Source: an uncultured virus (IMG/VR IMGVR_UViG_2908492839_000003)
Lineage: Duplodnaviria > Heunggongvirae > Uroviricota > Caudoviricetes
DNA: 64,000 nucleotides
Direction: 5' to 3' (one strand)
IMG/VR virus record: IMGVR_UViG_2908492839_000003
Location: 1-64,000 of that record
Each line of letters begins with the position of its first letter. The stretch's first letter is position 1. Under the pieces are notes generated by a model. It did no database searches. It was given only the letters and a program-made list of their open reading frames with translations, and was not told the origin of the DNA. Positions 1 to 64,000 of this stretch are shown piece by piece. The position numbers and the translations under genes were made by a program.

Positions 1-855
1 TCAGTCGTGCAGGTGTTCGGCGGCGTGCAGGGTATTTTCCAGCAGGCAGGCGCGGGTCATCGGCCCGACGCCGCCCGGCACCGGGGTGATCCAGCTGGCG
101 CGTTGCGCTGCCACTTCGTATTCCACGTCGCCGACCAGGCGGCCGTCGGCCTGGCGGTTGATGCCGACGTCGATGACGATGGCGCCTTCCTTGATCCACT
201 CGCCCTTGACCAGTCCCGGCTTGCCGGCAGCGACCACCACCAGGTCGGCGCGCGACACATGGTCGGCCAGGTCGCGGGTGAAGCGGTGGGTCACGGTGAC
301 GGTGCAGCCACCCAGCAGCAACTCCAGAGCCATGGGCCGGCCGACGATGTTCGAGGCGCCGACCACGACCGCATCCATGCCGTACAGGTCGGCGCCGGTG
401 CTGGCGAGCAGGGTCATGATGCCTTTCGGGGTGCAGGGGCGCAGGAGGGGCATGCGCTGGGCCAGGCGGCCGATGTTGTAGGGATGGAAACCGTCCACGT
501 CCTTGTCCGGGTGGATGCGCTCCAGCAGCAGGGAGGCGTCCAGGTGGGCGGGCAGGGGTAGCTGGACCAGGATGCCGTCGATGGCGGGGTCGTCGTTCAG
601 GCGGTCGATCAGGGCCAGCAGGTCGTCCTGGCTGGTTTCGGCGGGAAGATCGTAGGCCTGGGAGAGAAAGCCGACTTCCTCGCAGTCCTTGCGCTTGTGC
701 GCCACATAGACCTGAGAGGCCGGATCGGTGCCGACCAGGATCACCGCCAGGCCGGGAACGCGCAGGCCTTGCTGGCGGCGCTCGGTCACGCGTTGGGCTA
801 TCTGCTGGCGAAGGTTGGCGGCGATCGCTTTGCCGTCGATCAGTTGTGCGGTCAT
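1..855 (-). CDS. folD: Bifunctional methylenetetrahydrofolate dehydrogenase/cyclohydrolase
   Basis: [31 protein letters not shown] and [11 protein letters not shown] motifs. Confidence 0.98.
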
Positions 856-987
856 GTCGGAAGGGTAACCATCGAATCGGGTGGAAAAAGGACGCGCATT
901 TTCGCATGGACGCCGCCCGGGGCAAAGGAGGCGACCCGTGGATTTGCCGTAACTCCTTTATATAGCTGAATTTTTTTAAAAAACCCG

Positions 988-1016
988 TTGACGGCCTTTC
1001 GCCCCCTGTATAACAT
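988..1016 (+). promoter_or_regulatory. Sigma70 promoter of tRNA operon
   Basis: TTGACG-17 bp-TAACAT, GC-rich discriminator, AT-rich UP element upstream. Confidence 0.75.
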
Positions 1017-1133
1017 GCGCCCCGCTTGCCGAGCACAGCCGGACGCAGGGTAAGAGGTAAAGCAAGTCGGTTGCTGACTTTGTGATTGCCAGAGCTTAAA
1101 GTTTGCGCTCAGCATTGAATGCAGATGAATAAA

Positions 1134-1210
1134 GCGCCCGTAGCTCAGCTGGATAGAGCATCCGCCTTCTAAGCGGATGGTCGCAGGTTCGAGTCCTGCC
1201 GGGTGCGCCA
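1134..1210 (+). tRNA. tRNA-Arg(TCT)
   Basis: Cloverleaf; anticodon arm TCCGC-CTTCTAA-GCGGA; GGTTCGAGTCC; CCA end. Confidence 0.97.
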
Positions 1211-1260
1211 TTCGGCGAATCGGCAAGAAGCAGGCGATGTTTTACCGCAAGTCGTAATAT

Positions 1261-1337
1261 GGTGGGCGTAGCTCAGTTGGTAGAGCACAGGATTGTGGCT
1301 CCTGGTGTCGTGGGTTCGATTCCCATCGTCCACCCCA
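1261..1337 (+). tRNA. tRNA-His(GTG)
   Basis: G-1, GTG anticodon, GGTTCGATTCC, CCA end. Confidence 0.97.
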
Positions 1338-1391
1338 TATTCCGAAGCGCCAGGCCCGGGGCCTGGCGTTTTCATTTCCAAGCAGTGTCCC

Positions 1392-1476
1392 GCGGACGTG
1401 GTGGAATTGGTAGACACACTGGATTTAGGTTCCAGCGCCGCAAGGCGTGAGAGTTCGAGTCTCTCCGTCCGCACCA
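1392..1476 (+). tRNA. tRNA-Leu(TAG); probable attL of prophage 1
   Basis: 85 nt, long variable arm, TAG anticodon, CCA; integrase stop 10 bp downstream. Confidence 0.96.
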
Positions 1477-1483
1477 CCTTCTA

Positions 1484-1496
1484 AATCAAGTGTTTA
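1484..1496 (+). promoter_or_regulatory. IHF-like site in att region
   Basis: AATCAAGTGTTTA matches WATCAANNNNTTR next to the tRNA 3' end. Confidence 0.5.
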
Positions 1497-2595
1497 CGAG
1501 CTTCAGCGGCCCTCCATGTAGATGCGCTGGATTATCAGCGTGAACAGAACGTGAAATGCGGCCTTCACGGACTTGATCAAGAACCCCAACAGCATCCCTT
1601 ACTCTGGCCGGAGCAAGGTGGGCATATCGTTCAGTCATCGCGACTGTCGAGTGTCCGAGCAGATCCCGAACATCCGCCAACGGAACGCCTGCGCTTACCA
1701 GCCATGCCGCGCAGGTGTGGCGCAGGTCGTGAATCGTAAAGTCCGCAATCTTCGCTGCCTGGCAGGCCTGCTTGAAGCCGGCTGATAGCGAAACCACTCG
1801 ATCACCGTTAGCGCGCGCAAAGACCCAGGGGCATTCCGGACTGGTCTCGGATCTGAATGCCATTCGTCGCTTTAACGCTGCCATCGCACCTTCGTTGATC
1901 GGTATGCTCCGGCGCTTGCCTGCCTTCGTGTGGGATGCCTCCAAGTAGATCAGTCGATTGGCGAAATCCACTCTGCGCCACTCCAGGCCAAGCATTTCCT
2001 CCCGCCGGCATCCGGTGTTTACCGCTAGGCGGATGAAATCCTCGAGCATCGGGCCAAACTTCTGGACGCGCGCGGCGCGGCACAGGGCCTCGACCTCCGC
2101 CCTGGTCAGCCAACGATCACGTCCCTCGGCTTCGCGCATCTTCCGCCCCTTCACCGGGTTAGGAAGGGCCCACTCCAGTTCTGTGTTGCAGTGGTTGATC
2201 GCCGCGGACAGTGCGGCGAGTTCTCGGTTGATGGTTGCCGGGGATGCGCCGGCATCCAACCGATGCGCTCCGTATCCCCGGATGTCCTGGCCCCCTAGAT
2301 CGTTGACCACGCGTCCGGCAAAATACTCGCGCAGCGGCTTTATGCGGTGCACGGTCGTTTCGTAGCTGCGCTGATGCTGGCGAGCGTGCTGCAGGTACGG
2401 AATGATCACCTCCTCAAAGGTCCTGGGCGGATTAACGCCCATTTCCTTTTCCTTCCACGCTTTCGCGCGCTCCTGTTGCTCTAGTGCTTTCGCCGCCGAG
2501 TAGTCGGCAGTTCCAGAAGAGCGTCTAACAAGCTTTCCTGTTGCTGATTTGAAAGAGATCCACCAGTAGGCGGAGTCGTTTCTCTTGTACGGCAT
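1486..2595 (-). CDS. int: Tyrosine recombinase (integrase)
   Basis: TGCRREE, HDLRHT, LLGH and RYAH catalytic motifs. Confidence 0.96.
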   Translation of the reverse strand: MPYKRNDSAYWWISFKSATGKLVRRSSGTADYSAAKALEQQERAKAWKEKEMGVNPPRTFEEVIIPYLQHARQHQRSYETTVHRIKPLREYFAGRVVNDLGGQDIRGYGAHRLDAGASPATINRELAALSAAINHCNTELEWALPNPVKGRKMREAEGRDRWLTRAEVEALCRAARVQKFGPMLEDFIRLAVNTGCRREEMLGLEWRRVDFANRLIYLEASHTKAGKRRSIPINEGAMAALKRRMAFRSETSPECPWVFARANGDRVVSLSAGFKQACQAAKIADFTIHDLRHTCAAWLVSAGVPLADVRDLLGHSTVAMTERYAHLAPARVRDAVGVLDQVREGRISRSVHADNPAHLHGGPLKLVNT

Positions 2596-2795
2596 ACTTC
2601 CTCCGGTACGCCGACCGCGTCGCGCATGCTAGCAGCGGCTTCCTCTTCAAGCATCTGTTCGAGCTTTTCCTTGTGGACTCGGATGGTCTTTTTGAACCTG
2701 ACCACCGGGATCAGCTTTTCGTCCGCGTAGCGGTACGCGGTCCTGCGGCTCACGCCGAGAATGCCGGCGGCCGCCTCAACTGAAATCAAAGACAT
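2481..2795 (-). CDS. xis: Excisionase-like HTH protein
   Basis: SVEAAAGILGVSRRTAYRY HTH_17-like motif; overlaps int 5' end. Confidence 0.8.
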   Translation of the reverse strand: MSLISVEAAAGILGVSRRTAYRYADEKLIPVVRFKKTIRVHKEKLEQMLEEEAAASMRDAVGVPEEVCRTRETTPPTGGSLSNQQQESLLDALLELPTTRRRKH

Positions 2796-2973
2796 AGCGA
2801 GACCTTGGCCGATCAACGGCATCGGGTTGGCGGGTAGAATTCGTGGAGGCTTGGCCGGGCAGGGCGCCCGCATCGGGCAATATGGGGGTTAACTGCTCGG
2901 TCAGGCCTTCTGGTAGGATTTGAACGCCCAGCCGGGCGGGCCTCAGGAAGAGGCCCTAGTGGGCCCGGCTGGG

Positions 2974-3444
2974 CTACTTGATCTTGATTTCGCCGTTGAA
3001 CGGGATAAGGAGTTCCCGGAACTCACGCATCTCAGGGACGGTTACGCCGTATCCGAGCAGTTCCCCGTCCTCTCTGATGAACATGTGGGCGTCGATGCGC
3101 AGCCTCAGATGCTCCAGGGCCTGAAGCCGTTCGGCGTGGCTGAGCGTCGACAGTAGCGACTTCCATGCGAACTCTGCGCTGCGATCCACATAGTCTCCGA
3201 ACTTGTCCCTCTCGAAAGAGCGGCGAGGAAACTTTCCCTTGTTCGTTTCTTCGAACATAGCGCGGAGGTTCGTGCCTTGCCTTGCTGATGGCCCTGACTC
3301 AAACAAATCCACCGCCAGTTTGCATCCATCCCAGGCAGCCTGTGTGTGGCTGTCCGAATATCGGATGTCGCCCCAGGCGTCAACATAGGCGGTCAGGTCG
3401 AATACGCCGGCCATGCGTTTCTCGAATTCCTCCCGTTTCATCAC
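2974..3444 (-). CDS. Phage hypothetical protein
   Basis: Coupled ORF in pL operon with RBS. Confidence 0.7.
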   Translation of the reverse strand: MMKREEFEKRMAGVFDLTAYVDAWGDIRYSDSHTQAAWDGCKLAVDLFESGPSARQGTNLRAMFEETNKGKFPRRSFERDKFGDYVDRSAEFAWKSLLSTLSHAERLQALEHLRLRIDAHMFIREDGELLGYGVTVPEMREFRELLIPFNGEIKIK

Positions 3445-3701
3445 TCCGTACCTCCAACCTTCCTGGCCTTTAGCATGGCGTCGGCGGTCTCATAAGCTAC
3501 TGCGGCCATGTCACTGATGACGTCACTTCCGCTATGAAACCTGCCGACCATGGTCTCGTTCCAAAGAACCTGCTGAAGCCCGCAGATAACTTGCGCCGCG
3601 AAGTAGTCTCGTAGCGACATTCCGCTTTGAGGCCCAAAGCCTTGGTTAGGAGTTCTGCTGTATGGCCTTGGAAACGCTGGCCCGCCATTGTCTTTCATCA
3701 T
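3441..3701 (-). CDS. Conserved phage protein (GGPAFP/GMSLRDYFAA family)
   Basis: Recognisable motifs including ADAMLKAR. Confidence 0.8.
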   Translation of the reverse strand: MMKDNGGPAFPRPYSRTPNQGFGPQSGMSLRDYFAAQVICGLQQVLWNETMVGRFHSGSDVISDMAAVAYETADAMLKARKVGGTE

Positions 3702-3991
3702 TCCCCACCTCCCATAGACTTTCCGATCTCGGCGGCGGTGCGCAGGATTGCTTTGCGTGTGGCGTATGCTTCTCCGTACGACAAAGCATCTGCGTTATAT
3801 GCCGGTCCTTTCAGGATTTCATGTAGACGTTTGTGCAGCCCTGTAGAGACCGCCAGCCTCAGCGCGTCGCCATCGTCATCACGCGGGTTCCAGTAATATT
3901 CAACCCCAGTACTGAAATTGATCGGTTCAGCCAAGACTGGATCAATCCCCGCCGCCCGCGCCGCCAGTTCGAGTAGTTCGCGGTCGTTCAT
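3698..3991 (-). CDS. Conserved phage protein
   Basis: MNDRELLELAARAAG...WNPRDDDGDALRLAV family motif. Confidence 0.8.
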   Translation of the reverse strand: MNDRELLELAARAAGIDPVLAEPINFSTGVEYYWNPRDDDGDALRLAVSTGLHKRLHEILKGPAYNADALSYGEAYATRKAILRTAAEIGKSMGGGE

Positions 3992-4527
3992 TGCGTTGCT
4001 CCTTTGAATAGGGTGCGCAGGTCTTCCATGACCTCAACCGCGACGCCCTCTTTGTTGTACTGGTCTGCATAGTCGTATGCGTTGAGGATTGCGCGCATGC
4101 CCAATAGAAGCGCCTCGTTCTCCGCCTTGAGCCTGTCGCGCTCTTCGGCTCTACGCTTGGCGGCCTCGCGCCAATACCCACATCCGCCCGGATGCTCGGT
4201 GCATGCGGATAGTTCGTCGCTCAGCCTGTCGATCTCGTCCAGCAGGGCGAGGACGGTCTTGGGGTTGGCGGCGGCCATGAATGCGGCGTTGTTTCGCAGT
4301 TCTTCTTCATGCATCCAGCTTTGCCAGCAGGCCATGGCTATCTGCTGCTGCGCTGCACCGTTCGTGAACTCAAGAGTTGGTCCTCCCACAATTGCCCAGT
4401 GGCGATTGCAACTCCACGGCCCAGGCGTTGCCGCCTTAGCCCGCCTCCGCAGCTCTGCGCGATCGGTCATGATCTGGTCCGCCTGCTTCACGCTTTCCAG
4501 CAGTTCGTTGAAAAGTGGCTCATCCAT
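3988..4527 (-). CDS. Ead/Ea22-like protein
   Basis: AKAATPGPW...NAAFMAAANPKTVLALLDE motif; start may be internal (MTDRAEL). Confidence 0.8.
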   Translation of the reverse strand: MDEPLFNELLESVKQADQIMTDRAELRRRAKAATPGPWSCNRHWAIVGGPTLEFTNGAAQQQIAMACWQSWMHEEELRNNAAFMAAANPKTVLALLDEIDRLSDELSACTEHPGGCGYWREAAKRRAEERDRLKAENEALLLGMRAILNAYDYADQYNKEGVAVEVMEDLRTLFKGATQ

Positions 4528-4804
4528 TCTGCTTCACCTCGATTCCGGCTTGCTGGAGGGCTTCGGTCACGCGCTCAAGGCAGTCGTTGAAGCCGGCAGA
4601 TCTTGGATTCTCATCGTCTCCGGTCGAGTTCAACGGATCGCGACGCTCCGGCAACTCCACCCTCAGAGCCGCGCGGCTGGCTTTCCAGGCCTGCCAGCAC
4701 TCATCTGTGCATCTGGCGGCGTAGTCGGTGACAACACCGTCACGATGAATCGGCATCCGGTGCTTGGTTGCCCACGCTTCAAACTCTTCTCTCATGTCAG
4801 GCAC
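4520..4804 (-). CDS. Phage hypothetical protein
   Basis: REEFEAW...WQAWKASRAAL motif. Confidence 0.75.
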   Translation of the reverse strand: MPDMREEFEAWATKHRMPIHRDGVVTDYAARCTDECWQAWKASRAALRVELPERRDPLNSTGDDENPRSAGFNDCLERVTEALQQAGIEVKQNG

Positions 4805-4992
4805 GGTCAGACTCCTCTGAACGGATCACCTTGTTCATATCTCGCTTCATCGCGTTGACCTTGTTCTGGAGTTCGTTCCACTCCGGGTCATTCAGCGAAA
4901 AGTCCTCCTGCTTGTGCATCTTCCGCTCCAGCCAGAGGGTGAAGCGCAACAGCATTCTGGTGAGTGGGAATCGGTTCACTGCTTGCTCCATC
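4797..4992 (-). CDS. Small phage hypothetical protein
   Basis: Coupled ORF; start uncertain. Confidence 0.5.
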
Positions 4993-5122
4993 TGCTCAAC
5001 TCCTGTCCTTTCAGTTCTGTCTGCTCGTAGAGGTGCTGGAAGTCCCCGACTATCCGGAAGATGCCGAAGACGATCAGCGCGATGACCAGCAGCGCGACCA
5101 GGGTTTCGTTTTCGTTGTCCAC
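4976..5122 (-). CDS. 48-aa single-TM protein (not in ORF track)
   Basis: GGAGG RBS plus GTG; MDNENETLVALLVIALIVFGIFRIVGDF... Confidence 0.65.
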   Translation of the reverse strand: MDNENETLVALLVIALIVFGIFRIVGDFQHLYEQTELKGQELSRWSKQ

Positions 5123-5270
5123 GGTTGGTCCTCCGGGGTCGGATTCGTTGGTTTGGGGCGGCGGGCTCCTGGCCCAAAATCGGCCAGTTTTTGTGCTGAA
5201 ACCCAGCAGGAATGCGGGTCTCAGCCTGACCGAAGGTGGCGGTGGCGATGCCGGGATTCCGGCATCGGTA

Positions 5271-5561
5271 TCAGTCTCCCGCAGCTTTGGCGATCAGGTG
5301 CATGAGCATTTCGCGCAGCACCTCGCGGTCCAGCACTTCGCGAGACCGCGCATACTCGTCTGCCTGACGCAACACTGCCTCTATCTCGATGTTGAACATC
5401 GGCGAGAGCACGTCTGGCTCGCACTGTTCGAGCAGCAACTGGATTGCGCGGGTCGGGTGCGCCATGGTGATGCCGAGCCAGTTGTAGGCCGAGGCAGTGC
5501 GGTAGTAGCGAAGGCCGGCGATCTCATGCCGGCGCGGCGGGCGGAAGGGTTTCGTGCGCAT
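5271..5561 (-). CDS. SOS-box-preceded hypothetical protein
   Basis: ORF MRTKPFRPP... directly downstream of LexA box. Confidence 0.7.
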   Translation of the reverse strand: MRTKPFRPPRRHEIAGLRYYRTASAYNWLGITMAHPTRAIQLLLEQCEPDVLSPMFNIEIEAVLRQADEYARSREVLDREVLREMLMHLIAKAAGD

Positions 5562-5599
5562 ATGCAATCCGGGTAGTGGGTAGCCCATTATCCGAATTG

Positions 5600-5615
5600 C
5601 TGTATATGCGTACAG
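5600..5615. promoter_or_regulatory. LexA (SOS) box
   Basis: CTGTATATGCGTACAG = CTG-N10-CAG, intergenic. Confidence 0.8.
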
Positions 5616-5675
5616 TGGTTGGCGATGGGTGGCTATGCTTGCTCGCTCAGCAGGGCGCGCAGGTCGTTCGCAATT

Positions 5676-5762
5676 TCAAGCATTTTCTTCGCGCGTGTCG
5701 TGGCTGCTCACCAGGCGCATCGAGCATCCGCAGAACGGACACGGTTTCAGTTCTTCAGCCAT
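5676..5762 (-). pseudogene. Truncated Lar-like (restriction alleviation) gene
   Basis: MAEELKPCPFCG then stop after 28 aa; second CxxC absent. Confidence 0.55.
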
Positions 5763-5952
5763 TGGACTTCCTCCTGCGGGAAAGACGCCAGAGCCGCCAG
5801 ATGACGATTGGTGCGCCTATGGAGACGGCAATCCAGTTTATCGGCCACCACCAGACCAATGATCTGCGGGTGATGCATTGGTCTCCGACGTAGACAGGAA
5901 GGCCGTGATAGGAGAAAAGGGTCAGGTATTTTTCGAACCTCAGAACAATCAT
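5755..5952 (-). CDS. Small membrane protein
   Basis: Trp-rich hydrophobic segment with basic tail; coupled to neighbours. Confidence 0.55.
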   Translation of the reverse strand: MIVLRFEKYLTLFSYHGLPVYVGDQCITRRSLVWWWPINWIAVSIGAPIVIWRLWRLSRRRKSNG

Positions 5953-6488
5953 TTGCTCTTCTCCGTATCGATCAGCGCTCTGCACACGGGGCAGTCCGGA
6001 TCGCGCGTTTCGTGCCCTTCGAGACCATCAGGGCAATGCCCGTTGTTCAGGTGCCCAACCTCCCCGGTAGCGAACCGGCGCAGGGTGTCGAGCGCGTCCG
6101 CGCTGACCGTCTTGCCGTTGAGGCGCGCCAGTTCGTCGAGGCAGGCGTTCCAAATTTCGCGCGCATGGTGGTAACTGACGTCACCGTCGCAACCGATTTC
6201 GCGCAACATCCTGCTGATACTGTCGCCGTTCGTCAGGCGCTCCGGCACAACCACCACCCTTGCGCGCAGTGTCGCGAGTTCGGCGCGAAGTTCCTCGATC
6301 TCCATCTCCATGCCGCCGCACTGCTGGCGGGCAGCATCTCCCTTTGCCGCCGCGTCCTCGGCCATGGCTAGTTTGGCGGCGAGGGCGTCGTAGTCGGAGG
6401 CCAGGACGACCTCATACCCCATTACTGCCTGCTCGCCCTGGGTCAAAGAGCGCATGCTCGGCACGTCGAGCCGCTCCACCTCACTCAT
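5949..6488 (-). CDS. Phage hypothetical protein
   Basis: VLASDYDAL motif; C-terminal CPxC. Confidence 0.7.
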   Translation of the reverse strand: MSEVERLDVPSMRSLTQGEQAVMGYEVVLASDYDALAAKLAMAEDAAAKGDAARQQCGGMEMEIEELRAELATLRARVVVVPERLTNGDSISRMLREIGCDGDVSYHHAREIWNACLDELARLNGKTVSADALDTLRRFATGEVGHLNNGHCPDGLEGHETRDPDCPVCRALIDTEKSK

Positions 6489-6765
6489 GACCTACCTCCT
6501 TGCTGGCTGCTCGGCGCCGCTTCATGATCTCTGCTACGCCGTCGGGGTACGTGACTGCCACGGCCCCGGCTGCGAGAGCTGCTGATTTCTTCGACAGGCA
6601 GATATCGAAGTGCTCCTTGATGGTCCCGGCATGCTGAATCCACTTCCGCTGAACACCGATCTTGTCTGCCATTGCGAGCAGTTCCTCGGTCGTGTCCGCG
6701 AGCATGTGGCACATCTTCATGCGGCCAAACGTTGCGTTCATGTCGTCGACGTAAACGGCCATCAC
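6481..6765 (-). CDS. DUF4031 family protein
   Basis: MAVYVDD...CHMLADTTEEL...HFDI. Confidence 0.8.
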   Translation of the reverse strand: MMAVYVDDMNATFGRMKMCHMLADTTEELLAMADKIGVQRKWIQHAGTIKEHFDICLSKKSAALAAGAVAVTYPDGVAEIMKRRRAASKEVGHE

Positions 6766-7817
6766 ACCCCCTCCTGGCCGGGCGCGGCTGCGAGCAGATC
6801 AGCAGCCAACAGGTACAGGACCGATTCTGCGATTCCGCTTTCACCATCGCGGGCGGCGGCGTAACCAGCGCCGTTTTTCAGGTTCATGACGACGATGCGC
6901 TCTGCTGAGCGTTCGATGCGCCACCCCTCCGGCACGCTGTGCTGAGCCTGGGCGGTATCCTCGGCCGCCTTCACGCATGACTTGATCGAGGCCAACAGGT
7001 AGGACCATGCGAAACCGCGCCCCTGGGACGGGCGCAAGCCGAGCGCACGCGCTACGTCATCGCGGCACTGTTTGTCCAGGTCGTGGAGTTGCTGAGCCTG
7101 GGCTACAGGAGCCGCGTAGAGTGGGTAAAACGTATCAGCGGCGCAATCCGGCACCTTCGTGCCCCACTGCACCATCCGCCGCATAGGCGTCTCGCAATAC
7201 TGCGCGAACCACCCAATCGGCTCCTGCTTCTCCAGATCGGCCAGCTTCGCCTCCAGCTCCGCCACCCTGGCCAGGGTGGCGTCGCGCTCTTGCTCAACGC
7301 GATTGAACATTTCTGCCCAACGGCCAACGCTGGCGGCATGCTGCGCGACGGTCATCAGTTCATCGTTTGCATTGAGCGGACCGCACTGATCGAGGACGAC
7401 AGGATTCGGATGCACGACGCGAGCCACCACCTCCGGCCGCTCCGCCTCTGCCTGCTCGGCCTGCGCCGGGGATGGTTGCGATTCAGCGATTACGCTAAGC
7501 ACGCGCCCCTCTTTATCCTGGCGGGTTACCGATACGATGGTGCCGGATTCGTTCTTGGTGACAACAACCTCGCCAGAGGGTTGCGCCAGGGCGGCGCGCT
7601 GGATCGTCTTCAGCGCTTTCCAGTCGTCTACGATGGTCCCGTCATCGCCATAGCGCCGGCGATCCTCAACCCACATGACGGCTCGGTCGAATACGTTCCA
7701 CGGAACCTGGACAATCGGGAACGGGCCCCAGCCGTCCCGCTCCCCCTGCGTGCCCTGCAAGTCGCGCTCATCCCCGCCTGCCTGCTCGGCCAGTGCCTTG
7801 TTCAGTTCCTTGCTCAC
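6762..7817 (-). CDS. Mosaic early phage protein
   Basis: Patchwork of ARVAELE/EPIGW/AQHSVPEGW modules typical of Ea-region genes. Confidence 0.7.
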   Translation of the reverse strand: MSKELNKALAEQAGGDERDLQGTQGERDGWGPFPIVQVPWNVFDRAVMWVEDRRRYGDDGTIVDDWKALKTIQRAALAQPSGEVVVTKNESGTIVSVTRQDKEGRVLSVIAESQPSPAQAEQAEAERPEVVARVVHPNPVVLDQCGPLNANDELMTVAQHAASVGRWAEMFNRVEQERDATLARVAELEAKLADLEKQEPIGWFAQYCETPMRRMVQWGTKVPDCAADTFYPLYAAPVAQAQQLHDLDKQCRDDVARALGLRPSQGRGFAWSYLLASIKSCVKAAEDTAQAQHSVPEGWRIERSAERIVVMNLKNGAGYAAARDGESGIAESVLYLLAADLLAAAPGQEGV

Positions 7818-7984
7818 AATCCCTTCTCCTGCCGCTCAATAGCGGCGATGAATTCGACAATCTCTGTGCTGAGGTCCATGGCGCCAATGCTGTTGTGGAC
7901 CCCGACGTAGCGGTTTGCTCGCTTCAGAAGGAGCACCGCCGTGCGCAGGCCGGAGTCACGCTTGGTCTTCGCCTTGACTTCCAT
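7814..7984 (-). CDS. Small hypothetical protein
   Basis: Coupled ORF, GGAGG RBS. Confidence 0.55.
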   Translation of the reverse strand: MEVKAKTKRDSGLRTAVLLLKRANRYVGVHNSIGAMDLSTEIVEFIAAIERQEKGL

Positions 7985-8159
7985 CACCCACCTCCGGGTA
8001 GACCAGAACACCCTCGGCGCCCTGGGCTTGGTTGATCGCTATCTGCCTCACCGCTCTCGCGAATAGCAGAATGTCGTCTGGGGTCATGAGCTGGCTTTCT
8101 TCAGGCCAGCCGGTGACCGTCACACCGCCCTGGCGGTGATTCGCTGTTAGCTGGTGCAT
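7956..8159 (-). CDS. Small hypothetical protein
   Basis: ORF with RBS in pL operon. Confidence 0.55.
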   Translation of the reverse strand: MHQLTANHRQGGVTVTGWPEESQLMTPDDILLFARAVRQIAINQAQGAEGVLVYPEVGDGSQGEDQA

Positions 8160-8177
8160 TGGGTTATTCCTGTTGGT

Positions 8178-8336
8178 TCAGGGATGGCAGACTTCGACGA
8201 CGCGGTGATAGTCGCCACGGAAGGGCATGGCCTTGTAGCCCTGGTTCATGGGGTAGATTCCCCAGGACTGGCGAGAGCAGGCCGCCATCATCGCCGCGTA
8301 CTTGATGACCTCGATGACGTCTTTCTTGATGTACAT
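8178..8336 (-). CDS. 52-aa hypothetical protein (not in ORF track)
   Basis: MYIKKDVIEVIKYAAMMAAC...; fills the gap in the operon, GAGG RBS. Confidence 0.55.
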   Translation of the reverse strand: MYIKKDVIEVIKYAAMMAACSRQSWGIYPMNQGYKAMPFRGDYHRVVEVCHP

Positions 8337-8346
8337 GACATGGCCC

Positions 8347-8682
8347 TCATGCACCCATCGCCGACTTGATCTGTGCCGAGTGGCTGCGGCTGACGGGAAT
8401 CCAGTTCTCGGTTCCGAGCAGCAGCACTTCGCCGGCCTGGGTGTCGTCGGGCCGGCGCTTGAACATGCTGATCAGAGACCGGCGAACCAGGGCCTTACGG
8501 TGGGTGCGGATGAACTCGGCGGAGAACTCTGTTTCCAGGGTCTTGAGCGCATCGCTCAGAACCAGAAAGCCTTCCCGGTAGTACGCGATGACGTACTTAT
8601 CCTCGGCGACGAAGTGGGTGATCTGCTCAACCGGGATTTCCTTGGAATGTTTGCCGCATGTGGCTTTGAGTACGGTTCTCAT
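8347..8682 (-). CDS. LytTR-domain DNA-binding protein
   Basis: AEDKYV, FIRTHRKALV and IPVSR motifs. Confidence 0.85.
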   Translation of the reverse strand: MRTVLKATCGKHSKEIPVEQITHFVAEDKYVIAYYREGFLVLSDALKTLETEFSAEFIRTHRKALVRRSLISMFKRRPDDTQAGEVLLLGTENWIPVSRSHSAQIKSAMGA

Positions 8683-9305
8683 GCTGCCACCCCCAGCACC
8701 TTCTCCATGCGCTCCTCGAGCAGTTCGTAGAAGGTCTTTACTCGCTCGGACAGCTTGCGTATGTAGGCCTCATCACGGTGGACGCGCACCATGCAAAGTG
8801 GCATGCCTGGCCAGTAGCCGAGGAAGTCGATCCACTCGCGCTCCGAAACCCAAAGGCCTCCATAGCACTGAGCCGCGTGCTCGGAAGGCAGCTCGCCTGC
8901 GATGATCACGCTCACCAGCTTTTCCGGCACCTTGGTTTTCACCTCGATCAGGCCGTTGTCGCCGACTAGGCCATCCGGCGAATAGCCAATTCCGTGGTTG
9001 AGAATGATGCCGACCTGCTGGATCTGATCTGGCTCGGTATCTGTGCGCAGGCAGTACAGATCGCGCACAACCGGCTCAAGCTTGTGACCCCTGGCGCTGC
9101 TACCGTTACCACGCCATGGCTCGGCCTCTGCTCCGGTGATCCGCTCACCAATCAGGCGGTCCATGTATGTGAAAGCGCCAACGCCGAACCCTGCCTGGCC
9201 TTTGCCGTTAACCATCAATACGTCCAGTTCGGAGCAGGTTGCGATTCCGAGGCGCGCGTCAAGCCACTCCTGGGAGCCCTGTTCCAGGTCCTTGAAGATC
9301 TGCAT
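8679..9305 (-). CDS. YqaJ/lambda-type exonuclease
   Basis: QGSQEWLDARLG, SPDGLV, IEVK. Confidence 0.92.
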   Translation of the reverse strand: MQIFKDLEQGSQEWLDARLGIATCSELDVLMVNGKGQAGFGVGAFTYMDRLIGERITGAEAEPWRGNGSSARGHKLEPVVRDLYCLRTDTEPDQIQQVGIILNHGIGYSPDGLVGDNGLIEVKTKVPEKLVSVIIAGELPSEHAAQCYGGLWVSEREWIDFLGYWPGMPLCMVRVHRDEAYIRKLSERVKTFYELLEERMEKVLGVAA

Positions 9306-9308
9306 GAT

Positions 9309-10061
9309 TCACTCCTGGGAGCGCTTGGCGCGCTCGCGAGCCTTGGTGAGCCGTGCCAATGCCGCATCGAAGTCGGCGGATGGGACACTCTCAGCTGAGC
9401 CGTACATAGCGTCGAAGGCTTCTTGCGTGTCCTGAAGGCACTGGGAGAGAAGGGCGTTCAGTTGCTGCGCCTGAGCTTGGGTAATGAGCTTCTTTGGCGG
9501 CACAGCCGCGTTGCCGTCGTCGTCCTCGCCGCGAGTGGTGATGTTCAGCAGTGCGGACAGCACATAACGCTTGCCGTAGCTGACCGATGATCCAAGAGAC
9601 TGAACGGCGTTCTTGCTGCCACTTGTGTCTAGCGGAACGAGCATCGTCGTCTGCTCTCGATGTCCGGCGCAGTGCATCAGAATTCCAGTAACCGAAACGC
9701 CAGTCTGAACAGTCTCGACGCGGAAGCTCACTGCGAAACCGAACCGCTGCATGATCGGCTTAACGATGTCGTTGATGTCTTCGAAGGTCGCGTAGTTGCT
9801 GCGCTTTTGGCCGTTGACGGTGATAGCGCCACGCTCGGCAATGCTCGGCAGTTCGCTTTGCATGGCGGCCATGGATGCGTTGAACTCAGCCTCGGCGCTG
9901 CGGGACTGCATCCGCTCGTGCATGGCCATAAGCCGCTCCATCTTCTCGATGTCGCACGCAGGGTCAGCAGCGGCACGCTGGATCACTTGAAGGATTGTTG
10001 CCGACTCACCAGCTTGGATTACGGCAGCACCTTCCTGCCGCTGTGCAATGGAGTTGCTCAT
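9309..10061 (-). CDS. ERF family single-strand annealing protein
   Basis: YATFEDI; QSLGSSVSYGKRY...EDDDG. Confidence 0.9.
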   Translation of the reverse strand: MSNSIAQRQEGAAVIQAGESATILQVIQRAAADPACDIEKMERLMAMHERMQSRSAEAEFNASMAAMQSELPSIAERGAITVNGQKRSNYATFEDINDIVKPIMQRFGFAVSFRVETVQTGVSVTGILMHCAGHREQTTMLVPLDTSGSKNAVQSLGSSVSYGKRYVLSALLNITTRGEDDDGNAAVPPKKLITQAQAQQLNALLSQCLQDTQEAFDAMYGSAESVPSADFDAALARLTKARERAKRSQE

Positions 10062-10069
10062 GATGGGCC

Positions 10070-11134
10070 TCAGTAGTCGATTGTGATGTGAGGAACCTTG
10101 CGCTGAGCGATCAGTGTGATCGCCTGCTTGGCGCATTCCTCGGGCATGCCGCCGGCGATCAGGGCCGCCAGGGCTTCGTTGTTGATGGCTTTCTTGTGGG
10201 CCTTGTCGGCCTCTCGGGCTGCTGCCTCGCGCTCGATCCTGGCCTGCTCGTCGGCCTGCCGTTGGCGCTCTGCGGCAGCGGCTTCTTCGGCGCGCCGCTG
10301 TGCATCACGCTCAGCCTGCTCGGCGCGTTGCTGTGCTTCCAACTTCTCGCGCTCCGCCTTCTCGGCAGCGAGTCGCAGTTCCAGTTCCCGGCGCTCGGCG
10401 GCAGCCTTTGCCTCGGTTTCGCGGCGAGCGGCGGCTTCGCGTTCTTCCTGGGCGTGTCGTTCCGCTGCCAGGCGCTCGGCCTCGGCTGCTTCGCGGGCAA
10501 TGCGTTCCTCGCGCTCTTTCTGCTCGCGAGCAGCAGCTTCGGCGCGCAGTCGCTCCAGTTCGGCCTGCTCGGCTTCATACTTCTCGCGTGCAACGAGGGC
10601 TTCGCGCAGCGCGGCCAGGGCCTTGTCCTTGGTACGGGCGGCCTCGGTTTCGAACTCTTCCCAGTCCTCGCCAATCAAGAGGCCTTCCAGCCACTCAATG
10701 TTGGCTTTCAACTCGGTCGAATCTAGGTCGCGGCATTCCAGGCGCAGGTTGATCTGATCGATGCCGGCCTGGTGCTTGGCCTTGCGCATTTCCTCGCGCT
10801 GCTCCCACTCCGTTAGCGGCTGGCGTACCTCCGCCTGCCAGTGGTCCAGAAGGTCACGCATGCGCTTACGCTCGGCATCGACCTTCTTCGGTACTTCCTT
10901 CAACTCGGCGACCAGTTCCTTGCCTACGTTGTCCAGCGCCGTCTTCGAGCGGGCTACCTTGTAGGCGATGGAGGCGATGGCCTCTCTGCCCTTGCGGGTA
11001 GTCACGTCTGGCACGAAGCCGTCGATCTCTTCGCGAATCTTGGCCAGGAACGGGTCAAGGCCATTGGCGGCCGAGTAGACTTGGAGGGCGGTTTCTTTGG
11101 CCGGCACTTCGACCAGTTGGGTTTCTGCGGACAT
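10070..11134 (-). CDS. Coiled-coil phage protein
   Basis: DVTTRKGREAIASIAYKVARSKT motif plus Glu/Arg/Ala-rich coil. Confidence 0.8.
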   Translation of the reverse strand: MSAETQLVEVPAKETALQVYSAANGLDPFLAKIREEIDGFVPDVTTRKGREAIASIAYKVARSKTALDNVGKELVAELKEVPKKVDAERKRMRDLLDHWQAEVRQPLTEWEQREEMRKAKHQAGIDQINLRLECRDLDSTELKANIEWLEGLLIGEDWEEFETEAARTKDKALAALREALVAREKYEAEQAELERLRAEAAAREQKEREERIAREAAEAERLAAERHAQEEREAAARRETEAKAAAERRELELRLAAEKAEREKLEAQQRAEQAERDAQRRAEEAAAAERQRQADEQARIEREAAAREADKAHKKAINNEALAALIAGGMPEECAKQAITLIAQRKVPHITIDY

Positions 11135-11177
11135 GAGTGATCCTCGCCGCGCATGCGCAGCCAGTGAAGGGAGGGGG

Positions 11178-11462
11178 TTACTTGCGTGCCTTTGCTATAG
11201 CGGCGCGTGCTTTGCGGATGGTCACGCTGGTAGGCGAATAGCCGCTATCCAGCATCGATGTGAGGGCTACTTCGAGGGCTTCCAGCAGGTCAGGCGCCGA
11301 TTCGATCAGGCGTGAATTCGCGTGGAACTGCTCGTCCTTGTCTCTACCAACATTCCGGTCCCGCCGATGTACTTCACAAATCGTGTCGTCATTAGCCAGG
11401 GTTTCGATCCAGCGCTTTCCGTGGTCGTCGGAAATCTGCCACGGACCAGGTGTGTGGCTCAT
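11178..11462 (-). CDS. HTPGPW family phage protein
   Basis: MSHTPGPW...ANSRLIESAPDLLEAL; paralogue of 13234-13506. Confidence 0.75.
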   Translation of the reverse strand: MSHTPGPWQISDDHGKRWIETLANDDTICEVHRRDRNVGRDKDEQFHANSRLIESAPDLLEALEVALTSMLDSGYSPTSVTIRKARAAIAKARK

Positions 11463-11609
11463 ATCGTTCTCCAGGTAGAAAGGGAAGGCGCTTACGGCGC
11501 CACTCGGCAGCGTCACCCCTGCGGGATAGTTGCTTGCGCTAGAAGCCGCTGCTGCGGGTGTTTTCTTCATGCCGCCCACCGCCCGCTGGGGAAGCCGCAG
11601 TTATCCGGA

Positions 11610-11774
11610 TTACCGGCCTGCTGCGGACAGGTGCGTAGCTGGTTGCTCTGCGGTGACTTCGCCAGTGATTGCGCCGCCGAGATCGATTGCCTTGAACACG
11701 ATCAGGATCGCAACCAACGCGCCAAGCAGGGTGCGCTTGGTGTAGAGCATGATTCGCTTGAAGTGGTGGTTCAT
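11610..11774 (-). CDS. 54-aa membrane protein (not in ORF track)
   Basis: MNHHFKRIMLYTKRTLLGALVAILIVFKAI...; ATGA-coupled. Confidence 0.55.
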   Translation of the reverse strand: MNHHFKRIMLYTKRTLLGALVAILIVFKAIDLGGAITGEVTAEQPATHLSAAGR

Positions 11775-11884
11775 GGCGTAACCATCCCCACAAAGGCCAA
11801 GGCGAAAGCGCCGATACCGCCCACAAAAAAGCCGCCGAAGATCAGGACTTGGGCGGCCTCTTTCAGGTCTATGGTGATTGTCAT
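11771..11884 (-). CDS. 37-aa membrane peptide
   Basis: MTITIDLKEAAQVLIFGGFFVGGIGAFALAFVGMVTP; ATGA-coupled. Confidence 0.55.
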   Translation of the reverse strand: MTITIDLKEAAQVLIFGGFFVGGIGAFALAFVGMVTP

Positions 11885-12138
11885 GGCGTGCGCTCCATGG
11901 CGGCGTCGATGTCCACGTAGTCGTCGTACTGAATAGTTACCGTGAAGTCGCGCTTGTCTTGCAGGCACCATTCTTTCTCTGCGCGGCGCTCAACCTCGTC
12001 CATTATTGGGCGCCATAAGGAAAGCTCAGCCTCAGCAGCGATAAGTCGCTCAGCTAGTTCATACAGCGCAGAGATTGGGCACGGAATCGAATCCATGCAG
12101 CCATCGGCCAACTCCGCCAACTGCTCATCACTGATCAT
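11881..12138 (-). CDS. Phage hypothetical protein
   Basis: Coupled ORF. Confidence 0.6.
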   Translation of the reverse strand: MISDEQLAELADGCMDSIPCPISALYELAERLIAAEAELSLWRPIMDEVERRAEKEWCLQDKRDFTVTIQYDDYVDIDAAMERTP

Positions 12139-12560
12139 GCTGCGTCCTCCATGTTCTGTTCCTGATACTGTGCAAGGGCTTCTGCTGCGTAGCCTGCTGC
12201 GATTGGTTCGGCAAGCGCCTTAATCGCTTCGGCTGCATCGCCTTCCGGGAAGAAGTTGTGCAGGTTCGCCACGGCGTCGCATGGGCGGCGGTCGGCCACG
12301 GCCATGATCACCGTAGCCATTAGGCGCTCCCGGTCGTTCTGCAACAAATCGATCAGTTTCTTGTGAAGCTCCTCGCGCAGCAGATCGGCCTTCAACTTGC
12401 TGCACCAGAACCCTTTGCTGTGCAGATCAACATCGCAGTCGCCGAGCAGCGACTCCACAGCATCGAGCTTCCAGTTTGCGTACTCGTCTGAGGCGAGCCA
12501 GAGTTCCATCGGATCCTCTGCTGATGGAGGCTTGCGGTTGGCTAGTGCTGCTATGTTCAT
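12135..12560 (-). CDS. Phage hypothetical protein
   Basis: ORF with GAGGTG RBS. Confidence 0.65.
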   Translation of the reverse strand: MNIAALANRKPPSAEDPMELWLASDEYANWKLDAVESLLGDCDVDLHSKGFWCSKLKADLLREELHKKLIDLLQNDRERLMATVIMAVADRRPCDAVANLHNFFPEGDAAEAIKALAEPIAAGYAAEALAQYQEQNMEDAA

Positions 12561-12620
12561 GTCTCACCTCGCGTTCGCGTGCATGCGGCAGCGTCCTGTC
12601 TCGCTGTCGTCATACAGGCG

Positions 12621-12645
12621 AAAAAATGCCCGGACTTGCCGGGCT
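12621..12645 (-). terminator. Rho-independent terminator in pL operon
   Basis: GCCCGG-CAAGT-CCGGGC followed by ATTTTTT on minus strand. Confidence 0.75.
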
Positions 12646-12772
12646 AAGAGGGGTAGGGTGGGGATGGCCGGGATACGGCTGCTTCTTTACCCGTACTGTC
12701 GAGCATCCATTTCTGGTCTGGCCGAACACTCCGTAGAGCATCCCCATTGAAGGGTGGCGTCCTTGCCTGGAG

Positions 12773-13000
12773 TTAGTCGGCTGGAGGCTCAGGTAGCGGC
12801 ATCCAATGAGTAACCCCGCTGAGAGGCTTCTGGCCGTGGAACCACTCGACGATCCCACCGGAAACTCTCTTTCCGTCCCAGCAGATGACCTCACCGGACC
12901 GGTAGAGGTGAGGAACCTCCTGCCCGTCGATCTGGCATGGTTCCGAAAGGATTTTCCTGATCGGAGGGAGTCGCTTGGTAACGTCAATCCACCTGCTCAT
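12773..13000 (-). CDS. DUF551 protein
   Basis: WIDVTKRLP...VTHWMPLPEPP. Confidence 0.85.
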   Translation of the reverse strand: MSRWIDVTKRLPPIRKILSEPCQIDGQEVPHLYRSGEVICWDGKRVSGGIVEWFHGQKPLSGVTHWMPLPEPPAD

Positions 13001-13014
13001 TCCGCCTCCAGTGC

Positions 13015-13194
13015 TCAGTCTTCGTCGACCGGAAGGATCATCGTGCACCAGCCGTTCTTGGCGTTTCGCTCCAGCCATGCGCTGGCGGCATCGGAGCTTT
13101 CGAAGACGCGGTTTTCCATGCCGTCTTCGTCTTGCAGGATGTTCCAGTCTTCCGGGTAGTTCGGGTCTGCATCCATGATGATCAGTGCGGGCAT
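13015..13194 (-). CDS. 59-aa acidic protein (not in ORF track)
   Basis: GGAGG RBS; MPALIIMDADPNYPEDWNILQDEDGMEN...PVDED. Confidence 0.7.
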   Translation of the reverse strand: MPALIIMDADPNYPEDWNILQDEDGMENRVFESSDAASAWLERNAKNGWCTMILPVDED

Positions 13195-13233
13195 GATCTC
13201 GCCTCCAGTGTGTGTGTATGCGCCAGGGCGCGG

Positions 13234-13506
13234 TTAGGCGGTAGCCTTTGCGATTGCGGCTCTGGCCTGGTCGGGAACATCGTCCGCAGAACAGAGCGCC
13301 GTGATCTGCTGGATGCAGACTTGAAGAGCCTCAAGCAGATCGGGCGCGGCAGAGATCAGGCGAGTATTTGCCTCTGCCTCTGCAATCCGCTCATCGCTTC
13401 CAGCGCTGATGGTGGTGATCCCGCGAAGAAGGACATCCTGGCCTCCTTCAGTCATCAAGCTGCCCCATTTGTCTTGGCACCAAGGCCCAGGCGTGTGCTT
13501 GCTCAT
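13234..13506 (-). CDS. HTPGPW family phage protein
   Basis: MSKHTPGPW...ANTRLISAAPDLLEAL. Confidence 0.8.
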   Translation of the reverse strand: MSKHTPGPWCQDKWGSLMTEGGQDVLLRGITTISAGSDERIAEAEANTRLISAAPDLLEALQVCIQQITALCSADDVPDQARAAIAKATA

Positions 13507-13522
13507 TCTGTTCTCCTGCCTG

Positions 13523-13741
13523 TCAGGCGTCTTGCGGTGGTTCGGGTAGGGGCATCCAGTGCGTGACCCAAGTCTTTGGTTTCAACTCGCTTCGTTTCTT
13601 GCGAATCCATTCCTGCTCCCAGCTCTGCTCATCTACGAGCCAGTCATAAAGCCCTAAGCGATAAGCAGAGAGAGCCTTGAACACAAGGTACGTGCCTGGT
13701 TCTTTCGGAAGGCGCTCAGAACAGCTAATCCACTGGCCCAT
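13523..13741 (-). CDS. DUF551 protein
   Basis: WISCSERLP...VTHWMPLPEPP. Confidence 0.85.
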   Translation of the reverse strand: MGQWISCSERLPKEPGTYLVFKALSAYRLGLYDWLVDEQSWEQEWIRKKRSELKPKTWVTHWMPLPEPPQDA

Positions 13742-13749
13742 CTCTCACC

Positions 13750-13812
13750 TCACCAATACATAGTCAGAAACAGCACAACGAACAGCGCTGCGAACTCGCC
13801 AAGGTCTGGCAT
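13750..13812 (-). CDS. 20-aa hydrophobic peptide
   Basis: AGGAGG RBS; MPDLGEFAALFVVLFLTMYW. Confidence 0.45.
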   Translation of the reverse strand: MPDLGEFAALFVVLFLTMYW

Positions 13813-13853
13813 GGGTTCCTCCTGGGAGGGAAGGTTTCGGTGTGCATGGCCAT
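13764..13853 (-). pseudogene. Possible stump of DGR accessory gene avd
   Basis: AGGAGG plus ATG GCC ATG CAC ACC GAA (MAMHTE) right after the DUF1566 gene, then unrelated sequence and a stop after 29 aa. Confidence 0.4.
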
Positions 13854-13890
13854 CCCGGCCTCCTATGATCAGTCCTGTTGAATGAATGAA

Positions 13891-14373
13891 TTAGCGAAGC
13901 AATCTGCGGACGGGGCGGACACGGAGGACGAGAATCTTGCCGAGGTTGAGCGTGTAGCCGCCGAGGAAGAGCGTGAGGAAGGCGTTGAAGGCGGAGTACT
14001 GCGTGCTCGACCAGTACCAGCGATCCGAAAAACCGGACAACTCGCCTGCTTGTTTGGCGGAGAACAGAAGAGCCAGTTCCAGAGCAGAGGGAATGAATAC
14101 GCCGGCTCCGATCTCCAAAGCCTGCTTGGCAATCGGGCTGCCAGCTTCGGCCATGGCGACCGTATTCGAAGCTCCGTCTCGGTAGCTGACGGCGCCGCCC
14201 ACGTCCTGGCCGTATTCGCCCCATTCGCCGGTGAACTCTGCGCTCTTGCCAAGATCGATGTAGGCGTATTCCTTGCCATTCAGCCAGTGGCGGGCAAAGA
14301 AGGTTCCATCAGCCAGGGGTTGGCCGATTTCAGGAAGTTCACTCTGGTGAATCGAATCGGGAATGGTGGTCAT
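13891..14373 (-). CDS. DUF1566 (Lcl/C-type lectin fold) protein with DGR-like variable region
   Basis: DGASNT, IPSALEL, WYWSSTQYSA...LRVRPVRR; NNC-codon tract. Confidence 0.85.
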   Translation of the reverse strand: MTTIPDSIHQSELPEIGQPLADGTFFARHWLNGKEYAYIDLGKSAEFTGEWGEYGQDVGGAVSYRDGASNTVAMAEAGSPIAKQALEIGAGVFIPSALELALLFSAKQAGELSGFSDRWYWSSTQYSAFNAFLTLFLGGYTLNLGKILVLRVRPVRRLLR

Positions 14374-14475
14374 GGCTGGTTTCCTTTTTAGGTTTGCCCT
14401 GGGTCGGGCGATAGGGCGCCCGGATGGGCAAATGGGGTGGAACTGGTGATGCCCTGCTACCTGCAGGGCGGCGGG

Positions 14476-14928
14476 TTACCACAGTAGGTTCGCGTACTTC
14501 TCTCCGACGAACCGTGCGGACTGCTCCCAAACAGTCTGCGGGATCATGTCCAGCGCGACGGCGTGCATCGGGTAGTGCGTGCGCGGCGCTGTCCAACCAC
14601 GCATCCCGCCAGTGAAGCCGTTTTCAATCGCCAGCGTGCGGACTGAGTAGGCGCGGCCATGCGGATTGTGCGGGTGTTGATGACTGGACGTGACCACGAA
14701 CAGGAAGGACAGTGCATCGCGACCAGGCGCCATGTCGGGGCGCTTGTCGTCGCCAACCACCCAGTCAGGATTTCCGTCAAACCAGAGATAGCCCTGGCGA
14801 ATGGAAACGATTGTGCCTGGGGTGAATTCCTCCGGCTCCATTCTGTCGCGGCATGCGATTGCGTTTTGCTCGGTGCTGTATTCGGTGTTGCAAATCGGGC
14901 AGCGGTAGACTGGCTTTATCAGGTCCAC
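14476..14928 (-). CDS. Hypothetical protein with N-terminal CxxC
   Basis: YRCPICNTEY; GAGG RBS plus GTG. Confidence 0.7.
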   Translation of the reverse strand: MDLIKPVYRCPICNTEYSTEQNAIACRDRMEPEEFTPGTIVSIRQGYLWFDGNPDWVVGDDKRPDMAPGRDALSFLFVVTSSHQHPHNPHGRAYSVRTLAIENGFTGGMRGWTAPRTHYPMHAVALDMIPQTVWEQSARFVGEKYANLLW

Positions 14929-14970
14929 TTTACTTTCCTCGGTGATGCCCCGGCGAACCGGGGCGGGTGG

Positions 14971-15171
14971 TTATGCGCTGCACTGGCGATGACGACGCCA
15001 TTCAGACCAGAACTTCTTTTCAGTGGTCAGGCCTGCAATGTCGTGGTCCTTCCAACCTCCGCCGCGCTTTCCGTCTGCGAAAAACAAGCGGTAATTGTCA
15101 CCCTCTACGGCATCGACTTTGGCAAACCCGATCAGCTTCACATCTACAAATTGGCCGTCTTTGAATTTCAT
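14971..15171 (-). CDS. First pL gene, 66 aa hypothetical
   Basis: GGAGG RBS, MKFKDGQFVDV... Confidence 0.65.
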   Translation of the reverse strand: MKFKDGQFVDVKLIGFAKVDAVEGDNYRLFFADGKRGGGWKDHDIAGLTTEKKFWSEWRRHRQCSA

Positions 15172-15433
15172 CGTCTTGTCCTCCAGGGCGTGTTGACTTC
15201 CTCGATGCCCCTCTTGCGAAGGGCATCTGAGAAATCGGGTCGTCTCGGTCGCTTCTCCTTGTCGGGGTTCGTTCCCACTCCTGCGTTTGCTTCTTTGGTC
15301 TATTGGCAGGTGACTTGAGCGACGTCGCGTGCAACGCATGGGCTTGCACGGCTGGACTGTCCGGCCCAGCTCGGGCTGCGTCTTTTGCCTCTCCCAGCGT
15401 CTCGCGACGTTGGCGCAGCAGAGGGTTCCCAAA

Positions 15434-15447
15434 TTGTCGAAAGAGCG
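15434..15447 (-). promoter_or_regulatory. boxA-like antitermination element
   Basis: CGCTCTTTCGACAA about 40 nt downstream of the pL start. Confidence 0.6.
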
Positions 15448-15492
15448 GTCGGCTCGGTGGCCTCGCCAGCGGTGTTGTGCTGGCGTAGGAGA

Positions 15493-15535
15493 AAAATACA
15501 CAACGTATTTATCATGGTCAATACAAAATGTACTT
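15493..15535 (-). promoter_or_regulatory. pL promoter with OL operators
   Basis: TTGACC-17-TATTTT; 17-bp TAC-N5-GTA palindromes at 15494-15510 and 15519-15535 matching the OR sites. Confidence 0.75.
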
Positions 15536-15548
15536 ATTTCTTCGAAAG

Positions 15549-15572
15549 AAAAGCCCGCTTGAGGGCGGGCTT
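15549..15572 (-). terminator. Rho-independent terminator
   Basis: AAGCCCGC...GCGGGCTT hairpin with T tract on minus strand. Confidence 0.7.
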
Positions 15573-15584
15573 GATGGTCAAAGA

Positions 15585-15824
15585 TTAGCGAGGGAGGTCG
15601 ACGTACCAGTAAACGAACAAGCTTCCGTCATCCCGAACCTCGACATTTACGCCGTCGATACTGCGGAGATCTCGTTCCAGTCGAAGCCAGGCCCATTCCG
15701 GCTCGTTGCTCGCGCGCTTGATCCGCGCGGACTGTTGGACTTGTGCCTGGGGGCTTTCAATCAGCGCCCGGACTCGGTCGACGACAGCGATATAGGTGGT
15801 TTCGGACCATGGAGAGAACAGCAT
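15585..15824 (-). CDS. DUF1654-like protein
   Basis: LIESPQAQ...AW...DGVNVEVRDDGSLFVYW. Confidence 0.7.
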   Translation of the reverse strand: MLFSPWSETTYIAVVDRVRALIESPQAQVQQSARIKRASNEPEWAWLRLERDLRSIDGVNVEVRDDGSLFVYWYVDLPR

Positions 15825-15884
15825 TCCGAGTACTCCTTGTGCTTCGATGCTGGCAGTTGCTTTCAGAATTCTGCTATAAGAATG

Positions 15885-15900
15885 CTGTATGTATATACAG
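15885..15900. promoter_or_regulatory. LexA (SOS) box between divergent genes
   Basis: CTGTATGTATATACAG, one mismatch from consensus. Confidence 0.9.
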
Positions 15901-15917
15901 TATTGAGGGTTCTTTCG

Positions 15918-16235
15918 ATGGCCAAACAACAGAAGAAGCAGGACGCGAAACCGATGACTCCGGTTGAGAAATTGGGGCTCCGCATATCGGAGATGATCAA
16001 CTCACCGAAAGCACAGGACCTGCGCACGGTGACGATCCATCGCTTGGACACGGATCCCGATGAGGCGTGGGACCAGGTGATGGAACTGTTGTCCGAGACC
16101 GACGGCATTGACATGGTTTTCAACGACGACGGCACGGTAACGCTGAAGTGGGAGGAGCGGGAGGGGAGTGACGGCCAGGTGGAAAGCCAGAGCGAGGATA
16201 TGGCGACCTATCAGGTCAAGAGGAGGGGTAGCTAA
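15918..16235 (+). CDS. DUF1654-like protein
   Basis: MINSPKAQ...AWDQVME...DGIDMVFNDDGTVTLKW. Confidence 0.8.
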   Translation: MAKQQKKQDAKPMTPVEKLGLRISEMINSPKAQDLRTVTIHRLDTDPDEAWDQVMELLSETDGIDMVFNDDGTVTLKWEEREGSDGQVESQSEDMATYQVKRRGS

Positions 16236-16288
16236 TCAGCGGGTAAGGCCGCCTTAGCCCCATGTGCCAGGCGGCCAAGCTCGGCGAA

Positions 16289-16921
16289 TCACCTGAACTT
16301 GCGGATAGCTCGGGTGACAACGCCGACCATCTCGCAGTTGTCGTCGATGGATAGCATGCGATATGCGGGGTTCAGGGGTTTCAGGTACTTCTGGCCTGCG
16401 TCGGACACGAACTGCTTGAAGGTTGCCTCGTTGCTGTCGGCCAGCTTCGCAACCACCAGATCGCCAGGCCTCGGCTCGAGCCCGGTGTCGACGAGAATCA
16501 GCATGCCTTCCGGAATGCTCTCGCCGGCAGGAGCTGTCATCGAATCCCCCTTCACCTCCAGCCAGAATGACCTTCCCTTTCCCTTGTAGTCACTGAGTTC
16601 GAATGTATCGAAGCCGGCCGGCTCTATCGCTTCGCGCCAAGCGCCTGCGGCGACCCAGCTAACTATCGGGTATCGATACATGCGAGTCGGCTGATCTGCT
16701 GGTGCCACGTTCTGCGCTCGATCATCAGGCAACTGGATTGTGAGAGGGGGCAGATTGAGCAAGGTCAACATTTGATTGATGTCGGCAATGCTGGGCTCTC
16801 TCCGCCCGTTTAGCCAGTGCGCTACGGCCCCCTGAGTTTTCCCCATCTGCTCTGCGAGCTGCGCTTGTGTGATGTCCTGCCGCGCCATGGCATTGCGGAC
16901 TATCTGTATCCAGTTATTCAT
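16289..16921 (-). CDS. cI: CI repressor (HTH plus S24 autopeptidase)
   Basis: HTH, VAAG cleavage site, GDSM, TFKQ; TAGCAT -10 lies 7 nt before ATG (probably leaderless). Confidence 0.95.
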   Translation of the reverse strand: MNNWIQIVRNAMARQDITQAQLAEQMGKTQGAVAHWLNGRREPSIADINQMLTLLNLPPLTIQLPDDRAQNVAPADQPTRMYRYPIVSWVAAGAWREAIEPAGFDTFELSDYKGKGRSFWLEVKGDSMTAPAGESIPEGMLILVDTGLEPRPGDLVVAKLADSNEATFKQFVSDAGQKYLKPLNPAYRMLSIDDNCEMVGVVTRAIRKFR

Positions 16922-16928
16922 GGGCGGA

Positions 16929-17005
16929 ATGCTACAGACCGTATTAGCAAGTGCAACGCACGTCATGTACTAATCCTTGCAAGAAATAAGTACGAAATGT
17001 ATTTT
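16929..17005. promoter_or_regulatory. OR region: pRM/pR and operators
   Basis: pR TTGCAA-17-TATTTT; TAC-N5-GTA-like sites x3. Confidence 0.7.
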
Positions 17006-17036
17006 CAAAAAAGGACACTTCACCTTGGAGGAAGCC

Positions 17037-17279
17037 ATGAGTGCCTTGAAAGCCATCCGCAAGCAGGCGGGTGTGACCCAGACCCAGCTTGCCGAGCGAG
17101 TTGGGCTGACCCAGGCCGCGATCGGCCACTACGAAACAGGGCGCCGTAAGCCTGGGCTCAGTGAATGCCGACGCATCGTGGCGGCACTGAACGACCTTGG
17201 TGCTGAGTGCACGCTGGCTGAAGCTTTCCCTGAGCCAGAGCATGACTCGCTTGCTGTATCCGTCCAAATGGCGTCCTGA
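17037..17279 (+). CDS. cro: Cro-like HTH protein
   Basis: TQTQLAERVGLTQAAIGHYETGRR, divergent from cI. Confidence 0.88.
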   Translation: MSALKAIRKQAGVTQTQLAERVGLTQAAIGHYETGRRKPGLSECRRIVAALNDLGAECTLAEAFPEPEHDSLAVSVQMAS

Positions 17280-17281
17280 CC

Positions 17282-17596
17282 ATGTCGACGAACAAGTTAA
17301 CCCCCGAGCAAGAGTCAAGATCACGCGATTTCGAGGCGCTGTTCTTGAGCCAGCTTCTGTCGGTGGGCCAGAAAGTCGTTGCCGATTCAGTCGGCTTGAG
17401 CGAGTCGGCTATCACCGGGTGGAAGAAGGACGGCCTCATCGAGCGCTTCTGCAAGGCCGCCTCGGTGCTTGAGCTTCAGATCGTTCCCCAGCATGCGGTG
17501 GTCGTCAGCGCGGACTATCTCCGTTCGCTGGAGACGCTGGCCGAGCTGGGCCTCAAGGCCGAGAAGAAGCGGCCAGGACCGCTGGGTTGGGACTGA
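17282..17596 (+). CDS. cII: CII-like regulator
   Basis: GQKVVADSVGLSESAITGWK; position after cro. Confidence 0.75.
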   Translation: MSTNKLTPEQESRSRDFEALFLSQLLSVGQKVVADSVGLSESAITGWKKDGLIERFCKAASVLELQIVPQHAVVVSADYLRSLETLAELGLKAEKKRPGPLGWD

Positions 17597-18820
17597 ATGC
17601 CGTCCTTCCAGATCAACGACGAGGAGTGGGATGCGCTCTTCGACGAGCCGCATCAACTGCTGAAGGTGTACTGCGCGATCCGGATGTTCATGGACTACAG
17701 GACCGGCATCGCCGGCGAAACCCGCCGCCTGAGCGAGCAGATGCTGATCGAGGTTTTGAGCATCCCGGCATCACCTGGGCGTCCTGCGCACAAGGCGACC
17801 CGCAAGGAGGCCCGCTACACCATCGATGCGCTGGTGCGCCGCGGCATGGTCGAGCCTATGCCCAGCATCGGTCCTTTCGTTTTCCACCTGCCGAAGGCTT
17901 CACGGGATCAATCCGCCTCGGAGAGGTGGGGCCATAGGTTTGACCAAGGTGGGGCCAGAGGCAGGGCCACGGAGGAATGCGCGGAAACCACGAATGGCAG
18001 GGCCTACGGCTTTGAAATGGCAACAGGTGGGGCCAGAGGCGGGGTCGTGTTTTCAGAAGAGGTGGGGCCATTTGATTCTGCTGGAGAGGTAGGGCCAGGG
18101 GTGGGGCCATCGTTTTTTACCGGAAACACAGCAACCACGCAGCTTCCAGCCAACGATATTGGCGAGGTGGGGCCAGAGGTGGGGCCATCGGAAAACAGCG
18201 ATGAGGTGGGGCCAGAGGTGGGGCCGCGTTTTGAAGGCTTAGAGCTAGGAAATTCGCGCCCTCCAGAGCATTGGGCCTACGAGGTGGGGCCAGAGGTGGG
18301 GCCCACTTCCGTTCTTCCTCCGATACCTCCTCCGTCACGTAACGCGCGCGAGGCAGAGCCGGTATCTCGCGCTGACCGATTCCCGATGCATGAGGGCTGG
18401 GTGCCGAGTGCGAAGGGGTGGCCGGCAACGCTGGTCCGTAACGGGATTGGGACCTACCAGCTACGCGACGACGAGCTTCTCGAATTCCGCAGCTACTGGA
18501 TCAACCGCCCCGAGAAATACCAGTCCCAAGGCCAGTGGGAGCACGAACTGGCACAGAAAATTCGCCGCAACCAGCGCTTCGACCAGAACAGGAGCAGCCA
18601 TGGAAACCAAGCAGGAAACGCCGAAGGCCAAGCCGGCCATCGTGCCGCAAAGCGCGGCCTCCCACATCGACAGGGCCCTCGCTCAGCCGTCGACCGCGTC
18701 GCAGCCATCGTCGCAGCCAACGAGGCTGCCCGACAGGCTGCTGGAACGGCTCTGGGTGAAGATGACCGAGATGTACGGGCACCGCTGGACGTCGAGTTTT
18801 GGCGACAACCCGAACCCTGA
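17597..18820 (+). CDS. Replication initiator (O-like, DnaT-like C-terminal domain)
   Basis: Internal iterons; RFPMHEGWVPS...EFRSYW. Confidence 0.8.
   Translation: MPSFQINDEEWDALFDEPHQLLKVYCAIRMFMDYRTGIAGETRRLSEQMLIEVLSIPASPGRPAHKATRKEARYTIDALVRRGMVEPMPSIGPFVFHLPKASRDQSASERWGHRFDQGGARGRATEECAETTNGRAYGFEMATGGARGGVVFSEEVGPFDSAGEVGPGVGPSFFTGNTATTQLPANDIGEVGPEVGPSENSDEVGPEVGPRFEGLELGNSRPPEHWAYEVGPEVGPTSVLPPIPPPSRNAREAEPVSRADRFPMHEGWVPSAKGWPATLVRNGIGTYQLRDDELLEFRSYWINRPEKYQSQGQWEHELAQKIRRNQRFDQNRSSHGNQAGNAEGQAGHRAAKRGLPHRQGPRSAVDRVAAIVAANEAARQAAGTALGEDDRDVRAPLDVEFWRQPEP
17923..18304 (+). repeat. Iteron array (ori), about 14 copies of GAGGTGGGGCCA
   Basis: Singles at 17923 and 18059; tandem pairs at 17946, 18024, 18086, 18164, 18203, 18281. 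Confidence 0.85.
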
Positions 18821-19361
18821 CGGCGCCTGGGCTACGGTGCTCCAGGGGCTGACCGGCCAGCAACTGGCCCACGGGCTCAACATGCTGACGTTCATGGGCA
18901 GCCGGTTCGATTGGCCGCCGGCGGCGCCGACATTCCGGGAGCTCTGCTTGAGCGTCCAGCCGGAGTCGCTCGGCCTGCCGGACCACGACACCGCGTTCCA
19001 TCAGGCCCTGGCGTGCCGCTACCGCCACCAGGTGGTCAAGGCTGCCGCCGAGGCCACCGGCGTTTTCGATCTGCGCACCGGTGAGGTGAACGACGATCGC
19101 CTCCGCAAGCGCTTCGGGTTCCACTACGCCGAGATGGTCCGGCGGTGGGCAAACAACATCCCGCTGAGCCAGCCTGTCGTCCACGCGATCGAGCATGACA
19201 CCGGGAAAAGCTTGCTGGACCTGGCCGAGGATGAAGCCGAGCAGCAACTCCGCCGGCGGATGCAAGCCCAGGGCCTGGATGGGCTCAGTGGCGCCCAGGC
19301 GCGGGAACTGCTGCTGGCAAAGATGCGCCGGAAAGCGCCGGAGGTGCGCCGTGATGCATGA
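18600..19361 (+). CDS. Replication protein P-like
   Basis: LWVKMTEMYGHRWTSSFG...WPP..PTFRELC; overlaps O by about 220 nt. Confidence 0.75.
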   Translation: METKQETPKAKPAIVPQSAASHIDRALAQPSTASQPSSQPTRLPDRLLERLWVKMTEMYGHRWTSSFGDNPNPDGAWATVLQGLTGQQLAHGLNMLTFMGSRFDWPPAAPTFRELCLSVQPESLGLPDHDTAFHQALACRYRHQVVKAAAEATGVFDLRTGEVNDDRLRKRFGFHYAEMVRRWANNIPLSQPVVHAIEHDTGKSLLDLAEDEAEQQLRRRMQAQGLDGLSGAQARELLLAKMRRKAPEVRRDA

Positions 19362-19779
19362 CAAGTACAAGCTGGCGATCATTCGTCACGAGAAGGCCAA
19401 GCAAGTCGTGCAGGGACTGTCCCGAGACATCGGCGCTGCGATCAACAGTTGTCCGATCTCGATTCGAGCGCAGTCCTGGGACACGCCGAACAGCGAGCGC
19501 GATGAACTCTGGGATGAGGCATCGGGCAAGCACAAGACCCACCTATGGCATGCCTTCAAGCATCGGGAGCCTTCGGACTGCGGATATGGAACGGTTGGTC
19601 TCGGTGACGATGGCATAGACGACGCCCTTGCACCCGGCGGCGAATTCGAATGCGAGCACTGCCGCCGCGCCTACCAGTTGATCAGAGACCGCCGTTGCGC
19701 GAAGCAGGAACTCGGACGCGCTCGTCTTTCGATTCGGGCGCTGGGGCGCGCTGCGCTTGAGGAATCGACCCATGACTGA
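19354..19779 (+). CDS. Hypothetical protein
   Basis: Coupled ORF with CxxC. Confidence 0.65.
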   Translation: MHDKYKLAIIRHEKAKQVVQGLSRDIGAAINSCPISIRAQSWDTPNSERDELWDEASGKHKTHLWHAFKHREPSDCGYGTVGLGDDGIDDALAPGGEFECEHCRRAYQLIRDRRCAKQELGRARLSIRALGRAALEESTHD

Positions 19780-20221
19780 TCTCCGCCCGGTGATGTTCAC
19801 GGTCCCCGGCGAGCCGGTGGGGAAGGGGAGACCGCGTATCGGTCGCGTCGGCGCCCATGCCAGGATGTTCACGCCGGCGAAGACGGCGGCCTACGAAGGC
19901 CTGGTAGCCATGGCTGCCCAGGAAGCGCTCGCAGGTCGATCCCTGATCGCCGGCCCCGTGCTCATCGAACTGCGGATGTTCCACCCCATTCCTCGGTCCT
20001 GGTCGAAGAAGCGCCAGGCCATGGCCTTGGTCGGCGAGGTTATGCCCACCGTGAAATGCGATGCCGACAACTGCCTGAAGGCGGTGTGTGACGCGCTCAA
20101 CGGCGTTGCGTGGAAGGACGACACCCAGGTCGTCAATGTGATGCTCGCGAAGCGGTACGCCGAGGTACCGCGCGTCGAGGTGAAGATTGTTCCGCTGATG
20201 GCCCAGGGAGCGCAGCGGTGA
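19772..20221 (+). CDS. rusA: RusA family Holliday junction resolvase
   Basis: PGEPVGKGRPR...DADNCLKAVCDALNGVAWKDDTQV. Confidence 0.92.
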   Translation: MTDLRPVMFTVPGEPVGKGRPRIGRVGAHARMFTPAKTAAYEGLVAMAAQEALAGRSLIAGPVLIELRMFHPIPRSWSKKRQAMALVGEVMPTVKCDADNCLKAVCDALNGVAWKDDTQVVNVMLAKRYAEVPRVEVKIVPLMAQGAQR

Positions 20222-20249
20222 CTACAGGAAACTACAGGGGAGAGTCGAA

Positions 20250-21119
20250 ATGAGACTGATCAGCGCGCGCCAGGCGTGGCATGACGCCTTCTACGAGAGT
20301 CGGAGTTCAGTGCTGGCGGTGGCGGCCGACAAGGCCGCGCTGGGCAAGAAGGGTCGGGTAGCCAACGAGACGCACCCCGACCGCAAGGACACCAATGGGC
20401 GTAGCGCCCACATGCTTGCCGCCGGCCTGGTACAGGCTGCCATCCGCTCGCTGCCGAAGCCGCTGCAGCACTTCGGCCACACGCTGTACTCGCCGCTGGC
20501 CACCGGTGACGACGTGGCGATCGCTCACGGCCTGGTCTGGATCGGCGCTGGCCTCGGCCAACTGACCCAGCGTCAGGGCGAGCGGGCTTACTGGATGGCG
20601 CTGGCGGCAATCAACTCGCACAAGCGCGCCGTCAATGGCCGCGACACGCTGCGCCCGGGCGAGGTCTGCCTGTTCATCGAGGAGCGCCTGGGCTGCCGGA
20701 TCGACCCCGGCAACTGGGCGCGGGACTACGCCAGTACCTGGGAGCGCCTGGCGCGCCACATCGACAAGCTGGACGCGCAGGCGCTCAGGCCGGTTGCCGA
20801 GGTTGTGGCGAAGCAGAGCGGCCTGCGGAAGGGGCTGGGCTGGCGCTGGCACCAAGTCGACCGCGATGTGGTGGCGTTGCACCGGGCCGAGGCCTACGCC
20901 GAGCGCCGGGAGCATCACCAGCAGCGCCTGGCGGAACGTCTGCGCGGGATGTCGGACCAGGAGCTGGCGCGGTGGGCGGCGAGGATGAAGCGGTACGGGG
21001 AGGCATACCGGGAGGAGTGGGGCGAGGATATCTTGGAGTACCCCAGTGTCCATCAGCGCTACCACGACCGCGTGGCGGCCTACTGGACCCAGCGGGAACG
21101 CCTGAAACGGGTCGCTTGA
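20250..21119 (+). CDS. Putative late-gene antiterminator/regulator (Q position)
   Basis: Last early gene, directly followed by pR'-like promoter and terminator. Confidence 0.6.
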   Translation: MRLISARQAWHDAFYESRSSVLAVAADKAALGKKGRVANETHPDRKDTNGRSAHMLAAGLVQAAIRSLPKPLQHFGHTLYSPLATGDDVAIAHGLVWIGAGLGQLTQRQGERAYWMALAAINSHKRAVNGRDTLRPGEVCLFIEERLGCRIDPGNWARDYASTWERLARHIDKLDAQALRPVAEVVAKQSGLRKGLGWRWHQVDRDVVALHRAEAYAERREHHQQRLAERLRGMSDQELARWAARMKRYGEAYREEWGEDILEYPSVHQRYHDRVAAYWTQRERLKRVA

Positions 21120-21217
21120 CGATTTGAAGAGCATTTGGGTATCGTTTTGCCATTGTGCACAGTTGCACCCAATCAACAGATTTCCCCGAAAACCCGGCCC
21201 TGGCGCCGGGTTTTTTC
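21116..21217 (+). promoter_or_regulatory. pR'-like late promoter and tR' terminator
   Basis: TTGACG-18-TATCGT; AAAACCCGGC...GCCGGGTTTTTT at about 21189-21217. Confidence 0.7.
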
Positions 21218-21259
21218 GTTTTCGGCGGCCTTGTCAGAATTCGTTTTCAGGAGAGAAGA

Positions 21260-21448
21260 ATGAACGAAGAGCCCCTCGATTTCTCGCTTGCGCGCGAGGC
21301 AGCTTCCCTGGCTGAGATGGAGGCATTGCGCGAAGTTCTGGCGAAGGTTCTGCCCGGTAGCGATCGATACAGTCTGACGGACGTTGCAGTGGAGTGCGCG
21401 CGGGCCGTCAGAACTGCATATCGTGAGCTGGAGAAGGTTGACGATTAG
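21260..21448 (+). CDS. 62-aa hypothetical protein
   Basis: AGGAG RBS plus ATG. Confidence 0.6.
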
Positions 21449-21639
21449 CCTCCCAGTGTTCGAGTCGGCTTCCTTCCGAGTTCCCTGAAGTGCTCAAATA
21501 TCTGGTCGTAGGTGGCGATAATTGCTGCCGCCTCTTGGCCATTTACTCCAACCTTCAGTTGACCGGCGCGAATCAACTCGATTACGACTTGAAGAGCTGC
21601 CCCAGAGGATGAGCTCGACGGATTTACGATTTCGGACAT
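21445..21639 (-). CDS. 64-aa moron protein
   Basis: AAGGAG RBS; own extended -10 (TGcTATCGT); antisense to late operon. Confidence 0.65.
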
Positions 21640-21712
21640 TTTGGTCTCCTTGACCGTCGTTTAGTGTGGAAGCGAAACGATAGCACAGGGCCAGAATCGT
21701 CCGACCTATGAC

Positions 21713-21741
21713 AAGGCCCAGGTCATTGCCTGGGCTTTTTT
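21713..21741 (+). terminator. Rho-independent terminator
   Basis: GCCCAGG...CCTGGGC plus TTTTTT. Confidence 0.7.
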
Positions 21742-21757
21742 GCATCTGGAGTACCCC

Positions 21758-22147
21758 ATGGCTGAACCGACGAGCAGCGGAGCAGTAGCAGCAGCCGGCG
21801 CCGTCGGGCTCACTGCCACCGCGATCATCCCCGGAGTCGACGTCAATGCAGTGATCGGCGGCTTCGCCGGCGCGCTGCTGTTCGTGCTCTGGGCTCACGA
21901 CCTGACCATGGCCAGGCGCCTCGGCTACCTGCTGGCGTCCTGGGTCGGCGGCTACTACGCCGCCACCGAGGCTGTCGGGCGGGGCGCGACCCAGTTCTCC
22001 GGGCTGCCCGCACTGGTCACCGCCGCGCTGATCGTCACGATCCTGATCGGCGTGCTCGACTGGATGATTGGTGGCCGCGCGCCGGCATGGCTCCAGATCG
22101 TTCTGCAGCGCATCGTCGGCATGATCGGAGGTCGGAAAGATGGTTGA
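21758..22147 (+). CDS. Putative holin
   Basis: MAEPTSS, IGGFAGALLF, multiple TM segments. Confidence 0.8.
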   Translation: MAEPTSSGAVAAAGAVGLTATAIIPGVDVNAVIGGFAGALLFVLWAHDLTMARRLGYLLASWVGGYYAATEAVGRGATQFSGLPALVTAALIVTILIGVLDWMIGGRAPAWLQIVLQRIVGMIGGRKDG

Positions 22148-22424
22148 CCTGGTGACCCTGGCGGCTGCGGCCGTCTGCGGCGCTATCAGTTGCCGCATCT
22201 TCACGTACCAGCGCCACGGTGCCACGTACCGGTTCGGCGTCTCGCTCTGCGCGTACATCCTCGCCGCTGGGACCGGCATGCAGGCGCTGTCGATCAGCTT
22301 GGCAGTGCTGATGGCGCGTCACGCGACGCCAATATCGCCCTACCTGCTTGCGGTCCTGGTTGTGCTGTTGGTGCTGGTCTACCGCAACAAGGGCAACATC
22401 GCGCCCATCCTGAGGCTCAGTTGA
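22140..22424 (+). CDS. Phage holin family (3TM)
   Basis: YQRHGATYR...KGNIA; hydrophobic. Confidence 0.8.
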   Translation: MVDLVTLAAAAVCGAISCRIFTYQRHGATYRFGVSLCAYILAAGTGMQALSISLAVLMARHATPISPYLLAVLVVLLVLVYRNKGNIAPILRLS

Positions 22425-22496
22425 GGTGATCCTCCATGCTGGGCTCGTACTTTACGCCTGGTCCCGGCGCCGGCAGATATTCGGAAGCGACTGGTC

Positions 22497-23126
22497 GTGG
22501 AACTGAAGAGACCTCACCCTCCAGAGACGATCGGGCAGTTCGCGGAAGGCGAAGATTGGGCGGATGCCTTTGTCCCCGCTCAGGATGTTCTGGCTTGGGC
22601 GAAGTCGGTGTTAATCGATCCGAATGGAATCCTGGGCAATGAAGACCACGCCCACCTACAAGACGCTCCTCTCGCTTTCCTATGGGCTGCCTCCAGCTTC
22701 ACCAAGCAGGGGAGGACGGTACTAGGTCAGTGCGAAGAGGTGACGTTCCGCTGTGGAGCCTGGCAGAAGGGAAGGCAGGAACAGCAGATGATCCGTTGGT
22801 TCGGATACCTGCCGAGGTTTCTGATCACCCTGGCTGCTGACTACTGCTCCCAGTGCTCCGACGCGGAGTTCTGCGCATTGGTCGAGCATGAGCTCTACCA
22901 CATCTGCCAAGAGCACAACCAATATGGCGAGCCCAAGTTCACCGAGGAGGGCTTTCCAAAGCTGAAGCTCCGCGGGCATGACGTCGAGGAGTTCGTCGGC
23001 GTGGTGAGGCGGTACGGCCCAAGCAAGGACGTGCAGTATCTCATCGACGCTGCTAGCAGGCCTCCAGAGGTGGCCAAAATTAACATTTCGAGAGCCTGCG
23101 GTACGTGCCTGCTGAAGTCGGCATAG
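22497..23126 (+). CDS. Putative phage metallopeptidase
   Basis: EHELYH and HDVEEF motifs. Confidence 0.8.
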   Translation: MELKRPHPPETIGQFAEGEDWADAFVPAQDVLAWAKSVLIDPNGILGNEDHAHLQDAPLAFLWAASSFTKQGRTVLGQCEEVTFRCGAWQKGRQEQQMIRWFGYLPRFLITLAADYCSQCSDAEFCALVEHELYHICQEHNQYGEPKFTEEGFPKLKLRGHDVEEFVGVVRRYGPSKDVQYLIDAASRPPEVAKINISRACGTCLLKSA

Positions 23127-23157
23127 CCACGACAGGCCCATGACAGGAAGAAAAACG

Positions 23158-23637
23158 ATGGCAACCCTGAACAGCGACGTGAAGGCGTTCATCGTTCAGG
23201 CGCTGGCCTGTTTCGATACGCCATCCCAGGTTGCGGAATCGGTCAAGAAGGAATTCGGCATCGAGGTCAGTCGGCAGCAGATCGAGTCGCACGACCCGAA
23301 CAAGGTGTGCAGCAAGGGCCTTGCCGCGAAGTGGCGGATCCTCTTCGAGGACACCCGCAAGCGCTTCCGCGAGGAGATCGCCGACATCCCGATCGCCAAC
23401 CGCGCCTACCGACTGAGGGCATTGGGTCGGATGGCTGAGCGCGCCGAGGGCATGCGAAACATGGCCCTGGCTGCCCAGCTTTACGAGCAGGCCGCCAAGG
23501 AGTCTGGTGGCGTCTACACGAACAAGCACCAGCACGAAGTCTCTGGTCCGAATGGCGCGCCGGTGGCAGTCGCCGCCTTGACCAAGGAGGACTACAAGCA
23601 GGCTCGCCGAGAGATGCTCGCGGAAGATGATTGCTGA
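23158..23637 (+). CDS. terS: Terminase small subunit (DUF2280-like)
   Basis: FIVQALACFDTPS; upstream of terL. Confidence 0.8.
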   Translation: MATLNSDVKAFIVQALACFDTPSQVAESVKKEFGIEVSRQQIESHDPNKVCSKGLAAKWRILFEDTRKRFREEIADIPIANRAYRLRALGRMAERAEGMRNMALAAQLYEQAAKESGGVYTNKHQHEVSGPNGAPVAVAALTKEDYKQARREMLAEDDC

Positions 23638-25090
23638 CCCCATTACCCTTGCTCGAAAGGTAGAGTGCGAGGCGGACGGCCTTTACTTCGCGCGCTACTT
23701 CTTCAAGCAGCGCATGGGTTCGAAGATGATCGTCGCGCCGCATCACCGGGTGATCCAGGAGACTTTGGATAGGGTGGTGGATGGTGAGATCCAGCGCCTG
23801 ATCATCAACGTGCCTCCTGGATACACAAAGACCGAGCTGGCGACGATCAACATGATCGGTCGGGGATTGGCGCTGAACAACCGCGCCAGGTTCATGCACC
23901 TGTCCTACTCGCACAATCTGGCCCTACTGAACTCCAGTACGGCGCGCGGTATGGTGAAGTCCTCGGCGTATCAGGCCATGTGGCCTATGTCGCTGCGAGA
24001 TGACGCCGACAGCAAGGCCATGTGGTGGACTGAGCATGGCGGCGGGGTTTATGCATCGTCCGCCGCCGGCCAGGTGACAGGGTTTCGCGCCGGCCACATG
24101 GAGCCTGGATGGCAGGGCGCGCTGATCATCGACGATCCGGTAAAGCCGGACGATGCATACAGCGAGACTGTTCGTGACGGCGTGAACAGCCGATTCAACG
24201 AGACGATCAAGTCCCGCCTGGCGCTGGAAACGACGCCGATGATCGTCATCATGCAGAGGATCCATTACCACGACCTGAGCGGCTACCTTCTGCGAGGCGG
24301 GTCAGGGGAGATGTGGCATCACCTCAACCTGCCAGTGATCATCGACAACAGCGAGCCGTACCCAGCGGAAAACACTCACGGAATCCCGGTCGAGCATGGT
24401 CTTCCGGATGGCTGGCTATGGCCCTTCAAGCACAACGAGAGCCACCGCACAGCGCTTTTCTCGCATCGACGCACCGCAGAAGCCCAGTACATGCAGAAAC
24501 CTCGGCGGTTCAACGCTGATGGGGCGCTGTGGACCGAGCAACTGATCAATGCAGCGCATCAATTGCAGATCAGGGCCGACCGCAAGCGGTGCGTGGTGGC
24601 CATCGATCCTCAGGCCACCAACAGCGACGAGAGCGACGAAACTGGGATCGTGGCGGCGAGTTCCTACGGTACTGGTGACTCCCGCCAGTTCTCGGTCGAT
24701 GGCGATTACAGTGGGAAATACTCACCAGCCGGTTGGGCGAAAAAGGCTATGGCTGCATACGAGCAGCACCAGGCCGACGCGATCGTTATTGAGACGAACC
24801 AAGGCGGCGACATGGCGGAAGAGACCCTGAAGAACGCGGGTTTCAAGGGGCGAATCATCCGAATCCACGCCAACAAGGGAAAGTTCGCCCGTGCTGAGCC
24901 GATATCCGCCCTGTACGAGCAAGGCAGGGTGGCTCACCAAGGCGCGCTTTATCTGCTGGAGAACCAGCTCATGGAGTACATCCCCGCGACGGCGAAGAAG
25001 TCGCCGGACCGGTTGGATGCCATGGTCTACGCCTTGACCGAATTGGGCGGAGCCGCGCCGCTTGGCATCCTTCTTCCTGGAGCCCGCTGA
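23627..25090 (+). CDS. terL: Terminase large subunit
   Basis: INVPPGYTKT, LIIDDP, IDP, DRLDA nuclease motifs. Confidence 0.95.
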   Translation: MIADPITLARKVECEADGLYFARYFFKQRMGSKMIVAPHHRVIQETLDRVVDGEIQRLIINVPPGYTKTELATINMIGRGLALNNRARFMHLSYSHNLALLNSSTARGMVKSSAYQAMWPMSLRDDADSKAMWWTEHGGGVYASSAAGQVTGFRAGHMEPGWQGALIIDDPVKPDDAYSETVRDGVNSRFNETIKSRLALETTPMIVIMQRIHYHDLSGYLLRGGSGEMWHHLNLPVIIDNSEPYPAENTHGIPVEHGLPDGWLWPFKHNESHRTALFSHRRTAEAQYMQKPRRFNADGALWTEQLINAAHQLQIRADRKRCVVAIDPQATNSDESDETGIVAASSYGTGDSRQFSVDGDYSGKYSPAGWAKKAMAAYEQHQADAIVIETNQGGDMAEETLKNAGFKGRIIRIHANKGKFARAEPISALYEQGRVAHQGALYLLENQLMEYIPATAKKSPDRLDAMVYALTELGGAAPLGILLPGAR

Positions 25091-25287
25091 TGGCCATCTT
25101 CATCCTCAAGGAGCGCGCAACCAGCCGCTCCATGGTGGTCCGTGCTCGCTGCACGTCCTGCGCCCGCACCGTGGCGGTCGAGAACGCTGGCGCCGAAGGG
25201 ACGATGGTCTGGCGCGACCCCAACCTCTCTTCTGTCGAACTGGTCCGCGAGACGGACAAGCCAGGCCTCATCCTGAAATCGGACTGA
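25090..25287 (+). CDS. 65-aa hypothetical protein
   Basis: TGATG-coupled between terL and portal. Confidence 0.65.
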   Translation: MAIFILKERATSRSMVVRARCTSCARTVAVENAGAEGTMVWRDPNLSSVELVRETDKPGLILKSD

Positions 25288-25289
25288 CC

Positions 25290-26660
25290 ATGACTGACAA
25301 ACTCGACCTCGCGGTCAATCACGCGATGAGCAGTGCTGTCGCGCGTGCGCGAATGAGCCTGCTGAACCAGGGCATCGGCCATGACGCCAAGCGGCCGCAG
25401 GCATGGTGCGAGTATGGTTTCCCTCAGGAAATCACGTTCAACGACCTGTACACCATGTACCGGCGGGGCGGCATCGCCCATGGCGCGGTTGAGAAGATCG
25501 TCACCACGTGCTGGAAGACAAATCCGCAGGTCATCGAGGGTGACGACCAGGACCGCTCCAAGGACGAAACCGAGTGGGAGAGGAAGAACAAGCCGTTGAT
25601 CGCAGGCGGCAGGTTCTGGCGGGCTGTCTCCGAAGCCGACAGGCGCCGCTTGGTGGGTCGGTATTCCGGGCTGCTCCTGCACATCAGGGATAGCCAGCCG
25701 TGGGAAAAACCTGTTTCGGGCAAGGTCAATGGCCTGGCGAAGGTCACCCCGGCCTGGGCTGGGTGCCTTAAGCCGAAGTCGTTCGACGAAAAGCCGGATA
25801 GCGAGACCTACGGGCAGCCCACCATGTGGGAATACACCGAGGCTTCCCAAGCCGGCCGCCCTGGCCTGGTGCGGGATATCCATCCGGATCGGGTGTTTAT
25901 CCTCGGCGACTGGACCGGCGATGCAATCGGCTTCCTGGAGCCTGCCTACAACTCCTTCATCAGCCTGGAGAAGGTCGAGGGAGGCAGTGGCGAATCGTTC
26001 CTGAAGAACGCTGCACGCCAACTCCTGCTGAACTTCGACAAGGAGATTAACCTCGGCGAGATCGCCAGCACCTACGGCGTGACGCTCGATGCGCTCAACG
26101 AACGCTTCAACGAGGCGGCGCGTCAGCTAAACCGCGGCAACGATGTCCTGCTTCCAACCCAGGGTGCGACCGTCACGCAGATGGTGTCCGCCGTTTCGGA
26201 CCCTGGGCCTACGTACAACGTCAACCTGCAAACCGCCGCCGCCGGCGTCGACATCCCGACCAAGATTCTGGTGGGCATGCAGACCGGCGAGCGGGCGAGC
26301 AGTGAGGACCAGAAGTACCACAACGCCAGATGCCAGGCGCGCCGGGTGCAAGAACTGACGTTCGAGATCAACGACTTGTTCGCGCACCTGATGCGCATCG
26401 GCGTGGTTCCGCTGAAGGCTGAGTTCACCGCGATCTGGGATGACCTCACCGTGCCGACCAAGGCCGAGCGCTTGGCCAACTCCAAGACCATGAGCGAGAT
26501 CAACAGCGCCGCGATCGGCACTGGCGAGCCCGTGTTCACGGCGGAGGAAATACGCGAAGAAGCTGGATACGACCCGCTCAAGGGGGGCGATCCGCTGCCT
26601 GACACCGAACCGGAGGATGAAGATGCCGCGCGCACCGATCCTACCGGCGAGCAGCAGTGA
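25290..26660 (+). CDS. Portal protein (DUF1073)
   Basis: Position; YGQPTMW, IHPDRV, DIPTKILVG. Confidence 0.88.
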   Translation: MTDKLDLAVNHAMSSAVARARMSLLNQGIGHDAKRPQAWCEYGFPQEITFNDLYTMYRRGGIAHGAVEKIVTTCWKTNPQVIEGDDQDRSKDETEWERKNKPLIAGGRFWRAVSEADRRRLVGRYSGLLLHIRDSQPWEKPVSGKVNGLAKVTPAWAGCLKPKSFDEKPDSETYGQPTMWEYTEASQAGRPGLVRDIHPDRVFILGDWTGDAIGFLEPAYNSFISLEKVEGGSGESFLKNAARQLLLNFDKEINLGEIASTYGVTLDALNERFNEAARQLNRGNDVLLPTQGATVTQMVSAVSDPGPTYNVNLQTAAAGVDIPTKILVGMQTGERASSEDQKYHNARCQARRVQELTFEINDLFAHLMRIGVVPLKAEFTAIWDDLTVPTKAERLANSKTMSEINSAAIGTGEPVFTAEEIREEAGYDPLKGGDPLPDTEPEDEDAARTDPTGEQQ

Positions 26661-27546
26661 CCCGACCGGAGTAGATCGCCTGGAAAGAGGCGCAATGCGC
26701 GAGTTCGACAGGCGCATGCGGAAGATCAGGGATGGCTACGTGGCCGCCCTGGATCGAATCCCGGCCCAACCGGTGGTGAACGAGCAGTACACCTACCGTC
26801 TCGACCAAGCCCTTCTCTCCGCGATCTTCGCCGACACCAACCTGATGGTCGACGAGATCCTGCAAGAGGGCGGGGAGCGTGACCTCTGGTTCTTCGAGTC
26901 CTACGTCGGGGTTGCCTACATCCGCGGGACTGCGCAGACCCATGCCAACCTGGCGCAGCAGTCGCCGGCGTATCGCGCTGGCCGGGAGTCGCTGGATGTG
27001 CTCCTCCGATCCGACGCCTACCGCGCGCGCATGGCGCTGCTTCGCGCTCGGGAGTTCGAGGAAATGAAGGGGCTGTCGGGCCAGGTCAAGGCCGACATGG
27101 CGCGCATCCTCGCCGAAGGCATGGGGCGCGGGAAGAATCCCCGGGAGATTGCACGGGATCTGACCGCCCAGACCGGCATCGAGGCGCGTCGAGGCCATCG
27201 CATCGCCCGCACTGAGGTCACTACCGCACTCCGAAGGGCTCGCTGGGACGAGAAAGACGCTGCCGAGGCCGATTACGGCGTCCAGTCAAAGCTGATGCAC
27301 ATGTCGGCCCTGTCCCCCAGCACTAGGGCCACCCACGCGGCCAGGCACGCCAGGCTCTACACCTCGGATGAGGTGAGGGACTGGTACAGCCGAGACGGAA
27401 ACTCGATCAACTGCAAGTGCAGCCAGGTCGAGGTCCTGGTCGATGACGAAGGGAACCCGCTTGTCCCGGCCATCGTCGAGCGCGCGCGCCGCAACTACCA
27501 AGTCATGAAAGCCAAAGGGCGCGGGCCCTGGGCGAAAGAGGATTGA
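26623..27546 (+). CDS. Head morphogenesis protein (SPP1 gp7/Mu F-like)
   Basis: RIARTE, TRATH, INCKC. Confidence 0.88.
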   Translation: MPRAPILPASSSDPTGVDRLERGAMREFDRRMRKIRDGYVAALDRIPAQPVVNEQYTYRLDQALLSAIFADTNLMVDEILQEGGERDLWFFESYVGVAYIRGTAQTHANLAQQSPAYRAGRESLDVLLRSDAYRARMALLRAREFEEMKGLSGQVKADMARILAEGMGRGKNPREIARDLTAQTGIEARRGHRIARTEVTTALRRARWDEKDAAEADYGVQSKLMHMSALSPSTRATHAARHARLYTSDEVRDWYSRDGNSINCKCSQVEVLVDDEGNPLVPAIVERARRNYQVMKAKGRGPWAKED

Positions 27547-27549
27547 GCC

Positions 27550-28827
27550 ATGCCCATGCAGGTCAACATCACCACCCAGGTCAACAGCGCCAGTATTCGA
27601 CGTGAGACCTACAACGGGCGCGAACATCTGGTTCTGCCGAGCTACACCCTGCCGGCCGGCGTAATCATGAACGGTGGTCTCTACACCGCCGAGCAGATCG
27701 ACAAGCACTACCCAGGCCTGGAGGGAACGCTGGCGCCGCTCGGGCACCCGATGGTCGACGGGAAGTTCGTGTCTGCGTTCTCGCCTGAGGGGATCAACGT
27801 CGGCCATATCGGCGCCTGGAACCGTAACGTGAAGAAGTCCGGCAACCGGGTCTACATGGAGAAGTGGGTCGACGTCGAGTTCGCCAAGTCCACGGAAGGC
27901 GGTCGTGAACTGTTGCAGCGCGTCGAGGCGCTGGAGAGGGGGGAGGACGTTCCCCCGATCCATACCAGCGTTGCCGCATTCCTCAACCGCATCGAGCCGA
28001 ACGAAAGTCAGCGTGCCCAGGGCGCGGAGTGGGTCGCCGACATCCAGAGCATGGACCACGACGCGATCCTGCTGCACGAAGTAGGGGCGGCTACTCCTGA
28101 GCAGGGCGTCGGCCTCATGGTGAACGCGGACCAGGCTGTGCCGCTTCAGCCGAACTCCGGCGCCCTGGTTGGCGAGTCCTACCGGGAGCGTGAGCAGCGC
28201 CTGGACCGAGCCGCAAAGGAGCGATTCGCCTCCGGCCCCGACCAGTACGCATGGGTTGCCGACTTCACCGATTCCCAGGCCGTGATCAGCCTCAACGGCG
28301 GTGTGACCGAGGTGTACGGCTACAAGGTCGAGGCAGGGAAGATCGTCTTCGACGAGTCCGGCCAGCCCGTTGTCCGGCAAGAGTCCTGGGTCGCCATGGT
28401 GGCCAACAGCATCAAGAACATTTTCACCCATCGTCAGGCTCGGCCTGATCAACCTGAGAAGGAGGGCGACATGCCCCTGACCCCCGAAGAAAAGGCCGAA
28501 ATCGTGAATGAAATCGGCACCAACACCTCCAACGCCATCAAGGAACTGGCGGACACCATCATCAAGCCCCTGGCCGACAAGGTCGACGGCCTGGTCGCCA
28601 ACCACAAGGCCCTGGCCGACACGCTGACCGCCAACCAGCGCGCCGAGGAAGACAGCATGCGTGAAGCGGTCAAGGCCAAGTTCGGCGAGGTCATCGCCAA
28701 CAGCCTGGCCGGCGACGCGCTCAAGGAAATGTTCAAGCAGTGCGGCGAGTCCGCCCCGCTGGGCGCCAATGCCGCCACCGACAAAGGCGGTCTCACCGCC
28801 GATATCAACAACCTGCCGAAGGAGTAA
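27550..28827 (+). CDS. Prohead protease/scaffold (DUF2213-like)
   Basis: GHP and DHDAIL motifs; position. Confidence 0.75.
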   Translation: MPMQVNITTQVNSASIRRETYNGREHLVLPSYTLPAGVIMNGGLYTAEQIDKHYPGLEGTLAPLGHPMVDGKFVSAFSPEGINVGHIGAWNRNVKKSGNRVYMEKWVDVEFAKSTEGGRELLQRVEALERGEDVPPIHTSVAAFLNRIEPNESQRAQGAEWVADIQSMDHDAILLHEVGAATPEQGVGLMVNADQAVPLQPNSGALVGESYREREQRLDRAAKERFASGPDQYAWVADFTDSQAVISLNGGVTEVYGYKVEAGKIVFDESGQPVVRQESWVAMVANSIKNIFTHRQARPDQPEKEGDMPLTPEEKAEIVNEIGTNTSNAIKELADTIIKPLADKVDGLVANHKALADTLTANQRAEEDSMREAVKAKFGEVIANSLAGDALKEMFKQCGESAPLGANAATDKGGLTADINNLPKE

Positions 28828-28830
28828 GCC

Positions 28831-29280
28831 ATGTCTCGCTATCGTCGCGTGAACATCGACGGCAAGTCGCTGTTCAAGACCGAAACCCGCAAGACCGCCG
28901 CGGATCTCCTGCCCGGCACGTTCGCCGTGATCAATGGCAGCGACCTGTTTGCCCAGGCAAGCGCCAGCGTTGGCCGCCTCTACGTCATCGACTGCGCTCA
29001 CCACGAAGGCCTCAGCATCCGCGATGCGGTTCCCGTCGGCCATTCGGCCGTTGGCAACTACGTCGAAGAGGGTCGCGAGCTCGCCGTGCTGTGCCCGGCC
29101 GGCACCTACAAGAAGGACACGCCGATCAAGCTCGGCACCAGCGGCCAGGGTGCCATCGCGTCGAGCGATACCGACACGGTCCTCGGTTACAGCCAGGACG
29201 ATGCAGTCATCGCCTCCGGCCAAACCGACTTCATCCGCATCCGCTTCCGTGTCGGCAGTGTCGCCGCCCCGGCGCCCTAA
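28831..29280 (+). CDS. Capsid decoration protein
   Basis: Size and position before major capsid gene. Confidence 0.65.
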   Translation: MSRYRRVNIDGKSLFKTETRKTAADLLPGTFAVINGSDLFAQASASVGRLYVIDCAHHEGLSIRDAVPVGHSAVGNYVEEGRELAVLCPAGTYKKDTPIKLGTSGQGAIASSDTDTVLGYSQDDAVIASGQTDFIRIRFRVGSVAAPAP

Positions 29281-29295
29281 TAGGAGTACGGACAC

Positions 29296-30390
29296 ATGTT
29301 CCTCACCCAGCAAGCAATCGCCGCCCATCCCCGCCTGATGGGCCACTTCCAGGAGTTGCAGGCCAACCGCAACATCTGGAACAACCAGAACGCCGCTATG
29401 CTCGCCGAGCACCGCGGCGCCATGACCCCGGGAATGCTGGCCTGCAATGCGCTGGCCGGCCTGGGTCGTGAGTTCTGGGCAGAGATCGACGCCCAGATCA
29501 TCCAGTACCGCAACCAGGAGACCGGCATGGAGATCGTCAACGACCTCCTGCAGGTGCAGACCGTTCTGCCGATTGGCAAGAGTGCCAAACTCTACAACGT
29601 GGTCGGCGACATCGCCGATGACGTGTCGGTGAGCATCGACGGCCAGGCCCCGTACTCCTTCGATCACACCGAGTACAACTCCGACGGCGACCCGATCCCG
29701 GTATTCACCGCCGGCTACGGTGTCAACTGGCGCCATGCCGCTGGCATGAGCACCGTCGGCATCGACCTGGTCCTGGATTCCCAGGCCGCGAAGCTCCGCA
29801 AGTTCAACAAGCGGATCGTTGCCTACACCCTGGACGGCGCCACCAACATTCAGGTCGAGAACTACCCAGCTCAGGGTCTGCGCAATCATCGCAACACCAT
29901 CAAGGTCAACCTGGGCTCCGGCGCCGGCGGCGCGAACATCGACCTGACCACTGCCACGCCGCAGCAGATCATCGACTTCTTCACCAAAGGCGCATTCGGC
30001 CAAGCCGCGCGCACGAACAAGGTCGACGCCTACGACGTGCTCTGGGTTTCCCCGGAAATCAACGCCAACCTCGCTCAGCCGTACATGATCACCATGGGCG
30101 GCGGTGCAAATGCGGTAGTGGCCGGCACCGTGCTCGATGCGGTCATGCGCTTCATCCCGGCGCGCGAGGTTCGCCAGACCTTCGCCCTGTCGGGCAACGA
30201 GTTCCTGGGTTATCAGCGACGTCGTGACGTGGTGTCCCCGCTAGTCGGCATGGCTACCGGTGTTATCCCGCTGCCGCGCCCGCTGCCGCAGGTCAACTAC
30301 AACTTCCAGATCATGAGCGCCATGGGCATCCAGGTGAAGAAAGACGACGAAGGTCTGTCCGGCGTGATCTACGGCGCCAACCTGGCGTAA
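29296..30390 (+). CDS. Major capsid protein
   Basis: 364 aa, strong codon bias, position. Confidence 0.85.
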   Translation: MFLTQQAIAAHPRLMGHFQELQANRNIWNNQNAAMLAEHRGAMTPGMLACNALAGLGREFWAEIDAQIIQYRNQETGMEIVNDLLQVQTVLPIGKSAKLYNVVGDIADDVSVSIDGQAPYSFDHTEYNSDGDPIPVFTAGYGVNWRHAAGMSTVGIDLVLDSQAAKLRKFNKRIVAYTLDGATNIQVENYPAQGLRNHRNTIKVNLGSGAGGANIDLTTATPQQIIDFFTKGAFGQAARTNKVDAYDVLWVSPEINANLAQPYMITMGGGANAVVAGTVLDAVMRFIPAREVRQTFALSGNEFLGYQRRRDVVSPLVGMATGVIPLPRPLPQVNYNFQIMSAMGIQVKKDDEGLSGVIYGANLA

Positions 30391-30399
30391 GGGGGCGAC

Positions 30400-30591
30400 G
30401 TGCGCTACGAAGTGACCCGCGCCTGGCATGGCGTAAGCGTGGGCGACGTGGTGGAACTGGAGCACCTTCACCCGTCGCTGAAACCCAACGTGCGCCCCCT
30501 CGGCGGTGATTCTGTCCTCGAAGCAGCTACGCCGGCTGCAAGTTCGGATGTCGAGCAGAAACGCCGAGGGCGACCGCCGAAAACCGAGTGA
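30400..30591 (+). CDS. Small head-associated protein
   Basis: KRRGRPPK tail; position. Confidence 0.65.
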   Translation: MRYEVTRAWHGVSVGDVVELEHLHPSLKPNVRPLGGDSVLEAATPAASSDVEQKRRGRPPKTE

Positions 30592-30675
30592 CCGGTGCGT
30601 GACGAGAGGCCGCCTGCGGGCGGCTTCGTCGTTTCTGGCCCCAGAAATGGGGCCTTCTTCTTCCAGGAATCGGAC

Positions 30676-31077
30676 ATGATCACAGTTGAACAGGCCCGGC
30701 AGTACCTGCAGAGCCAGGGCATCGACAACGTGCCCGATTTCATCCTCGATGCGTGGATCGAGCAATTGCAGCAGATCCAGGACTGCCTGGATGCCAATTA
30801 CCCGGCATCGACCGCGCTGCTGATTCAGGCCTACCTGCTGGCGCTGTTTGCCCTGGCCCAGGCCGACAAGTACATCAGCAGCCAGACGGCCCCATCCGGT
30901 GCTTCTCGATCGTTTCGCTACCAGGCCTTTGCTGATCGCTGGAAGGCGCAGTTGGCCCTGCTGAACGCCCTGGACAAGTACGGATGTGCGACGGGGCTGA
31001 TTCCCCCGAACCCAACCCAGACCGCACACGGCGGTCTTTGGATCGCGCGCGGTGGCTGCATGTGTGGTGACTCATGA
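30676..31077 (+). CDS. Head-tail connector
   Basis: Position; SQTAPSGASRSF. Confidence 0.7.
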   Translation: MITVEQARQYLQSQGIDNVPDFILDAWIEQLQQIQDCLDANYPASTALLIQAYLLALFALAQADKYISSQTAPSGASRSFRYQAFADRWKAQLALLNALDKYGCATGLIPPNPTQTAHGGLWIARGGCMCGDS

Positions 31078-31412
31078 GTACGACAGCGAATTGGAGTTAC
31101 ACCAACACGGCGACGGTTCGGCCATTCCTGCACTTCGACCTTTCGACGCAGGAGGCCGTTTACGGCCCCGAGTACGAGATCGCCTGCACATGGACCGCCA
31201 AGAGCGAGCAGATGCGGGAAGAGGGTGGTCAGTCTGGGGCGCGAGGTGCCGAGTTCGTATCGCGGCACCAGATATTCACCGAGGACCGCCGGCCGAAGTA
31301 CTTGGACCTGATCCAGTTCGACGGCTCCAACGGCTGGGAAGAGATTCGCTCGGTGACGAACTGGGACATGTCCTTCTTCGGCGAGCAGCCGGACTTTCTA
31401 CTGGTGACCTGA
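31074..31412 (+). CDS. Head closure protein
   Basis: Position, coupled. Confidence 0.65.
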   Translation: MSTTANWSYTNTATVRPFLHFDLSTQEAVYGPEYEIACTWTAKSEQMREEGGQSGARGAEFVSRHQIFTEDRRPKYLDLIQFDGSNGWEEIRSVTNWDMSFFGEQPDFLLVT

Positions 31413-31413
31413 C

Positions 31414-31818
31414 ATGGCAATCCAAGGCATCGACCGCGTCCGGCGGAATCTTCGTGTGGCTGTCGAAAACATTGCCGGCGGCGTTTCCGAACGCGCTGTT
31501 TATGAGGTGCTGAGCCAGGGCGCGACAATGGCGCAGACCATAACACCGACCGACACATCGACTCTGGTCAACAGCCAAACGCCCCCCCAGATCACTGTTG
31601 GCCCCAACGGGGTCGAGGGCAGCGTCGGTTACACCGCTGCCTACGCGGCAGCAGTCCACGAAGCGCCAGGCACTCTCGCCGGCCAGCCGCGGGACGAGAA
31701 CGACCCTGGCCGGGGGGACTACTGGGACCCGAACGCGGAGCCTGAATTTCTCACGAAGGGCTTTGACCAGATCATTCCAGCAATCCCGGCCATCCTCCGC
31801 AGGACCTACCGCGTATGA
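31414..31818 (+). CDS. Neck protein (HK97 gp10-like)
   Basis: TPTDTSTL, YAAAVHE, EFLTKG. Confidence 0.7.
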   Translation: MAIQGIDRVRRNLRVAVENIAGGVSERAVYEVLSQGATMAQTITPTDTSTLVNSQTPPQITVGPNGVEGSVGYTAAYAAAVHEAPGTLAGQPRDENDPGRGDYWDPNAEPEFLTKGFDQIIPAIPAILRRTYRV

Positions 31819-32189
31819 CCCCCTACGACGCCTTCCAGGATTGGCTGGCTTCGATCCTAGGCGAGGGCTACCAGTACAGCCGCGGGATGTGGGTCGACCA
31901 CCCCTCGCTCGACTCGGCATTCATCGCAGCGATCCAGCAAACCGGCGGCCCCCCGACCCAGGTCGACATTCGTCGCCTGCGGTTCAAGGTGATCCTCCTC
32001 GGCCCGAAGGGCGTTCGGAAACACGTTGTCGACGTCGGCAACTCAATCGAGACCCTGGCGCAGGTAGCGCTTGGTGACAGCGTCCCCTGTGGCGCCGCAT
32101 CTGTTCGGGCAATCGGCGAGCCGATAGGGCCTGGATACACCACCGAAAACCGGGCCTGGTACAGCCTGGACCTTGAAGTTCTCTATTAA
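31815..32189 (+). CDS. Tail terminator
   Basis: Position before tail tube gene. Confidence 0.65.
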   Translation: MTPYDAFQDWLASILGEGYQYSRGMWVDHPSLDSAFIAAIQQTGGPPTQVDIRRLRFKVILLGPKGVRKHVVDVGNSIETLAQVALGDSVPCGAASVRAIGEPIGPGYTTENRAWYSLDLEVLY

Positions 32190-32203
32190 TCAGGAGGCCA
32201 GAC

Positions 32204-33199
32204 ATGGCTTGCAAGAAGCTCAAATTTCCGGGCCGCGACGTCGTGCTCGAGTATTACATCGGGTGCGGCGATGCGCTGCCGGCGGAGAATGACTGGCGCC
32301 GTTTCGGGTCGCTCCGCACGAAGGAATTCACCGTCGAGTGGGACACCATCGACGCGACTGATTCCGACTCGGTTGGCGCACTGCGGGAGAACCTGGCCAG
32401 TTTCCAGACGCTGACCATTTCCGGTGACGGTACCGTGAAGGCCTCCGGTGCCGGCGCGCAGAACCTGATTGACCTGACGAAGCATGTCTTCAAACCTGAC
32501 GCGACGGGCGGACAGCCTTTTGCCTGGATGCGCATGACCTTCCCGGACCTGACTTTCACCGTATTCATGCTCATCAGCAACCTCAGTCGCTCCGCGCCGT
32601 ACGACGATGTCACCACCTACAGCTTCGAGGCTTCGGCGACTGCTTCCGACTTCGGCCTGATCGTCGAGGATACCCCCGACGCGGATGCGCCGGACCCGAC
32701 CAGCATTCAGGTCGTGCCGGAGACCCTCTCGCTTACCGTTGGCGAAGGCTTCAACTTCGAGGGCGTCGTGCTGCCTGTTGGCGCTCCGCAAGGCCTGCGC
32801 TGGACTTCCAGTGCGCCGACCGTGGCCGCGGTGAACGCGGTTACCGGCGAGGTGAGCGCGCTGTCGGCCGGCACCGCCACGATCACCGCTGCTTCCAGCG
32901 TCGCCCCGGGCGTCACCGATACCGCAACTGTCACGGTCGTCCCGCTGGTGCAGGGCATTACCGTCTCGCCGACCTCCGTCTCGATCGCCGAAGGCGCCAC
33001 CCAGCAACTGACCGCCGCTGTATCCCCGACTGGTGCGGCTCCCGGCCTGGTCTACGAAAGCGCGGCGCCGGCGATTGCCACCGTGAGCTCGACCGGCCTG
33101 GTGACCGGTGTTGATGTCGGTACCACCACGGTGAAAATCACCAGTGCGGCGCGGCCGTCGGTGAGCGTGACCGTTCCGGTAACCGTTACTGCACCGTGA
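32204..33199 (+). CDS. Major tail protein with two Ig-like (Big2) domains
   Basis: WTSSAPTVAAV and YESAAPAIATV repeats. Confidence 0.85.
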   Translation: MACKKLKFPGRDVVLEYYIGCGDALPAENDWRRFGSLRTKEFTVEWDTIDATDSDSVGALRENLASFQTLTISGDGTVKASGAGAQNLIDLTKHVFKPDATGGQPFAWMRMTFPDLTFTVFMLISNLSRSAPYDDVTTYSFEASATASDFGLIVEDTPDADAPDPTSIQVVPETLSLTVGEGFNFEGVVLPVGAPQGLRWTSSAPTVAAVNAVTGEVSALSAGTATITAASSVAPGVTDTATVTVVPLVQGITVSPTSVSIAEGATQQLTAAVSPTGAAPGLVYESAAPAIATVSSTGLVTGVDVGTTTVKITSAARPSVSVTVPVTVTAP

Positions 33200-33813
33200 T
33201 CCTCACCGAGATCGGTGAGATAGGCGTACACACGGCCTCGGGGGAGTTCTTTCTCCTGCGGCCGTCGCTGTACGCCATGACCCAGCTCGGTACGCCGGCC
33301 GAGATTGTCGACGTCTTCGCGCGCGTCATGAGCGACCCGATCACCGAGAAGCATCAGGCGGACCAGTTCGCGGACGCCCTGGCCGTGGTGATGGCCTGTA
33401 GTGAGCAGGACCTGTCCGACGTGTTTGGCTACTACGATCAGGACCTGGTCTACCGGCCAGGAACTGCGGACGTCGAGCACCTTGTGCCTCTCGCGCGCTG
33501 CCTGCTGAAGCACGGCGTCACCGGGGCGCTTCCGCCGCTTCCCCGGCGCCATGACGAAGAGCCGAACTACTCGGCGGAATTCGTGGCGCGGGAGTACGTC
33601 GCGACTGCGATAGCGCATTTGGGGCTGAGCGAGCGCGAAGCCTGGTCCATGACCATGACCGGCCTGATCGGCGCTCTGCGCGCGAAATACCCCCCAACCG
33701 AATCGAACGCTCCGGGCGCCAGAGCCCCGACCGCGGCAGAGCATGACGCGACGATGGAGTGGTTCGACAAGATCGAGGCCAAGCGCAAGGCGCGGGCGAA
33801 AGGAGCACCCTGA
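33196..33813 (+). CDS. Tail assembly chaperone
   Basis: Between tube and tape measure; EAWSMTMT. Confidence 0.7.
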   Translation: MILTEIGEIGVHTASGEFFLLRPSLYAMTQLGTPAEIVDVFARVMSDPITEKHQADQFADALAVVMACSEQDLSDVFGYYDQDLVYRPGTADVEHLVPLARCLLKHGVTGALPPLPRRHDEEPNYSAEFVAREYVATAIAHLGLSEREAWSMTMTGLIGALRAKYPPTESNAPGARAPTAAEHDATMEWFDKIEAKRKARAKGAP

Positions 33814-36293
33814 TGGCTGAGAATGTCGGCAGCATCTACTACACCGTCGAGGCGGATACCTCCAGCCTCGTCAACGGTGCGAACGCCGCCGATCGCTCGC
33901 TGGACAGCATGCAGGGTTCCATGCAGCGGACCGATGCGACTGCTGGGAAGTTGCAGACCCGCATGACCAGGGTGGCGGGAGCTGTGCGGCAGGCCAACCA
34001 GCAGATCGGCGCCCAGACCTCGGCATACAGCGGGCTGACCCGGGTCGTTGCTGCTTACCTTTCGCTCCGGACGCTCCAGTCGGTCATCGAACTTTCCGAC
34101 CAGTACGGCCAGATGGCCTCGCGCATTCGGAACGCTACCAGTAGCGCCGAAGAGTACGCCATGGTGCAGGAGCGGCTGTTGCAGACCGCCAACGGCACAT
34201 TCCGGGCGCTGAGCGAGGCTCAAGAGGTCTACCTGGCTACGGCTGACACGCTCAGGGATCTCGGTTACACCACGTCCGACGTCCTGGACATCACCGACTC
34301 GTTCTCCTACGCGCTGGTTCGCGACGCCGCGCGCGCCGACCAGGCCACCACCGCCATGGATGCGTGGTCCAAGGCGTTGATGAAGAACAAGGTCGAAGCC
34401 GATGGCTGGGCCTCGATCATGGCCGCGACTCCGTCGATCGTCGAAGGCATCGCCGAGGCTACCGGCCGGACCCAGGCTGAAATCCGGCAATTGGGCGCCA
34501 GCGGGAAGCTGTCTGTCGAGGCGTTGAACGAAGGGTTGCGCCGCACCCGGGACGAGAACAAGGCACTGGCCGATGAGATGGAAACATCGGTCGCAGACTC
34601 GTTTACCAAGCTTCGCAACAGCATGACGGTGTTCATCGGCAAGGTGAACGAGTCGAGCGGCGCCAGCCAGATTCTGACCAGCAACATCGCCGAACTCGCG
34701 GATGCCTTGCAGGACCCCGAGACCATTCGTGCCGCCCAGGAGTTGGCGGCCGGGGTGGTAGGCGCCCTCAACCAGATCATCGCCGGCGCGAAAGAAACCG
34801 TTCGGATCGTCAAATGGGCGGCCGAGGGAATTGCCGCGGCGCTACACGGCGCGGCGTCTGACGATATTGTCCGCCTGGAGGACCAGCTCAACACGTACCA
34901 GGAGATGCTGGCCAACCCGCTGAAGCGCCTGCGCATCGGTGGGAAAGGGCAGGCGATCGCGCTGTTCAGTGAGGACGAAATCAAGGCGAATATCGCCGCG
35001 ACACAAGCGCTGATCGACCAGTTCTACAAGGACCAGGAGAAGAAGCCTCCGGTAGTCGTGCCGAATGTGGCGCCACCATCTACCCAGGGGAAATCGGGCG
35101 GGAAGACAGGCACTGTCAACGCCGAGGCCGCTGCCACGACAGGCACGAAGAAGCTCACCGAGGCGCAGAAGGCAGCCAAGAAAGCCGCTCAGGAACTCGC
35201 CCAGGCGCAGAAGGAAAACATCGACACCATTGCCAGCCTTGGCCAGCAACTCGCTCTTGTCGGCCTGAAGGGCAAGGACCTGATGCAGACCCAGGCAGAG
35301 CTGCAACTCAACGAGTACGCCACGCCGGAGCAGGTCGCCCAGGTCCGCGCGCTCGCCGCGGCACTGTACGAAGCGCAACAGGTCGAAGCCAACAAGCAGT
35401 TGCTGGGGCAGATGGACCCGATCGCCGGCGAAGACCAGCGCTACCAGACCGAACTGGAGAATCTGAAAAAGCTGAACGAGGCCAAGTTGCTCGAGGACCA
35501 GCGCTACCTGGAACTCAAGGCGCAGGCAGAGCAACAGCACGATGCCACGATGAAGCAACTGGAGGAGGAGCGATTCCGCCGCCAGGCTGCCGGCAACGAG
35601 ATGATCATGGCAACGCTGGATCAGGTGCAGCAGGCCGGCACGAACGCTCTGACAGGGCTGATAACCGGGGCGAACAACGGTGCTGACGCCATGCGGCAAC
35701 TGGCCGGCGCCATGCTGAACCAGGTGGTGGGTGCCCTCGTCAAGGTCGGCATCGAGCAGGCGAAGAACTTCGTCATGGGGCAGGCCCAGCAGGCGGCTGC
35801 GGCGACGACAGCCGCAGCGACCGGCGCCGCTATGGCTTCTGCCTACGCGCCAGCCGCTGCTGCCGCTTCGGTTGCGTCATTCGGCGGGGCGGCAACGGCT
35901 GGCCTTACCGCAATGGCGGCCGCCATCCCGGCAATGCTTGGGATGTTCGCTGGAGGTCGCCAGTACGGCGGTCCCGTAGGGGGTGGTGGCATGTACCGCA
36001 TCAACGAGAACGGCGCGCCAGAGGTATTCCAGGCTGCGAATGGCCGGCAGTACATGCTGCCGAATACCCGTGGAGAGGTGATCAGCAATCGTGACGCCTC
36101 AGAACAGCTTCAGGTGCAGCCCAACATCGAGATCCATCTCCATGAAGATCCTGCTCGAGCTGGACAGGTTCAACAGTCGAGAGGAGGAGACGGTAGAACG
36201 ATGATCAATATGTGGGTGGATAGCCTGCTTGGAGATGGAGAGGTTCACCAGGCCCTTCAGGGCGCGTACGGACTACAGAAGGTGGGCAGATGA
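33813..36293 (+). CDS. Tape measure protein
   Basis: Ala-rich helical; GSIYYTVEAD; GRQYGGPV...NENGAPE. Confidence 0.92.
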   Translation: MAENVGSIYYTVEADTSSLVNGANAADRSLDSMQGSMQRTDATAGKLQTRMTRVAGAVRQANQQIGAQTSAYSGLTRVVAAYLSLRTLQSVIELSDQYGQMASRIRNATSSAEEYAMVQERLLQTANGTFRALSEAQEVYLATADTLRDLGYTTSDVLDITDSFSYALVRDAARADQATTAMDAWSKALMKNKVEADGWASIMAATPSIVEGIAEATGRTQAEIRQLGASGKLSVEALNEGLRRTRDENKALADEMETSVADSFTKLRNSMTVFIGKVNESSGASQILTSNIAELADALQDPETIRAAQELAAGVVGALNQIIAGAKETVRIVKWAAEGIAAALHGAASDDIVRLEDQLNTYQEMLANPLKRLRIGGKGQAIALFSEDEIKANIAATQALIDQFYKDQEKKPPVVVPNVAPPSTQGKSGGKTGTVNAEAAATTGTKKLTEAQKAAKKAAQELAQAQKENIDTIASLGQQLALVGLKGKDLMQTQAELQLNEYATPEQVAQVRALAAALYEAQQVEANKQLLGQMDPIAGEDQRYQTELENLKKLNEAKLLEDQRYLELKAQAEQQHDATMKQLEEERFRRQAAGNEMIMATLDQVQQAGTNALTGLITGANNGADAMRQLAGAMLNQVVGALVKVGIEQAKNFVMGQAQQAAAATTAAATGAAMASAYAPAAAAASVASFGGAATAGLTAMAAAIPAMLGMFAGGRQYGGPVGGGGMYRINENGAPEVFQAANGRQYMLPNTRGEVISNRDASEQLQVQPNIEIHLHEDPARAGQVQQSRGGDGRTMINMWVDSLLGDGEVHQALQGAYGLQKVGR

Positions 36294-36754
36294 TCAAATA
36301 CCCAGAGCAACTGCCGGCGATCCTGTTGTCAGGTTACTCGATCGAGCAGATCGACTCGACTGTCCGGACCCCAATGTCATCCGGTCGAGAAAGGGTGCGT
36401 CGGCGCTTTGAAAGCGTGCCGGAGTATCCCCAGGGGAGCGTGCTCATGACGCCGAATCAGGCCGCGTTCTTCAGAGCCTGGTTCGAGCGAGCACTCTACG
36501 GGGGGAGCCGCTGGTTTACCTGCCGCTTGAAGATGCCTGAGATCCTCACGGGAACTGCGGAGTTTGAGTGTCGGTTTCGGGGGAAGTATTCATGCCGGCT
36601 TGTCCCCCCAAGCATGTGGGAGTTCGCGTTCGTTCTTGAGCTTCGTGAGCAGTCGCTTATCCCGCCAGGCTGGGAGGAGTTCCCGGACTACTGGTTCAAC
36701 ATGAACATATTGGACCTCGCGATGAACCGCGATGGTCACTGGCCGGAGGCATGA
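36290..36754 (+). CDS. Distal tail/minor tail protein
   Basis: RTPMSSGRERVRRRF; position. Confidence 0.75.
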   Translation: MIKYPEQLPAILLSGYSIEQIDSTVRTPMSSGRERVRRRFESVPEYPQGSVLMTPNQAAFFRAWFERALYGGSRWFTCRLKMPEILTGTAEFECRFRGKYSCRLVPPSMWEFAFVLELREQSLIPPGWEEFPDYWFNMNILDLAMNRDGHWPEA

Positions 36755-36755
36755 G

Positions 36756-37241
36756 ATGGACCCACTCGAAGTTGCCTTCGCCTCGCCGGCCGACGAGGTG
36801 CTGATTCCAACCCTGGAGATCACCTGTGATGCCTGGCCAGCCCCGGTGTTACTGACGCACGGCTACGACAATGTCACCGCCGGTACCGAGGATGGCCGAA
36901 CCCTGACCTTCGAGGCTGGCGGGATCGATGCCTCGTTGCCGAAGTCGGACAACACCGGGAACCAGACGATCACCTTTGCCATCGACGGCGTGACTGGAAA
37001 ATCCCAGAACCTGATCCAGCAGGCCGTCGATGCAGAGAAGCGGGTCCGGCTGACCATGCGGCTCTACCTCAGCACGGACCTCTCCAAACCGAAGCGCGAC
37101 TACCACATGACCGTCAAGAGCGGCGTGCTGGAGGTCGATCATGCCGAGATTCAGGCCGGCTACTTCGACCTGATTGGCACCCGCTGGCCCCGCGTCGACT
37201 TCAACTCCCAGAACGCACCCTGCATCAAGTACGAAGGCTGA
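36756..37241 (+). CDS. Minor tail protein (DUF1833-like)
   Basis: Position and sequence character. Confidence 0.7.
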   Translation: MDPLEVAFASPADEVLIPTLEITCDAWPAPVLLTHGYDNVTAGTEDGRTLTFEAGGIDASLPKSDNTGNQTITFAIDGVTGKSQNLIQQAVDAEKRVRLTMRLYLSTDLSKPKRDYHMTVKSGVLEVDHAEIQAGYFDLIGTRWPRVDFNSQNAPCIKYEG

Positions 37242-37244
37242 TCC

Positions 37245-37658
37245 ATGCTCGATCGATATCTCGCCGCCGTCTACGAAGACGGCGGGCGCGAACTGCCGCG
37301 CGTCGATTGCTGGGGGCTCACCCGGCTGGCGCGTCATGAGCTCTACGGCATGCCCATGCTCTCCAGCTTCGGGGAGGTAAGGCATACCAGCCCGCGCCAT
37401 TTCCAGCGCGCCTACCAGCGCCAGGTCCAGGCCGCCCTGGAAGAGTGCGAACCGTTCGCCGGCGCCATCGCTGCCGGCATGGATGGGGCGGTCTGCGTCC
37501 ACGTCGCCCTGGTCGTGGCCAGGGAAGGGCGGCTGCAAGTACTCGAAATCAATCCAGGGTCCGGCGCCCGCCTGGTGCGCCTGCAGGACTTCCTCGAAAA
37601 CTTCACCCGGGTGATCTTCTACCGTGATCGAATTCTTCGCGAACAAGCTGGATCCTGA
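37245..37658 (+). CDS. NlpC/P60-like tail protein
   Basis: GGR...DCWGL...HVAL. Confidence 0.8.
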   Translation: MLDRYLAAVYEDGGRELPRVDCWGLTRLARHELYGMPMLSSFGEVRHTSPRHFQRAYQRQVQAALEECEPFAGAIAAGMDGAVCVHVALVVAREGRLQVLEINPGSGARLVRLQDFLENFTRVIFYRDRILREQAGS

Positions 37659-40371
37659 GCCGCTGCGCCAATACCCCGTCCGCGCGCGGATGCCAATCGA
37701 CACCTGGTTGCGTGGGAACGTGGCGAGCTATCGCCGTAATCGGCGTCGCATCCGCCGGGGTGAGTTGAATCCGGTGAGCATCTCGGTCAACGGGCGGCTC
37801 GTCCACTTCAGCCGCTGGCGCGTGACCGAGATCGGACCCGACGACGAGGTCCACATCTGGAAAGAGCCGAAGGGCATCGATCCGATCTCGATCACAATCG
37901 CCGCGATCAAGAGCGCCCAGGCGCTGTTTCGGTTGTTCATGCCTCGGATCAAGATGCCGAGCACCCAGAACCCGCGCCAGGGCGACCCGTTGGAGAGCGC
38001 GCGGACCAAGGCGAACCAGGTCCGCTACGGCGACATCGTTCGGGAGGCGTTTGGCCGGAACAAGATCTACCCCGATTACATCGTCCCGCAGTGCCGGCGT
38101 TTCCCCAGCGAGCGGACGGAGTGGGTCCAGATGCTGCTGGCGGTCGGGATCGGCGACTACGAGATCCACGCCAGCGACATCATGATCGGCGACACGCCGA
38201 TCATCTCGCTCGGTAATAACGCCCGCTACCACGTCTATCGGCCGGGTGAGAGCGTGGCCGGCGACCCGGCTGCGGAGTGGTGGCACTCGGTTGCCGAGGT
38301 CGGCGCCACGGCGACTGGCACCGCGGGGATCGACCTCCGGACTACCACCACGGTCGACCAGTCTGCAAACGCCCAGGCGTACCAGTTCGACGGCGACCTG
38401 GTCACCGTTCCCGTCGGGGCCGGACAGTTCCCCGCTGGCTGGGCTGCCGGGATGATCGTCCGTGTCGAGGTGATGTATCAGTACAACGTCACCGCCGGCA
38501 CCGGAGTGGGCGGCCGAGACACGATCTCCGGCCCACTCGCCCAGCTCGGCGCGTTCCCGGGTATGGTGATCGAAGTCACCGGGGCGAACGAAGGCATCTA
38601 CGTCGTCAACAGCTACACCGCGCCGGCAGGGTCTACGCCAGCGTCGATGACGCTCAATACCACCAGCGGTGCCCCCGTTTCTGGGTTGCAGTACGGCACG
38701 GGCTGGGCGTGTATTGGCTACCGCGGGCTCCGGTACCGGATCACCGCTGCGAGCTCCAGCCAATTGGCGTTGGACCGGTTGACCGATACCGGCTCCGACG
38801 ACACTGCCTGGCCTGGATTCGACTACATCGAGAGCAACTCGGCGGTCCTGAAACTGGACGGCTCCACGCTGGAGGGAGACTGGGCCGGCCCGTTCGCAGG
38901 GAACCCGGAGGCTGAGAAAGCCACCGCGATCGAGTTCGACTACATGTTCCCGCAAGGCCTCGGAGGGGTGGACAAGAAAGGGAGACTCTTCAACTGGCAG
39001 GTCGAGATCGAACTGCAGTGGCGCGACATGGCCCTGGCCGGCGCATGGACCTCCTACCGCGAGACCATCAGCCGAGCGACTCTGGATCAGATCGCGTTCA
39101 CGCGCCGGATCAACCTGCCGTATGCAATGCGCCCTGAGGTCAGGATGCGTCGGATCGGCGCGAAGTCAACCGAGACCACCATTCAGGACACCGTGCAGTG
39201 GTACGGCCTACGGACAAGGCTGGCGAGCCCGTCGTCCTACCCCGGAATGACCGTCATTTCAGTGGCGGTCGCCGGCGGCGGCCGCTTGGGTGCGCAGTCC
39301 GAGAATCGGGTCTCGGTGATCGGTACCCGGATACTCCCGACGCGCCAGAACGGCGCGTGGACGGAGCCGCGGCCTGTCCGGGATCTGGTGGCGCCGTTCT
39401 GCTACGTCGCAAAGTCCGTTGGCTACGAGGATGCAGACCTCGACCTGGTCGAGATCGATGCACTGGCCGATATCTGGGCGCAGCGAGGCGACACGTTCGA
39501 TCACCAGTACGAGTCGACGTCGACGGTGAAGGAAGTGCTGGGAGATATCCTCGCCGCGGGATTCTCTGAACTGACCATTGGGCGCGGGCGCCTGCGTCCG
39601 GTTCGCGATGGGCTGCGCGAGGGTGTCGATCATCTCTACACCACGCCGGCGGCGAATGGCGAGGTCTGGGCCTACTCGGCACAGAACATGAAGGGGTCGC
39701 TGTCCAGAACCTTCAGCACGCCAACTCCAGACGACAACGACGGTGTCGACGTCGAGCACATCGACGGCCGCACGTTCCAGAAAAAGACCGTTCCATGCCG
39801 CCTGCCTGGCCAGTTGGGGTTGAAGCCCGAGAAGGTCAGCGCGGTCGGGGTGAGCGACGTCAATAAGGCCTATCAGAAGGGCATGCGCCGAGCGGCAGAG
39901 CAGCGCTACCGGCGTTGGAACTACTCGTTCGAAACGGAACTCGACGCGAACAACAGCGGCTATCTCAGCCTGGCCGCTGTGTCCGACGACACGCCGGGGA
40001 GTGGCCAGAGCGCATTCCTGAAGTCGATCGCCCCTCGTGACACTGGCTTTGTATTGGAGAGCAGCGAGCCTCTGGACTGGGCTGGTATGGAAACGGCCAG
40101 GGTTGCGCTTCGCAAGCCGGATGGTCGAGTAGACGGCCCTTGGAGTGCATCGCGAATCGACGACCGCCGGATGCTGGTACCGTCACTCGGTTTCGTCCCT
40201 GACCTGTCCTGGACGCGCGAGCCGCCGCATCTCCTGTTCGGTCGCATCCATCCAGTGCTGATAACCGGTGTGGACCCGAAGGGCCTCGAGAGCTGCTCCG
40301 TCCGCGGCGTGAACTACGACGAGAGGCTCTACGTCAACGACAACGCCACCGCGCCGCCTGAGGCGGTCTGA
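37624..40371 (+). CDS. Central tail tip protein (J-like)
   Basis: 915 aa; position; NYDERLY end. Confidence 0.85.
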   Translation: MIEFFANKLDPEPLRQYPVRARMPIDTWLRGNVASYRRNRRRIRRGELNPVSISVNGRLVHFSRWRVTEIGPDDEVHIWKEPKGIDPISITIAAIKSAQALFRLFMPRIKMPSTQNPRQGDPLESARTKANQVRYGDIVREAFGRNKIYPDYIVPQCRRFPSERTEWVQMLLAVGIGDYEIHASDIMIGDTPIISLGNNARYHVYRPGESVAGDPAAEWWHSVAEVGATATGTAGIDLRTTTTVDQSANAQAYQFDGDLVTVPVGAGQFPAGWAAGMIVRVEVMYQYNVTAGTGVGGRDTISGPLAQLGAFPGMVIEVTGANEGIYVVNSYTAPAGSTPASMTLNTTSGAPVSGLQYGTGWACIGYRGLRYRITAASSSQLALDRLTDTGSDDTAWPGFDYIESNSAVLKLDGSTLEGDWAGPFAGNPEAEKATAIEFDYMFPQGLGGVDKKGRLFNWQVEIELQWRDMALAGAWTSYRETISRATLDQIAFTRRINLPYAMRPEVRMRRIGAKSTETTIQDTVQWYGLRTRLASPSSYPGMTVISVAVAGGGRLGAQSENRVSVIGTRILPTRQNGAWTEPRPVRDLVAPFCYVAKSVGYEDADLDLVEIDALADIWAQRGDTFDHQYESTSTVKEVLGDILAAGFSELTIGRGRLRPVRDGLREGVDHLYTTPAANGEVWAYSAQNMKGSLSRTFSTPTPDDNDGVDVEHIDGRTFQKKTVPCRLPGQLGLKPEKVSAVGVSDVNKAYQKGMRRAAEQRYRRWNYSFETELDANNSGYLSLAAVSDDTPGSGQSAFLKSIAPRDTGFVLESSEPLDWAGMETARVALRKPDGRVDGPWSASRIDDRRMLVPSLGFVPDLSWTREPPHLLFGRIHPVLITGVDPKGLESCSVRGVNYDERLYVNDNATAPPEAV

Positions 40372-40437
40372 CCGCCAACACATCACCCCCATGAAGAACC
40401 CTGCCCTGTGCGGGGTTTTTGCTTTCTAGGAGCAGCC

Positions 40438-42423
40438 ATGCCCGTCCGTTACAACACCATGAACCCGGTCGAGCCGAATGGGTCTTCCGACTTCCGTGAT
40501 CTGTCTGACAACACTGCGAACCTTGACCTTGCGATGAATGGCCAGGCCCTGACCTGGACGAATCGAATTGGAGGTGAAGAGAAGTCTTGGCGGGGCATTG
40601 TGCAGTGGATTGCCGATTGGCTCGCCGCGCAGGGATTCGAGCCAGGCGTGCTGGAGTACGTCGACGGCTCCCCGCTGACCGTAGATCGTCCGACCCAACT
40701 GATCCAGCGTGACGGGAATCTCTACAGCGTCAAGCGCCCGGCATCGTTCCCCGTTGAGCTGACCGGGAACTGGGCCACCGACCAGACCCTGCTGGTTGCC
40801 CAGGTCGACCGCTCGCTGCGTCAGCAACTGGCTGACCCGCTGGACCCGACAGCTGGCGCAGCTCTGGTTGCGCGGGCATCCCGGCACCTCAGCGACCTGA
40901 CAGGCCTGATCGGCCTCATCGGTCGATATGCCGGTGACATGGTTCAGACCGCAGCATACTGGGGGGGATGGTCTGTCTATGCCGATGGTCCGGTCGGCGG
41001 GGGAACGTACGTATGGGACCCGGCGCGCCCGCGGTCAGAGCACAACGCGGGAAACGTCATCAGCCCGACCGTGCCCTGGGATGGGCTGGAATCTACGTTC
41101 GCAGCGTACATCGCAAAGACCGGAGAAACCGAACCATCAGCCCTTGGTTGCTGGGTTCTTGTTCCGGAACACGGTCGCGAGTTCAACGTTTTGCAGTGGG
41201 GCGCGAAGAACAATGCAACCGTCAACGGCGCAAACGACGCAATGATTCAGCCTCTCCTCAACTATGTCGAGGGCGCCAAGTCTGGAGGGTTCGGCGGGGT
41301 TGTGAACTTCCCCAAAGGAACATATCGGTTTAATACGTACTTTAATGTACGAGATAGGACCGCGATACGTGGCGAGGGGACGCATGCAACAATTATTCAG
41401 TTCCCCGGCTCAGCTGTTGGTAATTGCATTACATTAGGTCCAACTGGACCCAATCATCCAATTAACCCTAATGGTCATTGGGTATTTGGGGCTAGGCTGG
41501 AAAATTTAGCAATTTCTTGTTCAAACGTATACAAAGGAAGCGAGCGCTCTGTTGTCTATACTGATGGGGCGCATGAGCATAGTGGACTGTTTAATGTTGT
41601 TGTGAGGGATTTTACTTCTTGGGGTGTTAACTATAACACCGGCAATGGAGGTCCTGCTCTATTCGAAGTGAGCGACTGCGAATTCTATCTTTCAGGCACT
41701 GCGCCAGCGACTGGAACCAAGCGAGGCATAGTGAGTAACGCTGGAGGTGCTCTATTCCTCATGCGGCATGTTACGATCACAGGTGCACCCGCAAATAAAC
41801 TAGATCAGGGTGTTGTGATGCTGAAGGACAATCTTGTGGCTCAAGGGCTGCACTTTGAAAACTCCGGATCAGGAATCAGCCTGTCTCAGAATGACCCAGC
41901 AAATCCTAGAGTTAATTCTATAGTCGGAGTTACCGGCAACGCTACCGTTTCATCTGGCGGCCTTGTTGATATCTCTAGTTCTTTTGAGGGTTCTGTTCAG
42001 GTGTCCGCAGTTGTAAATAAATCAATATCTACAACTGGACTTATAACTCTTATTAATAGAAGGGTGAATGATAGGTATTTGGATTCTCCGGTATCCTCTT
42101 ACTCGTATCCAAGTGCATACTCCCCCGGCGAGGCAATAAGTCAGGGAAGGGTTAATGTGTCTGGCGCAGTCGCAACTGTTGCTAAGTCTGTAGGTGTTTC
42201 TTTTACTGCAAGCAGGACAGGCGTTGGAGTCGTTCGCATCACGCTCTCTTCAGCAATGAATGATACCGACTACACAGTAACTCCAAGCGCCCGGCCATCT
42301 GGTGGTGGAGCCATGTTCGTTGAGTTCCTCCCGGTCAGCACTACAGCGTTCGACATAAAGACCTACAACCAGGCAGGAACCGCGACTGACCCTGCTTCGA
42401 TCTGGTTTACCCTGCTTCGCTAG
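40438..42423 (+). CDS. Tailspike/receptor-binding protein, probable beta-helix
   Basis: YNTMNPVEPNGS head; NVLQWGA...FPKGTY...GEG pectate-lyase-like start; GC drop after about 41200. Confidence 0.85.
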   Translation: MPVRYNTMNPVEPNGSSDFRDLSDNTANLDLAMNGQALTWTNRIGGEEKSWRGIVQWIADWLAAQGFEPGVLEYVDGSPLTVDRPTQLIQRDGNLYSVKRPASFPVELTGNWATDQTLLVAQVDRSLRQQLADPLDPTAGAALVARASRHLSDLTGLIGLIGRYAGDMVQTAAYWGGWSVYADGPVGGGTYVWDPARPRSEHNAGNVISPTVPWDGLESTFAAYIAKTGETEPSALGCWVLVPEHGREFNVLQWGAKNNATVNGANDAMIQPLLNYVEGAKSGGFGGVVNFPKGTYRFNTYFNVRDRTAIRGEGTHATIIQFPGSAVGNCITLGPTGPNHPINPNGHWVFGARLENLAISCSNVYKGSERSVVYTDGAHEHSGLFNVVVRDFTSWGVNYNTGNGGPALFEVSDCEFYLSGTAPATGTKRGIVSNAGGALFLMRHVTITGAPANKLDQGVVMLKDNLVAQGLHFENSGSGISLSQNDPANPRVNSIVGVTGNATVSSGGLVDISSSFEGSVQVSAVVNKSISTTGLITLINRRVNDRYLDSPVSSYSYPSAYSPGEAISQGRVNVSGAVATVAKSVGVSFTASRTGVGVVRITLSSAMNDTDYTVTPSARPSGGGAMFVEFLPVSTTAFDIKTYNQAGTATDPASIWFTLLR

Positions 42424-42489
42424 GCTGGCCGGTCAGGTCTGGGTATGCCTATAATCCGCCCCTGCCAAACGGACACGGAAGGGGGGGAT

Positions 42490-43497
42490 GTGAATTTTCA
42501 AGCTATTCAGGCGCTTAGGGGTATCGCAGCAGTCTTGGTGCTCCTGCTTCATGCTCGCATCGCCGTGTGGTGGGCAAAGGACCTGTGGCATATCCCATTC
42601 GTCAGTTCACACGGGATGGTCGGCGTCAGTCTGTTCTTTTGTATTTCTGGCTTCATCATCGCCCACGTGGTATCGCGCAACAGCTTTGAGCCAGTTAGCT
42701 TTATGGTTAAGCGCATCTGGCGCATAGTGCCTATCTACTGGATAGTTACCACGTTGGCTCTGGTTTTTTGGTACACAAGTCGCTTTTGGCGATCAGATAT
42801 GGACAGGCTAGGTCTTGTTGGTGTGCTAAAAAGCTATTTGATATTTCCTCAGTCTGGATTCCCTCTAGTAAATCCAGGCTGGTCCCTTGAGCATGAAATT
42901 ATTTTCTATGTCCTCGCGGCGCTTATTGTGCCGTTTGCCAGGCTCCCTGGCCTATTTTTAGCGTTGATAGGGTTGTGGGTGTGTGGGATTTTCTATAAAG
43001 GGTGGGACTACCATCTGTTTTCGTATTCACAGCTTTACTTTGCTTTTGGGATAGTCGCTTATTGGTGCCGAGGGGTGGCGGTTAAGTTTTTGGCTCCAGT
43101 TGCGCTAGTATCTGTTCCTCTTGCCATCTGCTCGATGTACAAAGTTATAAATATCAGTCCTACTGCAAATGTGGCTCTTACTGCTATAGGATGTTCGTCT
43201 CTAATAGCTACTCTAGTTTCAATGGAGAACAATGGCCTAAAGTTCCCTAAATGGCTAGTGTCTATCGGTGATGCTTCATATTCAATTTATATTGTCCACT
43301 GGATCGTGCTTCCGTGGGTTGGTTTTGTCGCCTACAGAGTAGGAGGGTCCATGGAGGCATGGCGATGGATCGCGTTTTGCGTTTGTATGCTTGTGGGCTT
43401 TGCTAGTCGTAAATATCTAGAAATTCCGCTGATGAACGTGAAATTCATACACAGGATTGGAAGAAGGCGAAGGGCTCCAGAGAGCGCAACAGCCTGA
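42490..43497 (+). CDS. Acyltransferase_3 (OafA/Oac-like) O-antigen acetylase candidate
   Basis: IQALRGIAA, GVSLFFCISGFI, RIWRIVP, WSLEHE, IGDASYSIY; about 10 TM; own TATAAT at 42449. Confidence 0.88.
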   Translation: MNFQAIQALRGIAAVLVLLLHARIAVWWAKDLWHIPFVSSHGMVGVSLFFCISGFIIAHVVSRNSFEPVSFMVKRIWRIVPIYWIVTTLALVFWYTSRFWRSDMDRLGLVGVLKSYLIFPQSGFPLVNPGWSLEHEIIFYVLAALIVPFARLPGLFLALIGLWVCGIFYKGWDYHLFSYSQLYFAFGIVAYWCRGVAVKFLAPVALVSVPLAICSMYKVINISPTANVALTAIGCSSLIATLVSMENNGLKFPKWLVSIGDASYSIYIVHWIVLPWVGFVAYRVGGSMEAWRWIAFCVCMLVGFASRKYLEIPLMNVKFIHRIGRRRRAPESATA

Positions 43498-43510
43498 CAG
43501 TTTCATGATT

Positions 43511-43538
43511 AAAAGCCCGCCAAGTGCGGGCTTTTTTA
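43511..43538 (+). terminator. Rho-independent terminator
   Basis: AAAAGCCCGC-CAAGT-GCGGGCTTTTTT. Confidence 0.8.
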
Positions 43539-43553
43539 TGCCCGGAGAACCAC

Positions 43554-44183
43554 ATGCCCATCACTGAGCAGCAGTTGCTGCATATCCTCCCGAACGCCGG
43601 CCCTCGAGCCGGCGTTTTTGTTGGTGCGCTGAATCGCGGGATGACGCGGTTCGGTATCACGTCGCCTGTGCGCGCGGCGGCGTTCCTCGCCCAAGTTGGC
43701 CACGAAAGCGGCCAGTTGACCCACCTGGTGGAGAACCTCAACTACAGCGCCCGCGGCCTGGCTGCGACCTGGCCGAGCCGGTACCTCGGCGCCGACGGGC
43801 AGCCCAACGCCCTGGCGCAGCGCCTGGCGCGCAACCCCCGAGCCATCGCCAACAACGCCTACGCCTCGCGCAACGGCAATGGCGACGAGGCATCGGGCGA
43901 CGGCTGGCGGTACCGCGGGCGCGGGCTGCTACAGATCACCGGCCGGTCGAACTACCGCGCCGCCGGCACCGGGCTGGGCCAGCCGCTGGAGCAGGAACCC
44001 GAACTGCTCGAGCAGCCGGAGTGGGCGGCGATCTCGGCGGCCTGGTGGTGGGCCAGTCACGGCTTGAACGAACTGGCCGACCGCGGCGAGTTCGCCGCCA
44101 TCACCCGTCGGATCAACGGCGGCACGAACGGCCAGGCGGAGCGCCTGGAACTGTGGGAGCGGGCGAAGAGGGTGCTGTCGTGA
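43554..44183 (+). CDS. GH19 endolysin
   Basis: FLAQVGHES, YRGRGLLQITG, TRRINGG. Confidence 0.95.
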   Translation: MPITEQQLLHILPNAGPRAGVFVGALNRGMTRFGITSPVRAAAFLAQVGHESGQLTHLVENLNYSARGLAATWPSRYLGADGQPNALAQRLARNPRAIANNAYASRNGNGDEASGDGWRYRGRGLLQITGRSNYRAAGTGLGQPLEQEPELLEQPEWAAISAAWWWASHGLNELADRGEFAAITRRINGGTNGQAERLELWERAKRVLS

Positions 44184-44548
44184 TCTCCGCCCGTGTTGTC
44201 TCGATCGCGCTGGCCTGCCTGGTGCTGCTCGGCCTCGGCGCCGCCGGTGGTGTCTGGCTCGGCGCCCGGCACTACCGACCGCAGCTCGATGCTGCGCTGG
44301 CAGATCTGGTCGCCTGCCGCGCCGCCCGGGGAGAGTTGGAATCCGCAGTGGCGGAGCAGGTCCGGCAGGTTGCCGCGCTGCGTCAGGCTGATGAACAGCG
44401 CGCCCGGGATGCAGCCCAGGCGCTGGAGCAGGGACGACAGCAGGCCGCCGAGCGATATGCCGCGGCACAGCGCCTGCTGTACCAGCGAACCGCCGGCGAG
44501 CAGTGTGCGGCCGCCGATGCGGTCATCGATCAGGAGTTGGGCCTATGA
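44180..44548 (+). CDS. i-spanin (Rz-like)
   Basis: N-terminal TM plus coiled coil. Confidence 0.8.
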   Translation: MISARVVSIALACLVLLGLGAAGGVWLGARHYRPQLDAALADLVACRAARGELESAVAEQVRQVAALRQADEQRARDAAQALEQGRQQAAERYAAAQRLLYQRTAGEQCAAADAVIDQELGL

Positions 44549-44874
44549 AGCTGCAGGCGTGGCGAAAGACTGCAGGTGCAGCGATTTTCGGCAGGTGCAG
44601 CCAAAAAGCGCAGGTGGTGCAGGTGCTGGGGTTGGTGTTCGCGCTGGCGGGATGCGCCGGCCGGCAGGAAGCCGAGCCGCGCACGGTGCGCGTAGAGGTG
44701 CCGGTGGCGGTGCCTTGCCGAGTGCCGGCGGTGGAGGTGCCGGCCTGGGCAACCGCTGGGCTGAGGAAGGGCGACGATATCCAGACCAAGGTCCGTGCGT
44801 TGCTCGCCGAACGCTTGCAGAGGATCGGATACGAGGCGCAGCTCCTGGCTGCGAACCAGGCCTGCCAGGATTAG
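44545..44874 (+). CDS. o-spanin lipoprotein (Rz1-like)
   Basis: LAGC lipobox, Pro/Val-rich. Confidence 0.78.
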   Translation: MKLQAWRKTAGAAIFGRCSQKAQVVQVLGLVFALAGCAGRQEAEPRTVRVEVPVAVPCRVPAVEVPAWATAGLRKGDDIQTKVRALLAERLQRIGYEAQLLAANQACQD

Positions 44875-44909
44875 GAGTAGACTACGGCCTTTTCCTACGG
44901 AGTTCGGTG

Positions 44910-45176
44910 ATGCTGGTGATTCGGCTGAAAAGCAAGTGGACCCTGAAGTTGGACCGCCAGATAGGAAGCTCCGGCAAACACGGGATATGGGCATTCCACT
45001 GCTCTGAAAGCACTTTCGCGCCGTCTTCAAACGATCTGCGGCGCACCGCGGCCATCCTTCCAGCCGAGCCCAAAGAGGGCCAGGCAGTGGAAGTTTCGAT
45101 CTGCGAAAGCCCGCACTCGCCGGATGGATGGATCGCCGTCGGCTCAGGCGTAGCAGCCTACGAAGCGGAGCGCTGA
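44910..45176 (+). CDS. 88-aa hypothetical protein
   Basis: GGAG RBS; MLVIRLKSKW... Confidence 0.65.
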   Translation: MLVIRLKSKWTLKLDRQIGSSGKHGIWAFHCSESTFAPSSNDLRRTAAILPAEPKEGQAVEVSICESPHSPDGWIAVGSGVAAYEAER

Positions 45177-45179
45177 AAG

Positions 45180-45692
45180 TCAGGCCCACCGCCATGGCCG
45201 GAAGTCGCTTGGGATCTGCTCGACAAGCAGCAGCGTGCCGCCAGCGTCGAGCTCGATCTCCAGACCGCGCACAACGCCGGCGCGCTCAAGCGCCTGGCCC
45301 ATGCGCAAGTATGTTATCCCGTCCAGGGGATCCCGGCCGAGGTAGCCCAGCCGCTGTCGTCCGGGTGCGGGCCCGTGGTAGATGCCCTCGTCGTCCACGC
45401 TCCCGACGACGGCGCCGCCGTCGAGCACGTCGTAGCAGCAGTCCGAGCAGTAGTGCGTCTCGCGCGTGATGCCGTGCTCGATCGCCCATGAGTACATGCC
45501 GAGGGCGTCGGTGACCATGTCGTGCCTGTCCTGCAGGCCCACGACGCCGCACTGGTAGAGCTCGTTGGCCTCGGCGACCAGGTACAGGTACTGCTCATCC
45601 GCGGCGTACAGCCAGGCAGCATGCTGCCGCATCGCTGCAAGCCATTGTGTTACGCGCTGATGATGGCAATGCCTAGGGTCGGAGTAGGACAT
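45180..45692 (-). CDS. SOS-box-preceded hypothetical protein (170 aa)
   Basis: GGAG RBS, MSYSDPRHC...; LexA box abuts the CATAAT -10. Confidence 0.75.
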   Translation of the reverse strand: MSYSDPRHCHHQRVTQWLAAMRQHAAWLYAADEQYLYLVAEANELYQCGVVGLQDRHDMVTDALGMYSWAIEHGITRETHYCSDCCYDVLDGGAVVGSVDDEGIYHGPAPGRQRLGYLGRDPLDGITYLRMGQALERAGVVRGLEIELDAGGTLLLVEQIPSDFRPWRWA

Positions 45693-45728
45693 GGGAATCT
45701 CCGGCGGACGAGTGGGCCGGAAATTATG

Positions 45729-45744
45729 CTGTATGAATATCCAG
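45729..45744. promoter_or_regulatory. LexA (SOS) box
   Basis: CTGTATGAATATCCAG. Confidence 0.85.
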
Positions 45745-45807
45745 TATTCGAGAGCGTCCGACGAGCGGAGAGTGGCGCTCAGGCATGTCTGGAGGAGGGC
45801 GAAATCA

Positions 45808-45879
45808 TTTCCGCAATTTAAGAATCGACCCAGGCAGCAAGCGGCATCCATCGAAGGAAAAATGTCTGAATTGCGGAAA
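45808..45879. repeat. 11-bp inverted repeat, probable integrase arm sites
   Basis: TTTCCGCAATT (45808) and AATTGCGGAAA (45869) next to the tRNA fragment. Confidence 0.55.
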
Positions 45880-45924
45880 CGAAATCCAGCCGCAACCCGC
45901 ATAAACCTTGAATTCAGCGATAGA

Positions 45925-45982
45925 CTTGAAAACCGTCGAAGGGGAGACTCTTCCGTGAGTTCGAATCTCACCGCCTCCGCCA
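45925..45982 (+). pseudogene. 3' half of tRNA-Ser(TGA) (att site)
   Basis: Starts at anticodon loop CTTGAAA; variable arm, T arm and GCCTCCGCCA present; no 5' half upstream. Confidence 0.9.
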
Positions 45983-46067
45983 TATAACCTTCTGTTTTCA
46001 TTGATGTTTTCATTCGATCCACTCTCAGGAGTGAACGATTTGGGAACAAACTGGGAACGAGGCGCAG

Positions 46068-46096
46068 AAAAAAGGGGCCCCGCAGGGCCCCTTTTT
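46068..46096. terminator. Bidirectional terminator after int
   Basis: AAAAAAGGGGCCC-CGCA-GGGCCCCTTTTT. Confidence 0.85.
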
Positions 46097-46103
46097 CGTT
46101 GCT

Positions 46104-47273
46104 TCAGGAAAGTTTCAGCGCCTGGTTCAGCAGACCTACGATGTCGGGGCCGTCCTTGCTGATCCACTTGGCGTAATGCTTGAAGATCATCGCCGTCGAG
46201 GTGTGCCCCATCTGGTCCGCGATCCATTCGGGAGTGGCGATGCCGCTGCTGAGCATCTGGCTGGCGAAGGTGTGGCGGCACTGATTGGGACCACGCGAGC
46301 GGACGCCCGCATTCCTGAGGTGGCCATGCCACCAGCCGTTGCGCAGCGTATCCGACGTGGAGTACGCCGCTCCGCTAGCACTGTTGTGGAACACGAAGCG
46401 TACCCGTTGAGCCTTTCTGGTCCGGTTGTCGCGGTCTATCACCTCGATCTGTACGGGCGGAAGGCGTCTGGTTAGCTTGGCCTGCTGCTGCAGTGCGCGC
46501 AGCGCCGGGGCCAGTAGCTGGACCTTCCTCGTCGATCGGCGAGTCTTGGTGACCTTGTACTGGCTGCGTACACGGGCGCGGCGGAAAACCACGGTCCCCG
46601 TGTCCAAATCGACATCTTCCCAGGCCAGAGCTATGGCCTCGCTGACGCGGGGGCCGCTCCAGATTATGAATTCCGCCAGGTTCAGCTCACCGATGCGCGC
46701 GGTTTCGGTACCGAGGATGAGGTCGATTTCCTCTCGAGTGAATGGGTCTGGGTCATCCGCATCCGGGAGAGTGATCACGATGCCGTCTGTTGGGTCGTGC
46801 GCGGTCCGGTTCCGAGTTCGATACAGCCGGAAGATCTGCCGCAGGTTGCTGACGATCTCTCGCACCGTCTTGTTGTGCAGCTTGGGCATGAGCGTGTTCT
46901 GCACCCAGTCTTGAATATCCAGGTGGTCGATGCTGTCGGCCTGGCTGTCACCCCAGCGAGGTCGGATGTGGGTTTCCACGCGGCTGGTGTAGCCGCGGAA
47001 GCCGCTGGCGGCGATCTGGTTGCGTTTGATATCGAGCCAGAGGTCGATGTAATGGCCGAGGGTGTTGCTTTTCACCCGGGGTGAGTCCGGGAAGTGTCGG
47101 CTGTAGTTGAAGACTCCTTGCTTGATCTCGTAGTTGATGATGCCGGCCAGCCGTTCGGCATTGGCTATATTCTCGGGCGTTGCGTCCCCTGGTATGGACT
47201 CCCTACACAGTTCGCCCTGGTAGCGGAAGTAGATCCTGATCCGGTTTCCGCGTACCTCGACTCCGTCTGCCAT
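46104..47273 (-). CDS. int: phiCTX-like integrase
   Basis: GVEVRGNRIRIYF arm domain, SGPRVSE, CRHTFAS, QMGH, HY. Confidence 0.95.
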   Translation of the reverse strand: MADGVEVRGNRIRIYFRYQGELCRESIPGDATPENIANAERLAGIINYEIKQGVFNYSRHFPDSPRVKSNTLGHYIDLWLDIKRNQIAASGFRGYTSRVETHIRPRWGDSQADSIDHLDIQDWVQNTLMPKLHNKTVREIVSNLRQIFRLYRTRNRTAHDPTDGIVITLPDADDPDPFTREEIDLILGTETARIGELNLAEFIIWSGPRVSEAIALAWEDVDLDTGTVVFRRARVRSQYKVTKTRRSTRKVQLLAPALRALQQQAKLTRRLPPVQIEVIDRDNRTRKAQRVRFVFHNSASGAAYSTSDTLRNGWWHGHLRNAGVRSRGPNQCRHTFASQMLSSGIATPEWIADQMGHTSTAMIFKHYAKWISKDGPDIVGLLNQALKLS

Positions 47274-47374
47274 CTGGTTCCCCTGATCCACACCAAGCGT
47301 TCAGGCTATCAAGCCTCCAAAAAATAGGCCCGCAAGCGGGCCAAGAAGATTCGTTGCCTGTTTCTGGTAGCTCT

Positions 47375-47482
47375 CTACCGACCGGCCGCCACTACGAAGC
47401 ACAAGGCCAGGACGGCCAGGGTTGCCAGCGAGAAGTTCAGCAGGCTCCTCGGGCTGTCTAACATCTTCAATAGTTCGTGCAT
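47375..47482 (-). CDS. 35-aa membrane peptide (not in ORF track)
   Basis: GAGGAG RBS; MHELLKMLDSPRSLLNFSLATLAVLALCFVVAAGR. Confidence 0.5.
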   Translation of the reverse strand: MHELLKMLDSPRSLLNFSLATLAVLALCFVVAAGR

Positions 47483-47493
47483 GTTGCTTCTCC

Positions 47494-49404
47494 TCAGAGA
47501 CTCCCAGCAGGTTCTGAAATACTCAGTCCAACGGCGACCTGACGCACCCAGATTGGCGTACTACTGAGCAGGAAGGTCTCGCCAGCCTCAGCCAGCAACA
47601 GGGTGGTGCCCATCACGCCGGCGATGGCCTCGGCCGCAGCCGGCGGAACCGCATTGCCGATCCGCTCGCGCCAGTCGCTGTCGCTCAGGCCGTCGAGGGC
47701 CAACTGCTCTTCGGGGTCGACCAAGCTCTGCAGTGCGGCGAGTTCCAGGGTGGTAAACGGCCTGTGCCAGGTGCCGTCCAGCGACTGGATGATGCAGGTC
47801 AGCCGGTCGTTCGCCTCCGGCATGCGCGGATCGGCCACGCTCCATCGACCGTTGTCGTGCCTCGCACTGGCCGACACCGCGCCGGCGGATTGGTCGAACC
47901 CAACTACGCCGTAGTGGCCGCCGGTCAGGTAGGCGTCGCCCTTGGTGCGATCGAGCACGCGCGGATCAGCGATCGACAGCGCGCCGCTGGCCACCTGCTG
48001 GGAGCCGGTGACCGTGCCGGTAGCGCTTCCCCACTCGCCGACGTGCAATTTGCGGCTGCTCGCCCCTGGGTGCCAGTTGTGGTACCTGGGATCGGCAACA
48101 GCCTGGCCGCCGGAGCTGGGTGAGTGCCCGCCGGTGACGGTTCCGGCGTGGCTCCCCATGCTGACGACGCGAAACACGTTGTTGTGCCGGACGCCGCCTG
48201 GGCGCGGGTCGGCCACGGCGAATGCGCCCTGGCCGGTAGTACTGGCCGCGATCACGGTGCCGGACGGACCGTCCCAGTCAGTGACGGGGTACTTGCCGAA
48301 GCTCTGGCCGCGGGGATCGGCGACGGAGTACGTGCCCTGGCCGGGCGACTTGACGCCGATGATGGCGCCCGAGGTGTCAGTCCAGCGGCGCACGCCGTAC
48401 TGCTGGTACTGCAGGGCGTTTGCCGGCGCGCGAGGATCCGCGACTGAGAACCGCCCGTTCATCGGGCGGCTCGCGCCGGCGACAACGCCACACGAATCGC
48501 CCCAGTGATTCACGCCCAGGACGCCCCGGTGGTACTCCGGCACGATGATCAGATCGCGCAGGTAGCCGTCCTCGACGGCCAGGTCATTCAGGCTGCGCCA
48601 GTCGCTGCCGGCGCGCACCAGGGCGAGGCGCACCCAGGTCTTCCACTGCAGGGACGGTACGCGGTGCATTGGGCCGGCGGCCTCGATGTCGCCGGGAAGC
48701 GGCATGCGGCCGAGGATGTCGCCGACGGCGCGGAGCGACTTCTTCTCTGGTTCGTACAGGAAGGGCGGCACTTTCTCGACGTGGCGGGCGACAAGCAGGA
48801 AGCGCTTCCGGGACTGCGCCAGGCCGCCGAGTTCGCCGCAGTCGTGAGTGGTTTCCGCCACGGCGTAGCCGAAGCCGCCGAGTAGGCCGTTGATCTGGTC
48901 AAGCAGGTGCCGGCCGCGGCTCGCCAGGCGCGGGACGTTCTCGAAAACGATCAGCGGCACTGGGTCATCAGCCCATGCCTCGCCCATCAGCCAGATGCAG
49001 CGCAGCGTCAACTCGTTCAGCGCCTGGTACTTCGGGGTCAGGCTCATCTTCTCCGACAGCAGGCCGCTGGCGCCTTTGCAGGGCGAGCTTATGAACACGG
49101 CATCCGGTCGGCGCCCGCCGGCGGCGCGTCGGATGTCCTCCGGGGTTGCCTCCCTCCAACCGGCGGGCGGCTCCGTTCCATGGAAGCGGATGTATTGGTC
49201 GCGGGTGAACAGGTCCAGCAGGGTGCCCGGGACGCCGGCCAGGCGCTCGAAGTCGCGGAGGCCGGCCGGGTCCACGTCGATGCCACCAAGGCATTCCCAA
49301 TGGGCCTCGACGTTGCCGACCCGCGGCCGCGCCCGGTTGAAGCCTGCGGCGCCGCCGCCCAGGCCGCAGCAGAAGTGGAAGTGGTAGAGGGTACGCTTAA
49401 GCAT
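47494..49404 (-). CDS. DNA cytosine-5 methyltransferase
   Basis: FCCGLGG (I), SPCKG (IV), FENV (VI), QSRKRF (VIII), GNAVPP (X). Confidence 0.92.
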   Translation of the reverse strand: MLKRTLYHFHFCCGLGGGAAGFNRARPRVGNVEAHWECLGGIDVDPAGLRDFERLAGVPGTLLDLFTRDQYIRFHGTEPPAGWREATPEDIRRAAGGRRPDAVFISSPCKGASGLLSEKMSLTPKYQALNELTLRCIWLMGEAWADDPVPLIVFENVPRLASRGRHLLDQINGLLGGFGYAVAETTHDCGELGGLAQSRKRFLLVARHVEKVPPFLYEPEKKSLRAVGDILGRMPLPGDIEAAGPMHRVPSLQWKTWVRLALVRAGSDWRSLNDLAVEDGYLRDLIIVPEYHRGVLGVNHWGDSCGVVAGASRPMNGRFSVADPRAPANALQYQQYGVRRWTDTSGAIIGVKSPGQGTYSVADPRGQSFGKYPVTDWDGPSGTVIAASTTGQGAFAVADPRPGGVRHNNVFRVVSMGSHAGTVTGGHSPSSGGQAVADPRYHNWHPGASSRKLHVGEWGSATGTVTGSQQVASGALSIADPRVLDRTKGDAYLTGGHYGVVGFDQSAGAVSASARHDNGRWSVADPRMPEANDRLTCIIQSLDGTWHRPFTTLELAALQSLVDPEEQLALDGLSDSDWRERIGNAVPPAAAEAIAGVMGTTLLLAEAGETFLLSSTPIWVRQVAVGLSISEPAGSL

Positions 49405-49648
49405 GCCGCCGCCCTCCCTGCGTTTTCCTGGCCGCCAGGTTGGCCATGTAGCTGGCCCACTCGACAGCCTTGGCCTGTTGGCGAATTCGGCTGCAGCGTT
49501 GGTGTTTGCCGGTGGAACGTGCGTTGCCGCAGATATCACAGATGCTCGGAAGGTCCAGCCGCTTGCTGGCCATCGCTGGGCGAGTGCGAGCCGCCGACGT
49601 GGTTGTGCTAGCCTTGGCGCCGCCGCCTTGAGGCTGATTCGCTTGCAT
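49397..49648 (-). CDS. Small Zn-finger protein
   Basis: CDIC...H..C. Confidence 0.65.
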   Translation of the reverse strand: MQANQPQGGGAKASTTTSAARTRPAMASKRLDLPSICDICGNARSTGKHQRCSRIRQQAKAVEWASYMANLAARKTQGGRRHA

Positions 49649-49707
49649 GGTGTCTCTCCTTTGGGGTGGTTGGCGCCAGGGAGTGGCCGCTCCCTGGCGC
49701 CTCTTCT

Positions 49708-49914
49708 TCAGCGCCGCGCGGGGTGCTCGCGCAGTTCCTGACAACTGATGCAGCACTCGCAGCCCGGAGCAGCCTGGCGGCGGGCCTCGGGTATCTGCTC
49801 TCCGCAGTCCTCGCACCAGAGGGCGCTGGGCGCCAGGCGGGTGTTTGTCCGCTGGGCCAGGGCGGCCTGGACCATGTTCTCGGCCCGTTCGTTGGCTTGG
49901 TCGATCACATCCAC
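49708..49914 (-). CDS. TraR/DksA C4 zinc-finger protein
   Basis: CEDCGEQIPEARR...CISCQE. Confidence 0.9.
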   Translation of the reverse strand: MDVIDQANERAENMVQAALAQRTNTRLAPSALWCEDCGEQIPEARRQAAPGCECCISCQELREHPARR

Positions 49915-49925
49915 AGTCAGCCTCC

Positions 49926-50279
49926 TTATGCTGCAAGCTTCGCTGCGGCCCAGCGCTTGCTCAGGTCCTGCCAGATCGCATCGCCGTTTTCGAAGTACTC
50001 ATGCACTTCCTGTTTCGGGGCGTAGTCCATGCGCAGCACGGACAGGCACGCATCGAACAGCGCTGGGTCGAGGCGGCGCAGCTCGGTGAGGTCGAAGCGG
50101 TGGGCTTGGCCGTTGTACAGGCCGAGCAGGAACCGACCGATCACGCCGCTCTGGCCGCTGTCGCGCTGGGCGATCGGCAGCAGGCGTTTCAGCGCGGTGA
50201 GGCCGGCTACCTCGTTCTCCTGCTGCCTGGTCTGGAAGTCGTGGATCAGTTGCAGATAGTCGTGGGGGAGGGGTTGCAT
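49926..50279 (-). CDS. Conserved phage protein
   Basis: DSGQS..IGRFLLGLYNG..FDLTELR.LD. Confidence 0.75.
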   Translation of the reverse strand: MQPLPHDYLQLIHDFQTRQQENEVAGLTALKRLLPIAQRDSGQSGVIGRFLLGLYNGQAHRFDLTELRRLDPALFDACLSVLRMDYAPKQEVHEYFENGDAIWQDLSKRWAAAKLAA

Positions 50280-50323
50280 GGTGTCTCTCCTTTGGGGTTG
50301 CAGTTCCGGCGTTGCCGCGCCGG

Positions 50324-53041
50324 TCAGGCTTGGAAAATCCAGCACTTAACGGTGCTGGGTCGGTTGGTGAGAGGGTTCTGGCGGGCGTGTGCCGAACGCA
50401 CGGCACTGTCGACGGCCTTGTATTCGATGAACTTGTGCCGGCGGGACTCTTTCAGCAGGTCGCGTAGGGTTGCCGCGTCGGCCACCTTCTGGCGGTGGTC
50501 GGCGGCCAGCTTCACGAACTCGTTGAGGTTGATGGCGATGGTTCCGGGGTTCTTGCTGTGGTTGAGCACCGACTCTTCGCTGAGGTTTTCGAGGTAGTCG
50601 TAGACCTCCCAGAACTCGGCCACCTCGGGCGCGTCGGCGTTGACGGCGTCCTGGCGCTCCAGGGCCATCGTCATCAGGGTGTGCTGAGCGCAGGCGAGCT
50701 GGTGCTCGGACAGCGGAACCACCAGGCGCAGCGCGTCGACCAGGGCCATCATCTGCGCGTGGTTGAGTATCAGCCGCTCGATACGAATCTGCTTCAGACC
50801 GCGCAGCGTCGCGCTGTGAACCTTCAGCCGCTCGCGGAAGCACTCCAGCACTTGGCCTTCGGCGCGGATCGCCTGTAGCAGGAAGTGGCTGACCTCAAGC
50901 ACTGACAGATGGTTGAGGTTGTCGGCCGCGGCCTGGCTCTCGCGGGTGATTTCCGGCCGGCTAAAGTGCAGCTTCACGATGCGAGTCATGATTGCCTCGG
51001 AGGCCACGACGGTGGCGTTCTGGCTGATCACCAGGGTTCCGCGAAAAGGCGGCTCGTAGGTCTCGTTGCCGGCGGTCTTTTGGCCGGTCACGCCGAGGGA
51101 GCGGCCGTTGAAGAGGGGCTTGAACTCGTCCCAGTCGAAGGCCTTGGCGGCGGTGCCGCGGTTGTTGTCACTGCGGTCGGCCTCGAGCAGAACCATCGGC
51201 ATATTCGACAGTTGGGTCAGCCAGCGGCGCAGGCCCGCCTTGGTCATCTTCGACGGGTCCTGGCCCTCTTCGTCGGCGCGGCCGAGCAGCTTCCAGAGGA
51301 AGGTAATAAGCGTCGACTTGCCGGCACCGGCCTCGCCGGTGGCCTCGAGGAACGGAAAGGACTGGAACTCGGCGCGGATCTGCTCCGCGAACAGTGAGCC
51401 GAACCAGAATGCCAGCGCCACTAGGCCCTTGGCGCCGAAGCAGGTCCACAGCCAGTCCAGCCACTCCGGACGGTAGTCCTTGGCGTCGGTGGCGATCTGC
51501 AGCTTGATCGAACGCTGCAGGGTCTTCAGGCGCAGTTTCTGGAACTCGAAGAAGTCTTCGGCGTTGGCCTTCTCGATCACGCCGCCGCGCACCGCCACGT
51601 CGCCTAGGACGTAGCAGGCATGCTCCCGGCTGTAGCCCAGGTAATCGATGGTGGCCACCGTCTTCAGGCCGGTTAGTTGCAGCTTCATGATCTGGTCGAG
51701 CTGCGCGCCGCTGCCGGTGAATATCGCCCCGGCCGCCACGCCGAGCAGGCGCTTCTTGAACTCGCTGGCCGCTGCGACCTGGGCGCTGGTAAAGGTGTTC
51801 TTCACGCTCTCGTCGTCGGGACGATCTATGCGGAAGTAGTACCAGCTCTCGTCTGTGACCTCGTTGCGCTGGAAGTACAGGGCCTGGGGGAAGCAGTTTG
51901 CGATTTCAACCACATTGCCTGACTGCTGCAGCGCCTTGTCGCGCTTCTGTCTGTCGTTCAGCAACTTATCTTCGTGGTCGTCGCTGTTTTCGAACGCGCG
52001 CATGGCCCGGTCGAACTTCTCAAGGTCCAGCTTGAACCAGAACAATCTGTTACCGAACCGAAAGTGGAATTCGCCGCGGTTGTTCCAGTCGTACATCAGC
52101 AGCGCTTTCTCGGCAGGACTCTCGGCGATCAGTAGCGCACCCTCCTGACGTGCGGTCTTGAGGTCCTTCTCGATCTGCGCGGCGCGCTCGGCCGCGTCAT
52201 CGATGAACATCCAGCGCTGGTGCAGGTCGTTCCAGTCGAATTTGCGGTTGTTGCGCTGCGGTAGTTGGGCCGCTTCGCAGACGTAGCCCAGGGCACGTGC
52301 CTCGGTCACCCACCGCCGGGTGTACCTGTGGGCGCCGGGTTCGTTGTCCAGCGCCCAGATCAGTTTCGGCAGCTTGCCGCCACGGGCTGTCGCGAGTTCG
52401 CGCAAAGACTGCTCGGGGAAGGCGTTGGAGCTCATGGCCGACACGGCGTCGATGCCGTGGTGCAGCAGTGCGATGGCGTCGAAGATACCTTCGACGATCC
52501 ACAGCTCCTTCACCTCCTGCAGGTCGACGCTGGGTGGGCACCACCAGACGCCGCGCGGGCTGTCGCCCGGCTTGAAGCGGGCCTTCTTCTTGCCGAAGCG
52601 GCTCGGGCGATCGATCAGGCGTTCCCAGTAGCCCCCTTTCTTCAATGGGAAACGGACTGTGGCGCTACCGATCTCAAGGTCACGGGCCCAGTAGTTTTCC
52701 TGGCTGTACCAGCCATCGATCAGCGTCAGGTCGAAGCCGCGGGCATGGGCCAGGTACGCCCGGGCCGAGGCGGCGGGTTCCTTGTCGGTGGCCGGCGCTC
52801 GCTTGCTCCAGTCGTCGAAGAGCTCCGGGTAGATTTCCTTGATGTGCCAGGTGTCGCCGCACTTGCCGCGCCCGCAGCGGATGAACCAGGGGCTGTCGAC
52901 CAGGGTGTAGAGCTCCTTTTTGCCGCACGTCGGGCACTCGCCCTTGCGCATGTACTTTGTGCCCTTGATCGGCGTCAGTCCGTACTGATCCTGCAGGCGG
53001 CGCAGCACGTCGGCCTTGAGTTCGCGGTCCATTTCCTTCAT
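50324..53041 (-). CDS. Primase-helicase (Zn finger, Toprim, P-loop)
   Basis: CPTCGK, VEGIFDA, LDNE, GEAGAGKST. Confidence 0.92.
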   Translation of the reverse strand: MKEMDRELKADVLRRLQDQYGLTPIKGTKYMRKGECPTCGKKELYTLVDSPWFIRCGRGKCGDTWHIKEIYPELFDDWSKRAPATDKEPAASARAYLAHARGFDLTLIDGWYSQENYWARDLEIGSATVRFPLKKGGYWERLIDRPSRFGKKKARFKPGDSPRGVWWCPPSVDLQEVKELWIVEGIFDAIALLHHGIDAVSAMSSNAFPEQSLRELATARGGKLPKLIWALDNEPGAHRYTRRWVTEARALGYVCEAAQLPQRNNRKFDWNDLHQRWMFIDDAAERAAQIEKDLKTARQEGALLIAESPAEKALLMYDWNNRGEFHFRFGNRLFWFKLDLEKFDRAMRAFENSDDHEDKLLNDRQKRDKALQQSGNVVEIANCFPQALYFQRNEVTDESWYYFRIDRPDDESVKNTFTSAQVAAASEFKKRLLGVAAGAIFTGSGAQLDQIMKLQLTGLKTVATIDYLGYSREHACYVLGDVAVRGGVIEKANAEDFFEFQKLRLKTLQRSIKLQIATDAKDYRPEWLDWLWTCFGAKGLVALAFWFGSLFAEQIRAEFQSFPFLEATGEAGAGKSTLITFLWKLLGRADEEGQDPSKMTKAGLRRWLTQLSNMPMVLLEADRSDNNRGTAAKAFDWDEFKPLFNGRSLGVTGQKTAGNETYEPPFRGTLVISQNATVVASEAIMTRIVKLHFSRPEITRESQAAADNLNHLSVLEVSHFLLQAIRAEGQVLECFRERLKVHSATLRGLKQIRIERLILNHAQMMALVDALRLVVPLSEHQLACAQHTLMTMALERQDAVNADAPEVAEFWEVYDYLENLSEESVLNHSKNPGTIAINLNEFVKLAADHRQKVADAATLRDLLKESRRHKFIEYKAVDSAVRSAHARQNPLTNRPSTVKCWIFQA

Positions 53042-53271
53042 GCGCGCCCCCGAATCTGCTTGCGCAGTTCGCGGATGGTCCGGCAGATGCCAGCAATGTG
53101 TGGGCGGTCCTCGAGGATGCGCTTGCCGCGCAGCCCCTGCGGCGTATAGCGGTAGCGATCGTCGTACCAGCACTCGGCCATGGCGGCTTCGTACTGGCTG
53201 ACCAGCCAGAGCAGGTACTTCTCAGCCTGGTTCTGGTCGACTTCGACGGTGATTGAAATGTGGCCGCTCAT
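53038..53271 (-). CDS. Hypothetical protein
   Basis: Coupled ORF. Confidence 0.65.
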   Translation of the reverse strand: MSGHISITVEVDQNQAEKYLLWLVSQYEAAMAECWYDDRYRYTPQGLRGKRILEDRPHIAGICRTIRELRKQIRGRA

Positions 53272-53342
53272 GGCGGTGATACCTCGAATTCTGGGCGTAA
53301 CTTCCCCAAACCCACGGCAGTGGGTAGGGCGTGTTTCAGGGA

Positions 53343-53693
53343 TTACTGGGTGTGCTGGGGGCGCTGTTTGAGCAGGTGCGCGGGCAGATAGCGGGCCGGG
53401 ATCGGGAAGCGACAGTGACTGCGGGTGTCGATCAGGTAAACCACCTCGTCGTCTCCCTGGCCCCAGTCGATACCCAGCCAGATAGGGGCTGGCCCCGCGA
53501 AGACCTCATCCCACGCGCGCTGGGCGAGTTGTTCGGCCATGAATTGGGGAACCTCGAGGCCTTTGGCCAGATGGTTGACACAGGCATCGAACAACCGGTC
53601 GGAGCCGGAGGACAGATACTGGTTGGCGTTGGCCTGCAGGTACGCTGCGGCGGCTTGCTGCATGGTGCTGCGGTAGTCGTTGGTGCCGTTCAT
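53343..53693 (-). CDS. Hypothetical protein
   Basis: ATGA-coupled to ogr; MNGTNDYRS start. Confidence 0.65.
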   Translation of the reverse strand: MNGTNDYRSTMQQAAAAYLQANANQYLSSGSDRLFDACVNHLAKGLEVPQFMAEQLAQRAWDEVFAGPAPIWLGIDWGQGDDEVVYLIDTRSHCRFPIPARYLPAHLLKQRPQHTQ

Positions 53694-53983
53694 TGCATGC
53701 ACTCCACGTGATCCAGCAGGTCCAGTTGGTTGGTTGCGGCCGCGAGGTCGCGGCGTGCCAGTTGACGGGTTTTCGAAGGCGCCATGGGGAGCACCAGCAG
53801 TGGCCGCTCGAGGCCCGAGGGGCTGAGCTGGTAGTCCCAGCTCAGGGAGCCGGTGAAGGTGGCGCCGCAGAGCGCGTTTGTGCATTGCGCGTACATCGAG
53901 CGGAAGCACGGGGTTTGGCCCTCGGAGGAGCGGATCCGTATCCGGCTGTGGCAGCAGGGGCAGACGAGCTTGTAGACGCTCAC
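53690..53983 (-). CDS. ogr: Ogr/Delta-like late activator
   Basis: CPCC...IRSS...YAQCTN..CGATF. Confidence 0.85.
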   Translation of the reverse strand: MSVYKLVCPCCHSRIRIRSSEGQTPCFRSMYAQCTNALCGATFTGSLSWDYQLSPSGLERPLLVLPMAPSKTRQLARRDLAAATNQLDLLDHVECMQ

Positions 53984-54450
53984 GCCTTGACCCTCCGGTG
54001 CAGGGTGATCACTGCGCCGACTTCGGCATGTCGTGCGGCCAGGTGTTGGCGGTGGGCGACGATGATTTCGGCGAGTTCGGCCTCGTCGATCTCTCCGTCG
54101 CGTAGCGCCTCGGCGATGATGCGGTCGACCTCGCCGCGCTTGATGGCGGTGGCGACGCCCCGGGCGTACAGATCAAGGTTATCCAGCTGGGCCGGGTCGG
54201 GCATCTGCACAAACATGCCGCCATACAGGTGTGCGACGTACTCGGGGAAGTGGCTGGTGCCGGTTTCCTGCTCGAGCAAGCGCAACTGGTCGTCACTGAG
54301 CGGCTTGCTGCCGGCGTTCTCATAGGCGTGGTTGTCGAACTTCTTCAGATCGAGGCCCAGGCGGGCAGCGGCGCATTCACGACCGCCGGGATAGGCGCCG
54401 ATGATCGCGCTGACCACCTGGCGCCGCGTTTCTAGGAGCGGGCGTTTCAT
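53980..54450 (-). CDS. CII/YmfL-like regulator
   Basis: YPGGRECAAARLG...DGEIDEAE. Confidence 0.75.
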   Translation of the reverse strand: MKRPLLETRRQVVSAIIGAYPGGRECAAARLGLDLKKFDNHAYENAGSKPLSDDQLRLLEQETGTSHFPEYVAHLYGGMFVQMPDPAQLDNLDLYARGVATAIKRGEVDRIIAEALRDGEIDEAELAEIIVAHRQHLAARHAEVGAVITLHRRVKA

Positions 54451-54479
54451 CTTCTGGTGTCTCTCCAGGGCGGTGGCCA

Positions 54480-54710
54480 TTACTGTTTGTCTGCAGCTCG
54501 GCGGATACCGGGGACAACATCTGCCCCTATCTCTTCAGATAGGTCCTTGAGAATCGCGTAGGCGAGGCGGCCATTAGGAAAGCGATCCGCTCCTGCCCAG
54601 CGAGCCACTACCTGGGTGACATTGCGTGGCTCGTAGCCGCGAGTCAGGGCGAACTTCCGGTAACTGCTGCCCTTTTCGACGAGACGTGCACGGATCTGAT
54701 TAGGGGTCAT
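54480..54710 (-). CDS. Ner/Cro-like DNA-binding protein
   Basis: IRARLVEKGSSYRKFA; divergent from repressor. Confidence 0.75.
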   Translation of the reverse strand: MTPNQIRARLVEKGSSYRKFALTRGYEPRNVTQVVARWAGADRFPNGRLAYAILKDLSEEIGADVVPGIRRAADKQ

Positions 54711-54775
54711 AGATCGAGTGTTCCCATATAGATAAGATGTACTCACTCGGACATATGTTAGGCACTCGTTTGGAA

Positions 54776-55207
54776 ATGTCAACAGATAAAAATGCACAAA
54801 TGGAAACTTCTGTGCGGTTGCGTGCGGCCTTGGAAGCCAAGGGGCTTTCGATAAAGGAAGCTGCAGAAGCCTGCGGAATACCGTACAGATCGTTCCAGAA
54901 CTATACCCTGGGGCTGCGGGAGCCGAACGCTGAGGCCTTGGGAACGATAAGTTCTCGATTGGGTATCTCTGTTGACTGGCTGCTTACAGGGGATGGCCGG
55001 ATGCTCAGAGGCGTATCCGTAGGAGAAGCGCCCGGTGGGGCGGAGAACCCTCGTGAGCAGGCCCTGTTGGCACTTTGGCGCGAACTAGACGAGGGCGAGC
55101 AGCGAGAAATACAGCTTGCTGCTGAGGAAAAGAAACGTCTGAAAATTCTGGAGCAGCGCCTTGCGGAGCTGGAGGCCGTTGTCGCTGATGTTAAAAGGCT
55201 GGCATGA
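54776..55207 (+). CDS. XRE-family immunity repressor
   Basis: SIKEAAEACGIPYRSFQNY...DWLLTG; start 54776 or 54800. Confidence 0.88.
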   Translation: MSTDKNAQMETSVRLRAALEAKGLSIKEAAEACGIPYRSFQNYTLGLREPNAEALGTISSRLGISVDWLLTGDGRMLRGVSVGEAPGGAENPREQALLALWRELDEGEQREIQLAAEEKKRLKILEQRLAELEAVVADVKRLA

Positions 55208-55243
55208 TCTGTTCTTATTAGGAACGGGCATGGACGGAAAGTC

Positions 55244-55711
55244 ATGGCGGTGCTTGGTAGCAGGGAGCGGCTTGTGCTCCAACAGCGTGGGATTGAAGTG
55301 GTGTCGGGTGTCTACGGTACCTACTACTCCCTCACGAGCAAGGGGCTGTACTGGCTCTTCAATCACGTCCATGAGGTCCGCCCCACAAAACTCCGGTTCT
55401 CCATCCCACTTTTGAAGTCACTTGCCTCTGTCCAGCCGACCAGCAACTGGCGAAACCTCCGTATCACCGCTGTAGTCCTGCCCACCTACAAGGCCCAGTA
55501 CTACCAGTTGGCGGTTTACCTGAATGGTTCTCCGCCACGGCAGATCTACCATTCCCCGGTCGAGCGTAGCGTGCCGGAGGAGTTCAATCTTCTTAGCGGG
55601 GCGCCATTCATCTCGGCGGCAACACACGGAGTAGGCGAGGTAAGAGGCCAGCTCACTGAAGTAGAGCGGCAACGGCTCACCGCAGGCGAGTACATTGAGG
55701 TGGCGCTCTGA
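55244..55711 (+). CDS. Accessory hypothetical protein
   Basis: ORF co-oriented directly after repressor. Confidence 0.65.
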   Translation: MAVLGSRERLVLQQRGIEVVSGVYGTYYSLTSKGLYWLFNHVHEVRPTKLRFSIPLLKSLASVQPTSNWRNLRITAVVLPTYKAQYYQLAVYLNGSPPRQIYHSPVERSVPEEFNLLSGAPFISAATHGVGEVRGQLTEVERQRLTAGEYIEVAL

Positions 55712-55856
55712 TGAGGACTTGTGCAATTCAACGTCCAATGAGGAAACTTTTCAAGGGTAACTGTGTTCTTGCTTGAAGTTTTTAAATTATGGGGGTGTCT
55801 GCCTTTAATGAGTTTTTCTTTGTTGTGCGTTTTTTTGATTTTTTATGGGAGGGTGT

Positions 55857-56264
55857 ATGGACTTAGAGCTAGAGAAATTCAGAGCCAGAATACTTGTGGT
55901 GGTTGGGCGAATGGTGATGTTTTTGTTTTTCTTGGTTTTTCTAATTTCGGCAATGAAAAGCATTGCTATTAGTCTTGATGGGAACGATCTCGGTGTCTTC
56001 GTTAATGTCAGGAATTCAATACTTGATCTCTATCATAATACCCAGTACCCAGTCGTGAGTTGGGTTTGGGAATATTCTCCTGTTTTTTATAATTATCAGG
56101 TTTCTAGTCTTTTTACCTTTGGTTGGATGGTGGTGTTTCTGGGTTTCTCGATTGGTGGAGTGTTTTTATACATGGGCAAGAAAACCCTAAGAGAACATGA
56201 TGAGGCAAAGAATGAAGCGAGAAAGAGTAAGTTGACTGAGGCCTATAAGAACAAGCTTGGATGA
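55857..56264 (+). CDS. 2-TM membrane protein, YniB-like
   Basis: TM-ISAMK...W..SP...TM-charged tail pattern; low GC. Confidence 0.65.
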   Translation: MDLELEKFRARILVVVGRMVMFLFFLVFLISAMKSIAISLDGNDLGVFVNVRNSILDLYHNTQYPVVSWVWEYSPVFYNYQVSSLFTFGWMVVFLGFSIGGVFLYMGKKTLREHDEAKNEARKSKLTEAYKNKLG

Positions 56265-56396
56265 GGTCTGTGTGTCTCTGGTCTGCTCTAATTGTGTAGG
56301 CTAATTACATGAAGATGTAATCAAGAGAGCTCGCTGTGGAGTTTGAAGTTTCTATCTTTTGGTTGGTGCTTATTTGGAAAATTGTGTGGGGACAAA

Positions 56397-57347
56397 GTGA
56401 AGCGTAAACCTTTAAGCAGAACACTGGCTCTGAGACCTGCGATTTTCGCAAAAGAGATAGACAGGAGTCTATCAGATCTCATGACAGAGGCCTCAGCTGC
56501 GTGTATCACTGTTGGAGATAGACAAGTCCATGATGAACATATTGGGCCAGAAGGTCCTGAGATTGATCAGACTTATTTCTATAATAATCTGAGGAATTAT
56601 GGCAATGGTGCTGTGTTTTTTGAGCTTTGGTCCTATATACCTGGACGTATGCCCGCTGGGTTTACCCCTGACCCTAAAGTAAATAATGCCTCATATGATA
56701 TTGCGCAGATTGTAGATAGCCGAGGAAATCCAAAGGAACTTATTCAAATATCACATGTTTTAATATTTGGAAATGTGGTGATAGTTGAAGCTAGTAAAGG
56801 AACGGGTGGCTCTTTTCTTATTCAGAAGTATATCAACAAGCTTCTGCGCGCAAAATGTGCACCTAGGCCTCCTACTGTCATGCTGACGACGGCTATTTCT
56901 TCTGATCTAGATAAGGAGATTGAGCAAGGGGGTGGCGCCGTTTCCGTTTCTCTTGGTATCTCTGCGGCACAAGAGCAAAATGAAAATAGAGTTGCAGGAC
57001 TTCTCTCGAGGGCCCATTCTGTTTTCAGTAAGACAGGCTTGGTTGCGTTAAGTTGGACGGCAGAGAAGGATAGCGTTCTCGATACTGAGGAAGTTGTAGA
57101 GGAGGCTTGTACAGCTAAAGATGATGAGTTTGATCGAATATTTATTAAGCTAAAGCATGGAAGTATTAAAGGGCTTTCAAGGTATAAAATATCTATGCCT
57201 ATAACTGTTCGGGATGCTGGCGGAAGGAACCCTGATCATGCAGAGATTCGAGAGAGCATGATTCACTATCTTGGGCTCCTTATGGCTCCCGATAAGAAAG
57301 GCAATCGAGTTATTGACGATGAGGGTAACATGATAGGAAATGGCTAA
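56397..57347 (+). CDS. Soluble accessory protein, candidate defence component
   Basis: Low-GC 316 aa ORF overlapping the next gene by 8 nt. Confidence 0.75.
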   Translation: MKRKPLSRTLALRPAIFAKEIDRSLSDLMTEASAACITVGDRQVHDEHIGPEGPEIDQTYFYNNLRNYGNGAVFFELWSYIPGRMPAGFTPDPKVNNASYDIAQIVDSRGNPKELIQISHVLIFGNVVIVEASKGTGGSFLIQKYINKLLRAKCAPRPPTVMLTTAISSDLDKEIEQGGGAVSVSLGISAAQEQNENRVAGLLSRAHSVFSKTGLVALSWTAEKDSVLDTEEVVEEACTAKDDEFDRIFIKLKHGSIKGLSRYKISMPITVRDAGGRNPDHAEIRESMIHYLGLLMAPDKKGNRVIDDEGNMIGNG

Positions 57348-57936
57348 GAACTGGCTTCCTGAAGAATTAATTAATGTATGGCTTGTCGTTAGGGAGTTTG
57401 GCACTGTCTCAAGAGAGGCTCATAATCGAATATTCTCACTGTTGATTAATATGGTCTTTATGTTGTGCGGGTGTGGGGTTGGCTATAGCCTGAGTCTCTC
57501 GGCACAGGATAAGGTGCTTGATTCAATAATAAGTTTTTGTGGAATCATTATTGGTTTTGTTATTACTGCAATGCTCTTTTCTGGGCGGAACCCTGCTGCT
57601 GATAAGTTGAGGTATGAGCAGGCAAAGGTATATGCTCTGAAGACAAAATATATATTGCTCTCTCAGACGCAGACCTTAATTGCTTTCCTGTTTTGTGTGG
57701 GGTTTTGCTTGCTAACAATAATGATTAAGAATTCAAGGGTTAACTTGCTTGATTCGTTATTGCTTTTTTCTTTGGCAATGGGGTACTTTTCTTTAGGCGT
57801 TTATCGGACGATATTTCTTCCTTTTCAAATATACGATGTTCATTCTTTTGCGCTGGACTCTCTAGTGCTGGAGAAAGAGGAGCAAGCTAAGGATAAGGTA
57901 AAAAATATTATGGACGGATTTAAAGAAGTGCAGTGA
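57340..57936 (+). CDS. 4-TM membrane protein, candidate defence effector
   Basis: Four hydrophobic segments; coupled to upstream gene; low GC. Confidence 0.78.
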   Translation: MAKNWLPEELINVWLVVREFGTVSREAHNRIFSLLINMVFMLCGCGVGYSLSLSAQDKVLDSIISFCGIIIGFVITAMLFSGRNPAADKLRYEQAKVYALKTKYILLSQTQTLIAFLFCVGFCLLTIMIKNSRVNLLDSLLLFSLAMGYFSLGVYRTIFLPFQIYDVHSFALDSLVLEKEEQAKDKVKNIMDGFKEVQ

Positions 57937-58029
57937 TCTTGAGGCGTCTTAGGATGACTCCTTCGTTGAGTCTTGCGCTTCATTTTTATCGTTACCTTTT
58001 TTGATTTCAGAGGCTTTAGATGCTTTGAT

Positions 58030-58596
58030 CTATGTCTCTGGGTCGGAATATTGTCCCCCGTAAAACACAGTTTCCTTTTTTAGGTCAAGCGTCTTTGCGT
58101 AATGTTTTATTAGCATCTTGCGGAGGGTTTCGTTCTCCACCTCTAGGGCCTTGTTCCTCTTTTTAACTTCTCTTATCTCCTGTAGGGCTTTATTTAGTAA
58201 TTTTTCTATCTTTTCTTTCTTATCTTTTTCTGAGTTGCCGAAAAGAATATCGGAAATTCTTTTTTTTAGATCGTTGTTTGATTTTGTTAGTATCGAGATT
58301 TGGTTTTTAAGATTTTCTACTTCGGATAGCTTTTTTCTAGGGTTGGGAGGGTTGGCTTTTGCACTATTTATCTTAGCGCGCCTTTTAGCAAGCTTTTCCT
58401 TTCGAGACTCCTCTTTCTTCAGCGCCACTTTAAGTAAAGAGTCAATCATTGACGTCTCATTACTTATTTCCGCTATTTGGTTGGTGGGCGGCTTGGGTGC
58501 CGTTGAGGTGCAGCTTCTCCCTTTCTCCAGAGCTTCTAAAATGGCGCTGCCAAAAGTGGTTGTTGGCTTTTTTGCGGTTGACTTGGAATTTTCCAT
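58030..58596 (-). CDS. Lys-rich coiled-coil accessory protein
   Basis: GGAGG RBS; very low GC. Confidence 0.65.
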   Translation of the reverse strand: MENSKSTAKKPTTTFGSAILEALEKGRSCTSTAPKPPTNQIAEISNETSMIDSLLKVALKKEESRKEKLAKRRAKINSAKANPPNPRKKLSEVENLKNQISILTKSNNDLKKRISDILFGNSEKDKKEKIEKLLNKALQEIREVKKRNKALEVENETLRKMLIKHYAKTLDLKKETVFYGGQYSDPET

Positions 58597-58719
58597 TTCC
58601 GATCCTCCCGAGGTACGCTTAACTTATTTACATCTTCTTCAGGAAAATTTCCAGAGTAAGTTATTAACTTTCTCTCCTAACCGGATGCGCAAATCCCTGT
58701 AATATGGAGAATCGAGCGG

Positions 58720-59991
58720 CTAGCGAGCCGCTTGCAGGCGCTTCCACTCTCGATCGACAGCCCGCTTCGCGCTGGCCTTGGTGCTGTACAGGTAGCGCAG
58801 GCGGCGTGGCTTGCTCTGGTCTCCCGCGATGATGGTCTTCTCCGTCCCGCTCTTCTCGTCACGGTAGTAGGCGATGATGCCGGTGTAGTCGCCGCCGGTG
58901 TTGTCGGCCAGGTCGCTGACCAGGTCCTCGGGCAGCTTGCTTTCCAGCTCCAGGCTGGTGATGTAGCCGCCGTCGGCGCTGAGGCTGTGCTGCACATTGC
59001 CGCCGTACCAGATGATCGCGTCTATCTCCGTCTTCACGCCCTGCAGGGTGTAGGTCAGCTCCGGGATCAGGTCCGCCCGGCCTCTGGCGAGCACGTAGCT
59101 GAGCGTGGCGCTGCCACGCTGCTGGCGGTTCCACTCGGCGCGGGCAGCGCGCAGGGCGCTCTGGCGGTCGCTGTAGGTGTGGCGCAGGTCCTTCAGGTTG
59201 TCGCCCTTGGCACCGGCGATGGCTTCTTGCTTCTTCGCGCTGTTCACGTCGTAGAAGTACGCGCGCACGCCGTCGTAGCTGTCGCGGTCGGCCTGCAGGT
59301 AGCGGTGCTGGTCGCCATCCTGGCGGGTGAGGATGATGTGCGGCAGCGCCAGGCCGCTGGCAGTCTTGCCGCCGCCGGCCGGCAGGCAGAGCAGGCAGCC
59401 GGCTTTCACGGTGGCCACCGCATCGAAGTCCTCGCCCAGGCGGGTCAGCAGGTTGGCGTCTGACTCGTTGGCCTGGTCCAGTTGCAGGATCGGCAGGCCC
59501 GCCAGCGCCGGCGCGAGCACCGGCTTCAGGTTGTTGCCGAGGGCAATGTCGGTGAGCACGTCGCCCAACGTCTTCGGGCTGCTCCAGCTGCGCTCGCGCT
59601 TGACCTTCAGTCCCTTGCGCAGGTCCGCCGAGCGGGCACGGATGCTGAGCACGTCCGGCGCGCCGCTGTGCTCGGTTTCGTCGACGGTGTAGGTGCCCTT
59701 GTCGACCAGTCCGCTGTCACTCCAGCCCAGCCAGAGGTGCAGCACGGCGCCGCGCGGGGGGATCGTGAGCAGCCCGTCATGATCACTGAGTGTCACGCTC
59801 AACTGATCGGCCTCGAGGCCGCGATTGTCGGTCAGGTCCAGGGCGATCAGTCGTGGGCTGATGAGCTGGGCGATGTCGTTGCCGTCGACCGTGAGCCGGA
59901 ACACCGGCACCGGGTAGCCGGCGTCGCGCTGCAGCTGGTCGACGGCGCTGGTCAGGTAGCCCGTCACGCGGGCGAGGGTGGCATCGATCAC
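58720..59991 (-). CDS. P2 gpD-like late control/tail protein
   Basis: DNRGLEADQL, DQANESDANLLTRL. Confidence 0.9.
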   Translation of the reverse strand: MIDATLARVTGYLTSAVDQLQRDAGYPVPVFRLTVDGNDIAQLISPRLIALDLTDNRGLEADQLSVTLSDHDGLLTIPPRGAVLHLWLGWSDSGLVDKGTYTVDETEHSGAPDVLSIRARSADLRKGLKVKRERSWSSPKTLGDVLTDIALGNNLKPVLAPALAGLPILQLDQANESDANLLTRLGEDFDAVATVKAGCLLCLPAGGGKTASGLALPHIILTRQDGDQHRYLQADRDSYDGVRAYFYDVNSAKKQEAIAGAKGDNLKDLRHTYSDRQSALRAARAEWNRQQRGSATLSYVLARGRADLIPELTYTLQGVKTEIDAIIWYGGNVQHSLSADGGYITSLELESKLPEDLVSDLADNTGGDYTGIIAYYRDEKSGTEKTIIAGDQSKPRRLRYLYSTKASAKRAVDREWKRLQAAR

Positions 59992-60428
59992 AGGATGCGT
60001 CTCAGCAGGTTGCCGGCGGTACCGAGGACCGAGCCGAGCAGATCGGTGCGGCCGTCGTCGATGCGCTTGAGCTCGAGGGAGAACTCGATCCGCCGCGGGG
60101 TGCCGTCGGCGAAGAAGAGTGTCCGCGTCTCGGTGACACGCTCGATCACCCACAGGCCGTAGATGCGTCCGGTGCCCTCGACTATGGGCCAGGCCGACCC
60201 GGTGTCGGCCATCTGCCGCAGCACGTCCAGGCTCAACGCGCTGCCGGCCAGCTCCGGCAGCAGCACGCCGGGCAGGGTGATCGCGTCGTCGCCGCGGCCG
60301 ATGAACTGGCGCGCCGGCTGGGCACCGATGCGGCTGCTGCTGACGTGCCGCCACTCGGTCTGTCGCTGGAACTCTTGGTAGGCCAGCGTGTGCAGGCTGA
60401 ATACGAACATCCCGAGGGACAGCATCAT
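59988..60428 (-). CDS. P2 gpU-like tail protein
   Basis: MMLSLGMFVF...RRIEFSLEL. Confidence 0.9.
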   Translation of the reverse strand: MMLSLGMFVFSLHTLAYQEFQRQTEWRHVSSSRIGAQPARQFIGRGDDAITLPGVLLPELAGSALSLDVLRQMADTGSAWPIVEGTGRIYGLWVIERVTETRTLFFADGTPRRIEFSLELKRIDDGRTDLLGSVLGTAGNLLRRIL

Positions 60429-60433
60429 GGTGG

Positions 60434-63193
60434 TTACTCCCGGTCCTGCAGGCGGGCGCGCAGGCGCGCCGCCTTGTTGCGTTCGCGCTCGTCCAGCAGT
60501 TGGCTGAGCGTGCGTTTCAGGTCGGAGGTGTCGCTGCCCGCGCCGGCCTGGATGGTGATGTAGTAGGTGTCGCCGCCGATGCTGACTGCCGCTGGCGCCG
60601 AGCTGACCGGAGGACGGTTGTCGATGGTGATGGCCTGCGCCGGGGCGCTGGCGCCGAGCACCAGGGCACCGATGGCGCCGGCGCTCTTGCCCAGGTCGCC
60701 GAGCATGGACAGCAGCGGCTGGTCGAACATCGGCGAGCGTTGGCGCTGGGCCGCGACCAGTTCGGTCACCACTGCCGGCGGGGTGATCGTCGGGCGGGCG
60801 CTTCGGGTCAGCTCACTGCCCAGGCCGGCGACAGCCTGGCGCCCTGCGTTGACCAGGCCCTGGCCGATACGCGCAATTACGCCCAGCGGGCCGGCCTGGC
60901 CGGCGTCGAGGCCCTGAGCCAGGCCAGCCATGGTGAACCCGCCCAGATCGGCGAACACCCGCGACGGTGAATGGATGCCAAGCGTGTCCTTGAACCAGTC
61001 GATCGCGGCGCCGCCGACGCGCTGGACCGCGCGCTTGATCTGCCCGATGCCGGCGAGCAGGCCGTTCACCAGGCCCTGGACAATCATGTTGCCGAAATCG
61101 GTGAAGCGTGCCGGTAGGTCGATGCCTAGGTAGCCCAGGACGCCGGAGAACGCACGGTAGATCAGACCGAGGGGGCTGAAATTCATCAGGGTTGAAAGAA
61201 TGCCCCCGATGCCGCCGTCGAAACCTGCCTTGATTTCTTCCCACAGCCCCAGCAGGTACGTCTTGACGGCGTCCCAGTTGCGATAGATCAGGTACGCGGC
61301 GCCGGCCAGCACCGCGACGACGGCGGCAATTGCCAGGACCACCGGGTTGGCCGCCAGTCCCCACAGCGCGATGCTCACGACGCGCAGGGCGGTCACCAGT
61401 GGGCCGATCAACAGGCTGGCCAGCATGCGGATCGGTGCGAACAGCAGTTTCAGCAAGCCGATCAGACCGGGCAGGCGAATGCCGATGGTGCTGAGCATGA
61501 AGCGGACTGCGATCATCGGGCCGAGGATGCCGGCGAGGGTGATGGCCAGGCTGCCGACGGAGGCCATCAGCGCCGAGAACGCGGCGACGGTGATGACGAT
61601 GCCCTTGCTGACTTGCGGGTTGGCCTTCAGGAACTCGCCGACGTTGTGCAGCAGGTGACTGAGGTCGGCGGCGAGCTCGCGCAGCCAGGGGCTGTTCTTG
61701 TCGAACAGCTCGACCGAAATGTTTTCCAGGGCGGCATGCAGCATGGTCATGTCGCCCTTGAGGTTGTCCAGCTGAGTGGACGCGACCCGGGCGGCCTCGC
61801 CCTCGGAGTTGTTCAGGCTTTCGCGCATGGTCTGGAACTGGCCGCCCTCGACGGCGCGCATCAGGGTGCCGAAGCTGGTCACCGCGTACTGCCCAGCGAT
61901 GTCCTTGAAGATTGCGCCGCGCTGCACGTTGCCCATGCCGGCGGTCTTCTTGTTGATGTCCTTCAGGATGTCCAGCATATCGCGCATGTTGCCGTTGGCG
62001 TCCTTGGTCTGGACGCCCAGCTTGGCTACCGCCTTGGATGTGCCCAGGCGGGTCAGAACAGAGCGCATCGAGGTGCCGGCCATGCTGCCCTGGACGCCGG
62101 CGTTGCCGAGCAGGGCCGTGGCGGTGGTGACTGTCTCCAAGCTCTGGCCGTACTCGCGGCCGACGCCGGCGGAGTACTTCAGCGAGTCGCCGAGCATGCG
62201 GATGTCGACGTTGTTCCGGGTGAACGCCGCAGTCAGTACGTCGGCCACCTGGTCCATCTTCTCGGCTGGAATACCCATCGCCGTCTGGATGTTCGAGGCG
62301 ATGTCAGCAGTGTCGCCGAGGTCCATGTCGCCCGCGGCGGCCAGGTTGAGCATGCCGGGCATGGCGCCGAGGATCTGCTTCGCGTTGTAGCCGGTGCGGC
62401 CCAGGAAGTACTGGCCCTGGGCGACTTCCTTGTCGGTGAACTTGCTGGACAGCGGCAGGGTTCGGGCCTGTTGCCGCAGCGCCTGCATCTGCGGATCGTC
62501 CTTGCGCTCGATGCGGGTCACCGCCTGGGTGGCCGACATCGTTGCGTCGAACTCGTAGCCCACGCCGAGCATCTGCCGCAGCTTGTCGCCGGTGTACATG
62601 CCCGTCGCGCGCGCCGCCATGCCGGTGCCGGCCAGCGCGGCAGCGCTCTGGATACCACGGCTGTAGGTGTTGCGGGCGTGGGTCAGGCGCTCCTGCTGTT
62701 GGCTGAGGTTGCGTAAGCGCTGCGCCTGGCTGTTGATGGCGCCATTGGCCGCCTGGATCTGCGCGCGCAGGTCGCGCTCATGCTTGCCGAGGTTGCGCGT
62801 GCTGATGCCGGCGTTGCTGAGGCGCGTGCGCAGTTGCTGCAGGGCTTGGCTCTGCTGCAGGTGCTGCTGCTTGAGGAAGCCGGCTTCACGGATTGCCCGG
62901 TTGTAGTCGCGGGTGAGCGCACGGGTGGGGTTGCCGGCGGCGGCCATCTGCTGGGCTAGCGCTTTCACTCGGGCCTGTTGCGCGGCCAGCGCGGTGCTGA
63001 CCTGCTCCAGGGCGCCGCGCTGGGTGCGGAATGCGCGCACGTCGCTCTGCTGAGCGTTGAGCTGCTTCAGGCGCTCGCGAGTTGCCTTGAGCGCCCGGGC
63101 CGTCGCGTCGCTGCCTTGCATGATGCGACGCAGGGGAGCGGTGGCTCTGTCGATCGCGCTGAGCAGCACGCGCAGCTGCAGGTCATTCGCCAT
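60434..63193 (-). CDS. Tape measure protein (P2 gpT-like)
   Basis: TP901-type core; LGIHSPSRVF. Confidence 0.92.
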   Translation of the reverse strand: MANDLQLRVLLSAIDRATAPLRRIMQGSDATARALKATRERLKQLNAQQSDVRAFRTQRGALEQVSTALAAQQARVKALAQQMAAAGNPTRALTRDYNRAIREAGFLKQQHLQQSQALQQLRTRLSNAGISTRNLGKHERDLRAQIQAANGAINSQAQRLRNLSQQQERLTHARNTYSRGIQSAAALAGTGMAARATGMYTGDKLRQMLGVGYEFDATMSATQAVTRIERKDDPQMQALRQQARTLPLSSKFTDKEVAQGQYFLGRTGYNAKQILGAMPGMLNLAAAGDMDLGDTADIASNIQTAMGIPAEKMDQVADVLTAAFTRNNVDIRMLGDSLKYSAGVGREYGQSLETVTTATALLGNAGVQGSMAGTSMRSVLTRLGTSKAVAKLGVQTKDANGNMRDMLDILKDINKKTAGMGNVQRGAIFKDIAGQYAVTSFGTLMRAVEGGQFQTMRESLNNSEGEAARVASTQLDNLKGDMTMLHAALENISVELFDKNSPWLRELAADLSHLLHNVGEFLKANPQVSKGIVITVAAFSALMASVGSLAITLAGILGPMIAVRFMLSTIGIRLPGLIGLLKLLFAPIRMLASLLIGPLVTALRVVSIALWGLAANPVVLAIAAVVAVLAGAAYLIYRNWDAVKTYLLGLWEEIKAGFDGGIGGILSTLMNFSPLGLIYRAFSGVLGYLGIDLPARFTDFGNMIVQGLVNGLLAGIGQIKRAVQRVGGAAIDWFKDTLGIHSPSRVFADLGGFTMAGLAQGLDAGQAGPLGVIARIGQGLVNAGRQAVAGLGSELTRSARPTITPPAVVTELVAAQRQRSPMFDQPLLSMLGDLGKSAGAIGALVLGASAPAQAITIDNRPPVSSAPAAVSIGGDTYYITIQAGAGSDTSDLKRTLSQLLDERERNKAARLRARLQDRE

Positions 63194-63302
63194 CGGCGGA
63201 ACTCCGTACCCGGGCGCGTTCGCGCCATTCCATCAGTTCGGTGAGCGAGAGCCGGTCCATATGGTCCGGCGCCCAGTGAAACGTCACGGCCAGGTCGGCC
63301 AT
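63183..63302 (-). CDS. gpE' frameshift extension
   Basis: MADLAVTFHW...ELMEWRERA; -1 frame open from the slippery site. Confidence 0.85.
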   Translation of the reverse strand: MADLAVTFHWAPDHMDRLSLTELMEWRERARVRSSADGE

Positions 63303-63310
63303 GGCGTTTT

Positions 63311-63640
63311 CTACGCGATCAGGGAGGCTGCCGCCTTCGCCCGCTTCTGCAGCAAAAAACCGGCGATCACCTGGCCGCAGGCGAGCAGGTCAGCCGGGTC
63401 CATGCCGGCGGCCTCGGGCTCGGTGATGGTCGGCTGGCTGATGCGCGGCAGGATTTTCATGGTCGCAGCCACGTCGAACTGCAGCAGGTCGAGCAGGTGC
63501 AGGCCGCGGAGTTCGCCAGAGGAGGGCTTGCGCAGGGTGAGCGATTCGATGGACTGGGCGCCGCGCTTGATCGGCTGGTCGAGGGTTACGACGTTGTCGG
63601 GAGCGTTCTGCAGGTCAGCGGGAGTCTGTTCGGTTTTCAT
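63311..63640 (-). CDS. Tail assembly chaperone gpE
   Basis: LRKPSSGELRG, LPRIS, MDPADL. Confidence 0.9.
   Translation of the reverse strand: MKTEQTPADLQNAPDNVVTLDQPIKRGAQSIESLTLRKPSSGELRGLHLLDLLQFDVAATMKILPRISQPTITEPEAAGMDPADLLACGQVIAGFLLQKRAKAAASLIA
63353..63359 (-). other. Programmed -1 frameshift site (TTTTTTG)
   Basis: GGT TTT TTG as in P2 E/E'; shifted frame reads FAAEAGEGGSLPDRVENAMAD. Confidence 0.85.
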
Positions 63641-63694
63641 GGGCGTCGGTATCCAAGGGGGAGAGGAACCGCCGGTCGGGCCGGCGGGAAGGGA

Positions 63695-64000
63695 TTACAG
63701 GCCGATGGCCTTGCGCTGTGCCTCGAGCAGGTCCTTGCCGTTGACCTTCTCGACGAAGTTCAGCAGGTCGATCTCGATGACTTCCTCGCCGTTGACGACG
63801 AGCTTGTAGTAGCTGCAGGTGGTAGTGATCTTGTGCTCGGTGTCTTCGCCGGGCTGGGCGTCACCCATTTCGATGGTCTCGTGCCGGCCGCGAACGACGA
63901 TTTCGACGGACGTGACCGCGCCGGTATCGTCCTGCTGGTAGGCGCCGGCGAAACGCAGCATCACGCCGCTGGCGCTGACTGCGCCGTACTGCTTGAGGAC
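63695..64000 (-). CDS. Major tail tube protein FII (partial)
   Basis: RFAGAYQ, YYKL, IEIDLLN. Confidence 0.9.
   Translation of the reverse strand, partial: VLKQYGAVSASGVMLRFAGAYQQDDTGAVTSVEIVVRGRHETIEMGDAQPGEDTEHKITTTCSYYKLVVNGEEVIEIDLLNFVEKVNGKDLLEAQRKAIGL

Follow-up and report, generated by a model that had tools for sequence, protein, structure and literature searches.

Inversions arising through recombination between resident prophages are known from Streptococcus pyogenes, Escherichia coli O157 and Xylella. The prophages are related and lie in inverted orientation; when they recombine, hybrids form at both end points and the chromosome between them is inverted. In Pseudomonas aeruginosa, strains of clone C and PA14 have megabase-scale inversions with break points in duplicated accessory DNA, and in strain K9 a 4.7 kb phage-like element is present on both flanks of the inversion (PMC10040652). 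These resemble the event that we propose below in scale and in the duplicated accessory DNA at their break points. They differ in that the elements named in that account are insertion sequences, transposons, rrn operons and a short duplicated element, not two full-length prophages at the tRNA loci PA1796.1–PA1796.4 and PA2603.1.

Three kinds of Pseudomonas phages, distinguished by integrase and attachment site, are relevant here. ‘Leucine-type’ phages—D3 and its relatives—integrate at tRNA-Leu. ‘Serine-type’ phages (VB_EV13, Fyn8 and PA8) use the anticodon loop of tRNA-Ser(TGA), and a normal prophage of this kind is present in P. paraeruginosa ATCC 9027. phiCTX (NC_003278), finally, integrates at the 3′ end of a serine tRNA.

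The DNA described here, referred to as ‘the window’, comprises positions 1 to 64,000 of a 79,803-base record from an uncultured virus (IMGVR_UViG_2908492839_000003). Two prophages occur in it, one behind the other (Table 1). Prophage 1 begins at tRNA-Leu beside a D3-type integrase, and ends at a fragment of tRNA-Ser; the integrase class of one end is not that of the other. Prophage 2 is phiCTX-like and starts within the same fragment. If the structure is real, the window is a new example of an event already known in kind, inversion by recombination between prophages. It would differ from the cases in S. pyogenes, E. coli O157 and Xylella in two respects: only one set of hybrid junctions is visible in the window, and the parents would have occupied different tRNA genes and belonged to different integrase classes, leaving an attL and an attR that are non-cognate.

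Table 1. Coordinates, strands and basis of assignment for features of the window
Feature	Position	Strand	Basis or remark
Host folD	1–855	−	Pfam THF_DHG_CYH domains; stop codon is the exact start of the record
Host tRNA-Arg(TCT) and tRNA-His(GTG), upstream of attachment site	1134–1337 (1134–1210; 1262–1337)	+	ARAGORN, Rfam
tRNA-Leu(TAG), intact; attL of prophage 1	1392–1476	+	ARAGORN, Rfam, alignment; 5′ part is host DNA
Prophage 1, extent	~1421–45955		
attL core region, 61 bases	1421–1481	+	Alignment; identical in host attB and D3/BUCT566 attP
Integrase of prophage 1, D3-type (leucine-type) tyrosine recombinase	1486–2595	−	Pfam Phage_integrase, Int_N
CGTGAA repeats	near 1541–1571		Common to D3 and BUCT566 attP arms
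Putative excisionase ORF	2481–2873		D3 annotation of integrase and excisionase
Prophage 1 body, lambdoid siphovirus	2596–45177		Pfam
cI	16289–16966		Pfam
Terminase	23627–25090		Pfam
Tape measure	33759–36293		Pfam
J	37624–40371		Pfam
Tailspike	40408–42423		Pfam
Acyltransferase	42445–43497		Pfam
Endolysin	43524–44183		Pfam
171-aa gene	45180–45695	−	No gene lies between it and the attachment site in serine-type prophages and some others
P arm of serine-type attachment site	45696–45924	+	Alignments with free phages
TTTCCGCAA, inverted pair	45808–45816; 45871–45879		Exact copies
tRNA-Ser(TGA) fragment	45925–45982		Anticodon loop to CCA
15-base core common to host tRNA-Ser(TGA) (anticodon loop and stem) and serine-type attP	45925–45939	+	attR crossover region
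Host-specific part of tRNA-Ser, 16 bases	45940–45955	+	Absent from serine-type attP and phiCTX
3′ end of tRNA-Ser, 30 bases; attachment core and attL of prophage 2	45956–45985	+	phiCTX annotated attP
Prophage 2, phiCTX-like, P2 type	45956–64000, on to record end (79803)		Pfam Ogr_Delta, Phage_CP76, tail genes
Integrase of prophage 2, phiCTX-type	46104–47291	−	Pfam; region 98.7% identical to phiCTX

Half-sites of two integrase classes

At the left end, ARAGORN and Rfam agree on the three tRNA genes for arginine, histidine and leucine; neither finds a further tRNA gene in the window, nor does ARAGORN on the whole record. The stretch with tRNA-Arg and tRNA-His is 96% identical to the corresponding locus of ATCC 9027, a locus listed as PA1796.1–PA1796.4 (PMC4243448). 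The 61 bases that form the core region of attL are flanked by host-type DNA on the left and by phage-type DNA, the P′ arm of D3 and BUCT566, on the right, and the D3 record (NC_002484) has a 61-base AttP annotated at the matching place. The first-pass annotation put an integrase beside an intact tRNA-Leu(TAG), as is indeed the case, and the integrase-proximal region is 91.3–98.1% identical to records of the D3 family. These alignments make the left end a canonical attL of D3 type, located in tRNA-Leu(TAG). It shares with D3 and its relatives the 61-base identity, the class of integrase and a P′ arm with CGTGAA repeats; what sets it apart is that the record has no cognate attR, comprising D3-type P arm, core and host tRNA-His.

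The right end belongs to the serine class. The first-pass annotation described a tRNA-Ser(TGA) cut at the anticodon loop; the fragment is real, and ends with CCA at 45982 instead of 45985. The host tRNA-Ser(TGA) of ATCC 9027 and of two sequencing runs (X3 and X5) has an identical 3′ part. The core was defined by comparing attL and attR of ATCC 9027, the attP copies of free phages, and the window. All three free phages with this P arm (VB_EV13, Fyn8 and PA8) match the window through the arm and the 15-base core; past the core they part from it, the window having the host-type sequence and all three phages a different, phage-type copy. In runs X3 and X5 the 16 host-specific bases that follow the core are preceded by an intact tRNA-Ser 5′ half. 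Since they are host-type and absent from the attP of free phages, the fragment is chromosomal. That the tRNA-Ser piece might be an attachment relic carried by the phage, an alternative raised by the first-pass annotation, is largely refuted by these host-type polymorphisms. By alignment, then, a true attR lies at the right end, formed by anticodon-loop crossover in the chromosomal tRNA-Ser by a phage of the VB_EV13/Fyn8/PA8 class. The comparison has a practical use: host-type versus phage-type bases past the crossover core distinguish an attR from a carried attP. Here the polymorphisms within the tRNA fragments are molecular proof of the origin of each half-site.

ATCC 9027 displays the complete arrangement. 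Its serine-type prophage has as attL a full tRNA-Ser with a phage-type 3′ part and, 49.7 kb away, an attR identical to that of the window in P arm, 15-base core and host-type 3′ part. The two differ at the left, where the cognate serine-type integrase and attL of ATCC 9027 are replaced in the window by tRNA-Leu and an integrase of D3 type. Within the P arm, the inverted repeats already noticed beside the fragment, TTTCCGCAA, are the only two copies in the window, against a chance expectation of 0.39; at least two copies occurred in 4 of 100 shuffles. The free phages and the ATCC 9027 attL have two more copies in their P′ arm, in direct orientation. The inverted motifs are likely to be integrase arm sites.

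The last 30 bases of the tRNA-Ser have a second role, absent from the first-pass annotation. Homology to phiCTX begins exactly at its annotated attP core (NC_003278), and the alignment identifies the fragment as also the attL of prophage 2. A contig of run X1 has the same 30 bases between a phiCTX arm and host downstream DNA, that is, as a phiCTX attR. Prophage 2 shares with phiCTX the 30-base core, the integrase and a collinear set of genes (75% of 46000–64000 is covered, at 95.7% identity). It differs in its target, which was the 3′ fragment of tRNA-Ser left as attR by another prophage and not an intact tRNA-Ser, and in that its ctx end lies beyond the record. The record stops at the stop codon of the large terminase gene, before the cos end, so the attR of prophage 2 lies beyond it too. 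A siphovirus prophage followed by attR(Ser) and then by a phiCTX-like prophage occurs also in a 62.8 kb contig of run X1 and in viral record G010, the only other viral record found with this junction. G010 has the junction in common with the window, but its left end is normal, with a serine-type integrase.

Missing partners and the rarity of the pairing

Neither half-site has its partner on the record. With up to 3 mismatches allowed, the window contains a single match to the last 26 bases of tRNA-Leu, and BLAST searches of the 79.8 kb record with the P arms of D3 and BUCT566, and with host DNA from downstream of tRNA-Leu, found neither an attR(Leu) nor a second tRNA-His. The absence of a tRNA-Leu duplicate at the lysis end, reported in the first-pass annotation, thus holds. 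Its statement about tRNA-His holds in part: the second gene, which follows tRNA-Leu in the empty site of ATCC 9027, is missing, and it needs the correction that one tRNA-His precedes tRNA-Leu. Nor does the 79.8 kb record contain a serine-type P′ arm or integrase, and the integrases that Pfam identifies in the window are of the D3 and phiCTX types only.

The pairing is abnormal. The 171-aa gene at the right end matches nothing in Pfam or PADLOC; many of its 91 relatives in viral contigs lie at the extreme end of the record, and it is present in VB_EV13, Fyn8 and PA8. Among 80 other viral records that carry it (79 and G010), the leucine-type integrase module occurs in none. The control search, for the integrase region of the serine type, was positive in 43 of the same 80, in 26 at 97–98% identity and in 17 at 65–66%. 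The hybrid combination was found in no other record or run.

Between its ends, prophage 1 appears intact. In addition to the genes in Table 1, Pfam identifies recombination genes, cro, replication genes, holins and portal, head and tail genes, so that repressor, replication, terminase, head, tail and lysis functions are all represented. The right arms of the leucine-type and serine-type classes part at 45177. The structural module, ~18 kb from 23 to 41 kb, is ~95–96% identical to phages of both classes—Haboob, Marin and BUCT566 (leucine-type), and Fyn8 and VB_EV13 (serine-type)—and this means that a substrate for homologous recombination exists.

Possible origins of the arrangement

We consider it probable, at about 60%, that prophage 1 is a hybrid: two related lambdoid prophages shared a chromosome and underwent a single homologous crossover. 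Parent A would have been a phage with a D3-type integrase in the tRNA-Leu(TAG) of the PA1796.1–PA1796.4 locus. Parent B would have been a VB_EV13/Fyn8-type phage at the anticodon loop of tRNA-Ser(TGA), PA2603.1, in tandem with a phiCTX-like, P2-type prophage whose site was the final 30 bases of that tRNA. RecA-type recombination somewhere in the homologous phage body (2596–45177) would have inverted the ~1 Mb between the two tRNA loci, which probably face opposite ways. To the joined product A would have contributed attL(Leu) and its left arm, and B its right arm together with attR(Ser) and the phiCTX-like neighbor. The far end of the inversion, beyond this record, should carry the reciprocal hybrid: intact tRNA-Ser, serine-type integrase, body, leucine-type P arm, tRNA-Leu fragment and second tRNA-His. 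No near-identical parental phage was found, and the crossover point, as a result, cannot be placed more closely. The first-pass annotation had proposed such a hybrid and a large rearrangement; the two half-sites of different classes on which it built are established here, and the crossover and inversion are consistent with the shared module and with the apparent geometry of the loci.

The geometry can be reconstructed as follows. The folD gene upstream of the tRNA-Arg/His/Leu cluster is presumably PA1796 and, the cluster being PA1796.1–PA1796.4, PA numbers would rise along the tRNA-Leu cluster. Along tRNA-Ser, the order in ATCC 9027 is rarA, cysG, tusD/C/B, tRNA-Ser, and then gacA, uvrC and pgsA; gacA is listed as PA2586 (PMC6605022) and tRNA-Ser as PA2603.1 (PMC4243448), so here PA numbers fall. 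Taken together, synteny and gene numbers suggest that the two loci are inverted in the PAO1 order, in which case a single crossover would yield an inversion, not a deletion. Among three related species with complete genomes, the loci are in opposite orientation in two and in the same orientation in one.

The main competitor, appreciably less probable, is an assembly chimera: two normal prophages, one at tRNA-Leu and the other at tRNA-Ser beside a phiCTX-like prophage, between which the assembler switched within a shared stretch. Two related prophages in one genome are just where assemblers can join the wrong arms, and ~18 kb at ~95–96% identity to both classes probably includes long shared words. 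The hybrid is known, moreover, from one record alone, and the linkage of its two halves from one assembly, of unstated technology; the source run was not found among the indexed runs, the best of which held 0.72 of the sampled words. Assemblers, however, usually break at such repeats rather than join across them, and the 79,803 bases are free of Ns and unbroken through both prophages. Both edges of the record coincide with stop codons, of folD and of the prophage 2 terminase, and the source contig must therefore have been longer still. A real inversion would leave the identical repeat structure, so the sequence itself offers no reason to prefer a chimera.

Some other rearrangement—a translocation or duplication bringing the tRNA-Ser region beside a prophage at tRNA-Leu, or a history of several steps with later loss of the reciprocal product—is improbable. 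Several kinds of large inversion and accessory-DNA rearrangement are documented for P. aeruginosa (PMC10040652), and the number of steps cannot be read from the record; against this, a single reciprocal crossover accounts for all of the features, and a deletion reaching from one locus to the other would cost ~800 numbered genes (PA1797 to PA2603). Least probable of all is nesting, in which a leucine-type phage with a tRNA-Ser-like site in its right arm received the phiCTX-like phage there, and the rest of prophage 1 with its tRNA-Leu attR lies beyond prophage 2: the far end of prophage 2 is indeed off the record and integrase modules have clearly been swapped among these phages, but the 16 host-specific bases missing from all three free phages would call for a captured attR-like site and not an old attP, none of the 80 other records with the right-end gene carries a leucine-type integrase, and the phage-type copy, which departs from the phiCTX core at 4 of 30 positions (counted on the alignment), would make a poor phiCTX target.

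Excision and transfer

A hybrid formed by crossover between prophages would keep its leucine-type integrase without a cognate attR, and so would be incapable of site-specific excision unless the inversion reverted. If real, it would be a cleanly readable P. aeruginosa case of related prophages at different tRNA genes inverting ~1 Mb. It would imply that tandem and related prophages can destabilize chromosome order, that some complete-looking prophages are unable to excise, and that some entries in provirus catalogues can be hybrids that were never phages.

Lateral transduction is known from staphylococcal prophages. By analogy, the hybrid, on induction, could conceivably replicate in situ and package DNA rightwards, starting at its own packaging site and passing over attR(Ser), into the phiCTX-like prophage and the chromosome towards gacA. 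We regard this as quite improbable; were it true, the inversion would have turned an ordinary prophage into a high-frequency mobilizer of a neighboring converting phage and of core genes.

Attachment sites at the two ends of prophage 1

The first-pass annotation described prophage 1, a Pseudomonas lambdoid siphovirus, as having mismatched ends, with tRNA-Leu on the left and a tRNA-Ser(TGA) fragment cut at the anticodon loop on the right, and this description holds. On the left, tRNA-Arg, tRNA-His and tRNA-Leu(TAG) (no further tRNA was found by ARAGORN or Rfam) are followed by a tyrosine integrase gene. The integrase region is 91.3–98.1% identical to D3-family phage records, and homology to that family starts at 1418, within tRNA-Leu. 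In an alignment of the window with the unoccupied P. paraeruginosa ATCC 9027 site and the attP sites of D3 and BUCT566, 61 bases are invariant in all four. They agree with the 61-base AttP annotated in D3; to their left the window is host-like, and to their right it is phage-like (D3/BUCT566). Judged by its sequence, the left end is a classic attL. At the unoccupied ATCC 9027 site, tRNA-Leu is followed by a second tRNA-His. The tRNA locus is listed as PA1796.1–PA1796.4, where a prophage with homology to phage phi297 is integrated (PMC4243448). The tRNA-Leu 3' duplicate and the second tRNA-His, reported missing in the first pass, are both absent from the full 79,803-base record, as are a D3-type P arm and a serine-type P' arm. 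(We use 'leucine-type' for the D3 class, which attaches in tRNA-Leu(TAG), and 'serine-type' for the VB_EV13/Fyn8/PA8 class, which attaches in tRNA-Ser(TGA).)

On the right, the tRNA-Ser fragment runs from the anticodon loop to the CCA. The 230-base arm beside it is shared with three free phages (VB_EV13, Fyn8 and PA8), in each of which the arm and a 3' piece of tRNA-Ser lie immediately upstream of the phage's own integrase gene (unannotated in PA8); in these phages the piece is therefore attP. Most of the arm is covered only by three distinct phages (four records) among the 89 phage-collection records with any match. Past the 15-base core, the tRNA 3' copy of all three free phages is a different one, whose T-stem changes are compensatory; the window has the version present in the normal attR of ATCC 9027 and in G010, another provirus record. 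The attL of ATCC 9027 is a complete tRNA-Ser with a phage-type 3' part, and its attR, 49.7 kb downstream, has the host-type 3' part. Contigs from two sequencing runs (X3 and X5) continue leftwards past 45925 into the 5' half of tRNA-Ser, and the 3' part in the window is therefore that of the host gene. On these comparisons, the fragment is a genuine attR, formed in a chromosomal tRNA-Ser. The alternative of an att remnant carried within the phage is largely ruled out, since the 3' part is host-type and unlike the phage-type copy in all three free phages. An exact scan of genome contigs for the fragment matched ATCC 9027 alone; its relatives are other species, at 84–85% identity.

A single integration event necessarily leaves the same core at both ends. 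Prophage 1 has a 61-base core from tRNA-Leu at its left end and a 15-base core from tRNA-Ser at its right, and its ends must therefore stem from two separate integration events. Leucine-type and serine-type right arms run parallel to position 45177 and diverge beyond it, the serine-specific part being a 171-aa gene, the last of prophage 1, and the P arm. We anchored a census on this gene, using the best 80 of its 91 relatives in viral contigs. None of 80 other records, 79 and G010, contains the leucine-type integrase module. The serine-type integrase region, serving as a control, was detected in 43, comprising 26 matches at 97–98%, most of which sit at the extreme end of their record, and 17 at 65–66%, which represent a related integrase. 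Of the 37 without such a match, 21 are <90% complete by the tool's estimate. Among the best 80 of 91 relatives, then, the right-end gene is by its matches common to at least two integrase classes, and never accompanies the leucine type. One record with the 65–66% class (G011) has a tRNA-Cys close to its end; a further viral record (G013) also has a tRNA-Cys, but showed no match to the right end of the window.

Coordinates of features in the window
Feature	Position	Strand	Remark
tRNA-Arg	1134–1210
tRNA-His	1262–1337
tRNA-Leu(TAG)	1392–1476
61-base core, left end	1421–1481
Tyrosine integrase gene	1486–2595	minus
ORF with DnaT DNA-binding domain	17597–18820
29-base repeats	17919–18310		six copies
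Structural module	~23–41 kb
Tailspike and acyltransferase	40408–43497		GC about 50–57%
171-aa gene	45180–45695
15-base core, right end	45925–45939
tRNA-Ser(TGA) fragment	45925–45982
Start of phiCTX homology	45956		annotated phiCTX attP core
681-aa methyltransferase gene	47494–49539	minus
Low-GC island	54500–58700		GC 41–47%
Island ORF	55244–55711
Island ORF	55845–56264
Island ORF	56343–57347
Island ORF	57340–57936
Island ORF	58030–58596		weak TSC22 match

Probable recombination between prophages, and other explanations

To account for the mismatch, the first-pass annotation proposed a hybrid of two related prophages, joined by recombination with a large chromosomal inversion. This proposal is partly supported: the ends stem from two separate events, and both phage types share a module; the crossover and the inversion are deduced from one assembly. 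We give such a recombination a probability of roughly 0.6. The structural module is ~95–96% identical both to leucine-type phages (Haboob, Marin and BUCT566) and to serine-type phages (Fyn8 and VB_EV13), and a cell with prophages of both types would provide many kilobases of homologous sequence for a crossover. The gene folD, which we take to be PA1796, lies upstream of the tRNA-Arg/His/Leu cluster, listed as PA1796.1–.4; on this footing, PA numbers ascend along the cluster. Along tRNA-Ser, the gene order in ATCC 9027 is rarA, cysG, tusD/C/B, tRNA-Ser, gacA, uvrC, pgsA. With gacA as PA2586 (PMC6605022) and tRNA-Ser as PA2603.1 (PMC4243448), the numbers descend here. Ascending in one place and descending in the other, the numbers make the two tRNA loci appear mutually inverted, ~800 gene numbers apart, on the combined basis of the ATCC 9027 order, published gene numbers and our placement of folD. 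Among three related species with complete genomes, the loci have opposite orientations in two and the same orientation in one.

A single crossover between prophages at inverted loci would invert the intervening segment and would produce the order observed: folD, the tRNAs, attL(Leu), left arm, right arm, attR(Ser) and the phiCTX-like prophage. If the PAO1 replication terminus lies between the two loci, as we assume, the inversion would be roughly symmetric about it and likely well tolerated. Because the hybrid sets a leucine-type integrase opposite a serine-type attR, its precise excision should fail. A deletion between the loci is rejected, since they appear inverted and ~800 numbered genes intervene. 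Neither of two phage-collection searches, nor a scan of viral contigs with exact words from the repressor and tailspike genes, yielded a parental phage; BLAST of the window against five of the seven word-matched records and G010 gave matches in pieces, and all are mosaics, none a parent. As a marker in related genomes, one host gene from downstream of tRNA-Ser proved unsuitable, since it belongs to a many-copy family and matched loci with no tRNA.

Doubtful, but the foremost of the alternatives, is an assembly chimera, in which two related prophages were falsely joined. Two such prophages are the very setting in which an assembler can make a wrong join, a real and a false crossover would yield the same sequence, and the linkage of the left and right halves of prophage 1 comes from one assembly. 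Among the indexed sequencing runs none matches the source, the best containing 0.72 of the sampled window words. Contigs of four runs (X1, X2, X3 and X5), placed on 27401–47400, bear out the tRNA-Ser sequence of the host and the tandem of prophages; they carry no information on how the two ends are linked or on whether the source genome has another related prophage. Some other rearrangement that brought the two loci together is improbable. Nesting of prophage 2 within prophage 1 would place a tRNA-Leu attR beyond the record, off whose end prophage 2 runs; the host-type bases in the tRNA-Ser fragment and the census, with its lack of leucine-type integrases, make it very improbable.

Recombination between full prophages with inversion is known in other species. 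In P. aeruginosa, documented large inversions lie between rrn operons, between copies of IS elements or transposons and, in a single strain, between the two copies of a phage-like element of 4.7 kb (PMC10040652). None of the literature retrieved, in part as excerpts, describes prophages at the tRNA-Leu and tRNA-Ser sites of this species as the end points of an inversion, which is not proof of absence. If real, the hybrid is a new case of a known type of event; if a chimera, it deserves to be marked as an artefact in provirus catalogues.

The record, the tandem and its contents

The window covers the first 64 kb of a single 79,803-base record. Both record ends coincide exactly with stop codons: on the left with that of host folD, and on the right (79803) with that of the P2-type large terminase gene of prophage 2, ahead of the portal gene. 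Stop codons likewise bound G010 at its start and end, and we infer that both records were excised at gene boundaries from longer host contigs; the source contig of the window may terminate inside the portal gene. Homology to phiCTX begins at its annotated attP core and continues into an integrase region 98.7% identical to that of phiCTX, which makes the last 30 bases of the tRNA-Ser fragment, by alignment, also the attL core of prophage 2. In an X1 contig, the same 30 bases lie between the phiCTX arm and host downstream DNA, forming the matching phiCTX attR. Across 46000–64000, phiCTX covers 75% of the window, collinearly and at 95.7% identity. Siphovirus prophage, attR(Ser) and phiCTX-like prophage follow in the same order in G010, and a single 62.8 kb X1 contig spans the junction: the tandem at tRNA-Ser is a natural arrangement. 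G010 differs from the window at its left end, where it has a serine-type integrase; window positions 1–3000 have no counterpart in it.

Several other features were observed. X3 contigs on 44180–45750 fall into many short pieces, with two alternative versions across 44984–45164, which suggests that this isolate harbours two related prophages sharing the lysis/right-arm region. Prophage 2 contains a low-GC island (against about 63% elsewhere), which falls where the phiCTX-like prophage of G010 leaves an alignment gap. Its five ORFs have no Pfam family above threshold (the last has a TSC22 match under the curated cut-off) and no PADLOC match, and the island is a candidate hotspot for variable cargo or defence in a P2-type phage. 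Adjoining the phiCTX-type integrase is a gene for a protein with a C-5 cytosine methyltransferase domain; 47484–49412 is unaligned to the phiCTX-like prophage of G010, and 48890–49398 matches a place in the first G010 prophage. PADLOC, run on 14 unexplained ORFs, returned methyltransferase matches only, all to one ORF.

In prophage 1, the 29-base repeats (of the type AGGTGGGGCCAGAGG...), spaced mostly 78 or 39 bases apart, sit within the ORF with the DnaT domain, and resemble origin iterons of the kind that lambda has inside its replication initiator gene. Further right, a tailspike with a pectate-lyase-like domain and an Acyl_transf_3 acyltransferase, of lower GC, likely form an O-antigen-modifying (serotype-converting) module; an exact tailspike word occurred in one other viral record (G015), which matches 40633–43629 at 99.2% identity.
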